A DNA stretch of 64,000 nt. Source: Spartobacteria bacterium. Its GTDB lineage: Bacteria > Verrucomicrobiota > Verrucomicrobiia > Chthoniobacterales > UBA10450. Below the pieces are notes generated by a model. It saw nothing but the letters and a program-made list of their open reading frames with translations. It had not been told where the DNA came from and made no database searches. Numbering within the stretch: the stretch's first letter is position 1; each line of letters opens with the position of its first letter. The position numbers and the translations under genes are program-made. Below are positions 1 to 64,000 of the stretch, piece after piece. Where the stretch lies: positions 120,131 to 184,130 of the forward strand of contig JAJPGZ010000012.1 in the NCBI GenBank assembly GCA_021325495.1, given 5' to 3'.

Positions 1-179
1 ATGATCGATGTGGTGAGAAGCATCGTCATCACCGGCCGTTTGATGAACGGCAACGAAAGGCCGGAAGAAAATTGCACGAGCTTTCCGGCGGGCGTTTTTT
101 CGCCGGCCGTGCCATGACGATGCGTCAATGGCGATTCTGCGAATTCGCCGTCGCCACCGCCATCGAATTGATCCGCCAT
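1..179 (-). CDS. RND-type (AcrB-like) efflux permease, N-terminal fragment; the gene continues beyond the window
   Basis: The minus-strand frame reads ...SGLSLPFIKRPVMTMLLTTSII, the F-I-x-R-P-V start of TM1 typical of RND pumps. It lies directly downstream of the adaptor gene. ATG at 179 or GTG at 77 are possible starts. Confidence 0.6.
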   Translation of the reverse strand, partial: MADQFDGGGDGEFAESPLTHRHGTAGEKTPAGKLVQFSSGLSLPFIKRPVMTMLLTTSI

Positions 180-181
180 GC

Positions 182-213
182 GATTGTCGATCTTAGTGAT
201 TGTCGATCTTAGC
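182..213. repeat. Head-to-tail pair of the 10-mer TGTCGATCTT (185-194, 201-210), 16-bp period
   Basis: GATTGTCGATCTTAG occurs twice (182-196 and 198-212). The pair spans the stop of the adaptor gene and the 13-nt gap before the RND permease start. Confidence 0.9.
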
Positions 214-1380
214 GGGCGAAGGTGATGGACTCGTGGCCGATTGTTCCATCGGCTTCGCATTCACCCGCGCGCCGGGCGCGAGTTGCAATTGCCCGCTTGT
301 CACCACCATTTCATCCGGCTGTATGCCGTCTTTGATCACGGTGAGATCGCCCTGTTGCTGTCCCGGCTTCACCTGCCGTAACTCAAGCGTTGAATCCGGT
401 TTAACAACAAACACGTACGGCCCGCGTTGACCGATCTGCACCGCGCTACTCGGCACCAGTTTCGCATTCGAGAGCACATCGAGAATCAAACGCACGCGGA
501 CGAATTGCGCCGGCCACAGCGCATGATCCGGATTTGCCGTGATCCCGCGCGCCTTCACCGTCCCGACACCGGGTTGGACCGCGTTGTCGATGAAATAGAG
601 ATCACCTTCGCGCGGCGGAATGTTGTCGTTCTCCGCGTCCGTCACCACTTTCATTTTCGGATTGCCAAGATATTGCCTAACGATGGCCAAGTCCGGCTCG
701 GCCACGGTGAAATCGGTGTAAATCGGATCGAATCCCTGGACGGTGACGAGGGCCGGACTGCCGGGCCCGACCAGATTGCCAACATCGACATTGCGCAACC
801 CGACGCGGCCGTCGATCGGCGATTTGATGTAACAAAAATCTAGATTCACCTGCGCCGCCGCCACCGCTGCCTGCGCCTTCATCGCGTTCGCCTGCGCGGT
901 GTCCCATTCCTGTCGCGCCGTCACATTCTTCGCGACGAGCTCGGCTTCGCGTTTCAAATTCGCCTCGGCTAAGGCGCGATCGGCCTGCGCCGAAGCGAGC
1001 GCCGCTTCATACGGGCGCGGATCGATTCGAAATAAGAGATCGCCTTTTTTAACGTCGGCGCCGTCCTTGAATTCGCGACTGATAATCTGCCCGTTTACCT
1101 GCGCTTTGATGTCCACCGTCTCGAACGGTGCGGTCGTGCCGATTTCGTCCAGATAAAGCGGCACATCGGCGGTTGTAACTTTTGCGACTTCGACGTTTCT
1201 CGGCGGCGGAGCCGGCTGCGTTTTGTGATGCGCGACGAAACTTCGCAGCAACAGCAGAATCACGACGAGGCCGACAACTCCGATAACAATCCGCAACCGC
1301 CGCTTGCCCCCGACGCGTTGTTCGAGATCGCCCACCATCTCACGCGCGGCTTCGTTCACTTGTGTAATTGTCGGCGGCAT
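193..1380 (-). CDS. Efflux RND periplasmic adaptor (membrane fusion protein, HlyD family)
   Basis: ORF 193..1557 trimmed to the ATG at 1380 (MPPTITQ..., followed by TM helix IVIGVVGLVVILLLL). Adaptor-type motifs are present (GDLLFRIDPRPYEAAL, IKSPIDGRVG). The marR stop at 1382 abuts this start. Confidence 0.85.
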   Translation of the reverse strand: MPPTITQVNEAAREMVGDLEQRVGGKRRLRIVIGVVGLVVILLLLRSFVAHHKTQPAPPPRNVEVAKVTTADVPLYLDEIGTTAPFETVDIKAQVNGQIISREFKDGADVKKGDLLFRIDPRPYEAALASAQADRALAEANLKREAELVAKNVTARQEWDTAQANAMKAQAAVAAAQVNLDFCYIKSPIDGRVGLRNVDVGNLVGPGSPALVTVQGFDPIYTDFTVAEPDLAIVRQYLGNPKMKVVTDAENDNIPPREGDLYFIDNAVQPGVGTVKARGITANPDHALWPAQFVRVRLILDVLSNAKLVPSSAVQIGQRGPYVFVVKPDSTLELRQVKPGQQQGDLTVIKDGIQPDEMVVTSGQLQLAPGARVNAKPMEQSATSPSPSPAKIDNH

Positions 1381-1381
1381 A

Positions 1382-1837
1382 TCAGTGCTTGCCGTTGCGG
1401 CTTGCCATTCTTCGACCGTTCCCGCGGCCGTTCGTTGATTTTTCCTCTGCTTTGTCGCGCACACGTTCCAGCACGCGCATGCACGTGCGCAATTCCGCCG
1501 ATGACACGTCCGCCAAAAGTTCGCCGCGGAGCTTGTTCGCAGCCGCGGTGATTTCACTGATCACGCGTGTGGCGCGCCGGCCGAGATGCACCGTTTTGCA
1601 ACGGCGATCGTGCGCGGAGTTTTTGCGCGCGACCCAGCCGCCGCGCTCAAGGCGATGCAACAACGTCACTAAAGTCGGCTCCTCAATCTCGAGACGCGAT
1701 GCGATCTCGGCCTGAGTGATCGGTTCGCCCGCGAGCGAAAGGTGCAGAAGCGTGCGCCACTTCGCCTGACTAAGTCCGAGCGGCTTGAGGCGCTGGTCCA
1801 GCTTCGAGCGCCAGGCCCGCGCCGTGCCGTGCAACAA
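1382..1837 (-). CDS. MarR-family transcriptional regulator
   Basis: Winged-HTH core LSQAKWRTLLHLSLAGEPITQAEIASRLEIEEPTLVTLLHRLERGGWVARKNSAHDRRCKTVHL. The ORF track uses a TTG start. The frame stays open to 1885, so the true start is uncertain. Confidence 0.85.
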   Translation of the reverse strand: MLHGTARAWRSKLDQRLKPLGLSQAKWRTLLHLSLAGEPITQAEIASRLEIEEPTLVTLLHRLERGGWVARKNSAHDRRCKTVHLGRRATRVISEITAAANKLRGELLADVSSAELRTCMRVLERVRDKAEEKSTNGRGNGRRMASRNGKH

Positions 1838-1882
1838 AGGACCGAAGGCGTCGATGTCGATCTTGTCCGCGAGTTTCAGAAT

Positions 1883-1900
1883 TCGTTAGCATGCTAACGA
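1883..1900. promoter_or_regulatory. Perfect 18-bp palindrome TCGTTAGCATGCTAACGA; candidate MarR operator
   Basis: The sequence is its own reverse complement. It lies in the 98-bp region upstream of the marR-adaptor-pump operon. Each half is a 7/8 match to the dispersed word CCTAACGA. Confidence 0.5.
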
Positions 1901-1935
1901 CTCGCGCTCCTGTCAAACGGGAGATGTCGATCTTT

Positions 1936-3387
1936 TCAACCCGGGTCGAGCGCGAACAAAACCAGGGTTTGATTCCGATAATCCTTCACCCGCTTCACCA
2001 CCCGCGGATGCTTGGGCGACCATTGCTCGCTCGACATCGCCTTTCGTTCCTCATGCGGCCGCGTCAGAAAATAATGCGCGTCGTAGGGCACTTCATCCAC
2101 GCTGCTCAGATATTGCACCGGCGCGAGCATGTAGAAAAAGAACGGCTGATAATTTGGATCGACTGCGTACAGCGTCTCGTTAGGCGGAACCGACGCGTTT
2201 ATTTCCGCCGCGATGTTCTTCACCTTTTCTTTCACGACGAACGAAAAGATCGGTAGACTGATCACGCCGATCGCCACGAACAGCCCGACAAACACCACGC
2301 TGACGCGCGACCAGACCGGCTCGGTCGATCGCAATTTCGCCGGCAAGGCGTACGCGTCACGCGTGAAGGCGAGCGCGAGTAGACAGCAAAACGGCACCAA
2401 AACCGGAAGGGTGTAGCGCGGAGCGGAGCCAGGAATTAATCCGACGACGACCAGCGGTAGCGCCGTGCTCCAGGCGAGTGCGCGCGCGAGATTGCGTTCG
2501 TTTTCGTCGGAAAATTTTTCGAAACGCAAAAACGGAACGACGAGAATCCACGGGAGAAAATAGAACAGCGCTCGCGGAATGGTGGTGAGCCATGCGCGCC
2601 ATCCGAAGAAGCCGCCGGTGATGCGGCCGGCGAATTGATTGTTCCATGTTTTCATCATGCGTTCGGTTTCGGTCGCATGCATGAAAGGAATGAGCCATGC
2701 CGCAAAGATCGACATCATCACGATGATGCCTAACAAATGCGCGGGATGAAATAGGACGCGCCATTGTCGATCTTTCCACAAAACAAAACCGACGAGCGCG
2801 TAGAAAAAAACCAGATGGGTCGGACCTTTCGCGAGCCAGCCGAGCCCGAGAAAAATCCACGGCACGGTCCACGTAAGCCAGGGCGAACGGCGCTCGCGCC
2901 ACCAGCTCAACCAAAAAATCATGGCCAGGCCGCAGAGCGAAATGTAAAGCGCTTCGATTTCGACCAGTCGCCCTTTTTCGAGCGTGCCGAAATTCGTTAG
3001 CCAAATCAGCGCCGCCATGGTCGATCCAGCGCCAAGCGTTTGTTTTGCGATTGTCACAAACGCGATCGCCACCGCTAAGATCGACAACACCGATGGAACA
3101 CGCGCGGTCCATTCATTGCGCACACGAAAGATTTTAAACGAACCGGCGATGAGCCAGTTAATCAGCGGCGGCTTGCGGTAATACGCTTCGCCACCTACTT
3201 GCGGCACGAGATAATTGCCGCTCTCGATCATCGCCATCGCGGGCAAAATGCGGCGGCCTTCTTCGCCTTTGATCTCGAACAACCCGAGCGCGGGCAGATA
3301 GATCGCGGCCCAGACAATTGCGACCAACAAGAGCGGTGGCAGACGCGACATGCGTTCGATTGTTGCGCACATGTCGATCTTGTCCAT
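1936..3387 (-). CDS. Polytopic membrane glycosyltransferase, ArnT/PMT (GT39/GT83-like) family
   Basis: 483-aa multi-TM ORF with an N-terminal YYRKPPLINWLIAG loop typical of lipid-linked sugar transferases. The start is at 3387 or 3351. Confidence 0.8.
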   Translation of the reverse strand: MDKIDMCATIERMSRLPPLLLVAIVWAAIYLPALGLFEIKGEEGRRILPAMAMIESGNYLVPQVGGEAYYRKPPLINWLIAGSFKIFRVRNEWTARVPSVLSILAVAIAFVTIAKQTLGAGSTMAALIWLTNFGTLEKGRLVEIEALYISLCGLAMIFWLSWWRERRSPWLTWTVPWIFLGLGWLAKGPTHLVFFYALVGFVLWKDRQWRVLFHPAHLLGIIVMMSIFAAWLIPFMHATETERMMKTWNNQFAGRITGGFFGWRAWLTTIPRALFYFLPWILVVPFLRFEKFSDENERNLARALAWSTALPLVVVGLIPGSAPRYTLPVLVPFCCLLALAFTRDAYALPAKLRSTEPVWSRVSVVFVGLFVAIGVISLPIFSFVVKEKVKNIAAEINASVPPNETLYAVDPNYQPFFFYMLAPVQYLSSVDEVPYDAHYFLTRPHEERKAMSSEQWSPKHPRVVKRVKDYRNQTLVLFALDPG

Positions 3388-3397
3388 GTCGATCTTG
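3370..3397. repeat. Head-to-tail pair of the 10-mer (3372-3381, 3387-3396), 15-bp period
   Basis: CATGTCGATCTTG occurs twice. On the minus strand each copy reads AAGATCGACATG, and one of the ATGs is the ORF start at 3387. Confidence 0.9.
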
Positions 3398-3454
3398 GCC
3401 GCTTGACGTTTGCCCCGCGAAATCTACAGTATGTGTCCTAGTCCGCGCTGGAAG

Positions 3455-3481
3455 GAGTGGGTGCAGTAGCCCACTCTTTTT
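3455..3481 (+). terminator. Terminator/attenuator-like hairpin in the nusA leader
   Basis: GAGTGGG (3455-3461), loop TGCAGTAG, CCCACTC (3470-3476), then TTTTT (3477-3481), 22 nt before the nusA ATG. No plus-strand gene lies upstream, so it is not a conventional 3-prime terminator. Confidence 0.35.
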
Positions 3482-3502
3482 AGTCTGCGGACTGGATGTT
3501 TT

Positions 3503-4771
3503 ATGAACGCCGAATTTATTGCCATGCTCGACTACCTGGAGCGGGAACGCGGGATCAAACGCGATGTCCTGCTCGAGGCGGTATCGACTGCGTTGCTCTC
3601 GGCCTCGAAAAAAAGCGTGAGCGCGTCACGCGATCTGCGCATCGACATCGACCCGAAGACCGGCGTCATTCGCGCGCTCGCGAAATTGCTCGTGGTCGAA
3701 GACGTCACGAATCCGCAGGACGAAATTTCGTTAGCCAAAGCGCGCAACATCAAAGCGGACGCGAACGTCGGTGACGAAGTGGAAGTGGAAGTGACTCCGA
3801 AAAATTTCGGCCGCATCGCCGCGCAAACCGCGAAGCAGGCGATGATGCAACGCATTCGTCAGGTCGAGAAGGAGATGATTTACGAGGAGTTCAAGGACCG
3901 CGCCGGTGAAATTGTTTCGGGCACGGTGCGCCGGTTCGATCGCTCGGATGTGATTCTCGATCTTGGCAAATTCGAAGCGATCATGCCGCAGCGCGAGCGC
4001 GTGGTGGTTGAAGATTACAACGTGGGCGATCGCTTGCGCGCCTATGTCGTCGCGGTCGATAACGGAATCCGCGGACCGGAAATCATTGTTTCGCGCAGCC
4101 ATCCGAATTTCGTTAGGCGACTTTTCGAAATGGAAGTGAGTGAAATTGCCGACGGCACGGTCGAGATTCGCGGCATCGCCCGCGAAGCGGGTTATCGGAC
4201 GAAGATCGCGGTCTGGAGCGCGAATGAAAAGGTCGATCCGGTCGGCGCTTGCGTCGGCATGCGTGGTTCGCGCGTGAAGAACATTGTGCGCGAGCTGAAT
4301 AACGAAAAGGTGGACATCATTCGTTGGAGCTCGGACCCGAAGGAATACGTGCTCGAGGCGCTGAAGCCGGCCAAGGTGAAAAACCTCGTGTTCGATACGG
4401 AAAAGAAGAGCGTGCAAATTTCCGTGGATGAAGATCAGCTTTCGCTCGCGATCGGGAAAAAGGGACAGAACGCGCGACTGACTTCGCGATTGACCGGTTG
4501 GGAAATCAACATCGACAAGGACACGTCGGCGACGACGGCGGTCGAGCAGAAGGTCGCGCAAGCGGCGCAAACGCTCGCGGCCGCGTTGCCGATCACGAAT
4601 GACCAGGCGATGACGCTGGTGAAGTCCGGTTTCACTAACTTAGAAGGATTGCGCGACGCGGACGTCTCTGATTTCGTGGACATCCTCGGCGTCGATGAAG
4701 CGAAGGCGCAGGAAATCCATGCGGCCGTGCCGCGAGAAGAAGCAGCAGCGCAGAACGCCGGCTCGGCCTAA
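3503..4771 (+). CDS. nusA: Transcription termination/antitermination factor NusA
   Basis: 422 aa with an N-terminal NusA domain, S1 and two KH domains (GACVGMRGSRVKNIVRELNNEKVDII). It is followed by infB. Confidence 0.95.
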   Translation: MNAEFIAMLDYLERERGIKRDVLLEAVSTALLSASKKSVSASRDLRIDIDPKTGVIRALAKLLVVEDVTNPQDEISLAKARNIKADANVGDEVEVEVTPKNFGRIAAQTAKQAMMQRIRQVEKEMIYEEFKDRAGEIVSGTVRRFDRSDVILDLGKFEAIMPQRERVVVEDYNVGDRLRAYVVAVDNGIRGPEIIVSRSHPNFVRRLFEMEVSEIADGTVEIRGIAREAGYRTKIAVWSANEKVDPVGACVGMRGSRVKNIVRELNNEKVDIIRWSSDPKEYVLEALKPAKVKNLVFDTEKKSVQISVDEDQLSLAIGKKGQNARLTSRLTGWEINIDKDTSATTAVEQKVAQAAQTLAAALPITNDQAMTLVKSGFTNLEGLRDADVSDFVDILGVDEAKAQEIHAAVPREEAAAQNAGSA

Positions 4772-4802
4772 CGAGCCATGAAAAAGATTTTTAGATATCA
4801 GA

Positions 4803-6977
4803 ATGGCAACGAAAACGACCAGCAAGACGGCAGCGAAAAAAACGGCGACCCGCAAAACCGCGGCGACGAAGCCGGCTTCCGGCAAAGCCAAGGTCGTTAA
4901 GAAAAAAACGGAACCGGCCCCGGCTCCGGAAGTTAAAAAGCCGGCCGCGCATAAACCGCCGCCGGCGCCGAAACGCCATGTCGAGAGCGTTTCGTTGATC
5001 GATAAACAAGCGGCGCCGAAGAAATCGGAAGACGGCGAAGTTAAGAAGAAAACGACGGTGTTGCCGCCAATCTCGCGCATTCGCGAATCCATGGCGGCGC
5101 CGCCGCCGAAACCGGTCGAGGCGCCGAAGCCCGAGCCGCCAAAGGAAGTTGTCGATCTTGCGCCGGAAGCGCCGGCGACTCCGGTGGAGGAGGAAGAGCC
5201 GCAGAATGTCATCCACATCAAGCCGCCGATTATTGTGAAGCAACTCGCGGCAGAGCTGGGCTTGAAACCGCATCAGGTCATCGCCGAGCTGATGGCTTTC
5301 AACATTTTTGCGAACATCAATCAGACGATCGAGCCCGACATCGCGTCGAAAATTGCGGAAGCGCACGGATTCGTTCTCGAAAAGGAGCGCCGCGAAAAAG
5401 GCGGCGGTGTGCACAAGGTCGAGCAGGTCGTGGTCGCGCCGCCCGCGCCCGTTATCCAGAAGGAAGAAGAATTAAAACCGCGCGGTCCCATCATCACTTT
5501 CATGGGTCATGTCGATCACGGTAAGACCTCGCTCATGGACGCGATCCGCAAGACGCGCGTCGCCGCCGGTGAAGCGGGCGGAATCACCCAACACATCGGC
5601 GCGTATTCGGTCGATCACAAAGGGTCGCGCATTACTTTCATTGATACGCCGGGTCACGCTGCGTTCACGGCCATGCGCGCGCGCGGCGCAAACGTGACCG
5701 ACATTGTCGTGCTCGTTGTCGCCGCGGACGACGGATTGATGCCGCAGACGCTCGAAGCGATCAGTCACGCCAAAGCTGCGCCACATGTGAAGATCATGGT
5801 GGCGATCAACAAAATCGATTTGCCCGGCGCGAACATCGACAGGGTAAAGAAACAACTTCAGGACCAGGGACTGACGCCCGAAGATTGGGGCGGCGAAACC
5901 ATTGTCGTGCCCGTTTCGGCTACGAAAGGTCAGGGCATCGATCAGTTGCTCGAGATGATGACGTTGCAGGCAGAGGTGATGGAATTGAAATCGTCACCGA
6001 CGGCAAAGGCGCGCGGCACTGTCATCGAAGCGCAGGTCGAAGCCGGCCGCGGACCGGTCGCGACCGTCATCGTGCAAATGGGCACGATACGCGTAGGCGA
6101 TCCATTCATCTGCGGCGATTACAGCGGCAAAGTGAAATCGCTCATCAACGATCAGGGCAAGATGATCAAGGAAGCGGGGCCGGCCATGCCGGTAAAAGTT
6201 CTTGGTTTCACCGGCCTCCCGAATGCCGGTGACGAATTCTTAGCCATGGAGTCTGAGCGCGAAGCTAAGCAACTAAGTGATGAACGGCTTGAAGCCAAGC
6301 GCGCCAACAAACTCGCGGCCCCCCAACGCGCCACTCTCGAAACATTGCTCGAAGCCGCCGATGGCAGGAAGACGCTGAAGATTGTCTTGAAAGCGGATGC
6401 GCAAGGCTCGCTCGAAGCGATCATTGGGGCGCTCGGTCAAATCGAAAGCAAGAAAATCAGTCTTGAATTCGTTCATTCGGCTGTCGGTCCCGTGTCCGAG
6501 TCGGACATTCTGCTCGCGAGCGCGTCCAACGCCGTGGTCGTTGGCTTCAACGTCAAAGTCGAGTCGAACGCGGTCACCGCCGCGCGTTCCGAAGGCGTGC
6601 AGGTAAAACTTTACAGCATCATCTACGAGCTGATCGATCAGATTAAAGAAGCGATGGCCGGATTGCTCGACCCGGAACATCGCGAGACGGTCATCGGACA
6701 CGCGGAAGTGAAACAAGTTTTCCAATTGAGCAAAGGTATCGTCGCCGGTTGTCTCGTGACCGACGGCCGGATTGCGCGCGTGGCGCGTGCGCGCGTCTTG
6801 CGCCGCCGTCAGCCGGTTTACGACGGCGGAATCTCGACGCTGCGTCGTTTTCAGGACGACGTGAAAGAAGTCCGGTCCGGTCTCGAGTGCGGTCTCAAGC
6901 TCGGCGATTTTAGCGAATATCAAGTCGGCGACATCATCGAGTCGTATCAACTCGAGCAAATCGCGCAGAAACTTTAA
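4803..6977 (+). CDS. infB: Translation initiation factor IF-2
   Basis: G-domain motifs [20 protein letters not shown] and NKIDL. The N-terminus is long, basic and Pro/Ala-rich. Confidence 0.95.
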
Positions 6978-7015
6978 CCCATTCGGCGTTTGCTGCGGCG
7001 AACGAGGGCAGTGTC

Positions 7016-7357
7016 ATGAAACATCGACAATTACGCGTGAACGAACTTCTCAAACGCGAGCTCAGCATTATCGTCGCCCGCGAATTAAGTTTCGAGAACG
7101 CGCTCGTCACCATCAATCAGGTCGATGTTACGACCGACCTCAAGAACGCGCACGTCTATGTCAGTGTCCTGGGCGAAAACAAAGACGTTCTCGCGCAGTT
7201 GGAAGAACATCGCGTCCCGCTCCAGACACAGCTTGCCCGTAACGTCGTGCTCAAATACACCCCGCATCTCATTTTCCATCTCGACGATTCGATCGAGCGC
7301 GGCACGCGCGTGATCAAAATCCTTCAGGAGATCGAGCCGCCTAACGACACCGAGTGA
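7016..7357 (+). CDS. rbfA: Ribosome-binding factor A
   Basis: 113 aa of RbfA-like sequence (NAHVYVSVLG, HLIFHLDDS), in the canonical position after infB. Confidence 0.9.
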   Translation: MKHRQLRVNELLKRELSIIVARELSFENALVTINQVDVTTDLKNAHVYVSVLGENKDVLAQLEEHRVPLQTQLARNVVLKYTPHLIFHLDDSIERGTRVIKILQEIEPPNDTE

Positions 7358-8334
7358 ACGCGGCCACTTTCTCCGAGATCGGAAAAGCTCTCCACGAACA
7401 TCAACGTGTCGCCGTCATGAGCCATGTGCGACCGGATGGCGATGCGCTCGGCAGCCAGCTCGCGCTGGGATTGTCGCTCAAGAAACTCGGCAAAGACGTT
7501 CGCATTTGGAACGAAGAGGGAATGCTGGAGAAGTACAGCTTTCTCCCCTCCTCCGATTTGGTATCTAAGCCACCGGCCGAACCGGAAGATGTCGATCTTG
7601 CAATTGCCTTAGACACCGCCATTCAAAGCCGGCTCGGCACCGCGCTGACTGCGATCAAATCCGCTAAGACTTGGATCAACATCGATCATCACCCGAGCAA
7701 CCCGCGTTATGGCGATCTCGTTTACATCGACGATACATCGCCCGCGACCGGCCAGATCATTTACGAATTAATCAAAGATCAGGGCCTGCCGTTCGACCGC
7801 GCGATGGCCGAGAATCTTTACGTCGCCATTTCCACCGACACCGGTTCGTTTCAATATCCAAACACGACCGCGCGCACTTATGAGATTGCGGCCGAACTCG
7901 TCCGCGCCGGTGTCGATGTTGGCCGCGTGAACCAGCTCACCTACGAAAATTATCCGAAGCGCCGCATCGAGTTGTTGCGCGAACTGTTAGGCACATTGCA
8001 TTTCGAATGCGCCGATCGCGTCGCGAGTTTTAGTTTGAGCATGAAGACCGCCGCCGATCTCGGCGTATTGCCGGAAGATAACGAAGGTCTCATCGATCAT
8101 GTCCGCGCCATCCGCGGCGTGGTTGTTGCCGCATTTTTCGAGGAGCTCAGCGACGGCAAAGTGCGCGTCAGCATGCGATCGAAAGACGATAGGGCCGACG
8201 TCTGCGCGGTCGCGACAAAATTCGGCGGCGGCGGTCACAAACTTGCCGCCGGTGCGCGGGTCCGCGGCTCGCTCGCCGAAGTCGAAGGCAAAGTGCTGGC
8301 GGAAATTTCCCATGTCCTTGACTGCAACTCCTGA
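7354..8334 (+). CDS. DHH/DHHA1 phosphoesterase (NrnA-like oligoribonuclease/pAp phosphatase)
   Basis: DHH motif INIDHHPSN and DHHA1 motif GGGGHKLAAG. The GTG start overlaps the rbfA stop (GTGA). Confidence 0.8.
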   Translation: MNAATFSEIGKALHEHQRVAVMSHVRPDGDALGSQLALGLSLKKLGKDVRIWNEEGMLEKYSFLPSSDLVSKPPAEPEDVDLAIALDTAIQSRLGTALTAIKSAKTWINIDHHPSNPRYGDLVYIDDTSPATGQIIYELIKDQGLPFDRAMAENLYVAISTDTGSFQYPNTTARTYEIAAELVRAGVDVGRVNQLTYENYPKRRIELLRELLGTLHFECADRVASFSLSMKTAADLGVLPEDNEGLIDHVRAIRGVVVAAFFEELSDGKVRVSMRSKDDRADVCAVATKFGGGGHKLAAGARVRGSLAEVEGKVLAEISHVLDCNS

Positions 8335-9034
8335 CGGCGTCCTGCTCGTCGACAAGGCCGATGGCATGACGTCGCACGACGTTGTTGCGATCGTTAGGCG
8401 CAAGCTCGACATCAAAAAAGTCGGCCACTGCGGCACGCTCGATCCGCTCGCGACCGGTTTACTTATTCTCACCATCGGTCGCGGCACGAAGATTCAGGAT
8501 CTGTTGATGAGCGAAGACAAAGTTTATGCCGGCACGCTTACGCTCGGTAGATCGACAAGTACGCAAGATCGACAAGGTGAAGTCGTCGAGACGCGCCCCG
8601 TTCCGGAATTGAACGAAGAACAAATTCGCGCCGCGTTCGAAAAGTTCCGCGGCGATTTTCATCAACTGCCGCCGATGGTCTCAGCTAAGAAACAGGGCGG
8701 CGTTCCGCTTTATAAACTCGCGCGTGAAGGCAAAACGGTGGAACGAGAGCCGCGTCTGGTCCATGTCTACGCCTACTCGATCGATAAGATCGCGTTGCCA
8801 GATATCGATTTTACGGTTCACTCGAGCAAAGGTTTTTACGTGCGCACCTACGCGCATGATATCGGCGAAGTCCTCGGCTGCGGCGCGCATTTGAAAAATC
8901 TGCGCCGGACCAAATCCGGACGTTTCGATGTCGATCTTGCAATTAGTGTCAGCGACATCCAAAGCAAGCCGCGCGACGAAATCGTCGGACGCATTCTAAG
9001 CTTGCCCCAAGTCTCCCGGATGCGCGGCGCATAA
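8312..9034 (+). CDS. truB: tRNA pseudouridine(55) synthase TruB
   Basis: ORF 8099..9034 trimmed to the ATG at 8312 (MSLTATPDGVLLVDKADGMTSHDVV). GTLDPLATGLL is present. Confidence 0.9.
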   Translation: MSLTATPDGVLLVDKADGMTSHDVVAIVRRKLDIKKVGHCGTLDPLATGLLILTIGRGTKIQDLLMSEDKVYAGTLTLGRSTSTQDRQGEVVETRPVPELNEEQIRAAFEKFRGDFHQLPPMVSAKKQGGVPLYKLAREGKTVEREPRLVHVYAYSIDKIALPDIDFTVHSSKGFYVRTYAHDIGEVLGCGAHLKNLRRTKSGRFDVDLAISVSDIQSKPRDEIVGRILSLPQVSRMRGA

Positions 9035-9041
9035 GATCGAC

Positions 9042-9968
9042 ATGTTGCACGTTCTGCATTCGATCGAAGAACTCGGGCAATTACCGGGCCCGCTTTTTTT
9101 GGCGATCGGCGTATTCGACGGCGTCCATCTCGGACATCAAGCCGTCATTTCTACGTCGGCCGAACACGCACAGACCGCGAAGGGCACGCCAGTCGTTGTT
9201 ACTTTCGATCCGCATCCGGAAAAAGTTCTGCGTCCGGAAAAAGCGCCGCATCTTCTCACCGCGACGCAGCATAAGATCGCGCTCATTCGCGGTCTCGGGG
9301 TTCATCATCTCCTGGTCATTCGCTTCGACAAAGAATTTGCCGCCATGTCGCCTGAGAAATTCGTCGAGCAACTCGTCGTCCATTCGAAACCGCTGCGCGA
9401 AATTTGCGTGGGGCACGAATGGTCGTTCGGCAAAGGTCGCGCCGGTAATCTCGATTTATTGAAGCAGCTCGGCGCGCGCGCGCACTTCGATGTGGTCGGC
9501 ATTCATCCCGTAACTGTGAATGGCGAAATCGTCAGCAGCACCGCGATTCGCCAGGCGGTCGAGCGCGGCGATTTCGCGCGCGCTGCGCAAATGCTCGGCC
9601 GCGAGTACACCATTCTGGGCACGGTCGTGCACGGCGATAACCTTGGGAAGCAAATCGGTTATCCGACCGCCAATCTCAGTGCGCACAGCGAGCAATTTCC
9701 GCCTAACGGCGTCTATTTCGCCGAAGCTAAGATCGACAATCAACTTTTCCGCGGGCTCGTAAACCTCGGCGTGCGCCCAACCGTCGCGACGGAAAAATCT
9801 GACCGCGTCCTGGAAATTTATCTTCTCGACTTCGATCGCGACATTTACGGCAAAGACATCGAGGTCCGCTTCATCAAATACTTGCGTCCGGAAAAGAAAT
9901 TTCCGAACGTCGACGCGCTTAAGCGGCAAATTGCGGACGACGTGCGCAGCGCACGCGCGCTGTCTTAG
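9042..9968 (+). CDS. ribF: Bifunctional riboflavin kinase / FAD synthetase
   Basis: N-terminal FAD synthetase motif GVFDGVHLGHQAV and a C-terminal riboflavin kinase domain (GYPTANL). Confidence 0.9.
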   Translation: MLHVLHSIEELGQLPGPLFLAIGVFDGVHLGHQAVISTSAEHAQTAKGTPVVVTFDPHPEKVLRPEKAPHLLTATQHKIALIRGLGVHHLLVIRFDKEFAAMSPEKFVEQLVVHSKPLREICVGHEWSFGKGRAGNLDLLKQLGARAHFDVVGIHPVTVNGEIVSSTAIRQAVERGDFARAAQMLGREYTILGTVVHGDNLGKQIGYPTANLSAHSEQFPPNGVYFAEAKIDNQLFRGLVNLGVRPTVATEKSDRVLEIYLLDFDRDIYGKDIEVRFIKYLRPEKKFPNVDALKRQIADDVRSARALS

Positions 9969-10369
9969 ACGCTTAGCCTATAGGTAGCCGGCCCGATTTT
10001 TTTCAAACCGCGCACTTTTCTCCCGGTGGAGTTAAACCAGACGTAGAGATTCGCCGACGGCACGCGCAGTTTTTCCGAAAGCTGTTTGATGGTGCTGCCG
10101 CGTTTGCCCGCAGCGCGCAATGCGCCCACAATCGCTTCACGCAACGCGCCACGCTTCGTTCGCCGGCCGGATTTCTTGCCGGCCCGGCCGCCCGACTTGG
10201 ACGAAATTGTTACCGGCGCCGAGCGATCATCGGCCGCGGGGACACCGAAACGGCTTTCGAGCCGCACGATTTCACGATCGACCTGCTGGATCTGCGACAT
10301 GAGCGCTTCGCGACGCTCGGAAAGTTTAACGAGTTGTTTGAGCACAGCGCTCGGAATATTTCGTAGCAT
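9965..10369 (-). CDS. Hypothetical basic protein
   Basis: 134-aa ORF with a coiled N-terminus and a Lys/Arg-rich centre. I recognise no family. It converges on ribF and overlaps it by 4 nt. Confidence 0.45.
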   Translation of the reverse strand: MLRNIPSAVLKQLVKLSERREALMSQIQQVDREIVRLESRFGVPAADDRSAPVTISSKSGGRAGKKSGRRTKRGALREAIVGALRAAGKRGSTIKQLSEKLRVPSANLYVWFNSTGRKVRGLKKIGPATYRLSV

Positions 10370-10407
10370 GCCGCATCCTGCGCGCGGAAGATCGACAATG
10401 CAAGCAA

Positions 10408-10761
10408 CTAAGTGCGAATGTCTTGCAGCTTAGCCATCGCGGCGACTAACGCGCCGCTGATCGCTAAGAGACCAATGGCAAATGTCATGATGAGCACAGA
10501 CGCGAACGGCATCTGCGCGAGCCGGACGAGATCGACCACGATGAAACGCCCGCTGTCCGTGAGCATAGAGGCCAAAGCGCTCCCGAGCAGGGTGAGGCCG
10601 ATCAGGATTGCGCTGCGAATCGATCGCGACTCTCGCTGTGGCGGCGGCAAACACGCCAGCACGCGCGCGGTGAATCCGTCATCGTGAATGTACGGAGCGG
10701 CCTCGCGCAGTTGTCGATCTAACGCGTCTTCAGTGATTGTCGATCTTAGCTCGTCGCCCAT
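10408..10761 (-). CDS. Putative anti-sigma factor (membrane protein)
   Basis: 117 aa. It overlaps the upstream ECF sigma gene by 16 nt. A cytoplasmic N-terminus is followed by two hydrophobic helices. Confidence 0.5.
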   Translation of the reverse strand: MGDELRSTITEDALDRQLREAAPYIHDDGFTARVLACLPPPQRESRSIRSAILIGLTLLGSALASMLTDSGRFIVVDLVRLAQMPFASVLIMTFAIGLLAISGALVAAMAKLQDIRT

Positions 10762-11282
10762 GCTGCCAATGTCTTCTTAAGTTTTTCCCGGCCGCGTAAT
10801 ACATTAGTCTTCACCGTTCCGAGCGGGATGTCGAGCACGCGGGCCGCTTCATCATGCGAAAGTCCCTGCTGACAACAAAGCATCACCGCGCTCCTCTCAT
10901 GTAATGGAAGCAGGTTTAGTGCGTGCATAAGATCATGTCTTAATCCGGCATCGACCGTGTGCGGGTCCAATTCCTTCTGCCATTGTCCTTCATCAACGCC
11001 GACAAGTTCCTTTCGTTTGCGGGCGTCTTCGCGAAAGCAATTGTAGGCGATCCGATAAAGCCAGGTTGAAAATTTCGCCTCGCCCCGAAAGCTCCGAATG
11101 TTTCTGTAAGCGCGAAGGAAAGTTTCCTGTGCCAGATCATCGGCCAAGGCGAGATCGGTGCGCGTGAGCTGGCGCAACATGCCGCGCACGGCCGATTGAT
11201 GCCGCCGGACCAGCTCGCCAAACGCATGCTGGTCATCATCGACAAGAACACGAGCGATGAGGTCCGCATCGGTTAACTCCAC
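10746..11282 (-). CDS. ECF-type RNA polymerase sigma-70 family factor
   Basis: Region 2 (FSTWLYRIAYNCFRED) and region 4 (LSHDEAARVLDIPLGTVKTNVLRGREKL). Confidence 0.9.
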   Translation of the reverse strand: MELTDADLIARVLVDDDQHAFGELVRRHQSAVRGMLRQLTRTDLALADDLAQETFLRAYRNIRSFRGEAKFSTWLYRIAYNCFREDARKRKELVGVDEGQWQKELDPHTVDAGLRHDLMHALNLLPLHERSAVMLCCQQGLSHDEAARVLDIPLGTVKTNVLRGREKLKKTLAAWATS

Positions 11283-11291
11283 GTGCCGAGG

Positions 11292-11942
11292 TTATGGCAA
11301 CGGCGGCGGGTTGTCTCCTTTCGGTTTTCCGCCTTCGAGCTTCCACACCAGCAGGTAACCCACGCCGATGAGGAACGGGATCAGGCCTAACGACCAGGCG
11401 CCGTTTTCCCAATCGTTCACCGCGCCCAGCCAAACCACTAAACCGAGTCCGATCATCGAAAGGACAACTCCGCGCCGCATATCGGAACGTTGCCGCACTG
11501 CGGGCGGCGGCGCCGCCAGCAATTCCGCCGGAACTTGCTGACCTTTCTCCACCATCATGCGGATGGTGCGATGCTGCATTCGGGTCTTCGAAAATCCGAA
11601 ATACAAAATGACGGCCACGATCAATACCGGCGCCCCGAAGATGGTGAGAAAAACGATCGCGACGATCGGCAGCACAAATTCCGGAATGTCATCGCCGCTG
11701 TGGTGTTTGCTTTTGTGGTCCGATTCGTCGCCGTTCGAGTCCGGATCGCCGATGGTGAAATTGAAGTGCTTCTTTTGATGTTTCCGAATCGATCGCTCGA
11801 GCTCGCTCTCCGGTGATGAGGCCGGCGACACGCTCGCCGAGACCGCGGGCGCGCTCGCCGCTGTCGACGGCGACGGACCTTGCGCGAGCAGACCGGCGCT
11901 GAGCCCGATCGAGCAAATACAGACGATGAGAAATGCTTTCAT
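11292..11942 (-). CDS. Membrane protein of unknown function
   Basis: ORF trimmed to the ATG at 11942 (signal peptide MKAFLIVCICSIGLSAGLLAQ). It has a His/Asp-rich linker and several TM helices, and lies upstream of the ECF sigma gene. Confidence 0.6.
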   Translation of the reverse strand: MKAFLIVCICSIGLSAGLLAQGPSPSTAASAPAVSASVSPASSPESELERSIRKHQKKHFNFTIGDPDSNGDESDHKSKHHSGDDIPEFVLPIVAIVFLTIFGAPVLIVAVILYFGFSKTRMQHRTIRMMVEKGQQVPAELLAAPPPAVRQRSDMRRGVVLSMIGLGLVVWLGAVNDWENGAWSLGLIPFLIGVGYLLVWKLEGGKPKGDNPPPLP

Positions 11943-12011
11943 ATTTGTCCTTTGCGAGTGAGATGCGCCGAGAGCGCCTTTTGGATTCAAGAAAATCCGC
12001 CGCCTTAGCGC

Positions 12012-12037
12012 AAGATCGACAATCGCTAAGATCGACA
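12012..12037. repeat. Head-to-tail pair of AAGATCGACAAT (12012-12021, 12028-12037), 16-bp period
   Basis: Both copies lie in the 99-bp gap between the aceA stop (12042) and the next gene start (11942). Confidence 0.9.
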
Positions 12038-12041
12038 ATTC

Positions 12042-13306
<1,265 letters not shown>

Positions 13307-13310
<4 letters not shown>

Positions 13311-14917
13311 AAAAGCTCGTATGCCGGCAATGTCAGGAAGTCCGCGAAATGATCGTCGGTCGTGATCCTCTCAAACAATTCGGAAGCTAAGTTGTATTTG
13401 CGCTTACCGAACGTCGCATCGCCAATCTGCGTTTTGATTTTGCCGATCTCTTCCCGCAGCACATCGTGAAACAATTCCTTCGTCACTTTGCGTCCGTCGC
13501 TCAGCACGCCGCGCTTGTTGCGGATCCATTGCCAGACCTGCGCGCGCGAAATTTCCGCGGTGGCCGCGTCTTCCATCAGATTAAACAACGGCACCGCGCC
13601 GTGACCGCGCAGCCACGCCTCGAGATATTGCACGCCGACGCTCACGTTCTGCCGCAAACCGGCTTCCGTGATCGGCTCGTTAGGCCCGAAGTCGAGCAAA
13701 TCGGTTGCGCTAACATCGACATCGTCACGTTTCCGGTCGATCTGGTTCGGCGTTTTCATTCGGGCGTTAAAGGCATCCATCGCCAATTGCACCATTCCGG
13801 GATGCGCCACCCACGTTCCGTCGTGCCCATCGCTCGCTTCGCGCTCCTTGTCCGCGCGCACTTTCGCGAACGCTTCCTCGTTCGCCTTCTCATCGCCCTT
13901 CACCGGAATCTGCGCCGCCATTCCGCCCATCGCGAAAATGTTTCGGCGATGACAAGTCTTGATGCAGAGCAACGAATACGAATGCATGAAGTGCGTCGTC
14001 ATCGTCACGAGCGCGCGATCGGCCAGAATGAAATCTTCTTTCGCGCGAAACTTTTTGATGCAGGAAAAAATGTAATCCCAGCGACCGCAGTTGAGGCCGG
14101 CGGAGTGATCGCGCAATTCGTAAAGAATTTCATCCATCTCGAATGCGGCCGGAATAGTCTCGATCAAAACCGTCGCGCGAATCGTGCCGCGCGGAATGCC
14201 GAGATCGTCCTGCGCGAGATTGAAGACATCGTTCCAGATGCGCGCCTCGAGATGGCTCTCCATCTTCGGCAAATAAAAATACGGGCCGGTGCCGCGCTCG
14301 AGCAGCGCCCGCGCGTTGTGAAAAAAATACAAACCGAAGTCGAACAACGCACCGGAGACCGGCGCAAGATCGACATGTACATTTCGCTCGTCCAGGTGCC
14401 AGCCGCGCGGCCTAACGAGCAAGACGGCCGTGCCTTCGTTCAACTTGTATTCTTTTCCTTCCGCTGAGCGAAACGAGATCGTTCGCCGAATCGCATCGCG
14501 CAGATTGATCTGCCCCTCGACCATGTTCCGCCACGTCGGCGAATTCGCGTCTTCGAAATCGGCCATGAACATCTTCGCGCCAGAATTGAGCGCGTTGATC
14601 ACCATCTTGCGATCGGTCGGCCCGGTGATTTCGACGCGGCGATCGCGCATGTCGTTCGGAATCGCCGCGCACGTCCAATCGCCATCGCGAACGTGTTTCG
14701 TCGATGTCAAAAAATCGGGCATCTCACCCGCATCGAAGCGTGATTGTCGATCTTGTCGCGCTTTGAGCGCTTCATTGCGACGCGCTCCGAACTCCCGTTG
14801 CAACTTCGCCACAAACGCCATCGCATCCGGGGTGAGGATTTCCGCAAACTCCGGCGACACGTCGCTTTTGATCTCAACGCCTTTCGGCAAAGTCGCTTGC
14901 ACTTCCTTGTTTCGCAT
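13307..14917 (-). CDS. aceB: Malate synthase A
   Basis: 536-aa malate synthase A-like sequence ([25 protein letters not shown]). It overlaps aceA by 4 nt. Confidence 0.95.
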
Positions 14918-14980
14918 CGGGTGAACGATTTGGTCTTGCGCGGAGGCCGGGCCCGTCCATTATTTGCACTCGCTCAAACC

Positions 14981-15055
<75 letters not shown>

Positions 15056-15090
15056 TCTCTTTGCTCGCTGCTCGCGAATTTTCTGCGCGT

Positions 15091-16113
15091 CTAGAGCGCG
15101 CCGTTGCGCGAGATCACGTCGTGAATTGCATTCACTTCCGACACCATCTTCTCGTATTCGTCGAGCGTGAGTGATTGCGCGCCGTCGGAAAGCGCTTCGT
15201 CGGGACGGCAATGCACTTCCACCATCAATCCGTCGGCGCCGACCGCGACACCGGCGCGCGCGAGCGGCGTCACCATGTAACTGCGACCGGTGCCGTGGGC
15301 GGCATCGACAATCACCGGCAAATGCGAAATACGCCTAACGGCCGGAACGGCGGCGAGGTCGAGCGTGTTGCGCGTGTGTTGCGCGAATGTGCGCACGCCG
15401 CGTTCGCACAGGACGATATTGTAGTTCCCTTCCGCCATGATGTATTCGGCGGCGAGCAACCATTCTTCCAAAGTCGCGGCCATTCCGCGTTTCAAAAGCA
15501 CCGGCAACTTCGAACGGCCGACCCGGCGCAGCAGCGTATAGTTTTGCATGTTGCGCGCGCCGATCTGAATCATGTCGGCGTACTTCTCGACAAGATCGAC
15601 ATTCGCATCGTCCAGCGCTTCGGTCACAATCTTCAAACCGAATTGATCGCGAATTTCGGCCAGAATTTTCAGCGCATCTTTTCCTAATCCCGAGAACGAA
15701 TACGGCGACGTGCGCGGCTTGAATGCGCCGCCGCGGAAAAATTTTGCGCCGCTCTTCTTCACGATCTCCGCCACGGCGAAGGCCTGCTTCGCATTCTCGA
15801 TCGAGCACGGCCCCGCGATCATCGCGAGGGAGCCGTCGCCAATCCGTGCGCCGTCGCCAAGATCGACAATCGTACGGTCCGGCCGCAGATCGAGCGTGAT
15901 CAATTTGTAAGGCTTGGTCACGCGGATCGCTTCGGCCACGCCCGGCAGATTCTCGAAGTGCGAAAGATCGACCGCGCCCTGATTGCCGGTCACGCCGATG
16001 GCAGTGCGCGTCGCACCCGGCATGACGTGGGCGCGAAAGCCTAACGACTCGACGACACGCACGGTGTTGTCGATCTGCGCCTTGGTGGCGGCGGCGGTCA
16101 TGACGATAAGCAT
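15091..16113 (-). CDS. 3-deoxy-7-phosphoheptulonate (DAHP) synthase, type I-beta with an N-terminal regulatory domain
   Basis: KDO8P/DAHP synthase core ([31 protein letters not shown]) preceded by a ~70-aa ferredoxin-like domain. Confidence 0.9.
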
Positions 16114-16164
16114 GGGCGTGGAAAGGGACTGATACTTACTTGGACGGAGGGGCTTCGGTCAACT

Positions 16165-16773
16165 TCAACGCGCAAGCCATTCGCGGGCCGCGGCCACATC
16201 GCGAGGCGACAATTCGTGCCCGGCCGGCAACACTTCGAGGTCTATTTCGGCACCGGCGCTCTGGAATAACTGCGCCAACCGCTCTGCATTTGGCAGCGGA
16301 ATAATGGGATCGGAGCGACCGTTGCACATCAGAATGCGCCGGCCCGCCAGACTGGGAATCGCGATGTTCGACAATGGCACCATCGCGCGAAACAGAATCG
16401 CGGAAGGAAATTTCGCGCGGCCGAGTAACAGCATCGCCGCCGCGATATTCGCGCCATTCGAGTAACCGACTGCGACCAAATGGTCATTGTCGATCTTGTA
16501 TTCATTCGCGGCGTCTTCGACGAATTGGGCAAGCTCATGCGCGCGTTTGACGACGTCTTCCTCGTCGAACACGCCTTCGGCCAATCGCCGAAAAAATCGT
16601 GGCGCACCATGTTCCAGGATTTTGCCGCGCGGACTAAGTAGCGACGCGTCGGGATCAATGGCGCGGCCGAGTTCGATAAGATCGTCTTCGTTGCCGCCGG
16701 TGCCGTGCAGAAGCAGCAATGTGCGCTCCGATTTTCCCCTAACGAACCGGTGAATGAAGCCGAGATCGCTCAT
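16165..16773 (-). CDS. Alpha/beta hydrolase (phospholipase/carboxylesterase family)
   Basis: LLLLHGTGGNEDDL and the nucleophile elbow GYSNGA. Confidence 0.8.
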   Translation of the reverse strand: MSDLGFIHRFVRGKSERTLLLLHGTGGNEDDLIELGRAIDPDASLLSPRGKILEHGAPRFFRRLAEGVFDEEDVVKRAHELAQFVEDAANEYKIDNDHLVAVGYSNGANIAAAMLLLGRAKFPSAILFRAMVPLSNIAIPSLAGRRILMCNGRSDPIIPLPNAERLAQLFQSAGAEIDLEVLPAGHELSPRDVAAAREWLAR

Positions 16774-17723
16774 GGTCGATCTAACGAGATTGGCGGCAGG
16801 ATGCGCTCGATCTCGGCGCGATGCGGCTCGTATTGCGCGGGAAGTTTCAGCGATTCGCCGAGATGCTCGACCGGCTCGTCCGCCGTGAAGCCCGGACCGT
16901 CAGTCGCGATTTCGAAAAGGATTCCGTTCGGCTCGCGAAAGTAAATCGAGTGAAAATAAAAGCGGTCGATGATCGGCGTGACGTGCAAGCCAAGATCGAC
17001 AATCACGCTTCGCCACTGTTCCTGCTCGGCTTCGTCCGCGCAGCGGAACGCGATGTGGTGGACCGTCCCCGCGGAATTCAATCCGAATTCGCCGTCCGCT
17101 CGTTCGACGATGTCGATCTTGCCACTTGTCGATCTTTCATTCACGGCGAAGCGCCGCCGGCCGTTTTGTTCGTTCAGCAATTCGAACCCGAGCATCTGCA
17201 AAAGTTTTTCGCTGCGCCCGAAACGTTTCATTTCCAGGGTCGGCGCGTGGAAGCCGTGAATCGCGAATTCGCGCGGCACTCCGCTTTTGTAGGCAAGATC
17301 GACATCGTCGAGGTGCGGCGACGTGATTAATTCCACGAGCAACCCGTCCGGATCCGCGACCCGCAGAACTTCATCGCCGAAACGCGTCGCCGTCTGCTCG
17401 CACAAAACGCGTTGGTCTTTGAAGCGCGACTTCCAGAATTCGAGCGCGGTCGTCGGGATGGCAAAACTCGTCGCCGTGACCTGCCCCACTCCGCGACTGC
17501 CGCGACGCGCGCCCGGCCACGGGAAGAATGTGATCGCAGTCCCCGGTCGCCCAGTTCGATCGCCGAAATAGAAATGGTAAGACGAGGGATCGTCGAAGTT
17601 GACGGTGCGCTTCACGAAACGCAGGCCGAGCACACCGGCGTAGAAATCGAGATTGTGCTGCGGCTCGCTCGCGATGGCGGTGATATGGTGGATGCCGCGC
17701 AGTTTCACGCGTGAACTGATCAT
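16770..17723 (-). CDS. VOC-family ring-cleaving dioxygenase / glyoxalase-like protein
   Basis: ORF trimmed to the ATG at 17723 (MISSRVKLRGIHHITAIA). It has two VOC repeats; the second contains VHHIAFRC. Confidence 0.8.
   Translation of the reverse strand: MISSRVKLRGIHHITAIASEPQHNLDFYAGVLGLRFVKRTVNFDDPSSYHFYFGDRTGRPGTAITFFPWPGARRGSRGVGQVTATSFAIPTTALEFWKSRFKDQRVLCEQTATRFGDEVLRVADPDGLLVELITSPHLDDVDLAYKSGVPREFAIHGFHAPTLEMKRFGRSEKLLQMLGFELLNEQNGRRRFAVNERSTSGKIDIVERADGEFGLNSAGTVHHIAFRCADEAEQEQWRSVIVDLGLHVTPIIDRFYFHSIYFREPNGILFEIATDGPGFTADEPVEHLGESLKLPAQYEPHRAEIERILPPISLDRP
17111..17136. repeat. Head-to-tail pair of TGTCGATCTT (17111-17120, 17127-17136), 16-bp period, inside a CDS
   Basis: The two copies are translated in two different phases of the same gene (GKIDIVE and NERSTSG). 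Confidence 0.9.
17293..17320. repeat. 28-nt word GCAAGATCGACATCGTCGAGGTGCGGCG, repeated 27/28 at 18503-18530
   Basis: The second copy reads GCAAGATCGACATCGTCGATGTGCGGCG. The first copy lies antisense in the dioxygenase gene (HLDDVDLAY). The second lies sense in prmA (CKIDIVDVRRR). The first 19 nt recur at 49613-49631. Confidence 0.85.
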
Positions 17724-18579
17724 GTATTTGTGGAGAAAGCGAGCCAGTCCGCAATGGTGGATCGACAACGAAGAGCCGCTGCGCGCGCGGTTCGGAAATG
17801 ACATCGCGGTAATCGAGCGTGCGAATCGGAAGTTGATCGAAATCGAGATCGCGTGCGAAAAGCCTAACGAGCTGAAGAAATTCGGCGGACAGGCGCAGAA
17901 GCTTCCGCGCGATTGGCTCAAACGCTTGGCACGTCAGCACGCGACGCAGCCGATTCGAATTAAAGATCGACAACTACTCATTCCTGCGGGCGCAGCGTTC
18001 GGGACCGGCGAGCACGCGACGACTGCGATGTGTTTACAATTGCTCAAGCGCGTGATGGAAGTCCGGGGAGCACAGGCCGCTGGCCTGTGGTGTTCGTCGG
18101 CTCGCCGAACACGAGTAACTCCGGCGAGCCGCCGCAGTTTGCAGGCGGGCCGCCTGCGCTCCCCAGAACCAGAGTTGGTTGTCGATCTTGGGACGGGCTC
18201 GGGAATTCTGGCGCTGGCGGCGCGTTTGTTAGGCGCGAAGCGCGTGGTCGCGATCGACAACGACCCAACCGCGATTCGCGTCGCGAAAGAAAACGCGCGG
18301 CGGAACAAGATCGACAAGGTGCAATTCAAGGTCGCGGATGTGCGACGATTAAAGTTGCCGCGCAAGATCGACATCGTGGTCGCGAACTTGTTTAGCGAAT
18401 TGCTGATTGAGATTCTGCCGAAGTTTCACGGCGCTTCGCAGTTTATCTTGTCCGGAGTTTTGCGTGAGCAAGAAAGAAAAGTCGTACGCGCGCTGAAGCG
18501 TTGCAAGATCGACATCGTCGATGTGCGGCGGCGGGGAAAGTGGATCGCAATCTTCGCGCGCGGATTGCGACGGTCATAG
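17722..18579 (+). CDS. prmA: Ribosomal protein L11 methyltransferase
   Basis: GTGEHATT, DLGTGSGILALAA and AIDNDP motifs. The ORF is trimmed to the ATG at 17722. It carries a ~34-aa insert (see 18065-18164). Confidence 0.85.
   Translation: MYLWRKRASPQWWIDNEEPLRARFGNDIAVIERANRKLIEIEIACEKPNELKKFGGQAQKLPRDWLKRLARQHATQPIRIKDRQLLIPAGAAFGTGEHATTAMCLQLLKRVMEVRGAQAAGLWCSSARRTRVTPASRRSLQAGRLRSPEPELVVDLGTGSGILALAARLLGAKRVVAIDNDPTAIRVAKENARRNKIDKVQFKVADVRRLKLPRKIDIVVANLFSELLIEILPKFHGASQFILSGVLREQERKVVRALKRCKIDIVDVRRRGKWIAIFARGLRRS
18065..18164. other. 100-nt hairpin-rich, in-frame insert inside prmA
   Basis: An outer stem GGGGAGC (18065-18071) / GCTCCCC (18158-18164) encloses three hairpins: CACAGGCC/GGCCTGTG (18071-18089), GGCTCGCCG/CGGCGAGCC (18099-18130) and GCAGGCGG/CCGCCTGC (18141-18157). 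It encodes VRGAQAAGLWCSSARRTRVTPASRRSLQAGRLRS between two conserved PrmA motifs. Confidence 0.6.
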
Positions 18580-18602
18580 ACCGCCGCTACAGTGGAAGGC
18601 TC

Positions 18603-19679
18603 ATGCAAAACGAGGAATTGGCCTACGCAATCGTCACGCCGTATTCGATGCGCAAATCGCGCACGGGCGCGATCATTTCGCGATTAATTTCGCGCACCGG
18701 CCTGGAGATTGTGGCGTCGCGAATGTTCGCCCCGAGCGAGGAGCTGACGCGGCGTTATGCGGATACGATTGTGACCGAGAAGGACGCAAGGCATCGCGCC
18801 ACGCAGGAACTTTTGCGCGATTACGTGTTGAAGAATTTCACCGGCGAACGCCAGGGACAACGCGCGCGCGTGATGTTTCTTGTTTTTCGCGGGCCGGAAG
18901 CGATCGAGAAAATGCGGACGACGATTGGCCACATCGTGCACGAACGCACGAGCGGCGAAACAATTCGCGATACGTTCGGCGATTACATCACGGATGAATC
19001 AGGAGGCGTGACCTATTTCGAGCCGGCGGTGCTGTCGGATTTCGATCCGCAAAATGTCGAGCGCGATTTGAAATTGTGGGCCGAGTTTTCCGATCGCGAC
19101 GGCGGAATTCTCGACGATGTCATTCAATATCCCAGCAGCGCGAAGGCGGAAAAGACGCTGGTGTTGATCAAGCCGGACAATTTTAAATTTCCAAATCTGC
19201 GTCCAGGCGGCGTGATCGAAGTTTTTTCGCGCACCGGTCTCTACATTATCGGATTCAAGGTGCATTGCATGAGCGTGGCCCAGGCGGAAGAATTTTATGG
19301 TCCGGTGTTGCCGGTGCTCGAGCAAAAACTCGGACACGCCAAAGGGCGCAGTGCGTGGGAAGACATCGTCGCGTTCATGGCCGGCGCGCGACCGAGCGAT
19401 GTGCTCCCGGAGAAGCGCGAAGAGCCGGGATGCGAGAAATGCATCGCGATCGTGTATCAGGGCGAGAATGCGGTCGCAAAAATCCGCGAAGTGCTCGGAC
19501 CGACCGATCCGGCAAAAGCGCCCCCGGGATCGATCCGAAAAGAATTCGGCCAAACCATCATGGTGAATGCGGCGCACGCCTCGGATTCGGTCGAGAACGC
19601 CCAACGCGAGATGAAGATCGTGCGCGTGGACGAAAACAATTTTAAAGCAGTGATTGAAAACTTCTATGCGCGCCAATAA
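18603..19679 (+). CDS. Nucleoside-diphosphate-kinase-like protein with two NDK-type halves
   Basis: ORF trimmed to the ATG at 18603. Two NDK-like segments are present (AYAIVTPYS..., TLVLIKPDN..., GSIRKEFG, NAAHASDS). Confidence 0.7.
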   Translation: MQNEELAYAIVTPYSMRKSRTGAIISRLISRTGLEIVASRMFAPSEELTRRYADTIVTEKDARHRATQELLRDYVLKNFTGERQGQRARVMFLVFRGPEAIEKMRTTIGHIVHERTSGETIRDTFGDYITDESGGVTYFEPAVLSDFDPQNVERDLKLWAEFSDRDGGILDDVIQYPSSAKAEKTLVLIKPDNFKFPNLRPGGVIEVFSRTGLYIIGFKVHCMSVAQAEEFYGPVLPVLEQKLGHAKGRSAWEDIVAFMAGARPSDVLPEKREEPGCEKCIAIVYQGENAVAKIREVLGPTDPAKAPPGSIRKEFGQTIMVNAAHASDSVENAQREMKIVRVDENNFKAVIENFYARQ

Positions 19680-19718
19680 AGTGGCCGCTCCTGAATTTTG
19701 GACTCTACTAAGATCGAC

Positions 19719-20882
19719 ATGGAAATTTCCGAACGCGCCGCGCAACTGACTCCATCGCTCACGCTTTCCATCGACGCGAAAGCGAAAGCGATGAAGGCCG
19801 AAGGGATCGACGTGTGCGGTTTCGGCGCGGGCGAACCGGACTTCGACACGCCGGAGCATATCAAGCGCGCTGCGATCGAAGCCCTCGAGGCCGGCTTCAC
19901 GAAATACACGCCGAGCTCGGGCATTCCCGAGTTGCGTCAAGCGATCGCGGAGAAACTCGCGGCCGATAACAGCCTTTCCTATCGCGCGTCGCAGATCGTC
20001 GTCAGCAACGGCGCAAAGCATTCGTGTTACAACGCCATCCTCGCGACCTGCCAGCCGGGCGATGAAGTCGTTATTCCCGCGCCGTATTGGGTAAGTTACC
20101 CGGACATGGTCAAACTCGCCGGCGCCGATCCGGTGATCGTGCCCACGTTCGAGCGTAACGGTTGGAAGATGAGCGCGGAAGATTTCGAAAACGCGATGAC
20201 GCCGCGCACGAAAATGGTGATTCTAAATTCGCCGTCGAATCCGGCCGGGGCGGTTTACACGCGCGAGGAGCTGCAGGCGATTGTCGATGTTGCGGCGGAA
20301 GAAGACATCTACATTTTGTCCGACGAGATTTACGAGAAGCTCGTTTACGACGACGCGAAACACGTCAGCGTCGCGTCGTTAAGCAAAGAAGCCTACGAAC
20401 TCACGCTCACGGTCAACGGTTTCAGCAAATCGTACGCGATGACCGGATGGCGGCTCGGTTATCTCGCCGCGCCGGACGCGGTGGCGAAGGCGGTCGATTC
20501 AATTCAAAGCCACAGCACGTCGAATCCCTCTTCGTTTTCACAACGCGGCGCGCTCGCGGCCTTGAAAGGCGATCAGCAACCGCTCTCCGACATGCGCGAA
20601 GAATTCGATATGCGTCGCAATTACATGTTTGATCGCATATCGAAAATCCAGAACGTGACCGCGGTGAAACCGCAAGGCGCATTCTATGTCCTGGTCAACA
20701 TCAGCCAGCTCGGCCTCACCTCGACGAACTTTGCCGATCGTTTGCTCAGCAAAGCGAACGTCGCCGTCGTTCCCGGCGCTGCTTTTGGGGATGATCGTGT
20801 CATCCGGCTGAGCTACGCCACCAGCATCGACATCATCAAAAAGGGTCTCGACCGGTTTCAGGATTTCTGCCGGACGCTCTAA
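19719..20882 (+). CDS. Class I PLP-dependent (aspartate-type) aminotransferase
   Basis: GAGEPDFDTP and SKSYAMTGWRLGY (PLP lysine). The ATG at 19719 is preferred over the TTG at 19698. Confidence 0.85.
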   Translation: MEISERAAQLTPSLTLSIDAKAKAMKAEGIDVCGFGAGEPDFDTPEHIKRAAIEALEAGFTKYTPSSGIPELRQAIAEKLAADNSLSYRASQIVVSNGAKHSCYNAILATCQPGDEVVIPAPYWVSYPDMVKLAGADPVIVPTFERNGWKMSAEDFENAMTPRTKMVILNSPSNPAGAVYTREELQAIVDVAAEEDIYILSDEIYEKLVYDDAKHVSVASLSKEAYELTLTVNGFSKSYAMTGWRLGYLAAPDAVAKAVDSIQSHSTSNPSSFSQRGALAALKGDQQPLSDMREEFDMRRNYMFDRISKIQNVTAVKPQGAFYVLVNISQLGLTSTNFADRLLSKANVAVVPGAAFGDDRVIRLSYATSIDIIKKGLDRFQDFCRTL

Positions 20883-20885
20883 GCG

Positions 20886-22436
20886 TTGCCTTCCGGTTAC
20901 CTCGCACTCATTCTTCACGCTCATTTGCCGTTCGTTAGGCATCCGGAGCACGAGCATTTTCTCGAAGAAGAATGGCTCTTTGAGGCGATAACGGAAACTT
21001 GCATCCCGTTGTTGCAAATGATGCAACGGCTAACGAACGAGCGGGTGCCGTTCAAGCTCACCATGTCGCTCACGCCGACGCTGTGCGCGATGCTCAATGA
21101 TGCGCTTTTGCGCGAACGCTACATTGAACATGTCGATCTTTTAATCGATCTCATGCAGCGCGAATGCGAGCGCGCGCATGGCGATCCGAAATTGTTCGAA
21201 CTTGCGCAGTTCTATTGCGCGCTGTTCGTCGAAAGCCGCCGCTTCTTCGTCGAAGAATGGAATTGCGATCTCATCGCAGCGTTCCGGAAAATGCGCGAGA
21301 CCGGTGCGCTTGAAATTATCGCTTCGGCCGCGACGCACGCGGTTCTGCCGCTGCATTCACGTGAGTCACAGCGGGCGCAGGTGTTGATCGGCCGTGATGT
21401 ACATGTCGATCTTTTCCATGTCGATCCAAGCGGATTTTGGTTACCCGAGTGCGCCTACGCGCCCGGCCTCGAAAACATTTTGCAGGAAGCCAACATCCGC
21501 TGGTTCGTTCTTGACGCGCATGGATTGATGTTTGGAAATCCGCGGCCGCGTCGTGCGATTTACGCGCCTTGCTTCACGCCGGCCGGCGTGGCTGCGTTCG
21601 CGCGCGACCGCGATTCGTCGCGCCAAGTTTGGAGCGCGACCGAAGGTTATCCGGGCGATCCGGCCTATCGCGAATTTTATCGCGACATCGGCTGGGAACT
21701 TCCGCTCGAACATCTCGGACCGGTCGCGCGCGGCATGCGGAAATTTTCCGGAGTGAAATATCACCGCATCACCGGCCGAGGTAAGATCGACAAGGAACTT
21801 TACGATCGCGACGCGGCCGAACGCGCGGCCGACGCGCACGCAACGCATTTTCTCGAACGCCGCCAATGGCAATTGGGCGAACTCGGCGACATTGATGTCG
21901 ATCCAATCATCGTCGCGCCGTTCGACGCGGAGTTGTTCGGGCATTGGTGGTTCGAAGGTCCGCGCTTTCTCGAATTGCTGATTCGCAAAGCCGCCAACCA
22001 GGATGAAGTTCGCCTAACGACGCCGAGTGAGTATCTCGCAGCGCATCCGACGCAACAGACCCTTGAGCCTGCGGCATCGACCTGGGGCGAAAATGGTCAC
22101 CTCGAAGTTTGGCTGCATCCGAGTAACGCGTGGATTTATCCGCGCGTCCACGCTGCGGCGAAGAAAATGACCGAGCTCACGCGTCGCGGCGGTGATGATC
22201 GCGTCCTCAGGCAACTCGCGCGCGAACTCTTGCTCGCGCAAGCGAGCGATTGGGCATTCCTGATCAAGAACGCGACGGCGAAAGAATACGCGGCGAAACG
22301 GACGCTCGACCACTTGGAACGATTCACGCGATTGCATGATCAATTTACAAATGGAGATGTCGATCTTGCATTCCTTTGCGAGATCGAATCGCGCGACAAT
22401 TTGTTTCCGAACGTGAACTGGCGATACTTCGCGTGA
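20886..22436 (+). CDS. GH57-family glycoside hydrolase (alpha-glucan branching-enzyme-like)
   Basis: The N-terminus ALILHAHLPFVRHPE is typical of GH57. 516 aa. Confidence 0.85.
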   Translation: MPSGYLALILHAHLPFVRHPEHEHFLEEEWLFEAITETCIPLLQMMQRLTNERVPFKLTMSLTPTLCAMLNDALLRERYIEHVDLLIDLMQRECERAHGDPKLFELAQFYCALFVESRRFFVEEWNCDLIAAFRKMRETGALEIIASAATHAVLPLHSRESQRAQVLIGRDVHVDLFHVDPSGFWLPECAYAPGLENILQEANIRWFVLDAHGLMFGNPRPRRAIYAPCFTPAGVAAFARDRDSSRQVWSATEGYPGDPAYREFYRDIGWELPLEHLGPVARGMRKFSGVKYHRITGRGKIDKELYDRDAAERAADAHATHFLERRQWQLGELGDIDVDPIIVAPFDAELFGHWWFEGPRFLELLIRKAANQDEVRLTTPSEYLAAHPTQQTLEPAASTWGENGHLEVWLHPSNAWIYPRVHAAAKKMTELTRRGGDDRVLRQLARELLLAQASDWAFLIKNATAKEYAAKRTLDHLERFTRLHDQFTNGDVDLAFLCEIESRDNLFPNVNWRYFA

Positions 22437-23119
22437 TGATTAGGCCGTTCACACTAGCAATGTTAGTCGGAGTCGCGCTCGCGACCGCGCAGGAATCCCC
22501 CTCGCCAACCGGAACGACAACAGCGACCGCGACGCCGAGCGCCGCACCCGCGCGCAGTGTGCGCATCAGTTTTGTGCCGCCACCGCTCGAAGGAACGATC
22601 AGCCTCGGGATTTACGATCGCGAAGGGAAACTCGTGCGCGTGCTCGTCGATCAAGGCTCGGTTGATGAATTCGACGTCGGCGCGGACGCGCTTAACGCGA
22701 AGTGGGACGGCAAAAATGATCGTGACGAAGATTTGCCGGCGGGAAAGTATCATGCGCGCGGTTACATGGTTGGTGCTCTCAAAGCGGAAGATTTGGGGCC
22801 GGCGACGACGCCGGTGCCGTTGGATCTCAACAATCGCGCGCAGGTGAAATTGGTTTCAAATCCGTTGTCGAAAGACGCAAAAACGATTGTCGATCTTGTG
22901 GCGTCATTTGAAGACGACCAGATCGTTTTGAAAAGCGCGGACGGCCTGCCGTTGTTCACCGTGATTGAAGCGGCCGGAGTTACGCGTCTTTTCGCGAAGA
23001 AAAGCGGTGAGAAATCAATCGACCTTTGGGCGGACAACGGAAATCTCGTCGAGCAAATCCGCGTGTCGAACGTGGACCAGATGATGGCCTTCGATTGCGG
23101 CGAGATTGAATTGAAGTGA
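22436..23119 (+). CDS. Secreted hypothetical protein
   Basis: ORF trimmed to the ATG at 22436 (TGATG overlap with the GH57 stop). It has a signal peptide MIRPFTLAMLVGVALATAQ and an Ig-like segment GKLVRVLVD...WDGKNDRDEDLPAGKY. Confidence 0.55.
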   Translation: MIRPFTLAMLVGVALATAQESPSPTGTTTATATPSAAPARSVRISFVPPPLEGTISLGIYDREGKLVRVLVDQGSVDEFDVGADALNAKWDGKNDRDEDLPAGKYHARGYMVGALKAEDLGPATTPVPLDLNNRAQVKLVSNPLSKDAKTIVDLVASFEDDQIVLKSADGLPLFTVIEAAGVTRLFAKKSGEKSIDLWADNGNLVEQIRVSNVDQMMAFDCGEIELK

Positions 23120-23139
23120 CGCTGTGTTAGTTAGCCCGC

Positions 23140-24462
23140 ATGGCTGCCACGCCTGACTTTCAACAAACGCTCGCCAAATCCGCCGGGTTCAGCGGGACGT
23201 CGCTGCACACCGGCGAAAAAGTTTCGCTCAAATTGCAGCCGGCGCCGGCGGACCACGGAATCAAATTCAAGCGCAAGGATCTCGCGGACGAACCGACGAT
23301 TGACGCGAAGATCGACAATCTCAAAACGGTTGAACGCGCGACCACCATCGGCGAAGGCGCGGTGCGCGTGCACACGGTCGAGCACGTGCTGGCGGCGTTG
23401 ACCGGCATGGGCGTGGACAACGCCATCATCGAGATGGACGCGAACGAGCCGCCCATCGGCGACGGCAGCGCAAAACCCTATGTCGATCTTATCAATCGCG
23501 CCGGCCTAACGATGCAGGAAACGCCACGAAAATCTTTCGAAGTGCGCGAGCCGATGCACATCGAAACGAAATCGGGATCGATGCTGGTGTTGTTGCCGGA
23601 TAAAAACTTTCGCATCTCTTGCACGCAAGCCGGGCCGAACAATCGCTTCTCGCAGTACATGTCGATCGAAGTGACGCCGGCGATGTTCGAAAAGGAAATC
23701 GCGAGCGCGCGCACGTTTGTTTACTACGAAGACGTCGAAGCGTTGATGGGCAAGAACCTGATCAAGGGCGGCAGTCTCGAGAATGCGATCGTGATTCGCG
23801 ACAACAGTGTGTTGAGCAAGGAGCCGATGCGGTTCGAGGACGAGTTCGTTAGGCACAAAATTCTCGACATCATCGGCGATCTTTCCCTCATCGGTCAGCG
23901 CATTCGCGGGCATCTCATTGCGGTCAAGCCGGGACATGGCGCGAATGCCGAGCTCGCACGCGCGATTGCGAAAGAACAGAAGCGGCGCGACGCGATGGCG
24001 ATCCCGCGACCGTTGCCGCCGGGTCAGGGTGGATTGAGCGCCGAAGATATCTTGTCGATCTTGCCGCATCGTTATCCGTTTTTGATGGTCGATCGGATCA
24101 TCGGTTTCGAAGGCGACACCAAATGCATCGGTCTTAAAACGGTGACGATGAACGAACCGTTTTTCCCGGGGCATTTCCCCGGACATCCGGTAATGCCGGG
24201 CGTTTTGCAGGTGGAAGCGATGGCGCAGGTCGCGAGCATTCTCCTGTTCAAATTGTCGAAGTCGACTAACCGCATCGGTTATTTCATGAGCGCGGACGAT
24301 GTGAAATTTCGAAAGCCGGTTTTTCCCGGTGACACGATTTACATCCACGCCGAGCTCACGAAAAATCGCGGCGACCGTCTGGCAAAAGCGAAATGTCACT
24401 GCGTCGTCAACGATGCGGTTGTGTCCGAAGGTGAATTGATGTTCACGTTTCTCGATCGATGA
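23140..24462 (+). CDS. lpxC: Bifunctional UDP-3-O-acyl-GlcNAc deacetylase / 3-hydroxyacyl-ACP dehydratase (LpxC-FabZ fusion)
   Basis: N-terminal LpxC (HTVEHVLAAL, FVRHKILDIIGDL) and a C-terminal FabZ hotdog domain (LPHRYPFLMVDRI, FPGHFPGHPVMPGVL). Confidence 0.9.
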   Translation: MAATPDFQQTLAKSAGFSGTSLHTGEKVSLKLQPAPADHGIKFKRKDLADEPTIDAKIDNLKTVERATTIGEGAVRVHTVEHVLAALTGMGVDNAIIEMDANEPPIGDGSAKPYVDLINRAGLTMQETPRKSFEVREPMHIETKSGSMLVLLPDKNFRISCTQAGPNNRFSQYMSIEVTPAMFEKEIASARTFVYYEDVEALMGKNLIKGGSLENAIVIRDNSVLSKEPMRFEDEFVRHKILDIIGDLSLIGQRIRGHLIAVKPGHGANAELARAIAKEQKRRDAMAIPRPLPPGQGGLSAEDILSILPHRYPFLMVDRIIGFEGDTKCIGLKTVTMNEPFFPGHFPGHPVMPGVLQVEAMAQVASILLFKLSKSTNRIGYFMSADDVKFRKPVFPGDTIYIHAELTKNRGDRLAKAKCHCVVNDAVVSEGELMFTFLDR

Positions 24463-25238
24463 GCGACGTCAAAGTTCATCCGACGGCAATTGTCGATCTT
24501 AGCGCAAAGTTAGGAGCCGGAACGGAAGTCGGGCCGTATTGCATCGTCGGCGCGAACATTTCGTTAGGCGAAAATTGCTGGCTGCAACATCACGTCACGC
24601 TGCAAGGCCCGATGAAGGCGGGGGCGCGAAATAAATTTTACGCGTATTGCTCGATCGGCCAACAAACGCAGGACCTGAAATACAAAGGCGAGCCGACGTA
24701 TTTGGAAATCGGCGACGAAAATACTTTTCGCGAGTTCGTGACCGTGAATCGCAGCACGACGGCCGAAGGAAAGACGCGCATCGGTCATCGTGGAAATTTT
24801 CTCGCGTATTCGCACATCGGTCATGACTGCGTCGTCGGCGATGAGGTCGTGTTCTCAAACAACGGCACGCTCGCCGGTCACGTCACCGTCGGCGACAACG
24901 CAGTCATGGGCGGCCTAACGGCGGTGCATCAATTCTGTCGGCTTGGTCGATTCGCCATCACCGGCGGCTGCTCGAAAATCGTGCAGGACGTTCCGCCGTT
25001 CATGATCGCGGATGGAAATCCGGCGGAAGTTCGCGGGATCAATGTCGTCGGGCTCGAACGCAAAAATTTTTCGGCGGAAAAAATCAAACTGATCAAGGAA
25101 GCGTTTCGTTTGATCTACCGCTCGAAGCTGAACACGCGGCAGGCGATTGAAGCGGTGCGAAAAGATTTACCGGCAGCGGAAGAGATCACTCAGATCATCG
25201 AATTCATCGAGCAAAGCGAGCGCGGTATCATTCGTTAG
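24459..25238 (+). CDS. lpxA: Acyl-ACP--UDP-N-acetylglucosamine O-acyltransferase
   Basis: Left-handed beta-helix hexapeptide repeats. 259 aa. It overlaps lpxC-fabZ by 4 nt. Confidence 0.9.
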   Translation: MSDVKVHPTAIVDLSAKLGAGTEVGPYCIVGANISLGENCWLQHHVTLQGPMKAGARNKFYAYCSIGQQTQDLKYKGEPTYLEIGDENTFREFVTVNRSTTAEGKTRIGHRGNFLAYSHIGHDCVVGDEVVFSNNGTLAGHVTVGDNAVMGGLTAVHQFCRLGRFAITGGCSKIVQDVPPFMIADGNPAEVRGINVVGLERKNFSAEKIKLIKEAFRLIYRSKLNTRQAIEAVRKDLPAAEEITQIIEFIEQSERGIIR

Positions 25239-25261
25239 ATCGACATCGTGCAAGATCGACA
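25236..25261. repeat. Head-to-tail pair TAGATCGACA (25236-25245) / AAGATCGACA (25252-25261), 16-bp period
   Basis: The pair fills the 24-bp gap between convergent genes. The TAG of the first copy is the lpxA stop. Confidence 0.85.
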
Positions 25262-25262
25262 A

Positions 25263-26813
25263 TTACTGCGTGGATCCGGCGAGCTGGTGTTCGATTTCGT
25301 GCAGAATCGGCGCCGCCGGCGACGCCGAAACAATGCGCAAGGTGCTGCGGACAAGATCGAGCGCGCGTTTGCGCCGGTCTGATTTCACGAGCGCGTCGCA
25401 TTCTTCGATCACAACCCGAATGATGTCGTCGCGATTCGTGTAAGTCGCGCGCGCCTGCTGAAACAAACTTGTCGCCGCGACGAAATTTTTGTCGCGCGCT
25501 TCCATTCCACCGAGGTCTTCGAGCATGATCGCATTGCGCGCGCGCGTCGCCGCCTGCCGCGCAAGAGCGCGATATTCGGCCGGCGGCCGATTTACGTTTT
25601 TGACCGCGAAGTCATGATAAAATTTCCAATCACCGGCGGCGCGCGGCGTTTCACGCGGCTGATCGTCCGCCAGCCACGACGCATACGGGCGGTAAAGCGG
25701 ATCGCCCACGGCGACGTTCATCCACGACAGCGCCTGCAGCGACATGTAAACGCTTTCGGCAAACGTGAAACCGTGCAGCAATCGATCATTCAAAATATCG
25801 AACTGCGAACTCAACTGCAGATACGGTTCGTAAACATTGCCCACACTCGCGGCCGCGCCGCGCATGAGCAGCGGCGCCACCCAATTCGCATTCGGGTCGC
25901 GCAACGTCGCGGCGCTGAATGAATGAATGTGAGCCGCCACCGCGCCCGGAACGAAATGAAAGTTCGGATCATTAAACGGTCCGGCCGCCTGGCCGGTGTA
26001 CCATCCGTAATACAAGGCGCAATTCGTCATCGGGTATCCCGCCGGAAAAACGCCGGGCAGTTCATCCAGCACCACCGGCACGCCCACTTTGCGCAGATCA
26101 GTCGCGACGTTCGTTAACCAAGTCTCGCCTTGCGCCGCGGGCGCAGTATTATGCGAAGTATCGACATAGCCCCGGCCCCACAACCCGTTTTTCTCCGCGG
26201 CGATCCCGTCGGTAATCATTCGCCTAACGACCGCCGCGGTCGGCGCATCGAGACGGCAGGCGAGCAGCATCACCGGACCTTGGAATTCGCGAATCGCGCG
26301 AAAACTTTTGAAATACGGATTCGGGATCGCGCCCGAAATTTGATGCGAGCTCGTTGATAAGATCGACAATTCCGAATCGACCGACGCCGCGTTCTGATCA
26401 CCCACCGGGCCGCCTTCGACTTTATCGCCATCGTACGGCGCAGTGACCGGCCGAATTTTCAGCGGCACGCCTTTCATCACCGCCGCGAATAGAATCGCCG
26501 TGCTATCGATCGACTCGACGCCATCGGCGCGCCGGTGCGTTCGCCACCAGCCGCGCTCGTGAAAAATTTTTCGGAGCGGCTCGGCGATGGTGCTGTCGTA
26601 CTCCGCCCGATCGATTTCTTCCGTGGTCGGACAGGTCAAGGCCACGAGATGATCGCGGGGAATTGCACGCTGCTGCATGTAAAACTTCGCCAGATCGGCT
26701 GAGTCGGGCGCGGCTTTGTTGTAGATGACGATGGTCTCTTCGGCGAGCTGCTCAGCGTGCGCGGCGGTCGCGCAGAGCAAGATCGACAATAGACAAGATC
26801 GACAACGACTCAT
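25263..26813 (-). CDS. Secreted hypothetical protein
   Basis: 516 aa with signal peptide MSRCRSCLLSILLCATAAHA. I cannot name a family with confidence. Confidence 0.6.
   Translation of the reverse strand: MSRCRSCLLSILLCATAAHAEQLAEETIVIYNKAAPDSADLAKFYMQQRAIPRDHLVALTCPTTEEIDRAEYDSTIAEPLRKIFHERGWWRTHRRADGVESIDSTAILFAAVMKGVPLKIRPVTAPYDGDKVEGGPVGDQNAASVDSELSILSTSSHQISGAIPNPYFKSFRAIREFQGPVMLLACRLDAPTAAVVRRMITDGIAAEKNGLWGRGYVDTSHNTAPAAQGETWLTNVATDLRKVGVPVVLDELPGVFPAGYPMTNCALYYGWYTGQAAGPFNDPNFHFVPGAVAAHIHSFSAATLRDPNANWVAPLLMRGAAASVGNVYEPYLQLSSQFDILNDRLLHGFTFAESVYMSLQALSWMNVAVGDPLYRPYASWLADDQPRETPRAAGDWKFYHDFAVKNVNRPPAEYRALARQAATRARNAIMLEDLGGMEARDKNFVAATSLFQQARATYTNRDDIIRVVIEECDALVKSDRRKRALDLVRSTLRIVSASPAAPILHEIEHQLAGSTQ
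26779..26804. repeat. Head-to-tail pair of AAGATCGACAA (26779-26788, 26795-26804), 16-bp period
   Basis: Both copies lie inside the signal-peptide coding region and are read in two phases (RCRSC and LLSILL). Confidence 0.9.
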
Positions 26814-27617
26814 TCAGAAACGCAGTTGCAGGCCGTCATACGCGATGTGCGTGTGGGGTGGAAGATCGCGCTCCGCGCTCTGCGGCAACTCATGCGCGAT
26901 GTGAGTGAAATAAGTTTCGTTAGGCCGGACCCGTCCCGCAATCTCGAGCGCCTGATCCACGCTCAAATGCGTCGGATGCGGTTTGTGTCGCAACGCGTCG
27001 ATGATCAATGCCCGCACGCCTCCGATAAGATCGACAATCGCATTTGGAACCGCACTGCAATCGCTCAGGTAAGCGACCAGTTTTTCGCGGCCGCGCGCGA
27101 GGAGATAACCATTCACCATCGAATCGCCATGCGGCACCGGCAGCGGCGTGATCAAAGTTTTGCCTAACGAAAACGGTTGTTCGATCACGTGCGGTTCCGG
27201 TTTGAGGTAATACGCGACGCGCTCGGTTTTATCGAACGCGAATTTATAAACGCGTTCCAGATCGCGCATGGTTTGGGGCGAAGCGTAGACCGGCATGGAA
27301 CCGTTCTTGTGCGAGAACCGCCGCAGATCGTCAAACCCCATGATGTGGTCGGTGTGCGAGTGCGTAAAAATGACGGCATCGACATCGCGAATGTTTGCGC
27401 GCAGCGCCTGCATCCGAAAATCCGTGCCGGTATCGACCACGAACGAACACTCCGGTGTTTGAATGTAAATCGACGAGCGCAGACGATTGTCGCGCGGATC
27501 GGAAGATCGACATACATCGCAGTCGCACCCGATCATCGGCACGCCCTGCGACGTGCCCGTGCCCAGGAACGTGAGTTGAAGATTGTAACTTTGCTGTTGA
27601 GTGTCTGAAATCTTCAA
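26814..27617 (-). CDS. MBL-fold metallo-hydrolase
   Basis: H-x-H-x-D-H motif (HSHTDH). 267 aa. Confidence 0.8.
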   Translation of the reverse strand: MKISDTQQQSYNLQLTFLGTGTSQGVPMIGCDCDVCRSSDPRDNRLRSSIYIQTPECSFVVDTGTDFRMQALRANIRDVDAVIFTHSHTDHIMGFDDLRRFSHKNGSMPVYASPQTMRDLERVYKFAFDKTERVAYYLKPEPHVIEQPFSLGKTLITPLPVPHGDSMVNGYLLARGREKLVAYLSDCSAVPNAIVDLIGGVRALIIDALRHKPHPTHLSVDQALEIAGRVRPNETYFTHIAHELPQSAERDLPPHTHIAYDGLQLRF

Positions 27618-27622
27618 AGCCG

Positions 27623-29296
27623 ATGTCTGTCGTTCTAAATCACCTTCGAATCAAGAACCTCGCGCTGGTCGAGGAGCTCGAATGGCAGATGCCGGCCGGA
27701 TTTATCGCGGTCACGGGCGAGACCGGCGCGGGCAAATCGATCATCATCGGCGCGCTCCAGCTCGTGCTCGGCGAACGCGCGGACAAATCGGTCATTCGCA
27801 CCGGCGCGGAGACGTGCACAGTTGAAGCCGTCTTCAGCGGCGATGGCCTAACGAAGCTGAACAAGCAACTTGTCGATCTTGGCGTGGAGCGATGCGAAGG
27901 AGAGTTGATCATTAAACGGACGCTGTCGAGTGCGGGAACGAATCGTCAATTCGTTAACGGGTCGGCCACGACGTTGTCGATCTTGAAAACGATCGGCGAT
28001 GAACTTGTCGATCTTCACGGGCCGCACGATCACCAATCGTTGCTCTCACCCGAGAAACAACTCGGGTTGCTCGACAGTTTCGCGCATGCTGACGACACGC
28101 TCGCCGAATACAAAACGCATTTCGCGAAGCTGCAGTCGCTCGAAACGGAATTTAACGCGCTGAACACGGCGGAAACTGCCCGCGAACAAGAGTTAGATCT
28201 TTTGCGGCATCAGATCAGTGAGATCACGTCGGCGAAACTCGAGCCTAACGAAGAGGATGAAATCACAAACCGGTACAAGCTGGCGAGCAATAGCAAACGA
28301 TTGATCGAGATTGCGGCGGGCGTTTCGCAAAAGCTGGCGGAAGCGGACGGTTCGATTTTGTCGCAGCTGGCGGAGACGCAACGCCTGTTGCGCGAGTTGG
28401 AAAAGATCGACAATTCCATTTCGCAATTCGTGACAACACACGAAAGCGCCGTTGTCGATCTTAGCGAGATCGCGCGTTCGCTAGGAGATTACGCGGAGAA
28501 ACTCGATCTCGACCCGACGCAGCTGGCCGCACTCGAGCAACGCGTTTCCTTGTTTGAGACACTCAAACGTAAATACGGGCCGACAATTCCCGAAGTAATT
28601 GCGTTCGGCGAACGCGCGCAGGAACGGATGCGAAAGATCGAAGGCCGCGATGAAGAGCTGGAACGGTTGCGCAATGAAATCGAAACTGTGCGCGCGGATT
28701 CGAACAAGAGCGGCGAGGCGCTGCGCAAACTGCGCGCGAAAGCGGCGCCGAAACTCTCGCTGACCATTCGAAAGAACCTTGTCGATCTTGGATTCAAACA
28801 ATCGGAATTCGAATGCAAGCTTTCGCCTAACGAACAGCCGCGGCCGAACGGTTTCGATTCGGTCGAGCTACTTTTCTCGCCGAATCCGGGCGAACCGTTG
28901 AAGCCGTTGCGCGCGATCGCATCGAGCGGCGAGATTTCGCGACTGATGCTCGCGATTAAGTCTGCTCTCGCGGCGCAGGATGCAATTCCGCTGCTCGTGT
29001 TCGATGAGATCGACGCGAATGTCGGCGGCGAAATTGCGAACGCGGTGGGCGCGAAGATGCACACACTGGCGCGCGAACATCAGATCATTTGCATCACGCA
29101 TCTGCCGCAGGTCGCGGCCGCGGCCGACAGTCAATTCGTCGTCACGAAAGAAGTCGCGGGCGGCCGCACGCATTCGCGTTTGCAGGAAGTCACCGGCAAA
29201 GCGCGCAAGGAAGAGATCGCGCGCATGCTTGGCGGAAAAAGTGAAAACGCCCTCAAGCTCGCCGGCACATTGCTCGCAAGATCGACATCTTCCTAA
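27623..29296 (+). CDS. recN: DNA repair protein RecN
   Basis: Walker A GETGAGKS, HGPHDHQ and Walker B LLVFDEIDANVGG, with a long coiled-coil centre. Confidence 0.9.
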   Translation: MSVVLNHLRIKNLALVEELEWQMPAGFIAVTGETGAGKSIIIGALQLVLGERADKSVIRTGAETCTVEAVFSGDGLTKLNKQLVDLGVERCEGELIIKRTLSSAGTNRQFVNGSATTLSILKTIGDELVDLHGPHDHQSLLSPEKQLGLLDSFAHADDTLAEYKTHFAKLQSLETEFNALNTAETAREQELDLLRHQISEITSAKLEPNEEDEITNRYKLASNSKRLIEIAAGVSQKLAEADGSILSQLAETQRLLRELEKIDNSISQFVTTHESAVVDLSEIARSLGDYAEKLDLDPTQLAALEQRVSLFETLKRKYGPTIPEVIAFGERAQERMRKIEGRDEELERLRNEIETVRADSNKSGEALRKLRAKAAPKLSLTIRKNLVDLGFKQSEFECKLSPNEQPRPNGFDSVELLFSPNPGEPLKPLRAIASSGEISRLMLAIKSALAAQDAIPLLVFDEIDANVGGEIANAVGAKMHTLAREHQIICITHLPQVAAAADSQFVVTKEVAGGRTHSRLQEVTGKARKEEIARMLGGKSENALKLAGTLLARSTSS

Positions 29297-29299
29297 CAA

Positions 29300-30127
29300 G
29301 TGAAGCCGGCGCGAGTTTTTCTGCTGACCGCGCTGGCCATGATCGCGTTCGCGGCGAACTCGCTGCTTTGTCGAGCGGCGCTGCGGTGGACGACGATTGA
29401 CGCGGCAAGCTTTACTTCCATTCGGATTTTTTCCGGCGCGATCGCGCTCTGGTTCATCTTGCGCTTTCGCTTCAACCTCGCCGGCAATTGGCTTTCGGCG
29501 TTCGCGCTTTTCGCCTACGCGGCCGCGTTCTCGTTCGCGTATATCAGTTTGTCCGCCGCCACCGGCGCGCTCCTCTTATTCGCGGCGGTGCAGGCGACGA
29601 TGATTACATTCGGCCTAACGAAAGGCGAATCGATGCGCGTGGTGCAATGGTTCGGGTTCGTTCTGGCGCTCGGTGGTTTGATCTTTCTGCTTTCGCCCGG
29701 ACTGTCAGCTCCGCCGATTGGTGGCTCGATCCTGATGTTAGGCGCGGGGGTGGCGTGGGGCGTTTATTCCTTGCGCGGAAAATTTTCGGGAGATCCGACA
29801 AACGCGACGGCGGGAAATTTTTTGCGCGCGGTGCCGATGACAGCGCTGTTGAGCATGGCATTGCTCTCACGTGCACATGTCGATCTTGCGGGAATCGGCT
29901 ACGCCATTGCGTCAGGCGCGATCACATCCGGACTCGGTTACGTGATTTGGTACGCGGCGCTGCCGCATTTGAAAGCGACAACTGCGGCGACGGTGCAACT
30001 GAGCGCGCCCGTTCTCGCGGCGCTGGGCGGAATTTTATTTCTCGGCGAAACGATGACGCTGCGCTTCGTCATTTGCGCGATCGCCGTCCTCGGCGGCATC
30101 GCGCTGGTCGTGCTCGAGAGACGTTAG
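29300..30127 (+). CDS. DMT-superfamily (EamA-type) transporter
   Basis: 275 aa with about 10 TM helices in two EamA-like halves. Confidence 0.8.
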   Translation: MKPARVFLLTALAMIAFAANSLLCRAALRWTTIDAASFTSIRIFSGAIALWFILRFRFNLAGNWLSAFALFAYAAAFSFAYISLSAATGALLLFAAVQATMITFGLTKGESMRVVQWFGFVLALGGLIFLLSPGLSAPPIGGSILMLGAGVAWGVYSLRGKFSGDPTNATAGNFLRAVPMTALLSMALLSRAHVDLAGIGYAIASGAITSGLGYVIWYAALPHLKATTAATVQLSAPVLAALGGILFLGETMTLRFVICAIAVLGGIALVVLERR

Positions 30128-30939
30128 GCGTCCGCCCAATTAACGAAATGCGCGCGAACCGGCTGGGCGAAACCTTTGAGCGTGAGTTCGCCTGCTTCCT
30201 GAAACAAAAGTAATTTCCCCTCGCACAACTCAGCGACGACGTTCGAGACCAAAATTTGTTCCGCTTGGGCGTGCGAACAAAGTCGGGCCGCGAGTTGCAC
30301 CGTGCATCCGAACAAATCATCGGAACGCTCGACCGGTTCGCCGGCGGCGACACCGACGCGAAGTTTCAGCGACTGTTGCCTCGCCATTTCCTTCTGCACG
30401 CGCGTGGCGCACTTCACCGCGTTCGCGGCCGATGTGAACGAGGCCATGATTCCGTCGCCAAGATGTTTCACTTCGCGACCGCCGAGCTCGGCGAGCGCGC
30501 CGCGCACGATCTTGTCGTGAATGGCGAGCATTTCCATGGCGGCTTCGTCGCCCATCTCGCGCGTCATCGCTGTCGATCCAACGATGTCGGTAAACAAAAT
30601 CGTGCGAATGCCGGGATCGCGTTTGTCATCACCGGTGTTCACCGCGGCGCCGGCGCTGTTAATTTCGCCCGAGCCCATCAATAAATCGGCCATGGCGGGA
30701 TCGACCTGGATCAGTTGGTCGGCGACGAGACCGTGCGCTTCCTTGTGGACCTGGACTGCGGCTTCCGCGTTCGGCGCATGACAAAGGCAAAAAATCTTTC
30801 CCGCCTTTTCGTTGAAATAATATTTCTCGTAATGAACGCCGTACTTGTCCTGCACTTCAACGTCGCGCGCGTGCGCCCTGGCGATGTCGGCCGCGCTCAC
30901 GTCCGGCCCGACCTCGTGAACGTCCATGTAAACTGGCAT
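30124..30939 (-). CDS. Class III adenylate/guanylate cyclase with an N-terminal DUF4242-like domain
   Basis: Cyclase core TILFTDIVGSTAM...KHLGDGIMASF...RVGVAAGEP. A small alpha/beta domain of ~85 aa forms the N-terminus. Confidence 0.8.
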   Translation of the reverse strand: MPVYMDVHEVGPDVSAADIARAHARDVEVQDKYGVHYEKYYFNEKAGKIFCLCHAPNAEAAVQVHKEAHGLVADQLIQVDPAMADLLMGSGEINSAGAAVNTGDDKRDPGIRTILFTDIVGSTAMTREMGDEAAMEMLAIHDKIVRGALAELGGREVKHLGDGIMASFTSAANAVKCATRVQKEMARQQSLKLRVGVAAGEPVERSDDLFGCTVQLAARLCSHAQAEQILVSNVVAELCEGKLLLFQEAGELTLKGFAQPVRAHFVNWADA

Positions 30940-30976
30940 AACGAACTCCTAAGTTGAATTCGCGATCGCGGCAACT

Positions 30977-31489
30977 TCACCCGCGCCTGATCGAATGGGA
31001 GATGTCGATCTTAGCCGGATGCGCGAGTGTTTGATAGACGACGCAATAGCGCTCCGTCAGTTTCATCAGCGTCGCGAGTTGTTCTTCGTTGGCGTCGGTG
31101 TCGAATTCGAATTGCAAACGGATGCGTTGAAATCCGACCGGCGTTTCTTTTGAGACGCCGAGGGTGCCGCGAAAATCGAGATCGCCTTCCGCGCGCACCT
31201 TGGCATCGCGCAATTCGATTCCGATTGCGGTCGCGACCGCGCCGCAGGTGACGCCCGCGCACGCGACCAGCGCTTCGAGCAACATGTCGCCCGAACACGC
31301 ACTGAGTCCGCTGCCGCCCGTGGCGGGATGCAATCCCGCTTCCACCATGGCGCGACCGGTTTCGACTTTGCAGGTGACGTTTTCGCCGACACGACCTTCG
31401 GCTTTCAATGTCACCAACGCGAAATCCGGTTGGGCGCGATATTTTTCTTTCAGCGGCGCCTGCGCCGCGCGGATCTCATCGGCGTTCAC
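30977..31489 (-). CDS. OsmC/Ohr-family protein
   Basis: OsmC fold with paired cysteines (LSACSGDML, ALVACAGV). ORF 30977..31759 is trimmed to the GTG at 31489, because the upstream part overlaps the next gene. Confidence 0.75.
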   Translation of the reverse strand: MNADEIRAAQAPLKEKYRAQPDFALVTLKAEGRVGENVTCKVETGRAMVEAGLHPATGGSGLSACSGDMLLEALVACAGVTCGAVATAIGIELRDAKVRAEGDLDFRGTLGVSKETPVGFQRIRLQFEFDTDANEEQLATLMKLTERYCVVYQTLAHPAKIDISHSIRRG

Positions 31490-31500
31490 AAGATCGACAA

Positions 31501-32091
31501 CTACGTTTTCACCGGCCCGAGCGGCAGGACGTTGCGACCGTACAATTCGTTCAACACTTGCGCCAGCCCAGTGTAGATGGCGGAGAAACCGCAAAAGATT
31601 CCTTCGTAGCCGGTGAAATATTTGAACCCCGCGCTCGCTTTCGTGTAATCGCCGATTGCGAGCAGAAAAAACAAAATCGTGAGCGTGGCGAAAACGACCT
31701 GCAGCGCGCGATTGAGCCGGAGAGTACCGATAAACATGACGAGCGTGAACACTCCCCACATCGCCAGATACGAAGCCATTGCGGTCTCGTTAGGCGCAGT
31801 GCTCCAGCCAAATTTCGGAAAGACAAGCAGCGCGACCAACGAGAGCCAGAATAATCCGTAGGAAGTGAAAGCGGTCGTGGCGAAAGTGTTGCCTTTACGC
31901 CATTCCATGATTCCGGCGAGGATCTGCGCGATACCGCCATAACAAACGCCCATTGCCAAAATCATGCTGTTGATCTCGAAAAAACCGGCGTTGTGCAGGT
32001 TGAGCAACACGGTCGTTAGCCCGAACCCGAGCAGGCCGAGCGGCGCCGGATTCGCAGTCGTATCCTTGAAATGGGTAACGGATTCGTTCAT
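31501..32091 (-). CDS. GPR1/FUN34/YaaH (SatP-like) acetate/succinate channel
   Basis: N-terminal [11 protein letters not shown] signature and six TM helices. The ORF is trimmed to the ATG at 32091. Confidence 0.85.
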
Positions 32092-32152
32092 GTGACCAGT
32101 TTGTTGAACGCAAGATCGACAATGCAATCACAAACCCGTTAAAAATACCGCC

Positions 32153-33499
32153 GTGCTGAACTACATCTGGCTTGCACTGGTTTTGCTCGCGGTCGCGATT
32201 GGCGGTTGGAACGATCATCTCAAAGAGGTGACCAACGGCGCGCTCGACGGCGCGAAGACCGCAGTAACGATCGCTCTCGGTTTGGTCGGGGTGATGGCGC
32301 TTTGGCTCGGCGTCATGCGATTAGCCGAGCGCGCCGGCCTTGTGCAAAGAATCGCGCGCGGGCTGCGGCCGTTAATGGAGCGATTATTTCCCGACGTTCC
32401 GCCGGACCATCCGGCGATGGGTTCGATGCTGATGAACATGGCGGCGAACATGCTCGGGCTCGGCAATGCCGCGACGCCGCTCGGATTGCGCGCGATGCGC
32501 GATCTGGAATCACTCAATCCGCGCCCGGGCGTAGCGTCGAACGCGATGTGCACTTTTCTCGCGATGAATACCGGCTCGGTGCAACTCGTGCCGGCGACGG
32601 CGATTGCGATTCTGGTTTCGGCGGGATCGACTCGACCAACATCGATTGTGGGGACGGCGCTGATGTCGACGCTGTGCGCGACGACGGTCGCGCTGATTTC
32701 GGTGAAGATTTTTGAGAAGTTGTCGATCTTTCAACCACGCGGCGCGTCCGGCGTTGAAAGATCGACAACAGCGCATCCGCGCGTAATCGCGACTGGCGAA
32801 AACGTGTTCGACGATCTCTCGCTCGGCCATCCACCGTCGATGCGTCCGGCGATGTGGGGTTCGTTCGCGATCCTTGCCCTTCTCGTTCTCTTCATCGTTT
32901 TTTTCCTTCGCATCGTCACGCCCGATCTCGTCGGCGGTTCGTTGCCGAGCGATGCGCCGCCAAACATTTTCGTCCGCACCGTGAATGGATTGTCGATCTT
33001 AGCGATTCCGTTTTTGCTCAGCTTCTTCCCGCTCTACGCCGCGGCGCGCGGGGTGAAGGTGTACGAGGAATTCGTCGAAGGCGCGAAGGAAGCGTTCCCG
33101 GTGATGCTGAGGATCATTCCGTTTCTCGTCACCATGCTGGTGGCAATCGGAATGTTCAAAGGCGCGGGTGGAATCGACATTCTCACGCGGATTTTAAATC
33201 CGATTTTAACGCCGCTGCATTTCCCGCCCGATCTGGTGCCGCTGTCGTTGATGCGGCCATTGAGCGGCAGCGCAACACTCGCGTTGCTTACCGACATCGT
33301 GCATCGGCTCGGCCCGGATAACATTGTCAGCTTGATGGCGGCGACGATTTACGGAAGCACGGAGACGACGTTCTACGTCGCGGCGGTTTACTTCGGCTCG
33401 GTCGGGATCAAACAGACGCGGCACGCGATTCCGGCCGGACTGCTCGCCGACCTCGCTGGCATCGTCGCGTCGGTCATCATCTGTCGCGCGGTGTTGTAA
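32153..33499 (+). CDS. Nucleoside-recognition-domain membrane protein (fused SpmA/SpmB-like halves)
   Basis: Two Gate-type halves are joined by a linker that contains the 17-bp inverted repeat at 32719-32769. Confidence 0.75.
   Translation: MLNYIWLALVLLAVAIGGWNDHLKEVTNGALDGAKTAVTIALGLVGVMALWLGVMRLAERAGLVQRIARGLRPLMERLFPDVPPDHPAMGSMLMNMAANMLGLGNAATPLGLRAMRDLESLNPRPGVASNAMCTFLAMNTGSVQLVPATAIAILVSAGSTRPTSIVGTALMSTLCATTVALISVKIFEKLSIFQPRGASGVERSTTAHPRVIATGENVFDDLSLGHPPSMRPAMWGSFAILALLVLFIVFFLRIVTPDLVGGSLPSDAPPNIFVRTVNGLSILAIPFLLSFFPLYAAARGVKVYEEFVEGAKEAFPVMLRIIPFLVTMLVAIGMFKGAGGIDILTRILNPILTPLHFPPDLVPLSLMRPLSGSATLALLTDIVHRLGPDNIVSLMAATIYGSTETTFYVAAVYFGSVGIKQTRHAIPAGLLADLAGIVASVIICRAVL
32719..32769. 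repeat. Perfect 17-bp inverted repeat GTTGTCGATCTTTCAAC (17-nt spacer) GTTGAAAGATCGACAAC
   Basis: The arms are 32719-32735 and 32753-32769. Each contains the 10-mer. The repeat is in frame in the inter-domain linker (KLSIFQPRGASGVERSTT). Confidence 0.9.
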
Positions 33500-33523
33500 G
33501 ATCGACAATTCGTTAGATCGACA
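33498..33523. repeat. Head-to-tail pair AAGATCGACA (33498-33507) / TAGATCGACA (33514-33523), 16-bp period
   Basis: Intergenic. The first copy overlaps the TAA stop at 33497-33499. The spacer ATTCGT plus the following TAG forms a TCGTTAG word-B-like core. Confidence 0.85.
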
Positions 33524-33577
33524 AGTGATTTTTCCCTTCCCATCGCGGGAATGGATTCCCTATCGTGAATTGCAACG

Positions 33578-34759
33578 ATGATTCAGCGCGATTACCTCAT
33601 TATTGGCGCGGGCGTGGGCGGGGCGAGTGCGTGCGAAGGACTGCGAAAGCACGACAAGCGCGGTTCGGCCACACTCGTAGGCGCGGAGATGTATCCGCCG
33701 TACAAACGCTGGATTCTTTCGAAAAACTTCCTGCGGGAAAAATCGGTTGATTCGAAGAAACTGATTGAGTTCGACGAGCGCTGGTTCAAGACGCACAAAA
33801 TCGAGACGCGCTTCGCCACGATCGTGACGCAGTTGAACATCGACCGCCGTCTCGCCGTGCTCGCGAACGGCGAAACCATCGAGTTTAACAAAGCGTGCCT
33901 GGCCATGGGCAGCCGCCCGGTGCGACCGCCGGTCGCGGGAACGAATCTCGGCAACGTCATCTATATTAGAAGTATTCGCGATGTGTTCGCGCTGCGCGAG
34001 ATGGCCGCGGTCGAGAAAACGGTGATGGTGATCGGCGGCGGGCTGCTGGCGTGTGAAGCGGCGGCGAGTCTGCGCGAGATGAAATTGAAGGTGACGATGA
34101 TGCATCGCAACACTCACCTGCTCAATCGCTATGTCGATCCGCAAACGGCGGTGTGGTTGACGGAATATTTCGCGAAACACGGCGTGTCGATGTTGATGGG
34201 AGAAAGCCTGAACGGTTTCGAAGGCAAAACGGTCTTGCGAAACATTCAAACCAAAAGCGGCAATCGCGTGCAGGCCGGGCTTGCGGTGGTGGCGTGCGGC
34301 GCGGAGCCGAATCTCGATCTTGTACGCAATACGCCGTTATCCGGCCCGCACGGTTCGCCGGTGACGGAGTATCTCGAGACGGAAGAGAAAGGAATCTTCG
34401 CGGTGGGAGACCTCGCGTTTTACCCCGACCGCATCATGGGCGGCGTGCGACGGCAGACGCATTGGGAGAATGCGCGTGAGCAAGGGCTTGTCGCCGGCGC
34501 GAACATGACGGGGAAGAAACGAATTCGTTACGAACAGATCCCGTATTTCTGGACGGAGATGTTCGATCTGCGATTTGATTTCGTCGGCGATTTCAGTTTG
34601 CAGCCGACGCGGATCGATCTGAAAGGGACGCACGCGAAGAGAAAATTCGTGGCCCGGTATTGTCAGGGCGAAAAACTGCGCGCGATCTTGCTTTGCGGCG
34701 CAACGCCGAAAGAAGTCGAGAACGCGAAAAAAGATTTGCGCAACGCGCTCGGCAAATAA
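33578..34759 (+). CDS. FAD-dependent pyridine nucleotide-disulfide oxidoreductase (ferredoxin-reductase/AIF-like)
   Basis: GAGVGGASA dinucleotide motif, a second Rossmann motif VIGGGLLACEAA, and GDLAFYPD. Confidence 0.8.
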   Translation: MIQRDYLIIGAGVGGASACEGLRKHDKRGSATLVGAEMYPPYKRWILSKNFLREKSVDSKKLIEFDERWFKTHKIETRFATIVTQLNIDRRLAVLANGETIEFNKACLAMGSRPVRPPVAGTNLGNVIYIRSIRDVFALREMAAVEKTVMVIGGGLLACEAAASLREMKLKVTMMHRNTHLLNRYVDPQTAVWLTEYFAKHGVSMLMGESLNGFEGKTVLRNIQTKSGNRVQAGLAVVACGAEPNLDLVRNTPLSGPHGSPVTEYLETEEKGIFAVGDLAFYPDRIMGGVRRQTHWENAREQGLVAGANMTGKKRIRYEQIPYFWTEMFDLRFDFVGDFSLQPTRIDLKGTHAKRKFVARYCQGEKLRAILLCGATPKEVENAKKDLRNALGK

Positions 34760-34773
34760 CGAAGCGGGGTAGT

Positions 34774-34798
34774 TGTCGATCTTACGATTGTCGATCTT
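34774..34798. repeat. Head-to-tail pair of TTGTCGATCTT (34774-34783, 34789-34798), 15-bp period
   Basis: The pair fills most of the 39-bp gap between convergent genes. Confidence 0.9.
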
Positions 34799-35275
34799 TC
34801 ATTCGCCGAGTTCGGGAATCGTGAGGCCGGAATTGCTCACACGCACGAGCTGCCAGTCCCACGGTTTACCGGACATCTGACGCCATTCCAAATCGAACGG
34901 GGTGGAGATGGAATTCACGCGCGCTTCCACTTCGCTCATGAGTTCATTGGCATCGCCCCGAATGGTGATGCGCGCCTGCCAATGCTGGCCGAAAGCAAGC
35001 GGTTCCGCGACGCTGCAGCGGACATTGCGCAGATAACGAAAGACCTCGCGCGCACGCTCAAGCAAACGGTCGCGGTCGTTGTGCCATTGGTCCTGGTAAT
35101 CGGGGGCGACGAATTCGCCCACGCGTTTCCAATCCTTGTCCTCAAGGGCGTGCAGGAAATGTTCGGAGTGCAATTGGATCTGGTGTTGCGGTTGCCAAAG
35201 GCGCAGAAGCCACGCGCCAATGATCAAAGCGAAGAGCAAACCGCCGATGAATGAATTGCGACAGGAGATGGTCAT
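34799..35275 (-). CDS. Membrane-anchored hypothetical protein
   Basis: 158 aa with an N-terminal TM helix. I recognise no family. Confidence 0.5.
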   Translation of the reverse strand: MTISCRNSFIGGLLFALIIGAWLLRLWQPQHQIQLHSEHFLHALEDKDWKRVGEFVAPDYQDQWHNDRDRLLERAREVFRYLRNVRCSVAEPLAFGQHWQARITIRGDANELMSEVEARVNSISTPFDLEWRQMSGKPWDWQLVRVSNSGLTIPELGE

Positions 35276-35429
35276 GCGGAGAAGAGAATTGGCACGGCAC
35301 AGTGTCTGCTAATTTGAACCACCTTTTACCATGCTAAGTGCCGCTTTATTCGCGATCGCTTTCGTAACCATACTTGGTTGTGTCTGGTGGGCGTGCCGCG
35401 ACGAAATCGACCTTACTTAAACTGCGCTT

Positions 35430-36194
35430 ATGCTGGACCAACAAGATTTGAAGTGGATCGCGTCCACTTCCACTGAGCTAAACTCCATCCTGCAACAGGT
35501 CGCGCGTTATTGCGATCTCGCGCGCCGGCACAAGGGCGAACACAATTACATGGACTTGATGGCGGAGCGCGTGGAAGTCGCCACGAAAACGGCGCAGAGT
35601 TTATTCGACAAAGTGACGACGCAGATTTTGGTCAAGGCGACGGAGAAAGCGAAAGCGCCGCGCGGACCGCACACGCCTTTCACGGTCTTGCCGCCGCCGG
35701 TGCGCGTATCGCCGGCGCCGACCAAAACCGAAACGGCAACGGTCGCAACAGCGCCCGCAAGATCGACAACGGTGCCTTCCGGGATTCCGGTCAAAAACGC
35801 CAAAGGCAATCGCGAACTCCTTTTGCTGATCGAAGACGAAGCCGAAGTCGCCGAGCTCGCGGCGGAGATGCTGGCGGAGGAAGGCTACAAGGTCATCGTC
35901 GCGCACGACGGATTCGATGCGTTGAAGATTTACGAAAAGCTCGGCAAACAAATCGGCCTCGTCATTCTCGATTTCTTTTTGCCGGTGATGGATGGCGACG
36001 CGGTGTTCGACGAATTGCGCGGACTGAATCCGCACGTGGATGTGGTTTTGAGCAGCGGTTTCGCCGAGCAAAGCAAGATCAGCGCGATGCTTGGACAAGG
36101 TTTGCGCGGATTCATTCCGAAACCGTACACGCGTGACAAGCTGTTAGGCCAGGTCCGGTCGACGCTGGATTCGGCCCGGCAGCGGCTCGGCTAA
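35430..36194 (+). CDS. Response regulator with a C-terminal receiver domain and an unassigned N-terminal region
   Basis: Receiver motifs LLLIEDE, VILDFFLPVMDG and IPKPY. The linker is Pro/Thr/Ala-rich. Confidence 0.75.
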   Translation: MLDQQDLKWIASTSTELNSILQQVARYCDLARRHKGEHNYMDLMAERVEVATKTAQSLFDKVTTQILVKATEKAKAPRGPHTPFTVLPPPVRVSPAPTKTETATVATAPARSTTVPSGIPVKNAKGNRELLLLIEDEAEVAELAAEMLAEEGYKVIVAHDGFDALKIYEKLGKQIGLVILDFFLPVMDGDAVFDELRGLNPHVDVVLSSGFAEQSKISAMLGQGLRGFIPKPYTRDKLLGQVRSTLDSARQRLG

Positions 36195-36269
36195 GATCGA
36201 CATCTACCCTCTCGCCGGGAATGCGTGCGGCGATGGCACTGATTTAGCTTCTGTAGTCCGAGCACGCTC

Positions 36270-37352
36270 ATGGCTCGCATTGACGCCTTCTTCAAATTGA
36301 TGTCCGAGCAAAAGGCTTCGGACCTCCACCTCGCCACCGGCAACCCGCCCATGCTGCGGATTAACGGCGATCTGGTTCGTGTCGATTTTCCGCCGCTGCA
36401 GAACGATGAGCTGAAAGCGATGGTCTACGAGATCGCGCCCGAGGGTAAGATCAAAAACTTCGAAGAATCGCTCGATGTCGATTTTGGCTACGAAGTGCCG
36501 GGCGTGGCGCGTTATCGCGCGAATTTTTTCCAACAGAAGAACGGTATTTCAGCCGTGTTCCGTTTGATTCCATCGACCGTTTTGACGGTCGACGATCTCG
36601 GATTGCCGCCGGTGCTGAAGAAATTTCCGATGTTGAAAAAGGGTCTCGTGCTCGTGACCGGTCCGACCGGTTCCGGCAAATCAACGACGCTCGCGGCGAT
36701 GATGGACTACGCGAACCTGCAACGGCAGGACCACATCATCACGGTGGAAGATCCGATTGAGTTTGTGCATCGCAGCCAGAACTGTCTCGTGCAACATCGC
36801 GAAGTCGGTGTGCACACGCGCTCATTTGCGGCGGCGCTGCGCGGTTCATTGCGCGAAGATCCTGACATCATTCTCGTCGGTGAAATGCGCGATTTGGAAA
36901 CGATTGAGCTCGCGCTCACGGCGGCCGCCACCGGTCACCTTGTCTTCGGAACTTTGCACACATCGAGCGCATCGAAGGCGGTCGATCGAATCATCGACGT
37001 TTTCCCGACGAACCAACAGAACCAGATTCGCACGACGCTGGCTGAATCGCTCAAGGGCGTGATCGCGCAGAACCTTTTCAAGACTATCGACAAACCTGGA
37101 CGCGTCGCCGCGCTGGAAATCCTCGTGGTCGATACCGCGATCGCGAACCTCGTGCGCGAAGGCAAGACGCACCAAATCCCGGGCATGATTCAGGTCGGCA
37201 AAAAGAAAGGTAACCAGCCGCTCGACGACGCGATCATGGATCTCTTGCGCAAGATGCGCATCAGCCCCGAGGAAGCGTACGACAAAGCGATCGATAAGAA
37301 AAGATTCCGCCAGTTTTTGAAGGAGCCGCCGGCTGACGCCACGGAGGAGTAA
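36270..37352 (+). CDS. pilT: Type IV pilus retraction ATPase PilT
   Basis: Walker A GPTGSGKST, Walker B ILVGEMRD and His box GHLVFGTLHT. 360 aa. Confidence 0.9.
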   Translation: MARIDAFFKLMSEQKASDLHLATGNPPMLRINGDLVRVDFPPLQNDELKAMVYEIAPEGKIKNFEESLDVDFGYEVPGVARYRANFFQQKNGISAVFRLIPSTVLTVDDLGLPPVLKKFPMLKKGLVLVTGPTGSGKSTTLAAMMDYANLQRQDHIITVEDPIEFVHRSQNCLVQHREVGVHTRSFAAALRGSLREDPDIILVGEMRDLETIELALTAAATGHLVFGTLHTSSASKAVDRIIDVFPTNQQNQIRTTLAESLKGVIAQNLFKTIDKPGRVAALEILVVDTAIANLVREGKTHQIPGMIQVGKKKGNQPLDDAIMDLLRKMRISPEEAYDKAIDKKRFRQFLKEPPADATEE

Positions 37353-38519
37353 ATGCGCATTCCCGACCTCGATAAAATTTTGTCCGCGATGCTGAAGACC
37401 TACGACGGCATCTCCGACATCAACTTTTCCGTTGGCCATCCTTTGCAGGTGGAAGACTACGGCGAGCTCAAACCCGTCTATGTCGATCCGTCAATCGAAG
37501 CGCTCACGCCCTACCAGACCGAACAGATCGCGCTCACCATCATGCAGGGGAATCGGCGATTGATTTACGATTATCTTACCGGCGGTTCGTGCGATTGCAG
37601 CTACTCGTTAGGCGACGAAGCGCGTTTCCGCGTCAGTGTTTTCCGCCAACAGGGAAATTTCTCAGTCGTTCTGCGAAAACTCGAAGCCAGTGTGCCGACA
37701 GTCGATTCACTTCACTTGCCGCCGATCTTTCGTGAAGTCGCAAAAGAAAAAACCGGCCTCGTTCTTGTCACCGGCGCGACCGGCAGCGGCAAGACCACGA
37801 CGCTCGCGGCCATTCTCAACGAGATCAATACGACGTTGCCCGTGCACGTCATCACACTGGAGGACCCGATCGAATTCGTTCATCCGAAGCTCAAAGCGAC
37901 CTTCAACCAGCGCGAACTCGGACACGACTTCAACAACTACCCGAACGGCCTGCGCGCCGCCTTGCGTCAGGCCCCGAAAGTCATTCTGGTCGGCGAAATG
38001 CGCGACCGGGCCACGGTCGAAGTCGCACTCATGGCTGCGGAGACCGGTCACTTGGTTTTGAGCACGTTGCACACGGTCGATGCCGGCCAGGCCATTAACC
38101 GTATGCTCGGGCTCTTCTCGTTAGGGGAAGAAAAGCAATTGCGCATTCGTCTGGCGGATACGTTGCGTTACATCATCAGCCAGCGACTCGTCCCGAAACA
38201 GGGCGGCGGACGCCAATTACTCAGCGAAATCATGGGCGCCAATCTCCGCACTCGCGAAGCCATCGCGCTGGGAGAAGGCGAACATCGCAGCTTTTACGAA
38301 ATCATTGAAGCAAGCTCGCCATTCGGTTGGATGACGTTCGACCAATCGATCATCAGCGCATACGAAAACGGATACATCAGCGAAGAAACGGCTAAGCTTT
38401 ATGCCTCGCGCAAAGGTCGCATCACGCGCGGCATCGATATCATCCAGAAAACACGCGGCATCGATACGGAGCTTGATTCCGGTCTGCGCCTCGACCTGCC
38501 CGAGAACGCTTTCCGCTAA
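37353..38519 (+). CDS. PilT/PilU-family type IV pilus ATPase (paralogue)
   Basis: GATGSGKTT, ILVGEMRD and GHLVLSTLHT. It starts 1 nt after the pilT stop. Confidence 0.85.
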   Translation: MRIPDLDKILSAMLKTYDGISDINFSVGHPLQVEDYGELKPVYVDPSIEALTPYQTEQIALTIMQGNRRLIYDYLTGGSCDCSYSLGDEARFRVSVFRQQGNFSVVLRKLEASVPTVDSLHLPPIFREVAKEKTGLVLVTGATGSGKTTTLAAILNEINTTLPVHVITLEDPIEFVHPKLKATFNQRELGHDFNNYPNGLRAALRQAPKVILVGEMRDRATVEVALMAAETGHLVLSTLHTVDAGQAINRMLGLFSLGEEKQLRIRLADTLRYIISQRLVPKQGGGRQLLSEIMGANLRTREAIALGEGEHRSFYEIIEASSPFGWMTFDQSIISAYENGYISEETAKLYASRKGRITRGIDIIQKTRGIDTELDSGLRLDLPENAFR

Positions 38520-38533
38520 GATCGACAATCACC

Positions 38534-38998
38534 ATGGAACCCACCACCGACTCCTTCATCGACATGGGCGACAACACCGCGCTCGTCTGCGTCGATCACC
38601 AGCAGTATCAGAAAATAGTCGTGCCGCAGTTGATCGACATGACCTACAAAGTCCACCTCGGTCTCTTCGAGGAAGACGTCGTGCTCAAGCTCAAGACTTA
38701 CAGCTACGACGTCATCGTGATTTACGAAAACTTCAAAGGCGCGAAGATCGACACCAACCCGCTCATCCGCGAGATGGTGCAGATTACGGGCGCGCGCCGG
38801 CGGCAGCATTTCGTCGTGCTGCTCAGCCATAAATTTGCGACTAACGACGCCATGAGCGCGTTCGTGAACAGCGTCGACATGATCATCAACATCGCCGACC
38901 TGGCGAACTTCAAAGCCGTGATTCGGCGCGGCGTGATGCAGCACCGCGAGCTGTATCATTCGTTCAACGAAATGTTCAAGAGCGTGCAATCGCTCTAA
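38534..38998 (+). CDS. Hypothetical protein (possibly a degenerate receiver-like fold)
   Basis: 154 aa. The beta-alpha pattern (ALVCVD, YDVIVIYENF) lacks an obvious phospho-acceptor Asp. Confidence 0.45.
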   Translation: MEPTTDSFIDMGDNTALVCVDHQQYQKIVVPQLIDMTYKVHLGLFEEDVVLKLKTYSYDVIVIYENFKGAKIDTNPLIREMVQITGARRRQHFVVLLSHKFATNDAMSAFVNSVDMIINIADLANFKAVIRRGVMQHRELYHSFNEMFKSVQSL

Positions 38999-39078
38999 GG
39001 CCCTTGCGCCTGCGTGCGCGCGGCGTTAATTCAGAACACGCGTCCCAAGACGTGCGATTCAACAAGGAGACACAGGGT

Positions 39079-39666
39079 ATGAATCGGATCAAAGCTTTCA
39101 CCACTCCCACTTCGCGCAAGATCGACATCTTCTATTCCGGGCAAAGCAAAGCGACCGGCTGGGTGCGTTTCACCTGGGACCTCGCAAATCTTTCCGGCGA
39201 ATGCGCGGCCCTGCCCGAGCATTATCAAATCGTTCGCGCCACGGCCGAAGACGAACCTGGATTGCGCAAGGTTTTCTCCAGCTCCTTCATGCTCGATCCG
39301 GTCTGGAGCCCAGCCATCGCTGAAGTGATGAGCAACGTGCAATCGGCGCTCGACGGCGCTTTCAACGACGACGCCAAAATCTGCCTGGCCTTGCGTCACG
39401 GCAGCCGCATCATCGGCGCGGCGCTGTTATCGACCGACGCTAAGATCGACAATAACCTTTTGCCCGGTCCCACGATCTCGATCGAGTATCGTAATCGCGG
39501 ATTCGGAACGCTTCTGCTCGAGAATTCGTTGCAAGCTCTGCGCGACGGCGGGCTCACCACGGCCAGCGGCCTGACTCGCGACATTTCACCCGCGGCGAAA
39601 TTTCTTTATCCGAAATTCGGCGGGTTTCCGACGCCGGTCGATCATGGCTCGTTAGTGGCAGCCTAA
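39079..39666 (+). CDS. GNAT-family N-acetyltransferase
   Basis: ORF trimmed to the ATG at 39079. Acetyl-CoA loop YRNRGFGTLLL. Confidence 0.7.
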   Translation: MNRIKAFTTPTSRKIDIFYSGQSKATGWVRFTWDLANLSGECAALPEHYQIVRATAEDEPGLRKVFSSSFMLDPVWSPAIAEVMSNVQSALDGAFNDDAKICLALRHGSRIIGAALLSTDAKIDNNLLPGPTISIEYRNRGFGTLLLENSLQALRDGGLTTASGLTRDISPAAKFLYPKFGGFPTPVDHGSLVAA

Positions 39667-39687
39667 CGTCAGTCCGCGCCTAACGTC
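39661..39687. repeat. Direct pair of GCCTAACGTC (39661-39670, 39678-39687), 17-bp period
   Basis: These are variant (7/8) copies of word B. The TAA in the first copy is the stop of the GNAT gene. An inverted TCGTTAGT lies at 39648-39655. Confidence 0.8.
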
Positions 39688-39760
39688 GGTTAAACAACGG
39701 ATCGTCCATGGTTTATGGGCGCGCGGTGGCACTTTTTTGGCTTTGTCACTGTTTCGCCCC

Positions 39761-40408
39761 ATGAAAGCGCGCGTTCTCCTTTGCTTTGCCAGCCTGGCAG
39801 CGATCTCGTTTGTCCGCGCCGACGCCACGATCGAGGGCTTGGTGACGCTGCCTCCACCGCAGATGGGGCGCACCTTGAGCGCGCGCTACCAAACGACGGT
39901 CGAAGCGCCGCTGACTCCGAGCAACCCGCCGTCGGCCGTTGTTTATCTGGAAGGTAATTTCACCGGCGCCGAAGCGACCGCGAAGGCCCCGGCGCAGATG
40001 TCGCAGAAAAACATGTTGTTCTCGCCGGACCTCGTCGCGGTCCGCGTCGGCGGCGTGGTCGAGTTCCCGAACCTCGACGACACCTACCACAACGTCTTTT
40101 CGTATTCGAAAACGAAACGGTTCGATCTCGGCCGCTTCCGCAAGGGCGAAAAGCCGAGCACGATCGTGTTCGATAAACCGGGCGTGGTCACGGTGCATTG
40201 CGAAATCCACGATCGCATGCGCGGAATCATTTTGGTTCTGGAAACGCCCTACTTCACCAAGACCGACACGGCTGGACGTTACCGGCTCGAACATCTTCCG
40301 GCGGGACATTACGACCTCAAGGCGTGGATCAACGAAGCCGATGTGCGTTCGGTGCCGGTCGATTTGAAAGATGGCGGAACAGTACATGTCGATCTTCCGC
40401 GCAAATAA
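39761..40408 (+). CDS. Secreted cupredoxin-like protein with a C-terminal carboxypeptidase-regulatory-like segment
   Basis: Signal peptide MKARVLLCFASLAAISFVRA. Copper-site-like pattern YHNVFS...VHCEIHDRM. GRYRLEHLPAGHYDLKAW. Confidence 0.6.
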   Translation: MKARVLLCFASLAAISFVRADATIEGLVTLPPPQMGRTLSARYQTTVEAPLTPSNPPSAVVYLEGNFTGAEATAKAPAQMSQKNMLFSPDLVAVRVGGVVEFPNLDDTYHNVFSYSKTKRFDLGRFRKGEKPSTIVFDKPGVVTVHCEIHDRMRGIILVLETPYFTKTDTAGRYRLEHLPAGHYDLKAWINEADVRSVPVDLKDGGTVHVDLPRK

Positions 40409-40411
40409 GCG

Positions 40412-42646
40412 ATGACGATGGTTTCCCCCCTCGGCCTAACGAAGGCCTTGAGCTTTCGGGCCAAGCTCATGCTCGCGCTCATGTTCGTCGTCGTCACCAT
40501 CACTGGCGCGACTTTGTTCCTGGCCGAAAAAAATCTTCGCCAAAACCAGCAACGCGCGCTCGACGATCAATTTCAAAATCGCGTGCGCTCCTTTCTCGCG
40601 ATGCAGGAAGAACGCTCCCGCGCCATTCGCGAACGTTGCCGCACCCTGTCGCAATCGGTGCGTTTGCGCGCGGCGCTCGAAGAACGCGAGATCGACGACC
40701 TCTACCAAAACGCGCTCACCGAACTGCGCGGCCTTTTCGACGCCCGCGATAGTCGCAGTGATCGCGTTTCCTTTTTTCGTTTTCTCGATCGCGAAGGCCA
40801 GATTTTGCCGCCGGGAACTCAACCCGCGGGATTGAATGATGAGGAACAATTGCATGATGCGCTTGATTCGATTGGCCGCACCCTGAGTCAGGTGGACGAC
40901 CAGAGCGTTGGCTTTATCGCGTTAAACCGCCGCGAAGAACGCAGCTCGTTGCGCGAAGTTGTCTTGAGCAAAATTCGCGATTGGGACGGACGCACCCTTG
41001 GCGCGCTCGCGATTGGTTTCCCGCTGGAGGACGTTAGCGCGAGCGAGACCGAATCGGAAGACGACATCAAAAGCGGTATTTGGCTTTATCGACATCTCTA
41101 CATCGATCAGCTCACCGCGCCGGATCGACATCTGCTCGGGCAACGCATCGCCGCGGCGATGTCCACGCAATCGGCCGGACATTTCGTTGTCGATCTTGCG
41201 AGCGGTCCGCATTTGCTCTTTTACCAGGAGCTCGATCCGCAAACGCAACTCACTTCCGCCTACGAGATTTGTTTGTATCCCCTCGCCGCTTCGATTCGCA
41301 AAGAACAAACCCTGCGCTGGAAAATTATCGCGCTCGGCGCGGTGGTCTTGTTAGGCGGCGCGGGCGCGAGTTTGTTTCTCGCGCGCGAACTTTCCAAGCC
41401 GGTTGATAAAATCGTTGCCGGCTCGGTTGAAAATCTGACCCGGCGAAAAAAAGCGGAGCGCGATTTGGTGCAAACGAATCGCGAATTAGAAAAAGCGCTG
41501 GCCGATCTCAAGGCCACGCAACAACAGGTGATCCAACAGGAACGTTTGAGCGCAATCGGGCAAATGGCCAGCGGCATCGCGCACGATTTCAATAACACGC
41601 TCATGCCGATCCTCGGCTTCTCCGATTTGCTGTTGAAGAACGACGCGATGCTCTCGGACAAAGTGGAAGCGCGAAAGTGTCTCGAGTTGTTGCGCACGTC
41701 CGCGCAGGACGCGGCCGATGTCGTCCATCGTCTTCGTGAGTTCTACCGGCCGGCTGCGAGCAATGAAGAATTTCCGATTGTCGATCTTGCCAAGATCGTC
41801 AGGCAAGCGGTCGCCTTGACCGAGCCGAAGTGGCGGCACCAGGCGCAAGCCAACGGCGTGACCATCGACGTTGTCGCCAACATCGCCGACTTCCCGATTG
41901 TCGCAGGCGAAGAATCGGCCCTGCGTGAAGTGCTCACGAATTTAATTTTCAACGCCGTCGACGCCATGCCCGATGGCGGAGAGATCGCGCTCGAAATTTC
42001 GGTCGAGAACAAACGCGCGGTGATCAAAGTGCGCGACAGCGGCACCGGCATGACCGAAGCCGTTAGGCAACGTTGCCTCGAACCGTTTTTTTCGACCAAA
42101 GGCGAGCGCGGCACCGGTCTTGGTTTGTCGATGGTTTACGGAATCATCGAACGCCATCGCGGCGAGCTCGATATTCAATCGACTCCCGGACAAGGCACGA
42201 CCTTTATCATTCGTTTGCCGCTGGCGGCCGAAGCGCCCATTTCAGAAGCAGTCGCGAAGTCGGATGAAAGATCGACATCTTCATCGCTGAGCGTGCTCGT
42301 GGTCGATGACGAGCCGCGCATTCGCGAAGTCGTCAGCACTTACTTGCGATGCGACGGACATCAGGTCTCGACCGCGGCGAGCGGACGCGAAGCGCTCGAA
42401 AAATTCCGCCGGCGGCCGTTTGATCTCGTCGTGCTCGATCGCGCGATGCCGGAAATGAGCGGCGAGCAGACCGCGCGTTTCATGAAGCAACACAACGCCG
42501 ACATTCCCGTGATCATGCTCACCGGCTTCGGCGCGATGATTGAAGCGACCGGCGCGCAGCCGGACGACGTCGATGTTGTTCTGAACAAACCGATCACGGC
42601 CGATGGCCTGCGGCGGACGATCGACAAGTTGCTCCATGCGGCCTAA
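40412..42646 (+). CDS. Hybrid sensor histidine kinase / response regulator
   Basis: A TM-flanked periplasmic domain, HisKA (SGIAHDFNNTL), HATPase (DSGTGM, GTGLGLS) and a C-terminal receiver (VLVVDDEP, VLDRAMPEMSG). Confidence 0.85.
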   Translation: MTMVSPLGLTKALSFRAKLMLALMFVVVTITGATLFLAEKNLRQNQQRALDDQFQNRVRSFLAMQEERSRAIRERCRTLSQSVRLRAALEEREIDDLYQNALTELRGLFDARDSRSDRVSFFRFLDREGQILPPGTQPAGLNDEEQLHDALDSIGRTLSQVDDQSVGFIALNRREERSSLREVVLSKIRDWDGRTLGALAIGFPLEDVSASETESEDDIKSGIWLYRHLYIDQLTAPDRHLLGQRIAAAMSTQSAGHFVVDLASGPHLLFYQELDPQTQLTSAYEICLYPLAASIRKEQTLRWKIIALGAVVLLGGAGASLFLARELSKPVDKIVAGSVENLTRRKKAERDLVQTNRELEKALADLKATQQQVIQQERLSAIGQMASGIAHDFNNTLMPILGFSDLLLKNDAMLSDKVEARKCLELLRTSAQDAADVVHRLREFYRPAASNEEFPIVDLAKIVRQAVALTEPKWRHQAQANGVTIDVVANIADFPIVAGEESALREVLTNLIFNAVDAMPDGGEIALEISVENKRAVIKVRDSGTGMTEAVRQRCLEPFFSTKGERGTGLGLSMVYGIIERHRGELDIQSTPGQGTTFIIRLPLAAEAPISEAVAKSDERSTSSSLSVLVVDDEPRIREVVSTYLRCDGHQVSTAASGREALEKFRRRPFDLVVLDRAMPEMSGEQTARFMKQHNADIPVIMLTGFGAMIEATGAQPDDVDVVLNKPITADGLRRTIDKLLHAA

Positions 42647-43874
42647 CAAATTCATCCTTGTTCTCGCGCTCGCGTTTGTCTGCAACGCGCGCGCGGATTT
42701 GTTCGACCGCGTCAACGACGCGCTCCTGTTTCGCGATGCGAAATTGCAGCTGCAAGTGCAGTTGAGCGGACTTGTCGATCTTGAAACGTATTACCTCGAT
42801 CAACCGCCGCCGGGATTGATCTTCACGGGCAATCAATGGCTCTTCAATCCGCGATTGTCGATCTTCCTCGACGCGCAGTGGACGCGTCACATTTATCTCT
42901 TCGTGCAGGCGCGGGTCGATCGCGGTTTCGATCCCTCCGATGAAGGGGCGGAAGCTCGCGCCGACGAATATTTTCTTCGCTACACGCCACTCGATAATTC
43001 GCGGATCAATTTCCAGATCGGAAAATTCGCGACCGTGGTCGGCAATTGGGTGCCGCGGCATTTATCGTGGGAGAATCCATTCATTAACGCGCCGCTCTTG
43101 TATGAAAATCTCACCGGCATTTGGGACGAAGAAGCGCCCGAAGACGTGGACGATCTGTTGTACTGGGCGCACGTGCCTAACGAATACGGTTACAACAACG
43201 GGTACATCGACAAGTACTACCGGCTGCCGATGATTTGGGGCCCAAGTTACGCGACCGGGTTAGCCGTTACCGGAACGATCGATCGCTTTGATTACGCGGC
43301 CGAAATCAAGAACGCGTCGCTCTCCTCCCGTCCCGAATATTGGGACGCGACCGAGCGGGGCTTCGAGCATCCGACCTTCAGCGGGCGCGCCGGCTTTCGG
43401 CCTAACGAAATGTGGAATTTCGGCGTCTCGGCCAGTGGCGGTCCTTATTTGAGCGCTGAGGCGGCGGAAAGTTTGCCGCTGAATCGCAGCATCGGCGATT
43501 ATCGCGAGCTGCTGCTTGGACAAGATATCGCCTTTGCCTGGCATCATTGGCAGTTCTGGGCCGAATTTTACGAGGCGCGCTTTCAAGTTCCGCGCATCGG
43601 CAACGCCGATATTTTCGCCTATTACCTGGAAGCGAAATATAAAATCACACCGCAGCTTTTCGCGGCGGTGCGTTGGAACCAGGAATTATTCGGCGACGTG
43701 CGCGACGGGACCGAGCGCGTGCAATGGGGTAACGACACTTCGCGCGTCGATCTCGCCGTCGGCTATCGCTTCACCAATTATTTGCAGACGAAGGTGCAAT
43801 ACAGCTTCACCCATCAAGACCCGCACGAGGAAGGGCAGCATGTCGCCGGCCTGCAAATCACGCTCAAATTTTAA
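42636..43874 (+). CDS. Putative outer-membrane beta-barrel protein
   Basis: ORF trimmed to the ATG at 42636 (MRPNKFILVLALAFVCNARA). It is rich in aromatic residues and beta-strands and ends ...LQITLKF. Confidence 0.55.
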   Translation: MRPNKFILVLALAFVCNARADLFDRVNDALLFRDAKLQLQVQLSGLVDLETYYLDQPPPGLIFTGNQWLFNPRLSIFLDAQWTRHIYLFVQARVDRGFDPSDEGAEARADEYFLRYTPLDNSRINFQIGKFATVVGNWVPRHLSWENPFINAPLLYENLTGIWDEEAPEDVDDLLYWAHVPNEYGYNNGYIDKYYRLPMIWGPSYATGLAVTGTIDRFDYAAEIKNASLSSRPEYWDATERGFEHPTFSGRAGFRPNEMWNFGVSASGGPYLSAEAAESLPLNRSIGDYRELLLGQDIAFAWHHWQFWAEFYEARFQVPRIGNADIFAYYLEAKYKITPQLFAAVRWNQELFGDVRDGTERVQWGNDTSRVDLAVGYRFTNYLQTKVQYSFTHQDPHEEGQHVAGLQITLKF

Positions 43875-43894
43875 GGTTCGCGCAAGATCGACAA

Positions 43895-45298
43895 TTACAT
43901 TCCGGCGTCGCGCGCGTACCAATCGATTTTGCGCGTGACGTACATCACGACCGCGAGCAAGACGAAGAGCGCGATCGCACCCATGAGTAATGCGTAGTCT
44001 TGTTGTCGCAGCGTGATGTAGAGAAATCCGTAAACGCCGGCGAGTCCGGCGCCGATCATGAAGGTGCGCACGCCGCCGCCGAGAAAGTAGCGGCAATACC
44101 ATGTGATCAACAGAGTCGATACCACGGCCGCGATGAGATATGCGTAACCGAAGCCGACGAACTCCGAGATCGACAACAACAGCAGATAAAACAAACAGAG
44201 CGCGGCTCCGACCATGAGATATTGGAACGGGTGAATTTTCTGGCGAGCGGTCACTTCAAACAAAAAGAAGGTGGTGAAAACTAAAACGAGAAAGAGCACG
44301 CCGTACTTGATCGAACGCTCGACGTAGCGATACGCGTCTAAGATCGACAAGAACTCCGCGCCGAAACGCGAACCGGTGACCGATTGCAAATTAAAACGCT
44401 CGTTGCCCGCGCGACTGGTCCATTGCTGCGGATAATCGCGGCCGTAATAGGAAACTTTCCAGTTCGCATCGAAGCCGTCCGCACGCACGTTGCGGGACGC
44501 CGGCAGAAATGCGCCGCGAAATCCGGGATCGGGCCAGTTCGATTTCAAGGTCGCTTCGTTTTTCACCCCGAACGGCGCGAAATAAATTCCCTCGCTGCCA
44601 TTGAAATCGAGTGCGATGGAAAAATCGACCGGCGCACTGATTGGTTTGTCGTTCGCGAGCATTGCCGTGGCCCCGGTGGTGTAACCGGGCACTTGTGATC
44701 CCGGCAGCAGCGGCCGCTTTATTCCGCCCCAATCCAGCGCGATGCCTTCACGCGTTCCACGCATGTCGTTGAGCGCGAAGGTGACGAACGCGTCTTTCCA
44801 TTGCACATCCTTCATGTCGATCTTGAGCGCGCCAAAATCGGGCGGCGCAAATTTTCCAGTCAACGTCACGTTCGCGCGAAAAACGGCCGCGTCGTAAATC
44901 CCGCGATGCAACGTTTGCGTTTGGACGTCGCCGTTGATGTTCAATGTCTCCGGCAAAAAATAGGCATTCGCGAGCGCCGTTTCCTCGACTTCACGCCGCT
45001 CCACCTTGTCGCCGCCTAACGGAATTTCCTTCACCGTTTTGTAACGATAGGTGTACGGAATACCGAGGACGGGGCCGACGACATTCTGTTCTTTGCCCCA
45101 GGACGAGGTGATGTCGGCGACGGCTTCATTTCGCCGCGTCAATCGGTCGTTCAAGACACCCGTAATCATCAAAAGCGGAATCAACAAGATGAGCACGAGC
45201 GCGCCGACCCCGAGCAATTTGAGAATGGTCGAATTGCGTTTCGTAAATGACGGCTGCGTTTTCGGCAGCGGCGGCGGAGGTTGAGTCGGTTCGGGCAT
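43895..45298 (-). CDS. creD: Cell-envelope integrity inner-membrane protein CreD
   Basis: 467 aa with CreD-like topology: an N-terminal TM helix, a large periplasmic domain and a C-terminal TM bundle. Confidence 0.8.
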   Translation of the reverse strand: MPEPTQPPPPLPKTQPSFTKRNSTILKLLGVGALVLILLIPLLMITGVLNDRLTRRNEAVADITSSWGKEQNVVGPVLGIPYTYRYKTVKEIPLGGDKVERREVEETALANAYFLPETLNINGDVQTQTLHRGIYDAAVFRANVTLTGKFAPPDFGALKIDMKDVQWKDAFVTFALNDMRGTREGIALDWGGIKRPLLPGSQVPGYTTGATAMLANDKPISAPVDFSIALDFNGSEGIYFAPFGVKNEATLKSNWPDPGFRGAFLPASRNVRADGFDANWKVSYYGRDYPQQWTSRAGNERFNLQSVTGSRFGAEFLSILDAYRYVERSIKYGVLFLVLVFTTFFLFEVTARQKIHPFQYLMVGAALCLFYLLLLSISEFVGFGYAYLIAAVVSTLLITWYCRYFLGGGVRTFMIGAGLAGVYGFLYITLRQQDYALLMGAIALFVLLAVVMYVTRKIDWYARDAGM

Positions 45299-45457
45299 AA
45301 CGAGCGAGGTTAGATTTTAATGAGTAGATGTCGATCTTGTCCGGTCATAGCGGGATCGACCTTACCGACGCCAGTCACGGCAATGCTATTTCAAAATTTA
45401 TCTTTGAATCCAAATTCGTCGCTGGCCGCATCTCAATGAAAACAAAGCGAGGTTCTC

Positions 45458-47998
45458 ATGATGCAAGATTTCAGGTTTGCGGTGCGCCAATTGGTCAAAG
45501 CGCCGGGATTCACCGCCGTTGCCATTCTTACGCTCGCACTCGCCATTGGAGTGAACTCCGCGATTTTCGCGCTCATCAATAGCGTGGTGCTGCATCCGAT
45601 GGTGCCGGTGCGGCCTAACGAAGTGGTGAACGTTTTCAATTGCCGCCAGAACGCGAACCATGATTACCGCCAGTTTTCCTATAATGAATTTCGCGACCTG
45701 CGCGCAAACAGCGGCGAAGTTTTTGTCGATCTTGCCGCGCTTGAGTTCGCCGTCGCCGGCATCGGGCGCGATCACGAAATGCGACGCAGCTTCGCCTTCA
45801 TCACTTCGGAAAATTATTTTTCGTTGATGGGCGCGCAGCCGTTTCGCGGGCGCTTTTACAACGCCGAAGAATCGAAACCGAACGCGAACATTCCGGTCAT
45901 CGTGGCGAGTTACGGATTTTGGAAACGCCAGGGCGGCCGCGCGGATTTTGTCGGCAGCACCTTGCAGATAAACGGCCAGCCTTACACCGTCATCGGCATT
46001 TCACCGGAAGGATTTTGCGGCGCGAGCGCGTTGATCTCGCCCGACGTCTGGGTGCCGTTCGGAATGCGCGCGCAACTCGGCTCCGCCTTCGGCGATTCGG
46101 AAAACATGCACGACATGAACAATCCGAAAAATTATTGTCTCAACCTCGTCGGCCGCATGCGTTCCGGCCTAACGATCGACAATGCGAAATCGCGTCTGCC
46201 GGTGGTGTCGCAGCGATTCAACGCCATGCAGACCGACGCCGAATTTCAGCGTGAAGTGCAGGTGCAAAAACCGTCGCGCTTCAGTTTGAGCACATCTCCG
46301 GAAGATGACGGTCCGATCGCATTGATCGGCACGCTGCTCATGGCCATGGCGGGCGCGGTTTTGCTCATCGCGTGTTTGAATCTTGCGAACATGCTCCTCG
46401 CGCGCGGCACGGCGCGCTCGAAAGAAATTGCGCTCCGCCTCGCGCTCGGCGCGTCACGCTGGCGCATCGTTAGGCAATTGCTCGCCGAAGGTTTACTGCT
46501 TGCCGTTTGCGGCGGCGTGGTCGGCCTCGTCATGAGTGTGTGGTGCGATAATCTGCTGCTTCACTCGCTCGCCGGATTGCTCAACAACGTGAACTTCTCC
46601 TTCATTGTCGATCTTACACCGGATGTGACGGTGCTCTCGGTCACGTTCGTCTTTTGTTTGCTCGCAACCGTGCTCTTTAGTCTCGGACCGGCGTTGAAAG
46701 CGACCAAGGCCGATCTCGTTAACGATTTGAAACAACAAGTCGGCGAACCGGCGCGCGTCGGACGTTTCAGCCGGTTCTTCGCGCCGCGTCACATTTCGGT
46801 CATGGCGCAGATCGCGCTCTCGCTCATGTTGCTTTTCGCGGCCGGATTATTTTTTCGCGGCGCGATCAAAGCCGCCGGATTGAATCCGGGATTCGTCGCC
46901 GCGGGCGATCTCGTCACGGAAATGGATTTCACTTTGGTGAAAAAAGAACCGGTGGATGCGCGCCGCGAAATTTTCAACCTCATTCAACGCGCGCGCGAAC
47001 TGCCCGGCGTCAAAGCGGTCGGCGTCGGCACCATGTTGCCCTACGGGAATTTCACCAACACACGCCGCGTCATGTCGACAAGATCGACATTGTCGAATGA
47101 TCCGAAAGCAGCCGATCCCGGTGTGACCGCGCTCTGGACCGCGACAACGCCCGGATATTTCGAATCGATCGGCGTAAAGATTCTGCGCGGCCGCGATTTC
47201 ACCCAGGCTGAGGTCGAAGATAAAGACGGCCGTCGCATCGGAATCATCGACGAGGAGCTGGCCAAGAAAATTTTTCCGAACGAAGACGCGGTCGGTCAGC
47301 ATTTGCGTTACACCATTCCGCCGCGCGACGGTTCGCCTAACGACATCGAAATTGTCGGCATCGTAAACACACATCGGCATGATGTGAACAACGACACTCC
47401 GCTGGCCCGATTGTTTGTGCCCTTCGCGCAGGGCTATACCGGCGACGTCTTTTTCCACGTCCGCCTCGGTACGCAAGATCGACAATCCGTCGCCGGCATG
47501 ATCCCGACCGTGCGCACGATGTTGCGCGGCGTCGATCCCGACCTGCCCATCATCGATATGTCGCCCTATGTCGATCTTCTCGATCGCTGCGTCGGATTGT
47601 GGATCGTTAGGCTGGGCGCAACCTTGTTCGGCGCCTTCGGGATGATCGCGCTCCTGCTCGCCGTCGTTGGCGTTTACGGCGTGAAAGCTTACGCGGTCGC
47701 GTGTCGCACTCGCGAAATCGGAATACGCATGGCGCTCGGCGCGCATCGCAAAGATGTTTTCGCATTGATCATGCGTCAGGGCGCGTTGCAAACCGCCTTC
47801 GCGGTTGCCGTGGGAGTTTTGCTTTCGTTAGGCGCCGGCCGCGTGCTCGCCCAGATTCTGTACGGCGTCACGCCGACCGATCCATTCGCGCTCATCACTT
47901 CCAGTCTTCTGCTCGCGGCGGCGGCCTTGCTCGCCTGTTTCCTGCCGGCAAGGCGCGCGACTTACGTGAATCCGATCACGGCGCTGCGCACGGAATGA
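45458..47998 (+). CDS. Duplicated MacB/FtsX-type ABC transporter permease
   Basis: 846 aa. It has two modules, each a MacB-like periplasmic core followed by a 4-TM FtsX domain. Confidence 0.85.
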   Translation: MMQDFRFAVRQLVKAPGFTAVAILTLALAIGVNSAIFALINSVVLHPMVPVRPNEVVNVFNCRQNANHDYRQFSYNEFRDLRANSGEVFVDLAALEFAVAGIGRDHEMRRSFAFITSENYFSLMGAQPFRGRFYNAEESKPNANIPVIVASYGFWKRQGGRADFVGSTLQINGQPYTVIGISPEGFCGASALISPDVWVPFGMRAQLGSAFGDSENMHDMNNPKNYCLNLVGRMRSGLTIDNAKSRLPVVSQRFNAMQTDAEFQREVQVQKPSRFSLSTSPEDDGPIALIGTLLMAMAGAVLLIACLNLANMLLARGTARSKEIALRLALGASRWRIVRQLLAEGLLLAVCGGVVGLVMSVWCDNLLLHSLAGLLNNVNFSFIVDLTPDVTVLSVTFVFCLLATVLFSLGPALKATKADLVNDLKQQVGEPARVGRFSRFFAPRHISVMAQIALSLMLLFAAGLFFRGAIKAAGLNPGFVAAGDLVTEMDFTLVKKEPVDARREIFNLIQRARELPGVKAVGVGTMLPYGNFTNTRRVMSTRSTLSNDPKAADPGVTALWTATTPGYFESIGVKILRGRDFTQAEVEDKDGRRIGIIDEELAKKIFPNEDAVGQHLRYTIPPRDGSPNDIEIVGIVNTHRHDVNNDTPLARLFVPFAQGYTGDVFFHVRLGTQDRQSVAGMIPTVRTMLRGVDPDLPIIDMSPYVDLLDRCVGLWIVRLGATLFGAFGMIALLLAVVGVYGVKAYAVACRTREIGIRMALGAHRKDVFALIMRQGALQTAFAVAVGVLLSLGAGRVLAQILYGVTPTDPFALITSSLLLAAAALLACFLPARRATYVNPITALRTE

Positions 47999-48008
47999 CG
48001 AAAGTTGA

Positions 48009-48092
48009 TGGTGCTCGGGAGGGGACTTGAACCCCTACGCCTTTCGGCATACGCCCCTCAAACGTACGTGTCTGCCATTCCACCACCCGAGC
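48009..48092 (-). tRNA. tRNA-Leu (anticodon GAG), CCA encoded
   Basis: The reverse complement is GCTCGGGTGGTGGAATGGCAGACACGTACGTTTGAGGGGCGTATGCCGAAAGGCGTAGGGGTTCAAGTCCCCTCCCGAGCACCA. It is a class II tRNA with a long variable arm and anticodon loop TTGAGGG. Confidence 0.9.
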
Positions 48093-48174
48093 GAGTGCGC
48101 CGCTTAAAGTAAATTGTCGATCTTGGCCCGCAAGCGCTTTGTCGCGGCACGCCGCGCGCTTAAGTTGCGAGTAG

Positions 48175-48906
48175 ATGTCGATCTTGCGCGACGAGGACTG
48201 GATCAAAGTCGATCTGCACATTCATACGCTGGACGATCCGAAAGACGTCATCGATTACTCCGCGCATCAACTTCTCGAAAAGGCGCAGTCGTTAGGCTTC
48301 GGCGTGCTTGCAATCACTTTGCACGACGCCGTGTTCGATCGCGCCGAAGTTTTCGAAGAGGCGCGGCGAATGGGCATCCTGCTCATTCCGGCGGCGGAGA
48401 TGCGGCTCGAAGGCGCGGACGTGATCATTTTGAATGTGCGGCCGAATGAAATTGTCGATCTTCGCACGTTCGCGGAGCTGCGCGCGCTCCGAGCACGGCG
48501 CGGCGAATCCATTTTCATTTTCGCGCCGCATCCGTTCTACGTCCTCGGCGGCTCGATCGGTCCGCGTTTGATCGACGAGATCGATTGCTTCGACGCGATC
48601 GAGGTTTGTCATTTTCACAAATGGCTTTTCAATCCGAACCGGCGCGCCGCGCGGGTCGCGAGAAGATTTCACAAACCGCTGATTGCGACGTCCGATGCGC
48701 ACCGGCTCTACGCGTTCGGCGAGCATTACACGTCCATGCCGCGGCCGGCAGAATTGACGGTGGAAAATATTTTTCGCGGGCTGCGCACCGGCCCATTACG
48801 CCTAACGAGTCCCCCAGCCTCACTTGTCGATCTTACGAATGCGTTTTACTGGGTCTTCATTAAACATCCGCATCAAGTAAAGCGACGCCGGGTCTTGAAT
48901 TCGTGA
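48175..48906 (+). CDS. PHP-domain phosphoesterase
   Basis: N-terminal VDLHIHTLDD metal-binding motif. 243 aa. The first codons ATG TCG ATC TTG are a copy of the 10-mer. Confidence 0.75.
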   Translation: MSILRDEDWIKVDLHIHTLDDPKDVIDYSAHQLLEKAQSLGFGVLAITLHDAVFDRAEVFEEARRMGILLIPAAEMRLEGADVIILNVRPNEIVDLRTFAELRALRARRGESIFIFAPHPFYVLGGSIGPRLIDEIDCFDAIEVCHFHKWLFNPNRRAARVARRFHKPLIATSDAHRLYAFGEHYTSMPRPAELTVENIFRGLRTGPLRLTSPPASLVDLTNAFYWVFIKHPHQVKRRRVLNS

Positions 48907-49385
48907 GACAACTGCTCATCCTACAGCCGATGAGATTCGTCACCCCTCTGCTGCTCGCGTTCGTCCTCGCCTTGACCGGTTGCCAAACGTCACAGCAAAA
49001 AGCGAAGAAGGAAGCGCTGCAGAAGAAAACGCAAGCGGAGCTGCGGCACGAGGCGGGCGACATGGATTTCGACGCGTTCATCGGCCGCCTCCAGAAAGCG
49101 GTGGCCGCGCACGACGTGAGCTCGATCGCGCAAATGATGACACCAAATTTTGGTTATCAATTGAGTCCGCCGCTCGAAGGCGAAGGCGTGTTCAAGTATT
49201 GGGACGAGCAAAATCTCTGGCCCGAGATCGAGGGAATTCTGGCCGAGAAATTCGTGGCCGGGGACGACGGTTACATGGTTGCGCCGCCGCAATTCGCCGA
49301 CAAATCGTTGCACTACGATGGCTACCGCGCCGGGATTCGCCGCATCAACGGCAGCTGGAAGTTCGCGTATTTCGTCAACGGCTAA
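48903..49385 (+). CDS. Hypothetical lipoprotein
   Basis: Lipobox LALTGC after a hydrophobic leader. 160 aa. Confidence 0.5.
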   Translation: MRQLLILQPMRFVTPLLLAFVLALTGCQTSQQKAKKEALQKKTQAELRHEAGDMDFDAFIGRLQKAVAAHDVSSIAQMMTPNFGYQLSPPLEGEGVFKYWDEQNLWPEIEGILAEKFVAGDDGYMVAPPQFADKSLHYDGYRAGIRRINGSWKFAYFVNG

Positions 49386-49390
49386 CGAAA

Positions 49391-49831
49391 TTGCCTGACG
49401 AAGAAGATGTCGATCTTGGCCTGCCGCATCGGCCGCCATTCGTATTTGTTAAGCGCGTGCTGAAACGCGACCCGGGCGTCGCGGCCGAATGCGAAACATG
49501 GTTCGAGCCTAACGAGCCGATGTTTGCCGGACATTTTCCCGGGAATCCGCTCGTGCCCGGCGTGATCCTGACCGAAGCGCTCGCGCAGACTGCCGGTATC
49601 GCCGCGGCTGATGCAAGATCGACATCGTCGAAGCCAAAGTTTCTGTTGTCCGCTATTCGGCAGATGAAATTTTTTCGCGCGGTCCGCCCTAACGAACGGA
49701 TCAAATTGCGCGCAACCAAAGTCGGCCAAGTGGACGATCTGCTTCAATTCGATGTCGAAGCGACGGTCGATGAAACGGTGGTCGCGCGCGGGCAGCTCGT
49801 GCTCAACGCGCTAAGATCGACATCTACCTAG
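49391..49831 (+). CDS. FabA/FabZ-like hotdog-fold dehydratase
   Basis: HRPPFVFV...FAGHFPGNPLVPGVILTEALAQ. Only the 3-prime part of ORF 48980..49831 is kept, starting at the TTG at 49391. Confidence 0.7.
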   Translation: MPDEEDVDLGLPHRPPFVFVKRVLKRDPGVAAECETWFEPNEPMFAGHFPGNPLVPGVILTEALAQTAGIAAADARSTSSKPKFLLSAIRQMKFFRAVRPNERIKLRATKVGQVDDLLQFDVEATVDETVVARGQLVLNALRSTST

Positions 49832-51659
49832 ATTTTTCGCCTAACGAGCGCGGCGCATTCGGCTCGAGCGCGTCGAGATCGTAGATGGTCCCCCAGTCGC
49901 CCGAGGAAACGATCGGCGCGACCGCTTCCCACGGCCGCGTGCTCGTGCCGTAACTGGATTTTTCCTCGCGTCCCCAAAAGAGATAACGCACTCCGAGCGC
50001 GCGAGCCGATTCCCGCCAATTGGACGCGCCGTTCATGAGATTGCGCAAAGCGCCTTCGACTTTGTTGTATTCAAATCCCTGCGTCCAAAGATGCCCGGGA
50101 TAACCCATGACAACTTTCCGGCCGTTCAGGAGCAACGGATGATTGTAAGTAGGATGACTGGCGAAACGCGCTTCCACCGGTAACACGCTCACGCCCGCGC
50201 CGACGCCATCGACTTCGCCGCGGTTGGCGATGCCAAATCCATCTTTCCCTTCCGCGAGCCCGCCGAAAAGACTAACGAATCCGGAACCAAAGAGCGCGAT
50301 GCAAACGCCCACACGCACCGGCTCCGACCATTGCCGAATCAAATGCGACCACAAAAACGGGAGCACGAGAAAATAAGCCCAGATCATGAGTTTGAGATTG
50401 TCCCACTCCCAGGGCGCGAATTTGAAAAGTATGCCTGCGAGAAAAATCGCAATCGCCGGAAGCAGGAACGCGATTTCTTCCGGGAATTTTTCGCCCGGTT
50501 TGAGCTCCTGTTTCCAAAATCGCGCGATACGAATGCCGACGAGGACGAGCACGAGCGGGAGAAGAATTCCGAAATTGACGAACCAGAAATTGAGGAATGA
50601 CGAGCGACCGAAGGTGTGATCGTTGCGCACCCAGCCGGGATGCCATTGCAGCATGGAACCGGCGTGGAAATTGTCGCTCACGAGCCAGACGAAGAATGTC
50701 GCGGGGATAAATGCGGCGGCGATGAGCACAGCGATGTGACGGCGGACCGCGTTGTCGCCGCCGGCGAAAAGGAAAACGAGAACGCAGGAGAGCGCGAGGA
50801 AGGTGTGGACATGAAAGAGCGGGAGCGTGGCGTAGAGCGCGAGCTCGACCGCGAATGGAAGTGCAGGACGGTCCGAGCCGGACGGGCGATTTTGTCGATC
50901 TTCGTTAGGCCAAAAATATTTTCGCCAATGCCAGAGCAGGAGCAGGCCGACGGGAATGGCGTAAAGCCAGCCGCGTTGCGTCACGAACATGGAAAGCGGA
51001 ATGCTTTTCCAGGCGATGTCCGGTTTGCCCTGGTAATCTTCGAAGGCAAACGTGCGCAGTAATTGGAAACCGACGACGCCGCCGTTGAAAAGAAATCCGG
51101 CGATGACGAATTCGCCGCCCCAACGCCAGAGCGCGTAGAACGTGGCTAACGAACCGAGTAGCCCGACCCAGACGAGGCTTTGCGCAAGATCGACATGTAA
51201 CAATACGAGGAGCGCGTTGAAGAGATCGACGCCGGCCGGATAACGCATCTTGCTCGCGATGTAGATGGGATTATCGGGCCAGAGATGAACGCCGTTCGCG
51301 AAATTTTTGATGTAAGTGATGTGCAGCGCAAGATCGCCGAGGTTGTTAGGCGATTGAATTTTCCATTCGCCACCCTCCATGTAGTAGAGCCAGAGGAACG
51401 AACGAAAAGCGAAGATGGCGAAGACGAAGCCGAGAAAACAAAGCTCGATCCGCGCGTAACGTTCGGGCGCGCCGTTGTCGATCTTGCGCGGAGCCGGCGC
51501 ATCATTCGTCGTTAGGTAAGTGGCGATGGCGGCGAGCAGTCCGAAGATGATGGCGAATCCGGCAATGAGCGGCTGCAATCCCCCGCCCGCCATGCCGACA
51601 AGCAAACCGCAAACGGTGGCGGCGTTAACGAAGATCAATCCCGCGGCTAATGCGCGCAT
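49824..51659 (-). CDS. Large polytopic membrane protein (possible GT-C-type glycosyltransferase)
   Basis: 611 aa with more than 12 TM helices and a soluble C-terminal domain. It lies next to another GT39-like gene and rfbB/rfbD. Confidence 0.6.
   Translation of the reverse strand: MRALAAGLIFVNAATVCGLLVGMAGGGLQPLIAGFAIIFGLLAAIATYLTTNDAPAPRKIDNGAPERYARIELCFLGFVFAIFAFRSFLWLYYMEGGEWKIQSPNNLGDLALHITYIKNFANGVHLWPDNPIYIASKMRYPAGVDLFNALLVLLHVDLAQSLVWVGLLGSLATFYALWRWGGEFVIAGFLFNGGVVGFQLLRTFAFEDYQGKPDIAWKSIPLSMFVTQRGWLYAIPVGLLLLWHWRKYFWPNEDRQNRPSGSDRPALPFAVELALYATLPLFHVHTFLALSCVLVFLFAGGDNAVRRHIAVLIAAAFIPATFFVWLVSDNFHAGSMLQWHPGWVRNDHTFGRSSFLNFWFVNFGILLPLVLVLVGIRIARFWKQELKPGEKFPEEIAFLLPAIAIFLAGILFKFAPWEWDNLKLMIWAYFLVLPFLWSHLIRQWSEPVRVGVCIALFGSGFVSLFGGLAEGKDGFGIANRGEVDGVGAGVSVLPVEARFASHPTYNHPLLLNGRKVVMGYPGHLWTQGFEYNKVEGALRNLMNGASNWRESARALGVRYLFWGREEKSSYGTSTRPWEAVAPIVSSGDWGTIYDLDALEPNAPRSLGEKSR
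50893..50909. repeat. Composite of both words: TGTCGATCT-T-CGTTAGG
   Basis: Word A (50893-50902) and word B (50902-50909) share one T. The same arrangement, with TCGTTAGT, occurs at 13273-13289. Confidence 0.85.
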
Positions 51660-51754
51660 GAGGTGGATCGGCCGCTCCGCGGACGATGACGAAATGTTTG
51701 CGGCCCTCGGCCGCCCGTTATTGACATCGAGCGACGGAGCGCTCGATCCACCTC
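51660..51754. other. 95-nt intergenic element bounded by an 18/20 inverted repeat
   Basis: GAGGTGGATCGGCCGCTCCG (51660-51679) pairs with CGGAGCGCTCGATCCACCTC (51735-51754). An inner hairpin GCGGCC-CTC-GGCCGC lies at 51700-51714. The element fills the gap between two co-directional minus-strand genes and abuts the ATG at 51659. Confidence 0.7.
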
Positions 51755-51755
51755 G

Positions 51756-53243
51756 TTATTCATGCGTGCGTTGACCGCCAACGAAATCCGGTTGTCGACC
51801 GGGGAAGAATTCGGCGAAACGTTTGGCGTTTAAGTAAAGCTTCGACGTGTCCTGATAGGCGCGGATGCGCAGCGGCGCGGTGAAATAGGATTCGGTCAAC
51901 TTCGCTTCCACCTTGTCGATCTTGTCCTCCTGCACGAGAAGAAAATCGGCATCGACTTTTGCGGGAAGGTTTTCGTGCTCGTAATAACCGACGTTCGGAA
52001 AATCGCCGAGCATCCAGGGCAACGGATACGAACTTTGCCTAACGAGATGGCCAACGAGGTGATAATTGATCGGGTTGCGCTTCGCCAGCGTGAGCAGCGG
52101 CTCGGTCAGTTTCCAAACGTCGTTGTAAGTTTGCACGTAAACGTACGGTTCGGTGTCAGTGGTGCAGCGGAAATAATTCAGCCGAATCGAAGCGATGAAC
52201 GACGCGACGAGGAGGGCGCTGAGCGCGAGATTTGCCAGCCGCTTGTTAGGCACAAGAAACGGGACCGCGCCGAAAAGAAAAAGAAACGGCCAGACGATAC
52301 TGATGATGCACCACGGCGTCTTGTAATGGACGTAGCTGTAAACCGCGAGGGTGCCGACGCCGTAGATGGCGAGATAACGAAGGCTAAAATTTTTGAGTTG
52401 CTGACAGAAAACGCAGGCGATGAGTCCGAGCAGCACCGGCCATTCGTAGCGCGCAATGAGTTTAAGCCAGTAGTGCCACGGCTTGTCGTGGCCGTGACCT
52501 TCGCTGCCGGTTTCGAACCATGGTTTGTAAGCCATGAATATGTCTTTCACGCCGTTCCAGTGAAAGAACGTGCCGGAATAGAAAAACACGATGAGCGCGA
52601 CGCCGACGAAAGTGATTACGGCAAGATCGACATAGTCCCATTTTTGTTTCACCCATTTCGCGTCGGGCAAGGGATTGAGCTTCGCCGAAAGTTGCAGAAC
52701 CGGAATTGCGATGAGCGCGCAACCGATGTGAATGATGTAGGTCTCTTTCGTTAGGATCATTCCGGCCACGCCCATCCCGACGCACCAGAGATAATTCACG
52801 GTCCCAACCCGCCAGAGTCCGAACAAACCGAACACGAACAACATCGAGAACATCAAGAGCCACGCTTCGTGAATGGAATAGCGCCCGTAGAAAACGAACG
52901 CGGGCGAGACGGCCATGGCGAGCGCGGCCAGACGAGCGACGTTGCGACTAACGAACGGCTCGAATTTGAGGGCGAGCCAGATGCAGATCGTGCTCACGAT
53001 CACGACCGGCATGCGCAGGGCCCAGATATTTCGGCCGAAGAGACATTTGAAAAGGAAGAGCACGTAGAAGTGGAGAGGCCCGTGATAATTCGTCGGGTCG
53101 TAGCGATAGAAGCCCTGCTTCACGATGTGCGCGTCGACGAACCAGCCGTTGATGCCTTCGTCGAAGTGCGGCGGTTTGATTCCGAGAAATAAAATCCGCA
53201 AAAGCGCGCCGAGGCCGACGATCAACCACGGCGTCCAATCCAT
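51756..53243 (-). CDS. GT39-like membrane glycosyltransferase
   Basis: ORF trimmed to the ATG at 53243 (MDWTPWLIVGLGALLRILFLG). It has a PPHFDEGING loop and many TM helices. Confidence 0.75.
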   Translation of the reverse strand: MDWTPWLIVGLGALLRILFLGIKPPHFDEGINGWFVDAHIVKQGFYRYDPTNYHGPLHFYVLFLFKCLFGRNIWALRMPVVIVSTICIWLALKFEPFVSRNVARLAALAMAVSPAFVFYGRYSIHEAWLLMFSMLFVFGLFGLWRVGTVNYLWCVGMGVAGMILTKETYIIHIGCALIAIPVLQLSAKLNPLPDAKWVKQKWDYVDLAVITFVGVALIVFFYSGTFFHWNGVKDIFMAYKPWFETGSEGHGHDKPWHYWLKLIARYEWPVLLGLIACVFCQQLKNFSLRYLAIYGVGTLAVYSYVHYKTPWCIISIVWPFLFLFGAVPFLVPNKRLANLALSALLVASFIASIRLNYFRCTTDTEPYVYVQTYNDVWKLTEPLLTLAKRNPINYHLVGHLVRQSSYPLPWMLGDFPNVGYYEHENLPAKVDADFLLVQEDKIDKVEAKLTESYFTAPLRIRAYQDTSKLYLNAKRFAEFFPGRQPDFVGGQRTHE

Positions 53244-53334
53244 TTGCGCGAACGTCGTTTTGTAATTGTCGATCTTCGCGCGCAGCATCGGAAAATCCGC
53301 TAGCGCGCCCGCGACGCCGCTGTTATCTGGCGTC

Positions 53335-54324
53335 GTGCGACTATTGGTGACCGGCGGCTGCGGATTCATCGGGAGCAACTTTATTCGCTACGTTCTGCAA
53401 CATTACAAGCCGGCGCTCGTGACCAATGTGGATGTATTAACTTACGCCGGGAATCCCGCGAACCTCGCGGGCGTGGTCGAGGAATTTGGCGAACGTTACG
53501 AATTTTTCAAAGCCGACATCGCGAATGCCGACGCGATGGACGCGCTCATGACCGAGCACCAATTCTACGCCGTCATCAATTTCGCGGCGGAATCGCATGT
53601 CGATCGAAGCATCAACGATCCGGCGAATTTCATTCACACGAATGTAATCGGCACGAGTGTGCTGCTGGATGGCGCGCGGCGACATGGCGTGCAGGGATTC
53701 GTCCAGATTTCGACGGATGAAGTTTACGGTTCGTTAGGCGAAACCGGGAAGTTTACCGAGCAATCGCCGCTCGAACCGAGCTCGCCCTACTCCTCGAGCA
53801 AGGCGGGCGCCGATCTGCTCGCGCTCGCATGTCACAAAACTTACGGACAGGAAGTGATCGTGACGCGCTGCTCGAACAACTACGGACCGTATCAATTTCC
53901 CGAAAAACTCATTCCACTCATGATCATCAAAGCGCTGCGCGACGAGCCGCTGCCGGTTTATGGCGATGGAAAGAATGTGCGCGATTGGATTCATGTCGAA
54001 GATCATTGCGCGGGAGTGGTGGCGGCATTGTTCGAAGGCAAACCGGGCGCCACCTACAATTTCGGCGGCGGCAACGAAATGGTGAATGTCGATCTTGTGA
54101 AGATGATTTTGAAACAGTTAGGCAAACCGGAAAGTCTCATTTCATTTGTGGAAGATCGCCTTGGTCACGACCGCCGCTACGCCATCGATTCCAGTTTCGC
54201 CCAGCGCGAATTGAACTGGAAACCGCGCAAAGATTTTCAAAGCGGGCTGGCCGAAACGATTCAGTGGTACATCGACAATCAATCGTGGTGGCAGCCGCTG
54301 CTCGAGCGCGCGGGCCGGTATTAA
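53335..54324 (+). CDS. rfbB: dTDP-glucose 4,6-dehydratase
   Basis: GTG start at 53335 (MRLLVTGGCGFIGSNF). YSSSKAGADL catalytic motif. Confidence 0.9.
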   Translation: MRLLVTGGCGFIGSNFIRYVLQHYKPALVTNVDVLTYAGNPANLAGVVEEFGERYEFFKADIANADAMDALMTEHQFYAVINFAAESHVDRSINDPANFIHTNVIGTSVLLDGARRHGVQGFVQISTDEVYGSLGETGKFTEQSPLEPSSPYSSSKAGADLLALACHKTYGQEVIVTRCSNNYGPYQFPEKLIPLMIIKALRDEPLPVYGDGKNVRDWIHVEDHCAGVVAALFEGKPGATYNFGGGNEMVNVDLVKMILKQLGKPESLISFVEDRLGHDRRYAIDSSFAQRELNWKPRKDFQSGLAETIQWYIDNQSWWQPLLERAGRY

Positions 54325-54363
54325 TGCTGTTCCGTATTTTCGGTTAATTGTATCCTGTGCCTC

Positions 54364-56124
54364 GTGCGAAAACGTCTCCTACCGGACGCCGGTAATTCAC
54401 GCCCGATTTTGAGTTTGTCTCTGTGTGTGATCGGTCTTGGTCTGGCCATCCTGAGCGTAAAGGCGGCCTCACCGCGCGTTTCGTCACAAGCCGCGCTCAG
54501 CAAAATTTCGCCGTGGCTCTCCGCGCATGCGGCCGAATTACAGCCGATGGAATTTCTCGTCGTGCTTGGCGATCAAGCGGACTTGCGCGGCGCAAAGTCG
54601 TTGCGCACGAAGACGGAGAAAGGCCGGTTCGTTCGCGATGCGCTTTGGAACAAGGCGCAATCGGCCCAGGCGCCGTTGCTGAAGTGGTTGCAAGATCGAC
54701 ATGTTGAACACCGCGCGTTTTACATCGTGAACGCGATTTGGGTGAAAGCGCCATTCGCTCTCGCGCAACTAATCGCGCGGCGCGCGGATGTTTTGCGGAT
54801 CGAGGCGAATCCAGAAATCAAAAACGCGGTCGAGCCGACGACGCCTGCAAGATCGACAATGTCGCCGGACGCAGTGGACTGGATCCCGACCGGCATCACT
54901 TACACACGCGCGCCCGACGTTTGGAAAATGGGTTACACGGGCCAGGGAATCGTGGTCGCCGGCGCGGATACCGGTTATCGGTGGGATCACGACGCGCTGA
55001 AGAATCATTATCGCGGCTGGAACGGCACGAGCGCAGACCACAATTACAATTGGCACGACAGCGTTCACGAAAATGCGACCGCGAATTCCTGCGGACATGA
55101 TTCGACAACGCCGTGCGACGATTGGGGCCACGGCACGCACACGATGGGCACGGCGATCGGTGATGATGGCGGCGCGAATCAGATCGGCATGGCGCCGGGC
55201 GCAAAATGGATCGGTTGTCGAAACATGGATGCGAACAACGGGACGCCCACGCGTTACATCGAGTGCATGGAATTTTTCCTCGCGCCATATCCGCTCGGCG
55301 GCGACAAAAACCAGGGCGACGCCAGCAAAGCGCCCGATCTATCGACCAATTCGTGGGGTTGTCCGTCGAGTGAAGGTTGTCCGAGTAGCCTGATGCAAGC
55401 TGCAGTCGAAGCGCAACGCGCAGCGGGCATCGTGTTTGTCGCCGCAGCCGGAAACGGCGGACCAGGATGCACGACCGTGAGCGATGAGCCCGGACTTTAC
55501 GATGCTGCGTATTCCATTGGCGCATTGAATACGGGTGCGGACACGATCGCATCGTTTAGCAGTCGCGGACCCGTCACTGCCGACAACAGTTTACGAATGA
55601 AGCCGGATCTTTGCGCTCCGGGAACGAGTACGTTTTCATGCCTTCGAACTTCGACAAACGCATACGGGACCATGAGTGGCACGTCGATGGCGACGCCGCA
55701 CGTCGCGGGCGCGATCGCATTATTATGGTCGGCGCAGCCAGCATTGCGCCACGATGTTGCGCGCACCGAATCGATTCTCAACAGCACCGCCGTTCATCTC
55801 ACTGGCAGCACGTGCGATCTGCCGACAGCGTCGCCTAACAACACTTTTGGTTACGGTCGCCTCGACATCAAAGCCGCAGTCGATGGCGCGCTTGTCCGCA
55901 CGCTCGGCCTAACGAACGACGTCAACGGATTCAGTGTTAGCTTTTATGCGGTGCAAGGCCTGACCTATCGGCTCGAGCGCAAGATCGACATGTCGGATCC
56001 GAACTGGCAAAGCATCGCTGGTGTTTCCGATTTCACCGCGAGCACGACGGGCCCGGCGTCGATTGTCGATCCAACAGCGGGCGCGGAATCGCAGGCATTT
56101 TATCGCGTGCGGATGTTGCCCTAA
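54364..56124 (+). CDS. Secreted S8-family (subtilisin-like) serine peptidase
   Basis: Triad motifs VVAGADTGY, HGTHTMGT and GTSMATPHVAG, preceded by a signal/propeptide region. Confidence 0.85.
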   Translation: MRKRLLPDAGNSRPILSLSLCVIGLGLAILSVKAASPRVSSQAALSKISPWLSAHAAELQPMEFLVVLGDQADLRGAKSLRTKTEKGRFVRDALWNKAQSAQAPLLKWLQDRHVEHRAFYIVNAIWVKAPFALAQLIARRADVLRIEANPEIKNAVEPTTPARSTMSPDAVDWIPTGITYTRAPDVWKMGYTGQGIVVAGADTGYRWDHDALKNHYRGWNGTSADHNYNWHDSVHENATANSCGHDSTTPCDDWGHGTHTMGTAIGDDGGANQIGMAPGAKWIGCRNMDANNGTPTRYIECMEFFLAPYPLGGDKNQGDASKAPDLSTNSWGCPSSEGCPSSLMQAAVEAQRAAGIVFVAAAGNGGPGCTTVSDEPGLYDAAYSIGALNTGADTIASFSSRGPVTADNSLRMKPDLCAPGTSTFSCLRTSTNAYGTMSGTSMATPHVAGAIALLWSAQPALRHDVARTESILNSTAVHLTGSTCDLPTASPNNTFGYGRLDIKAAVDGALVRTLGLTNDVNGFSVSFYAVQGLTYRLERKIDMSDPNWQSIAGVSDFTASTTGPASIVDPTAGAESQAFYRVRMLP

Positions 56125-56175
56125 CCGAAAAAGGTTGTAGCTGCTGCCTCTCTGGCGGCAGATTCAGTGAGACCA

Positions 56176-57048
56176 ATGAAGATCGTCATCATCGGCTCTG
56201 GTGGCAGGCTCGGCGCCGCATTAGCGCGCGCGCTGACCGGGAAATTCGACGTCACCGGTTTCAATCACGACGCTCTCGACATTGGCAACATCGGCGAGAT
56301 CCACGCGTGCCTCGACCGCTTGAAGTTCGACGTGCTCATCAACGCCGCCGGACTCACCGATGTCGATCTTTGCGAAAAGGAACCAGACCGCGCCTTCCGC
56401 ATCAACACGGAAGCGCCGCAGGTTTTGGCGCGGGTTTGTCGCGACAAGAACGCGAGGCTGATTCACTTCAGCACCGATTACGTTTTCGATGGCGAAAAAC
56501 GCGAGCCCTATACGGAAGACGATGTCGCCAAGCCGATCAGTATTTACGGCGCATCCAAGCGCGCCGGCGAAGAATCGGTCCTGGGCGTGCAAGATCGACA
56601 TCTTATTGTGCGCGTCTCGTGGGTATTCGGTCCGGATCGTCCGAGTTTCATCGATGGAGTGATCCGGCGCGCGATGGAAACCGAGGAGATCGAAGCGGTG
56701 GCAGACAAGTTCTCCCTCCCCACTTATACGATGGACATCGCCGAAATGTTGCCGCGATTGTTCGATAGCAATGTTCCGGGCGGAATTCTGCACTTTTGCA
56801 ACAGCGGCGAATGCAGCTGGCAATCCTACGCGCAACACGCGCTCGATTGTTGCCATAAGTTCGGCGTGAACGTGAAAGCGAAAACGGTCGCGCCGGTGAA
56901 AATGGAGAACATGAAAAACTTCGTGGCGCGCCGGCCGGTTTATTCAGTGTTGTCCACGGAGAAATACAAAAAGCTCGCCGGCGGCGCACCGCGCCCTTGG
57001 CGAGATGCGGTCGCCGATTATATTAAGAGCCACTATTCCAAAACATGA
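56176..57048 (+). CDS. rfbD: dTDP-4-dehydrorhamnose reductase
   Basis: ATG at 56176 (MKIVIIGSGGRLG). YGASKRAGE motif. Confidence 0.85.
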   Translation: MKIVIIGSGGRLGAALARALTGKFDVTGFNHDALDIGNIGEIHACLDRLKFDVLINAAGLTDVDLCEKEPDRAFRINTEAPQVLARVCRDKNARLIHFSTDYVFDGEKREPYTEDDVAKPISIYGASKRAGEESVLGVQDRHLIVRVSWVFGPDRPSFIDGVIRRAMETEEIEAVADKFSLPTYTMDIAEMLPRLFDSNVPGGILHFCNSGECSWQSYAQHALDCCHKFGVNVKAKTVAPVKMENMKNFVARRPVYSVLSTEKYKKLAGGAPRPWRDAVADYIKSHYSKT

Positions 57049-57743
57049 AAACAACTCTCTGCGGAATCACCTTGTCGATCTTTCTCTGCGCCGGCGCGCG
57101 CGCGGAATTGAAGTGGGAGCAAACGCAGATCGAGCTGCATCCCAAGCCTAACGACAAGCAGGCGGTCGCGCATTTTAAATACGAAAACATCGGCAAGACG
57201 CCGGTCCATTTTAAATCTGTGCACGCCTCGTGCGGTTGCACCACGGCCCAGACGCAGAAAACCGAAGTGCCGCCCGGCGAAAAGGGCGAAATCACCGCCA
57301 CATTCAACATCGGCGGTCGCACCGGGCTTCAGATGAAAACCGTTGCGGTGGTGACGGACGATCCGAAAAGTCCGAACACGACCCTGACTTTGAAGGCGAT
57401 CTTGCCGCAGATGCTCACAGTCAATCCGACATTCGTGTTTTGGAAAGGCGGCGAAGAACCGAAACCGAAAACGATTAACATCAAAGGCGGCTCGGATTTC
57501 GTGGTCAAGAACGTGAAGGTCACGCCGTCGAATCCCGAATTCACCACGAGCGTAGAGCCGAGCGGGGCCAGTGAGTGGAAAGTGAGCGTGCAACCCAAGT
57601 CCACCGACAAGGGTATGGCCGGAACGCTGACCATCGTGCCGGACTCACCGGATGTGGCCGCGCCCCAAGCGTATTACGCGAACGTGAGTGTGACCGCGAC
57701 CCCGCCGCCCGCGGCGGCGCCTTCACCGACGCCATCGCATTGA
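57045..57743 (+). CDS. DUF1573-domain protein
   Basis: Signal peptide and the HASCGCT motif typical of DUF1573. The C-terminus is Pro/Ala-rich. Confidence 0.75.
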   Translation: MKTTLCGITLSIFLCAGARAELKWEQTQIELHPKPNDKQAVAHFKYENIGKTPVHFKSVHASCGCTTAQTQKTEVPPGEKGEITATFNIGGRTGLQMKTVAVVTDDPKSPNTTLTLKAILPQMLTVNPTFVFWKGGEEPKPKTINIKGGSDFVVKNVKVTPSNPEFTTSVEPSGASEWKVSVQPKSTDKGMAGTLTIVPDSPDVAAPQAYYANVSVTATPPPAAAPSPTPSH

Positions 57744-57744
57744 T

Positions 57745-58176
57745 GTGATCGCGCGCGCCTTGCGGCAGGCGGCGCTGCTCGTCGTGCTGGCATTCCTGCC
57801 CGCGATCGGCGAAGCCGTTTATTTTCGCGGCAAAGTTCCGTGGCAATCCCGCCTAACGAGCGGCCAGACTGTCGATGTCGATCTTGCGCGAAGCTGGGGC
57901 GAGAACGCGATGTGGGTCGATGCTCGCCCGGACAACGAATTCGCAGCCGATCACATTCCGAACGCAATTTTGCTGAACGAAGATCGCTGGAACGATTTGC
58001 TCCCGCAATTTCTCGCGCATTGGTCGCCGGAGAAAAAGATTGTCGTCTACTGCAGCGCCGCCAGCTGCAATCTGGCCGAGGAGGTCGCGCGCCGTCTGCG
58101 CGACGAAGCAAAATTGCCTAACGACATCCGCGTCCTGCAAGGCGGCTGGGAAGAATGGCAGAAGAAAAACAAATGA
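57745..58176 (+). CDS. Membrane-anchored rhodanese-domain protein
   Basis: An N-terminal TM helix and the rhodanese active-site loop VVYCSAASCNLAE. Confidence 0.75.
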   Translation: MIARALRQAALLVVLAFLPAIGEAVYFRGKVPWQSRLTSGQTVDVDLARSWGENAMWVDARPDNEFAADHIPNAILLNEDRWNDLLPQFLAHWSPEKKIVVYCSAASCNLAEEVARRLRDEAKLPNDIRVLQGGWEEWQKKNK

Positions 58177-58595
58177 AGATCGCATGGCGCATTGTCGATC
58201 TTATCGTGGGCGGATTGTTCATCTACGCCGGAGTTCTCAAAGTCATCGACCCGATCCAATTCGCGCGCGACATCGATAACTACAAAATTCTTCCGTGGTC
58301 GATCGGCGTCCGGCTCGCCTTTTTTCTGCCGTGGCTGGAAATTTTTTGCGGACTCGCGCTCATCCTCCGTCGCCTTTATCTCGGTGGATTGTCGATCTTA
58401 TCCATACTCATGGGCGTCTTCCTCGCCGCATCGCTGATCGCCAAAGCGCGCGGCCTCGACATTAGTTGCGGCTGCTTCGGTCGCGTCAGCAAAAATTTCA
58501 GCTTTGCCTGGCACCTCACGCTCGACTTCGCAATTTTCGCCGCAATCATCGCGCTTTGGTTCGCGCAAAAAAATGAGCGAGGAACTCGACACTAA
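58155..58595 (+). CDS. MauE/DoxX-family membrane protein
   Basis: 146 aa with four TM helices and a CGCFG motif. Confidence 0.7.
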   Translation: MAEEKQMKIAWRIVDLIVGGLFIYAGVLKVIDPIQFARDIDNYKILPWSIGVRLAFFLPWLEIFCGLALILRRLYLGGLSILSILMGVFLAASLIAKARGLDISCGCFGRVSKNFSFAWHLTLDFAIFAAIIALWFAQKNERGTRH

Positions 58596-59259
58596 AGTTA
58601 AGCTCGCGATTTATGATCTGACCGCGGCGACCGGTCAGGTCCCGAATTCATCCGAAGTCGCGCGCAAGATCGACATCGACGAAAGCGAAGTGCTCGCGGC
58701 GTTCGCGCATTTGTATGCGAAGCGGCTCATTTTTCCCGAGCCCGGCGATCCCACGCGCATCCGCATGGCGCCGCCTTTTTCCGGCGTGCCGACTTCGTTT
58801 CCGGTGGAAGCGAATAACAAACGCTACTACGCGAATTGCGTTTGGGACGCGTACGGAATTGCCGCCGCCTTGCATTCCGATGCCGTCAGTCACGCGCGCG
58901 ACGGTTACTCCGGCGAGCCGCTCACGCTCGAAGTGCGAAACAATCAGCCGGTCCTGAAACCGTACCTCGCGCACTTTGCCGTGCCCGCGGCGGATTGGTG
59001 GGACGACCTCGTTTTCACCTGAGCGACCATGCTCCTCTTCCGGTCGGAAGAGAATGTCGATCTTTGGTGCAAAGCGAACAACATTCCGCGGCGGCCGCTT
59101 ATAAATCTCGAGCAGCTTTGGCAACTCGCCCTCACCTGGTACGCAAATCGCCTGACGGTGGAATCGCGTCGCCCGAAACCGGACGAAATGGTGTCGATCT
59201 TCGCCTCGATCGGCCTAACGGGTCCGTTTTGGGACCCGAAATCCGACCAATGGAACTAG
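58573..59259 (+). CDS. Alkylmercury-lyase (MerB) family protein with an in-frame TGA at 59020-59022: selenocysteine candidate or pseudogene
   Basis: ORFs 58504..59022 and 59029..59259 are in the same frame and are separated only by TGA GCG ACC. YANCVWD matches MerB YAWCALD (Cys96/Asp99). The TGA aligns with catalytic Cys159: LVFT-U-ATMLLFRSEENVDLW versus QSFC-C-HVHFFASVPTAEDW. Confidence 0.6.
59024..59059 (+). promoter_or_regulatory. SECIS-like stem-loop immediately 3-prime of the in-frame UGA
   Basis: Upper stem CTCTTCC (59035-59041) / GGAAGAG (59046-59052) with tetraloop GGTC (59042-59045). Lower stem CGAC..AT (59024-59030) pairs with AT.GTCG (59054-59059). The loop G residues are 23-24 nt from the U of UGA. 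Confidence 0.5.
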
Positions 59260-59765
59260 AGATTCGTCTCGCGAGTTCGGGAGATCGCGACGAAATTTGG
59301 AAAATTTTTCGCGAGACCATTAAGGCTGGCGATACCTATGCGATCGATCCGGAAATCAGTCGCGACGATGCGCTCGCATACTGGTTTGCAACCGGAACGC
59401 GCACCTGCGTTGCCGTGCAAGATCGACAACTACTCGGCACATATATTTTGCGACCGAACCAGGCGGGCGGCGGCGCCCATGTCGCGAACGCGGCATTCAT
59501 CGTCGCGCAAGACGCGCGCAGCAAAGGAGTCGGTCGCGCCATGGCGGTCCATTGTTTGGAGGAAGCACGGCGACTCGGCTTTCGCGCGATGCAATTTAAC
59601 TTCGTTGTCTCGACGAATGAATCCGCCATTCGCTTGTGGAAAGATCTCGGCTTCGAAATCGTCGCGACCTTGCCGAAAGCGTTTCGGCATCCGACGAAAG
59701 ATTATGTCGATGTTTACGTGATGTTTCGCTCGCTCGCGCAAAATTCTGAGGCAAATTCGGCCTAA
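59250..59765 (+). CDS. GNAT-family N-acetyltransferase
   Basis: ATG at 59250 (MELEIRLASSGDRDEI). Acetyl-CoA loop QDARSKGVGRAM. Confidence 0.8.
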   Translation: MELEIRLASSGDRDEIWKIFRETIKAGDTYAIDPEISRDDALAYWFATGTRTCVAVQDRQLLGTYILRPNQAGGGAHVANAAFIVAQDARSKGVGRAMAVHCLEEARRLGFRAMQFNFVVSTNESAIRLWKDLGFEIVATLPKAFRHPTKDYVDVYVMFRSLAQNSEANSA

Positions 59766-59767
59766 CG

Positions 59768-60094
59768 ATGCAAACCATCATCCAGGTCATCGCCACCGGC
59801 CGCGGTTCGTTGCGGACTCAGATCATGAGCGATCCGCAACTCGAGAAAAAATTCGGCTTCGAAAAAATTTGGGCGAAACAGCCGGGACGCCCGCACGGTT
59901 GGGCGAAGATCCACAGCGCCCGCGACGTTCACGGCGCGATCAATCTCGAATGGCACGCGCGGAGTTGCACACTCATCTGTCGCGTCGTCACCAAACTCGG
60001 CCACAAACCGAATTCGATCATCGGCGACTTCATCGATTATCTGCTCGCGCGACATCAAAGCCGCATTCTCGCCATTCACATCATGCGGCGGTGA
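59768..60094 (+). CDS. Hypothetical protein
   Basis: 108-aa ORF in a coding-like context. I recognise no family. Confidence 0.4.
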   Translation: MQTIIQVIATGRGSLRTQIMSDPQLEKKFGFEKIWAKQPGRPHGWAKIHSARDVHGAINLEWHARSCTLICRVVTKLGHKPNSIIGDFIDYLLARHQSRILAIHIMRR

Positions 60095-60097
60095 AAT

Positions 60098-60385
60098 CTA
60101 TTTCCGGCGAATGCGATCGAGCAGCCTCGCCATCGCGCTCTTCTTTTCCGGCGGCGACGGCGAAATGTTCATGTCGATCTTGACCGTCGTGCGCGGTGGC
60201 GGTGCGAAGGAAATGCGCTGCGTTTTTGCGAGGATGCGGTATTGCGCGACCGGTTTCCAATCGCTCATCCCTTCGTGCCAGTAGAAATCTTCCTTCAGTT
60301 CGCCGGCGAGAATTCTGCGGTTGAACTCCTCCTCGCGGAATTCGCCTAACGAAGTGCCGTCGATGCGACAAACGTGAAAGATCAT
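60098..60385 (-). CDS. GYF_2 (DUF4339)-like small protein
   Basis: ORF trimmed to the ATG at 60385 (MIFHVCRIDGTSLGEFREEEF...YWHEGMSDWKPV). It overlaps the upstream gene by ATGA. Confidence 0.6.
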   Translation of the reverse strand: MIFHVCRIDGTSLGEFREEEFNRRILAGELKEDFYWHEGMSDWKPVAQYRILAKTQRISFAPPPRTTVKIDMNISPSPPEKKSAMARLLDRIRRK

Positions 60386-63099
60386 TTTCGATTTGCGATG
60401 GTGCCGAATTCGCCTTGCTGGTGAATTAGTTTCGCGACTAACGCGGTCCAACCGGTTTGATGCGACGCGCCCAGCCCCGCGCCGGTGTCGCCGTGAAAAT
60501 ACTCGTGAAACAAATAGAGATGTCGATCTTCCTTCTGCGCTGTAGGGGACGCTGTTAGCGTCCCAGGGAAGCTGGCAGCTTCGCCTACAGAAGAAGAATT
60601 TTGCATAGCGCGCTCGAAGGGTCTCTCGCCGGATTCGTTAGGCAGAAAAAGTTTAATTAAACGGTTCGATAATTCGTTCGCGATTTCCTTCAAGGTTAGC
60701 AAATTTCCCGAGCCGGTCGGACATTCCACTTTGAAATCGTCGCCGTAGTAATGATGAAACTGCTGCAATGATTCGATCAGGAGATAATTGATCGGGAACC
60801 AGACCGGTCCGCGCCAGTTCGAGTTGCCGCCGAAAATCCCGGTCTGCGATTCCGCCGGTTCGTAGGAAACAATCTTTTCTTCGTCGCGAATCGTTAGCCG
60901 ATACGGATTTCGTTCGTGAAATTTGCTGAGTGAACGCACGCCGTAGTCGCTGAGAAATTCATCCGGATCGAGCATGCGCCGCAACAAACATTTCATGCGA
61001 TGACCGCGGGTGAGCGCAACCAGCCGGCGCTCTTTCATTCCCGGCTCCTGCCAGCGCGAGACGAGACTGGCGAGGTCGGGCCGATGTTCGAGATACCATT
61101 CGAGACGCGCCTTGAATCCGGGCAGCGCGTCGATGAGTTGCCATTGAATCGTCTCGACCGCGAGGAGCGGCATCAAACCGACTAACGAACGCACTTTTAG
61201 CGGAATGTAACGTCCGCCCGGCGTGTGCAGGACGTCGTAATAAAATTCGTCCTCTTCATTCCACAGCCCGATGCCTTTGCCGCCGAGATTGTTCATGGCG
61301 GCGGCGATGCTGAGGAAATGCTCGAAGAATTTGGTGGCGATGTTTTCGTAAACGTGATTCTCGGCCGCGAGCTCGATCGCGATCCGCATCAAATTGAGCG
61401 AAAACATTCCCATCCAGCTCGTCCCGTCGCTTTGTTCGAGATGCGAGCCGTCGGGAAAGCGCGCGCTGCGATCGAAGACGCCGATATTGTCGAGTCCGAG
61501 AAATCCGCCTTCGAAAATGTTGCGACCGGTTGAGTCCTTGCGATTCACCCACCAGGTGAACGCGAGCAGCATTTTGTGAAAGACGGTTTCAAGAAATGCG
61601 CGATCGCCTTTGCCGGTTTGTTTGCGTTCGATCTGGTAAATGCGCCACGCCGCCCATGCCAGCACCGGCGGATTCACATCGCCGAAATTCCATTCATACG
61701 CGGGAATCTGTCCGTTCGGATGTTGGAACCATTCGCGCACGACGACATCGATCTGTGATTTGGCGAATGCAGGATCGACAAGTGCCAGCGGGATGCAGTG
61801 AAAGGCGAGGTCCCACGAGGCGTACCACGGATACTCCCACTTGTCCGGCATCGACATCACGCGCTCGTTGTAGAGATGCTGCCAATCGAAATTGCGTCCG
61901 GAATAGCGTTCGTTAGGCGGCGGTGGTTGGGCCGGGTCGCCCTCAAGCCATTGCTCGACGATGTAATGATAGAATTGCTTGTTCCAGATCAGCCCGGCGA
62001 GCGCCTGTCGGTAAACGGCGCAATGGTCGCTCGTTAGGCAACTCGACTCCCGCTGCGCGTAAAATTCGTCCGCTTCCGCTTTGCGCGCGGCGAAGACGGC
62101 GTCGAAATCTTTGAACGCGTCGCGGGCATTTCGTCCGGGGAGTTCGTCGCGCTTGGTTAGGCGCAACCTGACGCCAACGCTTTCGCCCGCTGCGATGACG
62201 AAGCGATAATGCGCCGCGGCTTTCGTTCCGACTTTGTTCGGATTAACGATGTCGATCTTGTCCTGAATCACGGCATCGCCGATGGAATCCTTCACATAAC
62301 GCGAGTGGTTCGGAACGCCCCACAGCCGCTCGAGATTGGAATCGTTTTCAGTGAAGAGCAGTCGCTCCGCTTTTTCGCAATGGAGACGATACGTGCCGAG
62401 CAAGTTGTGACTAAGCTCGATCTCGTTAGGCGTTCGCTCTTGCAAGTTCGGTTTGTCGTTGTCCCGCCCCCAGCACCACGTGTTCCGAAACCAAATCGTC
62501 GGCAAGATGTGCAGCGTGGCCGGTTCGGGACCGCGGTTGGTCGCAGTCGCGCGAATCAGAATGTCGAACGGCGACGCTTTCGCGTATTCGACTTCGACGT
62601 CGAAGAAGCGATTCTCGGCGAACACATCGGTGTTCCAGATTTCGAACTCGCCTTCGCTCTTGGAACGTGCGCCGCTTCGCCTAACGAGCTCGTCATACGG
62701 AAACGCGGCCTGCGGATAACGGTACAAGATCGACATGTAACTGTGGCTCGGCGTCGCGTCGGTGTACCAATAAAGCTCCTTCACATCTTCGCCGTGATTC
62801 CCCTGCGGCCCGCTCACGCCGAAAAGTCGCTCCTTCAAAAACCCGTCGCGCTCATTCCAAAATGCGAATGCAAAACAGAGCCGACCTTTGAAATCGGAAA
62901 TGCCGGCGAGGCCATCTTCATTCCAGCGATACGCGCGCGAACGGGCGTGATCATGCGGCAAATAATTCCAGGCGTCGCCGTTCGCGCTGTAATCTTCGCG
63001 CACCGTGCCCCACGCCCGCTCGGCCAGATACGGGCCCCAGAAATACCACGGTTCGTTAGGCGAATTATTTTCCGCCAGTCGCTGCTGCTCGGCGTTCAT
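60382..63099 (-). CDS. GH63-like (alpha/alpha)6 glucosidase-type glycoside hydrolase
   Basis: 905 aa. C-terminal catalytic region ...FHEYFHGDTGAGLGASHQTGWT. Confidence 0.85.
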   Translation of the reverse strand: MNAEQQRLAENNSPNEPWYFWGPYLAERAWGTVREDYSANGDAWNYLPHDHARSRAYRWNEDGLAGISDFKGRLCFAFAFWNERDGFLKERLFGVSGPQGNHGEDVKELYWYTDATPSHSYMSILYRYPQAAFPYDELVRRSGARSKSEGEFEIWNTDVFAENRFFDVEVEYAKASPFDILIRATATNRGPEPATLHILPTIWFRNTWCWGRDNDKPNLQERTPNEIELSHNLLGTYRLHCEKAERLLFTENDSNLERLWGVPNHSRYVKDSIGDAVIQDKIDIVNPNKVGTKAAAHYRFVIAAGESVGVRLRLTKRDELPGRNARDAFKDFDAVFAARKAEADEFYAQRESSCLTSDHCAVYRQALAGLIWNKQFYHYIVEQWLEGDPAQPPPPNERYSGRNFDWQHLYNERVMSMPDKWEYPWYASWDLAFHCIPLALVDPAFAKSQIDVVVREWFQHPNGQIPAYEWNFGDVNPPVLAWAAWRIYQIERKQTGKGDRAFLETVFHKMLLAFTWWVNRKDSTGRNIFEGGFLGLDNIGVFDRSARFPDGSHLEQSDGTSWMGMFSLNLMRIAIELAAENHVYENIATKFFEHFLSIAAAMNNLGGKGIGLWNEEDEFYYDVLHTPGGRYIPLKVRSLVGLMPLLAVETIQWQLIDALPGFKARLEWYLEHRPDLASLVSRWQEPGMKERRLVALTRGHRMKCLLRRMLDPDEFLSDYGVRSLSKFHERNPYRLTIRDEEKIVSYEPAESQTGIFGGNSNWRGPVWFPINYLLIESLQQFHHYYGDDFKVECPTGSGNLLTLKEIANELSNRLIKLFLPNESGERPFERAMQNSSSVGEAASFPGTLTASPTAQKEDRHLYLFHEYFHGDTGAGLGASHQTGWTALVAKLIHQQGEFGTIANRK
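60540..60590. other. 51-nt nested-hairpin, in-frame segment inside the GH63-like gene
   Basis: An outer stem CTGTAG (60540-60545) / CTACAG (60585-60590) encloses GGGACGC-TGTTA-GCGTCCC (60546-60564) and GAAGCT-GGC-AGCTTC (60568-60582). It encodes SVGEAASFPGTLTASPT (17 codons). Confidence 0.45.
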
Positions 63100-63143
63100 G
63101 GGTTTGCGACGGTCATAGACCGCCGCTACATTTTTAGCGAGCG

Positions 63144-63677
63144 ATGAATGCGACTGTCGATCCGAACATCACGATGCGGGAACTGCTGGAGCAATTTCCC
63201 GGCGCGCAGCGTGCGCTCTTTCGCAAATATCACATCGGCGGTTGCAGCAGCTGCGGGTTTTCGCCGGAGGAAACGCTCGCCGGCGTCTGTGCGCGCAATG
63301 AAAATGTCGATGTCGATCTTGCCATTGAGCACATCATCGCGAGCGAAGAAGCCGAGCGGGCGATGCAGATTGCGCCGCGCGAATTGGCGGAGCGATTGAA
63401 GAATGAAAAAATTCAGCTCGTCGATGTCCGCACGCGTGAAGAATTCGAAGCGGTCAAGATCGACAAGGCGCATTTGTTTACCGCGGAGTTGATGTCGCAG
63501 TTATCGCCCTCGGTTCCGACGGTGATTTACGATCATACCGACGGGCGCAGCCTCGACGCCGCCGCCTATTTTCAAGGACACGGATTCAGCGACGTGAAAG
63601 CGCTGCGCGGCGGGATCGACGCGTGGAGTGTCGAGGTCGATCCAAAATTACCGCGCTATCATCTGGAAAATGCCTAA
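63144..63677 (+). CDS. DUF1858 (redox-disulfide-like) plus rhodanese-domain protein
   Basis: N-terminal HIGGCSSCGF motif. The C-terminal rhodanese fold has Asp in place of the catalytic Cys (VIYDHTDGRS). Confidence 0.7.
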   Translation: MNATVDPNITMRELLEQFPGAQRALFRKYHIGGCSSCGFSPEETLAGVCARNENVDVDLAIEHIIASEEAERAMQIAPRELAERLKNEKIQLVDVRTREEFEAVKIDKAHLFTAELMSQLSPSVPTVIYDHTDGRSLDAAAYFQGHGFSDVKALRGGIDAWSVEVDPKLPRYHLENA

Positions 63678-64000
63678 CGAAGACAAAATCGAAGACGCGA
63701 TTCGCAATCCGCAAAACCTTGGCGAGATGAAGGACGCGGACGCGGTCGGCACTGTCGGGAGTGCTGATTGCGGCGACATGTTGCGCATGTGGATCAAGTT
63801 TCGCGAAGAAGACGGGAAAAAAGTGATCGATCGCGCGACCTTTCAATCGTTCGGATGTCAGACCGCGATCGCGGTCGCGAGTGTGGCGACGGAAATGTTG
63901 AAGGGGAAAACGCCGGAGGAAGCGAAGTCGATGTCGGGTGAAGAATTGTCGGCGCCGTTAGGGCCGTTGCCGCCGGTGAAAATTCATTGCGCGCAGTTGG
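63670..64000 (+). CDS. NifU/IscU-type Fe-S cluster scaffold (N-terminal domain), truncated by the window end
   Basis: GSADCGDML, FGCQTAIA and IHCAQL: the three scaffold cysteines. The ATG at 63670 overlaps the upstream stop. Confidence 0.8.
   Translation, partial: MPNEDKIEDAIRNPQNLGEMKDADAVGTVGSADCGDMLRMWIKFREEDGKKVIDRATFQSFGCQTAIAVASVATEMLKGKTPEEAKSMSGEELSAPLGPLPPVKIHCAQL

What the first reader, a model, noticed from the sequence alone, without database searches (positions are those of the whole stretch)
185..63465. A 10-mer (TGTCGATCTT / AAGATCGACA) occurs 123 times in 64 kb, about 1000-fold over expectation, on both strands and in every reading frame
**Counts.** I count 67 copies in one orientation and 56 in the other. 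That is one per ~520 bp, against fewer than 0.1 expected from base composition. At least 10 one-mismatch copies exist as well (for example 8548, 10712, 15964, 25236, 33514).

**Coding phase.** 102 copies lie inside my CDS calls, in all three codon phases and both coding orientations.
- 64 are in phase GTC|GAT|CTT and read ..VDL.. or ..KID..
- 26 are in phase TCG|ATC and read ..SI[LF].. or ..DR[QH]..
- 12 are in phase TGT|CGA|TCT and read ..CRS.. or ..RST..

One DNA word is therefore written into unrelated proteins as six different peptides, which indicates pressure at the DNA level rather than the protein level. The phase bias, and the depletion in the most constrained genes (no copy in 3397-5149 nusA, 5160-7589 infB/rbfA, or 36203-38517 pilT and its paralogue), argue against random insertion or an artefact.

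**Mode of origin.** Copies sit at tolerant positions by substitution, not insertion. TruB reads LGRSTSTQDRQGEVV where, as I recall, Bacillus TruB reads LGFSTTTEDATGEVV. Isocitrate lyase reads DVDLRD where M. tuberculosis Icl reads DVDERD.

**Intergenic enrichment.** 21 copies lie in the ~2 kb (3%) of non-coding DNA. That is about 1 per 95 bp, against about 1 per 600 bp in coding DNA.

**Sequence properties.** The flanks are biased (G-C before AAGATCGACA, A/T after). There is no orientation skew, unlike Chi or KOPS. The word is not palindromic, unlike HIP1. It contains both GATC and TCGA.

**Interpretation.** The only comparable densities I know are DNA uptake sequences (Neisseria DUS, Pasteurellaceae USS, ~1/kb) and cyanobacterial HIP1. 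I know of no such word described for this kind of genome. Candidate explanations are a recognition signal for pilus-dependent DNA uptake (pilT and a paralogue are in the window), a very dense binding site for a nucleoid or segregation protein, or the footprint of a biased repair or gene-conversion process.
Basis: partly seen in the sequence, partly recalled or inferred. Interest (0 to 1): 0.92.

Follow-up and report, generated by a model that had tools for sequence, protein, structure and literature searches.

The report
Hyper-abundant 11-base genomic DNA word
An uncultured soil verrucomicrobium related to Candidatus Udaeobacter carries one 11-base DNA word about every 500 bases, and has changed its own protein sequences to fit it in; this signature was previously known only from the DNA-uptake signals of Neisseria and Haemophilus relatives and the HIP1 word of cyanobacteria.

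Summary
**Observation: confirmed exactly.** TGTCGATCTT/AAGATCGACA occurs 123 times (67 on +, 56 on -) in 64 kb, against 0.18 expected. The true motif is at least 11 nt, because the base 5' of TGTCGATCTT is A/T in 121 of 123 copies.

**It is real.** Independent assemblies give the same sequence.

**It acts at the DNA level.**
- Codon-shuffled versions of the same proteins give 6 copies, against 97 observed.
- Copies align without gaps to diverged sequence in relatives.
- Many copies cost an amino-acid change. VDL occurs 45 times against 2 for the reversed tripeptide LDV.

**It is actively maintained.**
- 56% of sites are identical in a relative with 76% DNA identity, against 10% of control 10-mers.
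- Copies are spaced more evenly than chance, apart from ten direct tandem pairs 15-17 bp apart.

**Context.**
- The host is a Chthoniobacterales bacterium near Ca. Udaeobacter.
- The word is a clade trait of variable density (0 to 2.5 per kb).
- A second, independent word (GCCTAACGA, 55 copies) shares the genome.

**Best explanation (about 45%).** It is a self-DNA signal accumulated by biased DNA uptake plus recombination, like DUS/USS. It lacks the inverted-repeat terminator habit of those signals, and uptake itself is untested.

**Rivals.** A methylation/repair ratchet of the HIP1 type, or a selected protein-binding array.

I found no prior description of this word.

The parts
185..63465 (.). 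Word A. 123 dispersed exact copies of (W)TGTCGATCTT / AAGATCGACA(W), 67 on + and 56 on -, with the two orientations interleaved along the window.
   Evidence: 0.18 copies expected. No sequence information in the flanks beyond position -1 (A/T), -2 (rarely T) and +10 (G preferred), so the copies are not part of a longer repeat.
185..210 (+). Direct tandem pair of word A, 16 bp register, at the 3' end of the RND-MFP gene.
   Evidence: The two units ATTGTCGATCTTAGYG are near-identical.
3372..3396 (+). Direct tandem pair, 15 bp register, at the start of PMT_2 in the nusA upstream region.
   Evidence: The pair is conserved in relative L174 at 9957/9972.
12012..12037 (-). Direct tandem pair, 16 bp register, in the spacer downstream of isocitrate lyase.
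17111..17136 (+). Direct tandem pair, 16 bp register, inside the glyoxalase-family gene.
26779..26804 (-). Direct tandem pair, 16 bp register, at the start of the TIGR03790-family gene.
34774..34798 (+). Direct tandem pair, 15 bp register, filling a 39 bp spacer between convergent genes.
25236..25261 (-). Direct pair of one imperfect copy (TAGATCGACA, which supplies the lpxA stop codon) and one exact copy, 16 bp register. Similar mixed pairs lie at 8548/8565, 33498/33514 and 21404/21419.
32721..32767 (.). The only close inverted pair of word A (17-nt arms, 37 bp apart), inside a transporter gene.
27623..29296 (+). recN. It holds 7 copies of word A and 3 of word B, and is the clearest case of amino-acid change imposed by the word.
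   Evidence: Window against relatives: LVDL vs LVEA (40 of 51), VVDL vs VVEL (69 of 74), LVDL vs LRDL (64 of 77). Sites 27975, 28006 and 28403 carry the exact word in 33-42 of about 80 relatives.
9033..9042 (-). A copy whose TAA (within TAAGATCGACA) overlaps the truB stop codon. The same arrangement occurs at 33498, 36193 and 38518.
675..63680 (.). Word B. 55 dispersed copies of GCCTAACGA / TCGTTAGGC (34 on +, 21 on -), positioned independently of word A.
   Evidence: 1.2 copies expected. 50 copies in CDS against 1.3 in codon shuffles. About 41 one-mismatch copies. Median distance to the nearest A copy equals the random expectation.
36270..38519 (+). Two adjacent PilT/PilU-family type IVa pilus ATPase genes. 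They hold no copy of word A and one copy of word B.
   Evidence: (TIGR01420, 453 and 351 bits, cut-off 319). Relevant only as weak context for DNA uptake.

Best explanation
The word AAGATCGACAW is a self-DNA signal that has accumulated through a sequence-specific transmission bias.

**Most likely mechanism.** Fragments carrying the word are taken up preferentially by a competence (type IV pilus) machinery and then recombine homologously, as with DUS in Neisseriaceae and USS in Pasteurellaceae. Any mutation that completes the word is passed to other cells more often. Copies therefore build up wherever protein function tolerates them, are kept once made, and stop accumulating when each recombining stretch already holds one.

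**Shown here.**
- The pressure is on DNA, not on protein.
- Copies arise by substitution and often change amino acids.
- Exact copies are conserved far above background.
- Spacing is more even than chance.
- The word and a one-base variant are shared by a clade.

**Inferred, not shown.**
- That the bias is in DNA uptake.
- That the organism is competent.
- What the receptor is.

Word B would be a second signal of the same kind, older or recognised less strictly.
For: 1. **Motif form and density.** An 11-12 nt non-palindromic motif at 1.9 per kb, about 2% of the DNA, with both orientations interleaved. DUS/USS are 9-12 nt and take up to about 2% of a chromosome (10.1101/2025.10.24.684340).
2. 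**DNA-level pressure.** 97 copies in CDS against 6.4 +/- 2.3 in synonymous-codon shuffles.
3. **Strong frame bias and tripeptide inflation.** VDL 45 against LDV 2; KID 27 against DIK 4; 40 of 45 VDL are encoded by GTCGATCTT. This is the same kind of effect reported for USS/DUS (PMC2817400), but larger.
4. **Substitution origin with derived residues.** At 20 CDS sites, on average only 27% of aligned relatives share the window's peptide.
5. **Stringent conservation.** 10 of 18 alignable sites are identical in L174 at 75.7% DNA identity, against 10.4% of 11,896 control 10-mers; P = 3e-6. Compare the 'stringent conservation of DUS' (PMC2397512).
6. **Few degenerate copies.** 123 exact against 28 one-mismatch copies, of which about 13 are expected by chance.
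7. **Even spacing.** After collapsing tandem pairs, CV is 0.80 against 0.99 (P = 0.008), and gaps under 200 bp number 21 against 35.5 expected. DUS spacing matches conversion-tract length.
8. **Saturation of permissive DNA.** Short spacers at gene 3' ends are filled, and stop codons are overlapped.
9. **A dialect-like variant.** AACATCGACA is the only strongly enriched one-mismatch form here (9 copies). It rivals or exceeds the main word in some relatives.
10. **Pilus retraction ATPases.** Two PilT/PilU-family ATPases are encoded in the window.
Against: - No uptake, competence gene set or receptor was or could be examined. Only about 80 kb of this genome was readable.
- About half of DUS/USS lie in terminators, often as inverted pairs. 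Here there is no excess of intrinsic terminators, none is built from the word, and there is one inverted pair against ten direct pairs at 15-17 bp. Uptake does not obviously explain that register.
- Two unrelated words in one genome have no precedent in DUS/USS species.
- Presence is patchy among relatives at similar distance: L174 has A at 1.2 per kb and B at 0.5 per kb, L177 has A only, and L173 and L178 have almost none. That would also fit a mobile determinant such as a methyltransferase.
- Natural transformation has not been reported for this lineage.
Confidence: 0.45

Rival explanations
1. **Methylation- or repair-driven ratchet (HIP1-type).** A sequence-specific methyltransferase, nickase or mismatch-repair bias converts near-matches into the word and protects exact copies. 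The word would then be a by-product, or a strand-discrimination signal, and not an uptake signal.
For: - The word contains GATC and TCGA, and shares GATCG with HIP1.
- Density saturates near 1-2 per kb with even spacing, as Elhai's model predicts (PMC4390886).
- In that model, alternate words replace one another along with their methyltransferases. This would fit the patchy gain and loss of A and B among sister lineages.
- Two words in one genome is natural if two enzymes are present.
Against: - The motif has 11-12 contiguous, fully specified, asymmetric bases. As far as I know, that is far longer than known methyltransferase sites; HIPs are 6-8 nt GC-rich palindromes.
- Word B has no palindromic core.
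- No methyltransferase, Vsr or MutH-like gene lies in the window or its 10 kb flanks.
- For HIP1 itself, conservation was taken as evidence of selection rather than repair (PMC5861425).
Confidence: 0.2
2. **Selected binding-site array.** The word is bound by an abundant chromosomal protein (nucleoid, segregation or self-marking factor), and copies are kept by selection for that function.
For: - Exact copies are conserved five-fold above background.
- Spacing is regular.
- Ten direct pairs at a fixed 15-17 bp register, one of them conserved in L174, look like cooperative head-to-tail binding.
- A nucleoid role has been proposed for HIP1.
Against: - As far as I know, binding proteins usually tolerate degenerate sites. 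Here one-mismatch copies are barely above chance.
- 80% of copies are inside genes and cost amino-acid changes.
- Sister lineages do without the word.
- A second, unrelated word would need a second such protein.
Confidence: 0.15
3. **Polar guide motif of the Chi or KOPS type**, read by a translocase or nuclease in one direction.
For: It is short and over-represented; some Chi sites reach comparable densities (general knowledge).
Against: - 67 against 56 copies, with the orientations interleaved throughout 64 kb and in both flanks.
- No bias relative to transcription either: 53 sense against 46 antisense.
Confidence: 0.03
4. **Miniature mobile or repeated element, or an assembly or editing artefact.**
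For: Some tandem pairs look like 15-16 bp duplications. Some intergenic copies align with gaps.
Against: - Coding copies align without gaps.
- Flanks carry no information.
- The same sequence, at 99.8-100% identity, appears in assemblies from other samples: GCA_037024455.1, GCA_037025585.1 and Logan SRR5581483.
- The word is present in many other species.
Confidence: 0.02

Closest known systems
DNA uptake sequences (DUS) of Neisseriaceae, for example GCCGTCTGAA with its 12-mer extension; receptor is the minor pilin ComP
   Same: - A 10-12 nt asymmetric word at about 1-2 per kb, in both orientations.
- Frame-biased copies at permissive coding positions.
- Few mismatched copies and strict conservation of sites.
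- Spacing on the scale of recombination tracts.
- One-base dialects among relatives.
   Different: - A different phylum and an unrelated sequence.
- Not found in inverted-repeat terminators; forms direct pairs at 15-17 bp instead.
- 80% of copies lie in genes, in a genome that is 95% coding.
- A second, unrelated word shares the genome.
- Some sister lineages have no word.
- Uptake and receptor are untested.
Uptake signal sequences (USS) of Pasteurellaceae (AAGTGCGGT core, two types)
   Same: - Most copies lie in ORFs (65% in H. influenzae, PMC2817400).
- Encoded tripeptides are inflated in the proteome.
- A molecular-drive model (mutation, biased uptake, recombination) accounts for the pattern.
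   Different: - USS has AT-rich flanking segments; here the flanks carry no information beyond one or two bases.
- Tripeptide inflation here is 5-20-fold rather than about 2-fold.
- There is no terminator habit.
HIP1 (GCGATCGC) and alternate HIPs of cyanobacteria
   Same: - Over-representation of 15-300-fold, in every frame.
- Sites conserved between genomes.
- Lineages that have lost or replaced the word.
- Function still unknown.
- Shares the core GATCG.
   Different: - HIPs are GC-rich 6-8 nt palindromes tied to cognate orphan methyltransferases.
- This word is 11 nt, asymmetric and AT-leaning, and no methyltransferase link is known for it.
Chi, KOPS/SRS and other polar chromosomal motifs
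   Same: Short, over-represented words on the chromosome.
   Different: Those motifs are strongly co-oriented with replication. This word shows no skew.

Membership tests
DNA uptake enhancing sequences (DUS/USS) | Short (9-12 nt) specific word present at roughly one per kb, far above expectation | tested here: met
   123 copies in 64 kb against 0.18 expected; the motif is an 11-mer. Only about 80 kb of the genome was seen.
DNA uptake enhancing sequences (DUS/USS) | Both orientations, with no replication or transcription polarity | tested here: met
   67 on + against 56 on -, interleaved; 53 sense against 46 antisense.
DNA uptake enhancing sequences (DUS/USS) | Coding copies frame-biased, at tolerant positions, inflating the encoded tripeptides | tested here: met
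DNA uptake enhancing sequences (DUS/USS) | Sites conserved well above flanking DNA between related genomes | tested here: met
   56% against 10.4% of control 10-mers, P = 3e-6.
DNA uptake enhancing sequences (DUS/USS) | Related taxa carry the same word or one-base dialects | tested here: met
   The word is present in most relatives found through RecN and PMT_2. The variant AACATCGACA is co-enriched. Some sister lineages lack both.
DNA uptake enhancing sequences (DUS/USS) | Intergenic copies commonly form inverted pairs in transcription terminators | tested here: not met
   One inverted pair against ten direct pairs. Terminator-like sites are not in excess and none uses the word (20 kb scanned).
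DNA uptake enhancing sequences (DUS/USS) | Competent cells preferentially take up DNA carrying the word | not testable with these tools
DNA uptake enhancing sequences (DUS/USS) | A dedicated receptor (ComP-type minor pilin) and a full competence gene set | not tested
   Only PilT/PilU-family ATPases and a T2SSE-family ATPase were seen in the readable 80 kb. There was no access to the rest of the genome.
HIP-type words | GC-rich palindrome of 6-8 nt | tested here: not met
   AAGATCGACAW is asymmetric, 11 nt long, and 4 of its first 10 bases are G or C.
HIP-type words | A cognate methyltransferase recognising the word or its core is present whenever the word is abundant | not testable with these tools
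   No methyltransferase appears among the called genes of the window and flanks. Whole genomes were not available.
Chi/KOPS-type polar motifs | Strong strand bias co-oriented with replication | tested here: not met
REP/MITE-type repeats | Intergenic, structured units that spread by insertion | tested here: not met
   80% of copies lie in CDS, alignments are ungapped, and flanks carry no information.

The most novel reading that the evidence does not exclude
**Reading.** The words are written by a process not yet described: a sequence-specific conversion or transmission drive with interchangeable specificity.

**Why the evidence allows it.**
- Two unrelated words (AAGATCGACAW and GCCTAACGA) run independently in one genome.
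- Each word is gained and lost among sister lineages.
- Word A prefers direct dimers 15-17 bp apart.

**Implication.** On this reading the phenomenon is neither a DUS/USS-type pilus uptake signal nor a HIP-type methylation by-product. It would be a new way in which a small determinant rewrites thousands of sites, protein sequences included, across a genome.
Probability: 0.2. Interest if true: 0.95.

Novelty: new variant of a known kind. Interest (0 to 1): 0.85.

Why it matters
**Known cases are few.**
- Words that occupy about 2% of a genome and reshape its proteome are known from only three bacterial groups.
- Sequence-specific DNA uptake is known from only two proteobacterial families of animal commensals.

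**What a comparable system here would show.**
- It would sit in Verrucomicrobiota, in the Udaeobacter-related lineage that is among the most abundant bacteria in soil.
- If it is an uptake signal, self-recognising transformation evolved a third time and operates in soil. That bears on gene flow and species cohesion in uncultured soil bacteria.
- If it is not an uptake signal, it points to an unknown word-writing mechanism.

**Practical value.**
- The co-resident second word and the lineages with and without each word give a natural comparative design for finding the determinant.
- The words can also serve as a barcode for binning contigs of these organisms.

Tried and rejected
1. **Other 'lineage-specific words' in relatives.** CGAGCCCGAG, AACGTCCAAC, AACGTCGAAC and CCACTCAACC turned out to be local one-strand tandem repeats. 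GAATGACGAA is a clustered intergenic heptamer array. I dropped my earlier idea of a long dialect series. Only A, its variant A2, and B are dispersed words.
2. **Within-population polymorphism at word sites.** The other assemblies of this organism are 99.8-100% identical, and the few differences lie outside copies.
3. **Viral contigs.** The tandem-pair pattern hit 3 contigs with only 2-5 copies each, two of them at 67-68% G+C. This says nothing about this host.
4. **Word density against protein conservation.** Not significant.
5. **A candidate determinant.** The TIGR03790-family gene beside recN is present only in the RecN loci with higher word density. It has no nucleic-acid-related domain, and the link is most simply explained by phylogeny.
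6. **Pilin genes next to pilT.** None were recognisable.
7. **Fixed spacing between words A and B.** None.
8. **Literature.** The word appears only in primers and constructs. Udaeobacter papers do not mention competence or motifs.
Full report
**1. The observation.**
- A scripted count and the pattern tool both give 123 exact copies of TGTCGATCTT/AAGATCGACA. There are 67 on the + strand and 56 on the - strand, between 185 and 63465.
- Dinucleotide-preserving shuffles give 0.18 copies, never more than 1. An order-3 Markov model trained on the window gives 0.82, even though that model is inflated by the word itself.
- No longer repeat lies around the copies. The flanks carry no information except the base 5' of TGTCGATCTT, a near-absence of T at -2, and a preference for G at +10. 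That 5' base is A or T in 121 of 123 copies, in every codon phase and in all 24 non-coding copies. The real motif is therefore AAGATCGACAW, at least 11 nt.
- Only 28 one-mismatch copies exist, about 13 of which are expected by chance. Nine of them are the single variant AACATCGACA.

**2. It is not an artefact.**
- The window is part of a 664 kb contig from an ENA metagenome assembly.
- The same DNA, at 99.8-100% identity and with the same copies, occurs in contigs from two NCBI assemblies and a Logan assembly of other samples.
- The 15.6 kb of the contig readable outside the window holds 29 more copies.

**3. The organism.**
- NusA and the other proteins place it in Verrucomicrobiota, order Chthoniobacterales, near Candidatus Udaeobacter. 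All relatives are soil MAGs.
- The window is ordinary core genome, with these genes in order:
  - nusA-infB-rbfA-truB-ribF;
  - isocitrate lyase and malate synthase;
  - DAHP synthase;
  - prmA;
  - lpxC/fabZ-lpxA;
  - recN;
  - two pilT/pilU-family genes;
  - a hybrid kinase;
  - macB.
- It is 95.5% coding.

**4. The pressure is on DNA.**
- By the database's gene calls, 99 copies lie in CDS, 16 are intergenic and 8 straddle gene ends. The density is 1.6 per kb in CDS against 5.5-8 per kb outside.
- Coding copies use five of the six frames: VDL 39, KID 25, SI[LF] 14, DR[QH] 11 and RST 10. There are 53 sense and 46 antisense copies, so the signal is not read at the RNA level.
- Shuffling synonymous codons within each gene leaves 6.4 +/- 2.3 copies against 97 observed on my own slightly different gene calls.
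- The proteome has been reshaped. VDL occurs 45 times against 2 for the reversed LDV and 8 expected from composition. KID occurs 27 times against 4 for DIK and 3 expected. Forty of the 45 VDL are spelled GTCGATCTT.

**5. Copies arise by substitution and cost amino-acid changes.**
- In coding DNA the copies align without gaps to diverged sequence in up to 80 relatives.
- At 20 sites with at least 8 aligned relatives, on average only 27% of relatives share the window's peptide. Examples:

| Gene | Window | Relatives |
|---|---|---|
| recN | LVDL | LVEA (40 of 51) |
| recN | VVDL | VVEL (69 of 74) |
| recN | LVDL | LRDL (64 of 77) |
| lpxC | KIDN | KIEN (26 of 33) |
| lpxA | IVDL | I[IV]DP/S |
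| truB | DVDL | DVAN |

- Other sites sit on conserved peptides and are shared by many relatives: recN 27975, 28006 and 28403, and 27027.

**6. Copies are maintained.**
- The best available relative is L174 (GCA_038229295.1), with 75.7% DNA identity over 12.3 kb.
- Ten of 18 alignable copies are identical there, against 10.4% of 11,896 control 10-mers; P = 3e-6.
- Copies not shared differ at 3-5 positions, so they were built or lost in one lineage.

**7. Arrangement.**
- Short spacers at gene ends are saturated. Four copies lie in the 86 bp of convergent spacers, and several copies overlap stop codons through TAAGATCGACA.
- Ten direct pairs lie 15-17 bp apart: six exact-exact, three with a one-mismatch partner and one with a two-mismatch partner. 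There is only one close inverted pair.
- One pair is conserved in L174, which has further pairs of its own.
- With these pairs collapsed, copies are more evenly spaced than chance. CV is 0.80 against 0.99 (P = 0.008), and gaps under 200 bp number 21 against 35.5 expected.
- Intrinsic-terminator-like hairpins are not in excess, and none is made from the word.

**8. A second word.**
- GCCTAACGA occurs 55 times against 1.2 expected, on both strands, with 50 copies in CDS against 1.3 in codon shuffles.
- Its TAA provides the nusA stop codon.
- Its positions are independent of word A.
- It has relatively many one-mismatch copies (about 41) and is less conserved against L174 (2 of 7). It looks older, or less strictly recognised.

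**9. Distribution among relatives.** Observed densities of each word:

| Group or locus | Word A | Word B |
|---|---|---|
| 80 GTDB species loci around nusA (amino-acid identity about 70-75%) | low to moderate in one group (up to 0.56 per kb) | 0.6-1.5 per kb in other groups |
| 80 metagenome loci around recN (75-79% identity) | present in most; 207 copies in 710 kb, up to 0.8 per kb | essentially absent |
| L175 (PMT_2 78%) | 2.5 per kb | 1 copy in 2.4 kb |
| L179 (PMT_2 68%) | 0.9 per kb | 2 copies in 5.8 kb |
| L174 (PMT_2 66%) | 1.2 per kb | 0.5 per kb |
| L177 (PMT_2 65%) | 0.8 per kb | 1 copy in 21.5 kb |
| L173 (PMT_2 66%) | none | 1 copy in 21.4 kb |
| L178 (PMT_2 67%) | 1 copy in 9.9 kb | 2 copies in 9.9 kb |

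- Many of the GTDB loci have neither word.
- The rows from L175 down are the closest relatives found, ranked by a fast-evolving protein (PMT_2).
- Word A is thus a clade trait of variable strength, with losses. Word B is patchier, and this genome is the densest seen for A.
- Other abundant 10-mers in relatives proved to be local tandem repeats or a clustered heptamer array, and are unrelated to this phenomenon.

**10. Interpretation.**
- The features match point by point what is described for DUS and USS:
  - word length;
  - density;
  - lack of polarity;
  - frame bias;
  - tripeptide inflation;
  - permissive placement;
  - conservation;
  - spacing;
  - a one-base variant in relatives.
- A drive by biased uptake plus recombination explains all of them with one mechanism. 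I therefore rank it first, at about 45%.
- The case is not a member in the strict sense. The terminator and inverted-pair habit is absent. Direct pairs at a fixed register, two co-resident words and word-free sister lineages are all unprecedented for DUS/USS. Uptake itself is untested.
- A methylation/repair ratchet as proposed for HIP words fits the saturation and the turnover of words. It has to assume an enzyme that reads 11 contiguous asymmetric bases (about 20%).
- A selected binding array fits the fixed-register pairs and the conservation. It fits poorly with the near-absence of degenerate copies and with the cost to proteins (about 15%).
- Polar motifs, mobile elements and artefact are contradicted by the data.

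**11. Novelty.**
- Full-text searches found the word only in primers.
- They found no report of over-represented words, uptake signals or competence in Udaeobacter or other Verrucomicrobiota.
- A 2025 survey still lists uptake sequences from two families only.

Noticed in passing
window 675-63680 (55 sites, for example 4766, 28243, 37605, 59760): A second hyper-abundant dispersed word, GCCTAACGA/TCGTTAGGC. It has 55 copies against 1.2 expected, on both strands and mostly in genes, and is independent of word A. It is also the dominant word (0.6-1.5 per kb) in other Chthoniobacterales species such as L082, L083, L010 and L028.
   Followed up: partly
window 185-210, 3372-3396, 12012-12037, 17111-17136, 26779-26804, 34774-34798; also 8548/8565, 21404/21419, 25236/25252, 33498/33514: Direct tandem pairs of the word at a fixed 15-17 bp register, mostly in tiny spacers at gene ends. 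Some look like 15-16 bp duplications. One pair is conserved in relative L174. No explanation so far accounts for the register.
   Followed up: partly
window 32721-32767: The only close inverted pair of the word. Its 17-nt arms (GTTGTCGATCTTTCAAC ... GTTGAAAGATCGACAAC) lie inside a transporter gene.
   Followed up: no
L007, L008, L013, L019, L023 and others near 15.7-16.0 kb; L013 609-640 and 2916-3046: Many relatives carry intergenic arrays of the heptamer AATGACG, as direct runs facing inverted runs, at the same place downstream of the nusA operon and elsewhere. This is a clustered repeat or binding-site array, not a dispersed word.
   Followed up: partly
L078 8785-8829; L041 3853-4900; L055 9828-9885; L065 19525-20128: Local one-strand tandem repeats in relatives: (AACGTCC)n upstream of a signal-peptide gene in L078, an 8 bp repeat in L055, and an 18 bp-period repeat in L065.
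   Followed up: no
window 25263-26780 (-): A TIGR03790-family protein of unknown function lies between lpxA and recN. It is present only in those recN loci of relatives that have the higher word-A densities (0.27-0.78 per kb, against 0-0.29 per kb without it, apart from L133 at 0.49 per kb). This is probably a phylogenetic marker.
   Followed up: partly
L012 (DATLBQ010000337.1) and L064 (DATLPS010000169.1): Contigs labelled Pyrinomonadaceae and Candidatus Limnocylindria carry a Udaeobacter-type nusA (90-91% identical to the window's). These are probably binning contaminants in those MAGs.
   Followed up: no
L173 (ENA ERZ25039558 contig_113732): The nusA-infB-truB genes are called in fragments (for example IF2 in pieces of 201 and 79 residues). 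This looks like frameshift errors in a long-read assembly rather than real pseudogenes.
   Followed up: no
L171 2135-5021 and L172 1760-2780 (IMG/VR contigs, 67-68% G+C): Two high-G+C viral contigs hold 3-5 copies of the same 10-mer within a few kb, including a 16 bp direct pair. These are possibly operators or iterons of unrelated phages, and are unlikely to be linked to this host.
   Followed up: no
window 14981-15055 (+) and 48009-48092 (-): tRNA-Gly(GCC) and tRNA-Leu(GAG). Neither contains a copy of either word. A copy of word A lies 23 bp from the tRNA-Leu gene, at 48115.
   Followed up: no
window 23140-24462 (+): lpxC and fabZ are fused into one 440-residue protein, followed by lpxA.
   Followed up: no

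Follow-up and report, generated by a model that had tools for sequence, protein, structure and literature searches.

To our knowledge, only two families, both proteobacterial, have firmly established DNA uptake sequences, each known uptake-sequence species carries a single such word, and the origin of these words is debated. In the Neisseriaceae, the DUS, which is read by the minor pilin ComP, is a non-palindromic word of 10-12 bp that occurs about once per kb on both strands, within as well as between genes; its consensus is very sharp, it is common to related species and it is enriched at gene ends. Close pairs of fixed geometry are common among its copies (PMC3388099, PMC3630211, PMC3868556), and in Neisseria a direct-repeat DUS and a single DUS give similar transformation (PMC3388099). 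In the Pasteurellaceae, the USS combines a short core with weaker, one-sided flanking preferences. Copies of the USS in genes are found where the protein tolerates them and bring amino-acid changes with them (PMC2817400), and their accumulation fits a drive model (PMC1939737). The highly iterated palindrome HIP1 (GCGATCGC) of cyanobacteria is lineage-specific and extremely abundant, contains GATC, is found in every frame and shows hyper-conservation at orthologous sites, and its role is still unexplained (bioRxiv 10.64898/2026.06.24.733823). It has a length of 8 bp and serves as a recognition site for known methylases. At the level of individual pairs, response-regulator operators and plasmid iterons consist of head-to-tail repeats whose centres stand at a set distance, with a tolerance of about 1 bp. 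Such fixed-distance head-to-tail repeats are the classic signature of tandem protein binding. They comprise few sites per genome, are located at promoters or origins and have periods of about 10-11 or 21-22 bp.

Here, we analysed a 64-kb stretch of DNA (the window) that carries 123 exact copies of the asymmetric 10-bp word AAGATCGACA (reverse complement TGTCGATCTT), some of them arranged as head-to-tail doublets. By analogy, the neisserial DUS and the pasteurellacean USS appear as the closest systems and HIP1 as the closest non-uptake analogue. With the DUS, AAGATCGACA shares length, lack of palindromy, density, the occurrence on both strands within and between genes, the sharp consensus, the presence in related species, the enrichment at gene ends and the close pairs of fixed geometry. 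It differs from the DUS in phylum and sequence and in being accompanied by a second abundant word, and its likeness to an uptake sequence lies at the level of sequence only. About half of the copies in Neisseria lie in inverted repeats able to act as terminators, whereas the pairs described here are strictly direct, 15-16 bp apart, form no hairpins and involve about 6-10% of copies. The USS is alike in its short core with weaker one-sided preferences and in the amino-acid changes that accompany coding copies; its flanks are AT-rich and helically phased and its pairs are inverted, whereas the pairs here are direct. HIP1 is matched in lineage specificity, extreme abundance, the GATC content and conservation at orthologous sites, but not in the asymmetry of the word or the head-to-tail doublets. 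In contrast to operators and iterons, the doublets (about ten per 64 kb) belong to a genome-wide word that occurs mostly as single coding copies. AAGATCGACA is a strand-symmetric, genome-wide word of one soil Chthoniobacterales-like Verrucomicrobiota clade, and it is maintained and has multiplied as a DNA sequence, not for a peptide that it encodes. Our literature searches returned no account of AAGATCGACA, no uptake sequence from Verrucomicrobia and nothing on competence in Ca. Udaeobacter.

Results

The window forms part of the 664-kb metagenomic contig k141_1207321 (ENA ERZ27279688), from which its gene calls were taken; 62 of them were verified as open reading frames and give a coding share of 95%. 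From length alone, about 0.1 copies (0.12) of AAGATCGACA would be expected in 64 kb. With 123 copies, or about 2 per kb, it is the commonest 10-mer of the window by a wide margin. The word is very sharply defined, since just 28 one-mismatch versions occur in the window. Across 500 kb of motif-rich sequence, 720 exact copies compare with 224 one-mismatch copies (about 3:1 when summed), a ratio that is much lower in Haemophilus; mismatches are least tolerated at positions 4-7 (ATCG) and most tolerated at the 5' AAG. Flank preferences are weak, with S-G-C upstream and A or T immediately downstream; the one-sided preferences that resemble those of the USS are W (+10), C (+14) and T (+16/+18). No conservation of the flanks was found beyond about 3 bp upstream and these weak downstream preferences.

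Copies wholly inside genes, on which the first-pass annotation of this DNA had been silent, make up 80% of the total (99 of 123) and use five of the six frames, 46 copies in sense and 53 in antisense orientation. Sense copies encode KID (25 copies), DRQ/H (11) or RST (10), antisense copies encode VDL (39) or SI(L/F) (14), and the antisense frame encoding CRS is not used (0 copies). The non-coding DNA, 5% of the window, contains the other 24 of the 123 copies, either entirely or across a gene edge, which corresponds to an enrichment of about 4-fold. Five copies provide a TAA stop, a T being directly followed by AAGATCGACA, and some gene gaps of 10-20 bp are filled almost exactly by the word. 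In the most constrained genes (nusA, infB, pilT, pilU), copies are rare. Given its presence on both strands and in multiple frames and its enrichment in non-coding DNA, AAGATCGACA functions at the level of DNA and represents neither a peptide nor an RNA nor a mobile element. A mobile element or an interspersed repeat of the MITE, REP or BIME type was rejected because the flanks are not conserved and 80% of the copies lie in genes, and an RNA or structured element because Rfam detected only a tRNA and the word is found in either orientation with respect to genes. A protein-level repeat was rejected as well, as the two copies of a 16- or 17-bp pair differ in reading frame and the proteins that contain them have no relation to one another. 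AAGATCGACA shows no strand polarity in the window: 56 copies on the plus strand and 67 on the minus strand are interspersed in orientation, and a GC-skew switch is absent. A polar motif of the Chi/KOPS type was rejected for this lack of strand bias.

The first-pass annotation had listed nine pairs of the word at a fixed spacing. All nine were verified in position, spacing (15-16 bp in eight cases, 17 bp in one) and direct orientation, and a tenth doublet was found at 21404/21419, with a spacing of 15 bp and TGGATCGACA as partner (Table 1). Six of the ten are exact-exact and four have a near-exact partner (TAGATCGACA or TGGATCGACA), and all are head-to-tail. That no inverted pair exists at this spacing was likewise borne out for 15-17 bp in the window; the nearest inverted case to this range is divergent, spaced 13 bp and has one mismatch. 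As a null model, 99 copies were placed at random in coding DNA and 24 at random in intergenic or gene-edge positions in 5000 simulations. Direct pairs at 15-17 bp reached a mean of 0.44, and none of the simulations (0/5000) arrived at the six exact pairs observed (Poisson P ~7e-6), which rules out a chance origin of the doublets. The previously given expectation of 0.7 pairs turned out to be the figure for either orientation, to be replaced by 0.44 for direct pairs when gene structure is considered; the excess itself stands. An assembly artefact is ruled out as the same doublets are present in independent ENA, NCBI, JGI and Logan assemblies.

Table 1 Doublets of AAGATCGACA and type IV pilus genes in the 64-kb window
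Feature	Position	Strand	Spacing (bp)	Location and composition
Doublet	185..210 (185-194, 201-210)	-	16	End of RND adaptor gene (193-1557)
Doublet	3372..3396	-	15	5' end of PMT_2 gene (1936-3387), spacer before nusA
Doublet	8548..8574	+	17	In truB; TAGATCGACA 8548-8557 and exact copy 8565-8574
Doublet	12012..12037	+	16	Between isocitrate lyase stop (12042) and DUF6249 gene start (11942)
Doublet	17111..17136	-	16	In glyoxalase-family gene (16770-17708); copies in different frames
Doublet	21404..21428	-	15	In GH57 gene; TGGATCGACA 21419-21428 and exact copy 21404-21413
Doublet	25236..25261	+	16	In 24-bp gap between convergent genes
Doublet	26779..26804	+	16	Between TIGR03790-family gene start and metallo-beta-lactamase-fold gene stop
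Doublet	33498..33523	+	16	Exact copy overlaps TAA stop of gene 32153-33499
Doublet	34774..34798	-	15	Gap between convergent genes
PilT/PilU-family type IVa pilus retraction ATPases, two genes	36270..38519	+		TIGR01420, PF00437

Seven of the ten doublets lie between genes or on gene ends and three within genes. The tendency noted before is thus correct in direction, and its count of six out of nine becomes seven out of nine by gene calls. Doublets occur in every gene-orientation context, including convergent gene ends. Copies in doublets represent about 6-10% of all copies, single copies about 90%. Beside the single copies, hidden degenerate partners show a slight excess at +/-15 only. In pairs 31-60 bp apart, no degenerate middle copies were seen, and contigs of the same species (99.9-100% identity) revealed no motif polymorphism.

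To cover related genomes, a one-genome-per-species scan for the pair pattern was performed, and its matches were mainly soil MAGs labelled Verrucomicrobiota, Chthoniobacterales or Spartobacteria. Judging from these labels, the window probably belongs to the Udaeobacter-like group. The sample of relatives comprised 63 motif-rich 8-kb blocks (436 kb, 597 copies), each ascertained by one pair, with 1-2 copies of AAGATCGACA per kb. Direct pairs in these blocks number 52 at 15 bp, 25 at 16 bp and none at 17 bp, a distance that the search pattern allowed, and every other distance up to 100 bp is represented by 0-2 pairs. Pairs beyond the ascertaining one of each block provide a fairer count, which amounts to 14 and is far above that of any other distance. 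Close inverted pairs are rare, with three in the 436 kb. A spacing histogram had been proposed as a check on the geometry; run on about 0.5 Mb of relatives, it retains the peak at 15-16 bp and loses the 17-bp class. Three syntenic loci (L183, L184 and L185; 44 kb, 69 copies) were fetched via a neighbouring protein and not chosen for pairs, and these unbiased loci contain two exact pairs and further pairs with variant partners. According to a codon-usage classifier of coding regions, which was correct for 127 of 129 test regions from its own training genes, about 64% of doublets are located at gene boundaries compared to about 33% of single copies, in all gene-orientation contexts. Among species pairs that share doublets, many keep both copies while the spacers diverge. 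A scan of viral contigs yielded three low-density matches, one of which belongs to an organism of 67% GC and is hence uninformative. The word GAATGACGAA, present in some relatives, was considered as a dialect of AAGATCGACA and rejected as it is a 7-bp tandem repeat.

Conservation of individual copies was assessed at the three syntenic loci. L183 (86% nucleotide identity) exactly keeps 11 of 12 window copies, against a neutral expectation of 2.8, and shares 11 of its own 11 copies with the window. For L184 (77% identity), 23 of 38 window copies are exactly kept (neutral 2.7) and 23 of the relative's 24 copies are shared; for L185 (78% identity), the respective values are 30 of 42 (neutral 3.5) and 30 of 31. 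Exact conservation thus applies to 60-92% of copies at 77-86% identity versus 7-23% expected, about 8-fold over the neutral expectation. The relatives BP_776 and cluster4_bin.70 keep five of six and two of two copies, respectively; together with L183, they are the closest available relatives (81-86% nucleotide identity). Since the copy sets are nested, copies appear to be rarely lost and more of them were gained in the window lineage, the direction of change being assigned by parsimony without a formal outgroup. Between a copy that is not conserved and its orthologous counterpart, 4-6 of ten positions are changed, with about two expected from background divergence, so that copy gains represent clustered change, sometimes with amino-acid replacement. 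Coding uptake sequences likewise entail amino-acid changes upon copy gain (PMC2817400). The density of AAGATCGACA is 1.3-2.5 per kb in motif-bearing relatives and spans 0-2.5 per kb in the family as a whole. In the nusA-truB region of more distant relatives (74-81% identity) it drops to 0-0.6 copies per kb, and the expansion of the word is therefore lineage-specific. The first-pass annotation, which focused on the pairs, did not mention this character of a lineage-specific, genome-wide, hyper-conserved tag, which implies that a different kind of protein has to be sought.

The same comparisons allowed us to follow single doublets. Four second copies (8548, 17111, 26779, 34774) were added beside older ones (8565, 17127, 26795, 34789), and three of the 15 copies that are new relative to L184 sit 15-16 bp from an older copy, with about 0.04 expected. 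In truB, the downstream copy encodes a conserved QDRQ and is old and widespread; the upstream copy is restricted to the window lineage, in which seven substitutions and no indel turned GT(S/T)TS into GRSTS. In the glyoxalase-family gene, copy 17127 is kept in L184 and L185, and copy 17111 is new in the window lineage (4-6 substitutions, no indel). Both copies of 21404/21419 are kept in L184 and L185, including the TGG (Trp codon) variant. At 25236, TAGATCGACA supplies the TAG stop of gene 24459-25238 and is followed by the exact copy at 25252; L183 keeps both with a changed spacer, and they are missing in L184 and L185, in which the gap measures 6-7 bp by gene calls. The doublet 26779/26795 is identical in L183, and L184 and L185 carry only the equivalent of 26795. 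At 33498/33514, the partner TAGATCGACA at 33514 lies upstream of a Pyr_redox gene, and both L184 and L185 retain the doublet, TAG variant included; the spacing is 16 bp in the window and 15 bp in the two relatives, which means that both registers are acceptable at one site. Copy 34789 abuts the TGA stop of gene 34799-35275, and the pair 34774/34789 is kept in L185, L184 having only the copy beside the stop. At the doublet 185..210, the upstream copy encodes the C-terminal KIDNH of the RND adaptor and the downstream copy overlaps the TAA stop of the gene. This doublet is identical in BP_776 within a region of 82% overall nucleotide identity. It has the same arrangement on the minus strand, AAGATCGACA-atcgct-AAGATCGACA, as is found on the plus strand at 12012-12037. 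The doublet 3372/3387 is missing at the orthologous spot in distant relatives.

A second, unrelated hyper-abundant word, GCCTAACGA, is present in 55 copies and forms no doublets. Its copies are nested and conserved like those of AAGATCGACA, and it is missing from L184 and younger. Uptake sequences are characterised by one dominant word, and the window departs from this in that GCCTAACGA is also abundant. A fixed relation between the two words was rejected as their cross-distances look random.

The two PilT/PilU-family genes of the window match TIGR01420 with 452.6 and 351 bits (cut-off 319), and PF00437 also matches; no pilin genes adjoin them. Hence, a retractile type IV pilus motor is present in the organism, which is not proof of competence. 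The genes comEC, comEA, dprA and pilQ were not found in the sequence covered here.

Discussion

We tentatively interpret AAGATCGACA as an uptake-sequence-like genomic tag with a putative reader that binds as two head-to-tail units, a reading to which we assign slightly less than an even chance. In length and density, occurrence on both strands, action at the DNA level and maintenance at orthologous sites, the word behaves at the sequence level like an uptake sequence. The existence of a reader protein, its tandem binding and its membership in DNA uptake are what we infer from these patterns. A sequence-specific DNA-binding protein, most plausibly part of a type-IV-pilus DNA-uptake apparatus, would read AAGATCGACA. 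Alleles bearing the word would be transmitted preferentially by uptake and homologous recombination, and copies would build up in a ratchet-like manner wherever the sequence tolerates them. Doublets would represent composite sites on which two reader units are placed head-to-tail in adjacent 15- or 16-bp registers, and the reader would prefer them to a single copy. Beside an existing copy, another one in exact register would be fixed far more often than elsewhere, and the short unconstrained stretches between genes would make this easiest.

Site-by-site selection for a local function can hardly maintain thousands of exact 10-mers in genes, and a transmission or conversion bias would thus be needed; the best-known bias of this type is DNA uptake followed by recombination (PMC1939737, PMC2817400). 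If each copy were of independent benefit, second copies should appear at any distance, and the spike of direct pairs at 15-16 bp hence points towards a composite two-unit site. The sole alternative for this spike would be a templated mutational process, of which we saw no evidence in the sequences analysed. Cooperative binding of two protein units, as proposed earlier, is consistent with the doublet observations and is the reading that appears to fit them best. Tandem binding is favoured because of the sharp restriction to 15 and 16 bp in strict head-to-tail orientation, because both copies are conserved while spacers diverge, and because new copies are born in excess exactly 15-16 bp from older ones. 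The accompanying argument from a distance of about 1.5 helical turns does not by itself count as evidence. At 1.5 turns, the two sites face opposite sides of the DNA, an unusual geometry for simple dimer contacts. The other option offered at the time, an element with an internal direct repeat, does not fit, as nothing is conserved outside the two 10-mers and single copies lack element-like flanks.

Several observations weigh against the uptake reading. The presence of two words argues for caution, whereas uptake-sequence species carry one each. A purely stepwise drive is hard to reconcile with gains that change 4-6 of ten positions and with the scarcity of one-mismatch intermediates. An advantage of doublets would be without precedent, given the similar performance of direct-repeat and single DUS in Neisseria, and doublets account for only about 6-10% of copies. 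A more far-reaching version, which we consider possible but doubtful, is that soil Chthoniobacterales-like Verrucomicrobiota tag their own DNA with AAGATCGACA, which would be read as 15-16 bp head-to-tail units, spread by a ratchet and later joined by GCCTAACGA. This would constitute either the first DUS system outside the Proteobacteria or a new, motif-installing biased conversion.

If AAGATCGACA is uptake-sequence-like, it would add a third lineage and an independent natural experiment in a group of soil bacteria that ranks among the most abundant and the hardest to work with. Close relatives in this group show graded densities of the word, and its gains are nested and dated. The doublets would constrain the putative reader to a head-to-tail arrangement in a 15-16 bp register with T or TGG tolerated at the 5' end, and their geometry would limit structural models and could serve as a basis for the design of probes and competitors. 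In addition, AAGATCGACA may be used as a sequence marker for the clade in metagenomes and is a candidate aid for DNA delivery into genetically intractable relatives. If the reader is not an uptake protein, a biased conversion that writes 10-bp words into genes despite amino-acid changes would be even more surprising.

Such a reader outside DNA uptake is the most serious rival, although we regard it as unlikely. It would have the same tandem geometry and could be a methyltransferase, a nicking or repair enzyme or a chromosome-organising protein that biases repair or gene conversion in a manner suggested for HIP1, with the doublets reflecting the packing of two enzyme units. AAGATCGACA contains GATC and TCGA and has ATCG as its least tolerant core, and the later appearance of GCCTAACGA fits successive enzyme specificities more easily than two uptake receptors. 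New copies resemble multi-base patches and not stepwise changes, and HIP1 is likewise hyper-conserved and methylase-recognised with an unexplained function (bioRxiv 10.64898/2026.06.24.733823). However, AAGATCGACA is not palindromic, and a gene for a DNA methyltransferase or a Vsr-like protein is absent from the window. Asymmetric sites of Type IIG, III and I methyltransferases comprise 5-7 bp, which the ten fully specified bases of AAGATCGACA exceed. Known repair biases lead to modest over-representation, in contrast to the approximately 1000-fold value observed here, and we know of no motif-writing repair system of this kind. The rival keeps its weight due to GCCTAACGA, the patch-like gains, the direct-repeat result in Neisseria and the fact that, in the window, competence machinery beyond PilT/PilU was not seen.

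A second rival accepts maintenance of the single word and treats the doublets as a functionless by-product, in which slippage duplicates a 15-16 bp unit, the flanks decay and single-copy maintenance preserves both copies. We consider this improbable as a general explanation, while tandem duplication accounts for a minority of doublets. The clearest example is 182-212, the sole tandem repeat detected by TRF among the doublets (period 16, 100% match). The units of 12012/12028 are identical at 14 of 16 positions in register, and a relative (L025) carries a three-copy array at 383/399/415 with identical spacers, a perfect 16-bp tandem repeat. Some copy gains also coincide with short insertions. 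Among 16-bp pairs, 31% have at least five of six flank matches versus 9.5% under the null, and only some of these pairs look like slippage products. Pairs at 15 bp, which are the majority, show no excess of flank identity (2.61 in-register matches versus 2.43 under the null), so their flanks resemble each other only as much as flanks of randomly chosen single copies do. This agrees with the earlier view that the doublets are not simply recent tandem duplications; the accompanying statement that flanks differ everywhere except at 182-212 is largely correct and needs 12012/12028 as a further exception. Identity of the whole unit thus holds for 182-212, holds partly for 12012-12037 and fails for the 15-bp pairs overall. 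In contrast to slippage repeats, and contrary to a single duplicated 16-bp unit with identical flanks, most doublets share only the 10-mer, arise without length change and come in two spacings. Both coding doublets with a recent second copy (8548/8565 and 17111/17127) gained it by substitutions without any change in length. Moreover, slippage does not explain why the units always measure 15-16 bp, with none of 12-14 or 17-30 bp, and a 16-bp duplication within a gene shifts the reading frame.

That the doublets are ordinary direct-repeat operators of a transcription factor at gene boundaries, with the single copies as unrelated background, is very improbable: it would suit the seven of nine listed pairs (seven of ten doublets) between genes or at gene ends, the position of 33498/33514 immediately ahead of a conserved block that precedes the Pyr_redox gene and the pair near the RND adaptor gene, but doublets occur in all orientation contexts including promoterless convergent ends, three lie inside genes, the same 10-mer is present thousands of times genome-wide in mostly coding positions, and the flanking genes are functionally unrelated. 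The pair near the RND adaptor gene is present even in L124, a relative with very few other copies. The doublet 12012/12028 is located at a difference in gene order, with the isocitrate lyase operon sitting elsewhere in relatives.

Doublets at variable and conserved positions

Two head-to-tail copies of the 10-mer AAGATCGACA, spaced 15-16 bp apart, form what we call a doublet. The intergenic doublet 12012/12028 lies at a junction where the gene order of the window differs from that of its relatives: here, an isocitrate lyase-malate synthase operon precedes the DUF6249 gene, while the same spot in the compared loci (L103-L177) is occupied by a tRNA gene and a conserved block that resembles a promoter. 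Another doublet, with 16-bp spacing, was found about 3.4 kb upstream of nusA in six relatives (L118, L133, L127, L124, L142 and L153), where it lies in the gene downstream of the RND adaptor gene, within the stretch that encodes a poorly conserved N-terminus. It occurs even in relatives where AAGATCGACA is otherwise scarce; L124 has just two copies, and these make up the doublet. Degenerate forms occur in L102, L103, L128 and L136, and two partial matches (DR..RSTS) were already present at this position in the ancestral sequence. Relatives at the nusA locus (L107, L153, L128, L109) also carry 7-bp tandem repeat arrays, (GAATGAC)n, which show up as the frequent 10-mer GAATGACGAA and have no relation to the AAGATCGACA doublets. 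The viral-labelled contig L181 (IMG/VR UViG_3300028590_000081; 67% GC) holds five copies of AAGATCGACA within 3 kb, one 16-bp doublet among them, and none in its other 8 kb.

Distribution among and between genes

The density of AAGATCGACA appears to track protein constraint. With seven copies (4.2 per kb), recN is the densest gene, very few copies are found in nusA and infB, and none in pilT and pilU of the window. Enrichment in the DNA-repair gene recN recalls the bias reported for DNA uptake sequences (DUS) of Neisseriaceae, a likeness that concerns a single gene and is not significant. AAGATCGACA often provides the stop codon, as a preceding T completes TAA, and the variant TAGATCGACA yields TAG. 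Tiny intergenic gaps can be filled almost exactly by AAGATCGACA, e.g. the 11-bp gap at 31490.

Coordinates of features in the window and in L181
Feature	Sequence	Position
recN	window	27623-29296
pilT and pilU	window	36270-38519
Stop codons in AAGATCGACA or TAGATCGACA	window	193-195(-), 9032-9034, 33497-33499, 36192-36194, 38517-38519, 25236-25238
Gap filled by AAGATCGACA	window	31490-31499
Compared region with the operon upstream of DUF6249 gene	window	11943-14917
GCCTAACGA, examples	window	675, 4766, 7339, 11385, 63672
AAGATCGACA cluster	L181	2135-5021

A second abundant word and short-word composition

A second hyper-abundant word, GCCTAACGA, occurs 55 times in the window (35 on +, 20 on -), with 51 copies inside genes and four frames used. 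No doublets exist among these copies, and their position relative to AAGATCGACA is not constant. Conservation in the syntenic loci is nested, comprising 4/6 copies in L183 and 6/14 in L185, which shares six of its own seven copies with the window. Since GCCTAACGA is absent from L184, although AAGATCGACA is present there, it seems to be a word of the same type that arose more recently.

GATC (607) and TCGA (754) exceed their base-composition expectation in the window (239 each) 2.5-3 times, and only 123 of the 607 GATC sites lie within AAGATCGACA. GTCGAC is under-represented (12 versus about 20-62 expected).

Follow-up and report, generated by a model that had tools for sequence, protein, structure and literature searches.

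How does a 100-nt nested palindrome come to lie in frame inside an intact gene for ribosomal protein L11 methyltransferase, and what kind of element is it? The question is raised by the prmA gene in a 64,000-nt stretch of DNA from a Spartobacteria bacterium (hereafter the window). An initial annotation had placed the palindrome at 18065–18164 of the + strand, in frame in prmA—a position and a frame that both hold—and had compared it to REP/MITE-like sequences and to the palindromic elements of Rickettsia (RPEs). This comparison is supported, and arms of the same type are also found flanking RAYT-like genes. We consider it likely, with a probability of roughly 0.8, that the 100-nt segment belongs, as a non-autonomous and REPIN-like copy, to a dispersed palindromic family of the Chthoniobacterales (Verrucomicrobiota), and that it is tolerated in prmA. 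The in-frame insertion of a palindrome is a known kind of event; here, about half of the related genomes share it at one and the same position.

The insert and its host gene

The features discussed are the following, where R1 is a covariance model of the arms described further below:

17722–18579, + strand: prmA (ribosomal protein L11 methyltransferase), intact open reading frame of 285 aa from the ORF list, hosting the element
18055–18171, + strand: insert codons, about 39 residues (PrmA residues 112–150, MEVRGAQAAGLWCSSARRTRVTPASRRSLQAGRLRSPEP), replacing a 4-residue loop of Thermus PrmA
18062–18167, unstranded: whole element with its 3-nt inverted-repeat extension (TCC...AGA), from the inverted repeat and the flanks of 42 complete copies
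18065–18114, + strand: left 50-nt arm (GGGGAGC, hairpin 1 and hairpin 2), R1 62.1 bits, E = 8.7e-12, model positions 1–50
18072–18088, unstranded: left-arm hairpin 1 (H1), CACAGGCC / GGCCTGTG, perfect 8-bp stem, from the inverted repeat
18090–18112, unstranded: left-arm hairpin 2 (H2), GTGTTCGTCG gct CGCCGAACAC, 9 of 10 bp with one mismatch, from the inverted repeat
18115–18164, − strand: right 50-nt arm, inverted and abutting the left arm without a spacer, R1 65.5 bits, E = 1.6e-12, model positions 1–50
18117–18139, unstranded: right-arm hairpin 2 (H2'), AACTCCGGCG agc CGCCGCAGTT, 9 of 10 bp with one mismatch
18141–18157, unstranded: right-arm hairpin 1 (H1'), GCAGGCGG g CCGCCTGC, perfect 8-bp stem, from the inverted repeat and a partial model match
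60540–60590, − strand: unrelated in-frame 51-nt nested palindrome, GTAG-type CTGTAGGGGACGC...GCCTACAG, in a GH63/MGH1-like gene at 60382–63099 (Pfam)

The host gene is identified as prmA by its domain (Pfam PrmA, E = 2.8e-43; PDB matches 3grz and 1ufk, both PrmA), by the conserved GTGxHxTT and DLGTGSG motifs, and by the gene order glyoxalase–PrmA–NDK–aminotransferase, which is kept across the orthologous loci. In a phmmer alignment to 1ufk, query residues 84–111 correspond to chain residues 90–117 and query residues 151–277 to chain residues 122–250. The insert position is the 4-residue surface loop 118–121 of Thermus PrmA just before the SAM motif, between the helix that follows the GTGxHxTT motif and strand β1 (DLGTGSG); solved PrmA structures have 4 residues in this loop. 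Between the two PrmA motifs, the linker, initially put at about 49 residues against 12–14 in E. coli and Thermus, comprises 44 residues here and 9 in both Thermus PrmA and the close empty orthologues. This amounts to 35 extra codons, where roughly 34 had first been counted, and to a net gain of 105 nt, a multiple of three, over the empty allele found in close relatives.

Since this net insertion is a multiple of three and free of stop codons, the ribosome would read through the element, and PrmA would gain an extra Arg/Ala/Ser/Gly/Pro-rich loop (8 Arg in 38 residues, as read from the sequence). An AlphaFold2 model gives a pLDDT below 50 for PrmA residues 123–145 and of 88–97 elsewhere in the domain; in this prediction, the insert probably forms a disordered loop on the protein surface, and the methyltransferase fold stays intact. 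The element lacks stop codons in five of its six frames, which we rejected as a sign of adaptation: by a rough hand estimate, a random 100-mer of 72% G+C has about a one in four chance of being open in at least five frames, and one stop-free copy is thus no evidence of adaptation. Also rejected was a stretch in one relative (VIYRSVTSKNRSRNKS in L006), considered as a second variable site of PrmA; it is unrelated and not palindromic (−15.9 kcal/mol).

On the DNA level, the pairing of the ends GGGGAGC/GCTCCCC was seen correctly from the start, while the inverted repeat in fact runs 3 nt further on each side (18062–18167). The flanks of the 42 complete copies give family consensus ends of TCY-GGGGAGC ... 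GCTCCCC-RGA. Likewise, the hairpins are real, and instead of three perfect stems of 8, 9 and 8 bp there are four, two being perfect 8-bp stems and two 10-bp stems with one mismatch each. The segment 18065–18164 is a 100-nt nested palindrome with an RNA minimum free energy of −73.4 kcal/mol on the + strand and −77.8 kcal/mol on the − strand; against shuffled sequence, this corresponds to z-scores of −6.58 and −7.21, respectively, with 0 of 200 shuffles folding as well. The cloverleaf-like shape first proposed gives way to one long imperfect hairpin as the minimum-energy fold, whose arms (18062–18107 and 18122–18167) are 74% complementary. With RNA parameters, this long hairpin reaches −68.8 versus −59.0 for the cloverleaf-like fold, whereas both are equal with DNA parameters (−35.8 and −35.3).

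A similar nested-hairpin segment had been pointed out in the GH63-like gene at 60540–60590, and it is indeed there, 51 nt long and in frame. It scores just 9–10 bits with R1 and is hence of a different family. In the orthologue alignment, its 17 additional residues are missing in more distant orthologues, and other inserts occupy the same spot.

A dispersed family and its RAYT-like genes

The model R1 was built from 51 arms, none of them from PrmA or the window. As the MAFFT alignment of all 150 arms was gappy (70 columns), a gapless subset was used for the model, and base pairs were counted in a fixed register, over 164 unique arms. Both window arms match R1 over its full length and belong to the GGGGAGC double-hairpin family as defined in this analysis. 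With filters off, the rest of the 64-kb window scores 14 bits or less throughout, and three sub-patterns with up to 3 mismatches, blastn-short, and the full covariance model detect no second copy in it. In about 180 kb of orthologous loci around prmA, the PrmA copy stands alone.

Elsewhere, the family is widespread among Verrucomicrobia of soils. The check for other copies that the initial annotation had suggested returns, with pattern GGGGAGCRCAGGCNNNNNGCCTG, at least 118 non-PrmA stretches. Among the matches listed, about 106 are from Verrucomicrobiota—Chthoniobacterales, Udaeobacter, 'Spartobacteria', and Terrimicrobiaceae—with up to 5 loci in one assembly and with neither PrmA nor Rickettsia represented. 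The copies are mostly intergenic, for example just upstream of ffh, argJ, eno, and pyrB, and a few lie in frame inside MetH, an RND pump, and a DnaE2-like gene. Additional intergenic copies were found at L211 (365–516), P0244, and P0245, the first of which has an arm nearly identical to the right arm of the PrmA copy. Because the same unit is dispersed in this way, an in-situ origin by template switching alone is ruled out. Searches on the protein level contributed little: a 42-aa insert profile against an index of 5.8 billion proteins gave 31 candidates and missed the PrmA proteins themselves, which makes it uninformative, though two of its weak matches led to an intergenic copy; phmmer with the insert peptide against 1.84 billion representatives gave 3 matches, 1 of them spurious (a repeat protein), the query being too short for a host survey.

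In the arm consensus, the terminal (TCY)GGGGAGC is followed by hairpin 1, which is conserved (RCAGGC-N5-GCCTGY), and then by hairpin 2, a 10-bp stem whose inner GGC(A/G) core is fixed and whose outer 6 bp are hypervariable yet complementary. Compensatory changes in the stems, another of the suggested checks, are abundant. In hairpin 1, 83 arms have G-C at pair 8–24 and 68 have A-T, and pair 14–18 occurs as four Watson–Crick types. The outer 6 bp of hairpin 2, with 123 distinct stems, are 78% Watson–Crick, versus 40% in column-shuffled arms (maximum 43% over 500 shuffles) and 20–33% when slid. The tetranucleotide GTAG is found in 22 of the 164 arms, and the window arms carry GTGG and GCAA. This sets the family apart from the GTAG REP superfamily, of whose members more than 90% have GTAG at the foot of the stem (Di Nocera et al. 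2013). Rfam, as an outside reference, leaves the element unmatched at the gathering threshold, at which only a tRNA at 14981–15052 is reported; in a permissive scan, the best overlap is with a miRNA hairpin model, at 27.6 bits against a threshold of 90 bits.

A link to mobility comes from related genomes, where inverted arm pairs (34–75 bits) flank open reading frames with a Pfam Y1_Tnp match (28.8–32 bits, cut-off 23). Against the NCBIfam model of REP-associated tyrosine transposases, these reach 75.1 bits (E = 5e-21), just below the cut-off of 80. Such arm-flanked RAYT-like HUH/Y1 transposase genes of about 0.5 kb are present in four loci (L120, L091, L106, and L067), and a fifth (L023) holds an internally deleted transposase remnant between the arms. 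Hence, the short copies look like internally deleted derivatives of the transposase unit. Its location varies by genome—twice RecG, once MetH, and once after a FabA-like gene—which suggests that the unit itself is mobile; inside RecG, an autonomous TIR-RAYT-TIR unit lies in frame. By analogy with IS200/IS605 and REPIN–RAYT systems, the RAYT-like transposase might recognize the arms as single-stranded DNA hairpins, and would cut and paste them without target duplication.

The closest known counterpart is the REPIN/RAYT system (Bertels & Rainey 2011; PMC3116915, PMC3337134). It shares two inverted palindromic units that form one long hairpin of about 100 nt (as the 74% complementary arms and the minimum-energy fold do here), many dispersed and mostly intergenic copies (here taken across genomes) without target duplication, a variable spacer of 0 to about 200 nt, and a short HUH/Y1 transposase gene with these repeats on both sides—in our case in related genomes. 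In contrast, each arm bears two hairpins here rather than the one of a REP, GTAG is confined to a minority of arms, the hosts are Verrucomicrobiota rather than Proteobacteria, and the prmA copy is intragenic and translated and thus not extragenic like REPs, though the family as such is mostly intergenic. RAYTs have moreover been described as single-copy and immobile (PMC3116915, PMC3337134), whereas the transposase unit of this family sits at differing sites across genomes.

Within the same phylum, Opitutus terrae carries intragenic GTAG REPs, and the study describing them also covers TIRYT/TIRtron units, whose TIRs are double palindromes (Di Nocera et al. 2013, PMC3733652). The REP dimers in ORFs encode 20–30 residues, including in DnaE2 and helicase genes, and their GTAG has degenerated to GTGG, as in the left arm of the window. 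Similar to the present family, the TIRYT/TIRtron units have a tyrosine-transposase gene between TIRs that are long or double-palindromic, and some of these TIRs begin with GGGG (GGGGWSAS), while the terminal motif here, GGGGAGCR, misfits this consensus at position 7. Orthologous recB genes of two Xanthomonas species likewise bear different REPs at about the same site (PMC3733652). The supplement of that study lists hosts other than PrmA, RecG, and MetH (PMC3733652), and in the literature searched, we found no mention of the GGGGAGC family and its Chthoniobacterales/Udaeobacter hosts.

The RPEs are palindromic repeats of about 100–150 bp that are inserted in frame, with the genes remaining functional and the peptide located at the protein surface (Ogata et al. 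2000, summarized in PMC3733652). The prmA element resembles them in its behavior, as an in-frame palindromic insertion, and is probably unrelated to them in sequence; it differs in phylum and in that a RAYT-like gene carries the same arms. No cognate transposase is known for RPEs. IS200/IS605 elements (IS608, ISDra2) and their palindrome-associated derivatives likewise combine an HUH/Y1 transposase with hairpin-forming ends and an absence of target duplication, and their single-stranded DNA mechanism serves as the putative model here. They end in asymmetric sub-terminal hairpins, lack terminal inverted repeats, and insert 3' of a specific tetra- or pentanucleotide; for the GGGGAGC family, on the contrary, no such insertion target is definable.

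Alleles at the PrmA loop and competing explanations

Among 103 parsed PrmA relatives, 36 are empty at the loop, about 51 hold a family member, 5 a different palindrome, and about 8 remnants, and the filled, empty, and other-palindrome states are interleaved on the PrmA tree. The roughly 51 family members are in frame, stop-free, and of differing lengths, which shows selection for read-through. As to the boundaries of the indel, the closest orthologues (P0003–P0006, protein 79–82% identical) keep the canonical 9-residue linker; since they do without the element, it would persist in prmA as tolerated rather than needed, and the loop may well be neutral. Neither a homologous non-palindromic linker in the orthologues nor a copy without counterparts and compensatory changes—the outcomes named beforehand as speaking against a palindromic insertion—was thus encountered.

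Both orientations of the element occur at the same PrmA site. Inverted, the window copy shares 95% identity with copies in orthologues that match at just 60–68% in the flanking coding DNA; with the copy of the nearest insert-bearing relative it shares no more than 83%, against 80–81% for the flanks. Judged from these sequence identities, neutral persistence alone does not explain how element and flanks compare. The empty alleles (GTG CGG GCC GGA GAT and others) resemble the element ends, so that the insertion boundary and the target motif are ambiguous.

Across the order, the PrmA loop might be a landing site that is used repeatedly, or else a site of exceptional permissiveness. We tentatively raise the possibility that this loop ahead of motif I is a repeatedly re-used landing site of HUH-mobilized palindromes, and that the family, with its TIR-RAYT-TIR unit in RecG, is coding-adapted. 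If so, the site would record many independent insertions, flips, and replacements and not be the relic of one event, and the family would be adapted to coding sequence by being stop-free and a multiple of three in length—a 'translation-compatible' transposon lineage with some choice of target site. A candidate cue for this choice would be the canonical (L/V)RPGD codons, which resemble the element's own GTGCGCTCCCCGGA end.

A possible, if doubtful, alternative is a single ancient insertion into prmA in a common ancestor, followed by vertical inheritance, flips in place, and many deletions, with the element kept by selection on the DNA or RNA level. The flips would arise by recombination or template switching between the element's own inverted arms, and the copy of L002 is a mosaic with outer and inner hairpins in opposite orientations, as in-situ inversion predicts. 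The stem pair AACTCCGG and GTGTTCGG is common to the PrmA copies of the window and L001–L004, and among the 170 arms sampled, the hairpin-2 stem AACTCCGG is restricted to PrmA copies, which in itself fits a single origin and re-insertion equally. Short remnants (WGAQVRPPE and others, L133) indicate decay and deletion in place, and no other copies lie near prmA. However, filled and empty alleles and unrelated families (GGGGAGC-type with several interiors; GTAG-type GRDGSPSRP) alternate on the PrmA tree, so that many losses and replacements would be needed. The empty alleles, furthermore, are the canonical (L/V)RPGD loop common to Thermus and not scars, element similarity is out of step with host-gene similarity, and a near-identical PrmA right arm exists in the intergenic L211 copy.

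That the palindrome is a selected cis-acting RNA in the prmA mRNA—braking translation, serving in processing or stability, or working as a riboregulator—appears very unlikely. The predicted RNA fold is very stable (−69 to −78 kcal/mol), its stems are maintained by compensatory change, the element is more conserved than its flanks, and REPs are known to affect mRNA stability (PMC3733652). Yet single-stranded DNA hairpins predict the same covariation, no Rfam family matches, and the closest relatives lack the element. The occurrence of both orientations at one site, together with mostly intergenic copies in many unrelated contexts, some of them flanking transposase genes, makes a structured mRNA element less likely. 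It is scarcely probable that the insert serves as an adaptive basic protein loop binding L11, rRNA, or another partner, with the palindromic DNA being incidental: about half of the relatives keep the loop in frame, and the peptide is Arg-rich, but the two orientations encode different peptides (LQTPAARRSYSCSASRRTPQ versus LWCSSARRTRVTPASRRSLQ), sister lineages have unrelated peptides at the same site, the loop is predicted to be disordered, and identical DNA units occur in non-coding DNA. A classical MITE, moved by cut-and-paste by a DDE transposase from an insertion sequence, would fit the terminal inverted repeats and the size of 100–300 nt and is nevertheless extremely unlikely, as the 42 complete copies have no target-site duplication and their flanks instead prolong the inverted symmetry, the sole transposase type found between such arms is HUH/Y1, and the arms are themselves hairpins like REPs and IS200/IS605 ends.

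Implications for the Chthoniobacterales

Candidatus Udaeobacter belongs to the Chthoniobacterales, which rank among the most abundant bacteria in soil and whose repeat content is, to our knowledge, essentially undescribed. As a non-autonomous, REPIN-like family, the GGGGAGC elements would explain many of the odd Arg/Ala/Ser/Gly/Pro-rich 'hypothetical proteins' in soil metagenomes, as well as the length heterogeneity of conserved proteins from this source. Recognizing them would aid gene calling, orthology assignment, and structure prediction in this group.

The PrmA loop, with alleles that are empty, carry the element in one or the other orientation, have it replaced, or show it decayed, amounts to a natural experiment on the filtering by which selfish palindromic DNA ends up in protein loops that tolerate it. 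The link to RAYT-like genes, in frame in RecG and within MetH, would make this a non-proteobacterial REPIN–RAYT system, and one which could address whether RAYT-like transposases are mobile or domesticated.

Anatomy of the palindrome and its host gene

The palindromic segment is contained in an intact 285-codon ORF, which is PrmA by Pfam (E=2.8e-43) and by matches to solved PrmA structures. The synteny around it—glyoxalase-family gene, PrmA, NDK, aminotransferase—is kept in eight orthologous loci.

17722-18579, plus strand: prmA, containing the segment 18065-18164
18065-18114: left arm of the element, 50 nt, abutting the right arm
18115-18164: right arm of the element, 50 nt, abutting the left arm

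The prmA start codon (17722-17724) overlaps the start of the divergent glyoxalase-family gene (17721-17723, minus strand) by 2 nt, and this overlap sits inside a palindrome at 17718-17725 (TGATCATG). The annotation of the orthologous locus L005 has the identical 2-nt overlap (8709/8710).

Each arm bears two hairpins, hairpin 1 with a perfect 8-bp stem and hairpin 2 with 9/10 bp paired. A stretch of 121 nt centred on the segment folds with -73.4 kcal/mol on the plus strand and -77.8 on the minus strand (z = -6.58 and -7.21), and 0/200 shuffles are as good. A repeat finder reports a long inverted repeat (18062-18107 versus 18122-18167, 74% complementary) and also local palindromes in each arm. 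RNA parameters favour the long hairpin over the cloverleaf-like fold (-68.8 versus -59.0); under DNA parameters, both are equal (-35.8 and -35.3). The 100-nt palindrome of the initial annotation therefore holds with small corrections: there are four hairpins rather than three, and the linker counts 44 residues instead of about 49, compared with 9 instead of 12-14 in relatives.

The in-frame insertion proposed there is likewise borne out by comparison with PrmA relatives. The 120 best have lengths of 245-354 aa, and the closest of these, P0003-P0006 (79-82% identical), bear the canonical short linker ...LKRV-VRPGD-IVVDLGTGSG. On the DNA level, the linker measures 39 nt in the empty loci L005 and L210 versus 144 nt in the window. 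Window residues 84-111 align with residues 90-117 of Thermus PrmA and residues 151-277 with 122-250; hence, about 39 residues replace a 4-residue loop that, in the SAM-binding fold, connects a helix to strand beta-1. The insert loop is predicted to be disordered in the AlphaFold2 model (mean pLDDT 83.5; methyltransferase domain 88-97; residues 123-145 below 50).

A dispersed repeat family with a putative transposase

Scanning the pattern GGGGAGCRCAGGCNNNNNGCCTG over contigs of one genome per species gave at least 118 matching stretches, with no PrmA locus among the matches listed—other copies, as suggested initially, thus exist. About 106 of the matches listed belong to Verrucomicrobiota MAGs (Chthoniobacterales, Candidatus Udaeobacter, 'Spartobacteria', Terrimicrobiaceae), one assembly contributing up to five; outside this phylum, the matches listed include a few Acidobacteriota, one Planctomycetota and, in other phyla, four single ones that look like chance. 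The copies span 99-292 nt and share one plan: a TCY-GGGGAGC terminus is followed by hairpin 1 (RCAGGC-N5-GCCTGY) and hairpin 2, and a spacer, ranging from 0 to about 200 nt, leads to the inverted arm. The inverted symmetry runs on into the flanks (TCY...RGA), and no target-site duplication was found in 42 complete copies. R1, a covariance model of one arm trained on 51 arms without those of PrmA and the window, matches the arms of the window element along its full length with 62.1 and 65.5 bits, and nothing else in the 64-kb window scores above 14 bits with filters off. Applied to the orthologous loci, it picks out exactly two arms in prmA and none in the neighbourhoods of about 20 kb.

Compensatory changes in the stems, a point raised in the initial annotation, are pronounced. 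In 164 unique arms (L009-L126), compared in fixed register without alignment, both hairpins show strong pair covariation. Pair 8-24 of hairpin 1 occurs as G-C in 83 arms and as A-T in 68, and pair 14-18 in all four Watson-Crick types with 93% of arms paired. Hairpin 2 forms a perfect 10-bp stem in 75/170 arms, where composition-matched shuffles peak at 3-4 bp. Its outer six pairs (positions 26-31 and 43-48 of the 50-nt arm) show three or four pair types each and are 78% Watson-Crick, versus 40% with partners shuffled among sequences (maximum 43%, 500 shuffles) and 20-33% with the partner slid by one or two columns. In total, there are 123 distinct hairpin-2 stems, whose hypervariable but mostly perfectly complementary outer 6 bp lie beside an invariant GGC core. 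Since the two arms of one copy mostly differ in this stem, the conserved feature is the local hairpins and not the long hairpin.

Family copies mostly reside just outside genes, e.g., upstream of ffh, argJ, eno, and pyrB. Three non-autonomous copies lie in frame well inside long ORFs, and larger units enclose an ORF between family arms:

L126, 3062-3162: in-frame copy in MetH, between B12 and activation domains
L089, 6935-7111: in-frame copy in an RND/CusA-like efflux pump
L109, 210-310: in-frame copy in a DnaE2-like polymerase
L120, 2130-2741: in-frame TIR-RAYT-TIR unit, 612 nt, in RecG ORF 1024-3738
L091, 2543-3163: in-frame TIR-RAYT-TIR unit, 621 nt, in RecG ORF 1446-4148
L106, 1946-2525: RAYT-like unit, 580 nt, in MetH, between homocysteine-methyltransferase and pterin-binding domains
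L067, 4108-4822: RAYT-like unit after a FabA-like gene, Planctomycetota MAG

The reading frame of the element reads ..GSAG.. in the first three hosts versus ..WGAQA.. in PrmA. In L120 and L091, from two Chthoniobacterales MAGs, arms scoring 63-75 bits form an inverted pair around an ORF. This ORF matches Pfam Y1_Tnp (28.8 bits, cut-off 23), carries the HUH motif VMPDHVHLL and scores 75.1 bits (E=5e-21, positions 4-145/146; cut-off 80) against the NCBIfam model 'REP-associated tyrosine transposase'. Both unit lengths are multiples of three, and the RecG ORFs stay open (900-904 aa), the Y1_Tnp domain separating DEAD from Helicase_C; we found no description of such an arrangement in the searched literature. 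The L106 unit splits MetH into two ORFs. This variety of locations suggests a transposase unit that is itself mobile. L023 bears an internally deleted remnant of a RAYT-like ORF with an arm on each side. Together with the intact ORFs between arms, this makes the short elements look like deletion derivatives of the TIR-RAYT-TIR unit of about 0.6 kb—in like manner as REPINs relate to RAYTs (PMC3337134) and as described for 'TIRtrons' (PMC3733652). By homology of the transposase, the family would be mobilised via single-stranded DNA hairpins; no actual movement of its elements was observed.

Variation of the PrmA loop

Loop states could be scored in 103 of the best 120 PrmA relatives.

Loop states of PrmA relatives
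Empty loop, 17-21 residue segment: 36/103
Full superfamily member, WGA[QH]A ... R[VL]RSPE, with interiors of several kinds: about 51/103
Unrelated GTAG-type palindrome, GRDGSPSRP...EKRPY, DNA in L208: 5/103
Short remnant, e.g., WGAQVRPPE, and L133: about 8/103
Other: 3/103

The remnants in L133 (linker RFWGAQAGSPGSPEPEKTLL), P0094, P0105, P0078, P0098, and P0052 keep only the element termini, e.g., WGAQ-VRPPE, and look like in-place internal deletions.

On a rough neighbour-joining tree of PrmA without its linker, these states are interleaved: the window protein clusters with the empty P0004, P0005, and P0006; P0007 (GGGGAGC family) pairs with P0017 (GTAG-type), adjoining empty forms; and P0029, with a different interior, pairs with P0010. 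By the order of its two distinct hairpin-2 units and a minus-strand tblastn match, the window copy has the opposite orientation to those of L001, L003, and L004. L002 (10407-10506) is a mosaic with outer hairpins in window orientation and inner hairpins in L001 orientation, as if interior or ends had been inverted separately. Once inverted, the elements of L001 and L003 share 95% identity with the window element, while the 240-nt prmA flanks on each side reach 60-68%; for L004, the nearest insert-bearing relative, the values are 83% and 80-81%. Hence, the similarity of the elements does not track that of their host genes.

Either elements from a pool that evolves slowly have struck or overwritten the loop time and again, as favoured by a near-identical match to the PrmA right arm in the intergenic copy L211 and by near-identical peptides in the non-PrmA ORFs P0244 and P0245, or a single old PrmA copy under strong constraint has been flipping in place—the stem AACTCCGG, seen only in PrmA copies, favours one origin. 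The empty-allele codons GTG CGG GCC GGA GAT resemble the element end GTG CGC TCC CCG GAA, which may be a targeting cue or coincidence.

The nested hairpin noted initially in a GH63-like gene was also confirmed.

60540-60590, in minus-strand gene 60382-63099: in-frame GTAG-type nested palindrome, 51 nt, 17 aa

This palindrome (CTGTAGGGGACGC...GCCTACAG, encoding SVGEAASFPGTLTASPT) lies in a 905-aa MGH1/GH63-like ORF. It is of another family than the prmA element—R1 gives 9-10 bits—and resembles the GTAG-type insert of some PrmA orthologues (L208). Close orthologues share it, the more distant P0147, P0179, P0213, P0221, and P0237 are without these residues, and P0132, P0133, P0140, and P0145 bear different inserts there, making this another recurrent site.

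The window further contains strong hairpins unrelated to the prmA element family: a long intergenic one between two minus-strand genes (51650-51770; a 141-nt stretch folds at -85.9 kcal/mol), a second intergenic one upstream of the ORF at 3503 (3440-3500) and one with a 16-bp stem inside ORF 32153-33499 (32717-32770). A tRNA gene (14981-15052; RF00005, 71.2 bits) is its sole Rfam match at gathering threshold.

Consequences for the host and known systems

Across dozens of different PrmA inserts of different lengths, the frame is kept and stops are absent. These features show that the element is, judging from the reading frames, translated within PrmA and that disrupting variants are eliminated. 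Nothing suggests a host function: the nearest relatives are without the element, different peptides result from its two orientations, the inserts of sister lineages are unrelated, disorder is predicted for the loop and the Rfam search proposed initially returned no family for the element. Less probably, the very stable mRNA hairpin would slow translation. Since E. coli and Thermus can do without prmA, carrying such a passenger should be less costly.

In-frame palindromic repeats (RPEs) are known from Rickettsia. In-frame REPs have been reported from several bacteria, among them the verrucomicrobium Opitutus terrae, where REP dimers—their GTAG tag often being GTGG—lengthen proteins such as DnaE2 and helicases by 20-30 residues (PMC3733652). 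According to the same paper, orthologous recB genes bear differing REPs at approximately one position, and double-palindromic TIRs flank tyrosine-transposase genes. No description of the GGGGAGC family or of Chthoniobacterales/Udaeobacter repeats was found in the searched literature, whose coverage is incomplete. With in-frame repeats, recurrent sites and TIR-flanked transposases already reported, the PrmA case belongs to a known kind. Less ordinary are the extent of recurrence at a single PrmA loop, the flipped but near-identical copies, the hypervariable, perfectly paired outer hairpin-2 stem and the in-frame TIR-RAYT-TIR units in RecG.
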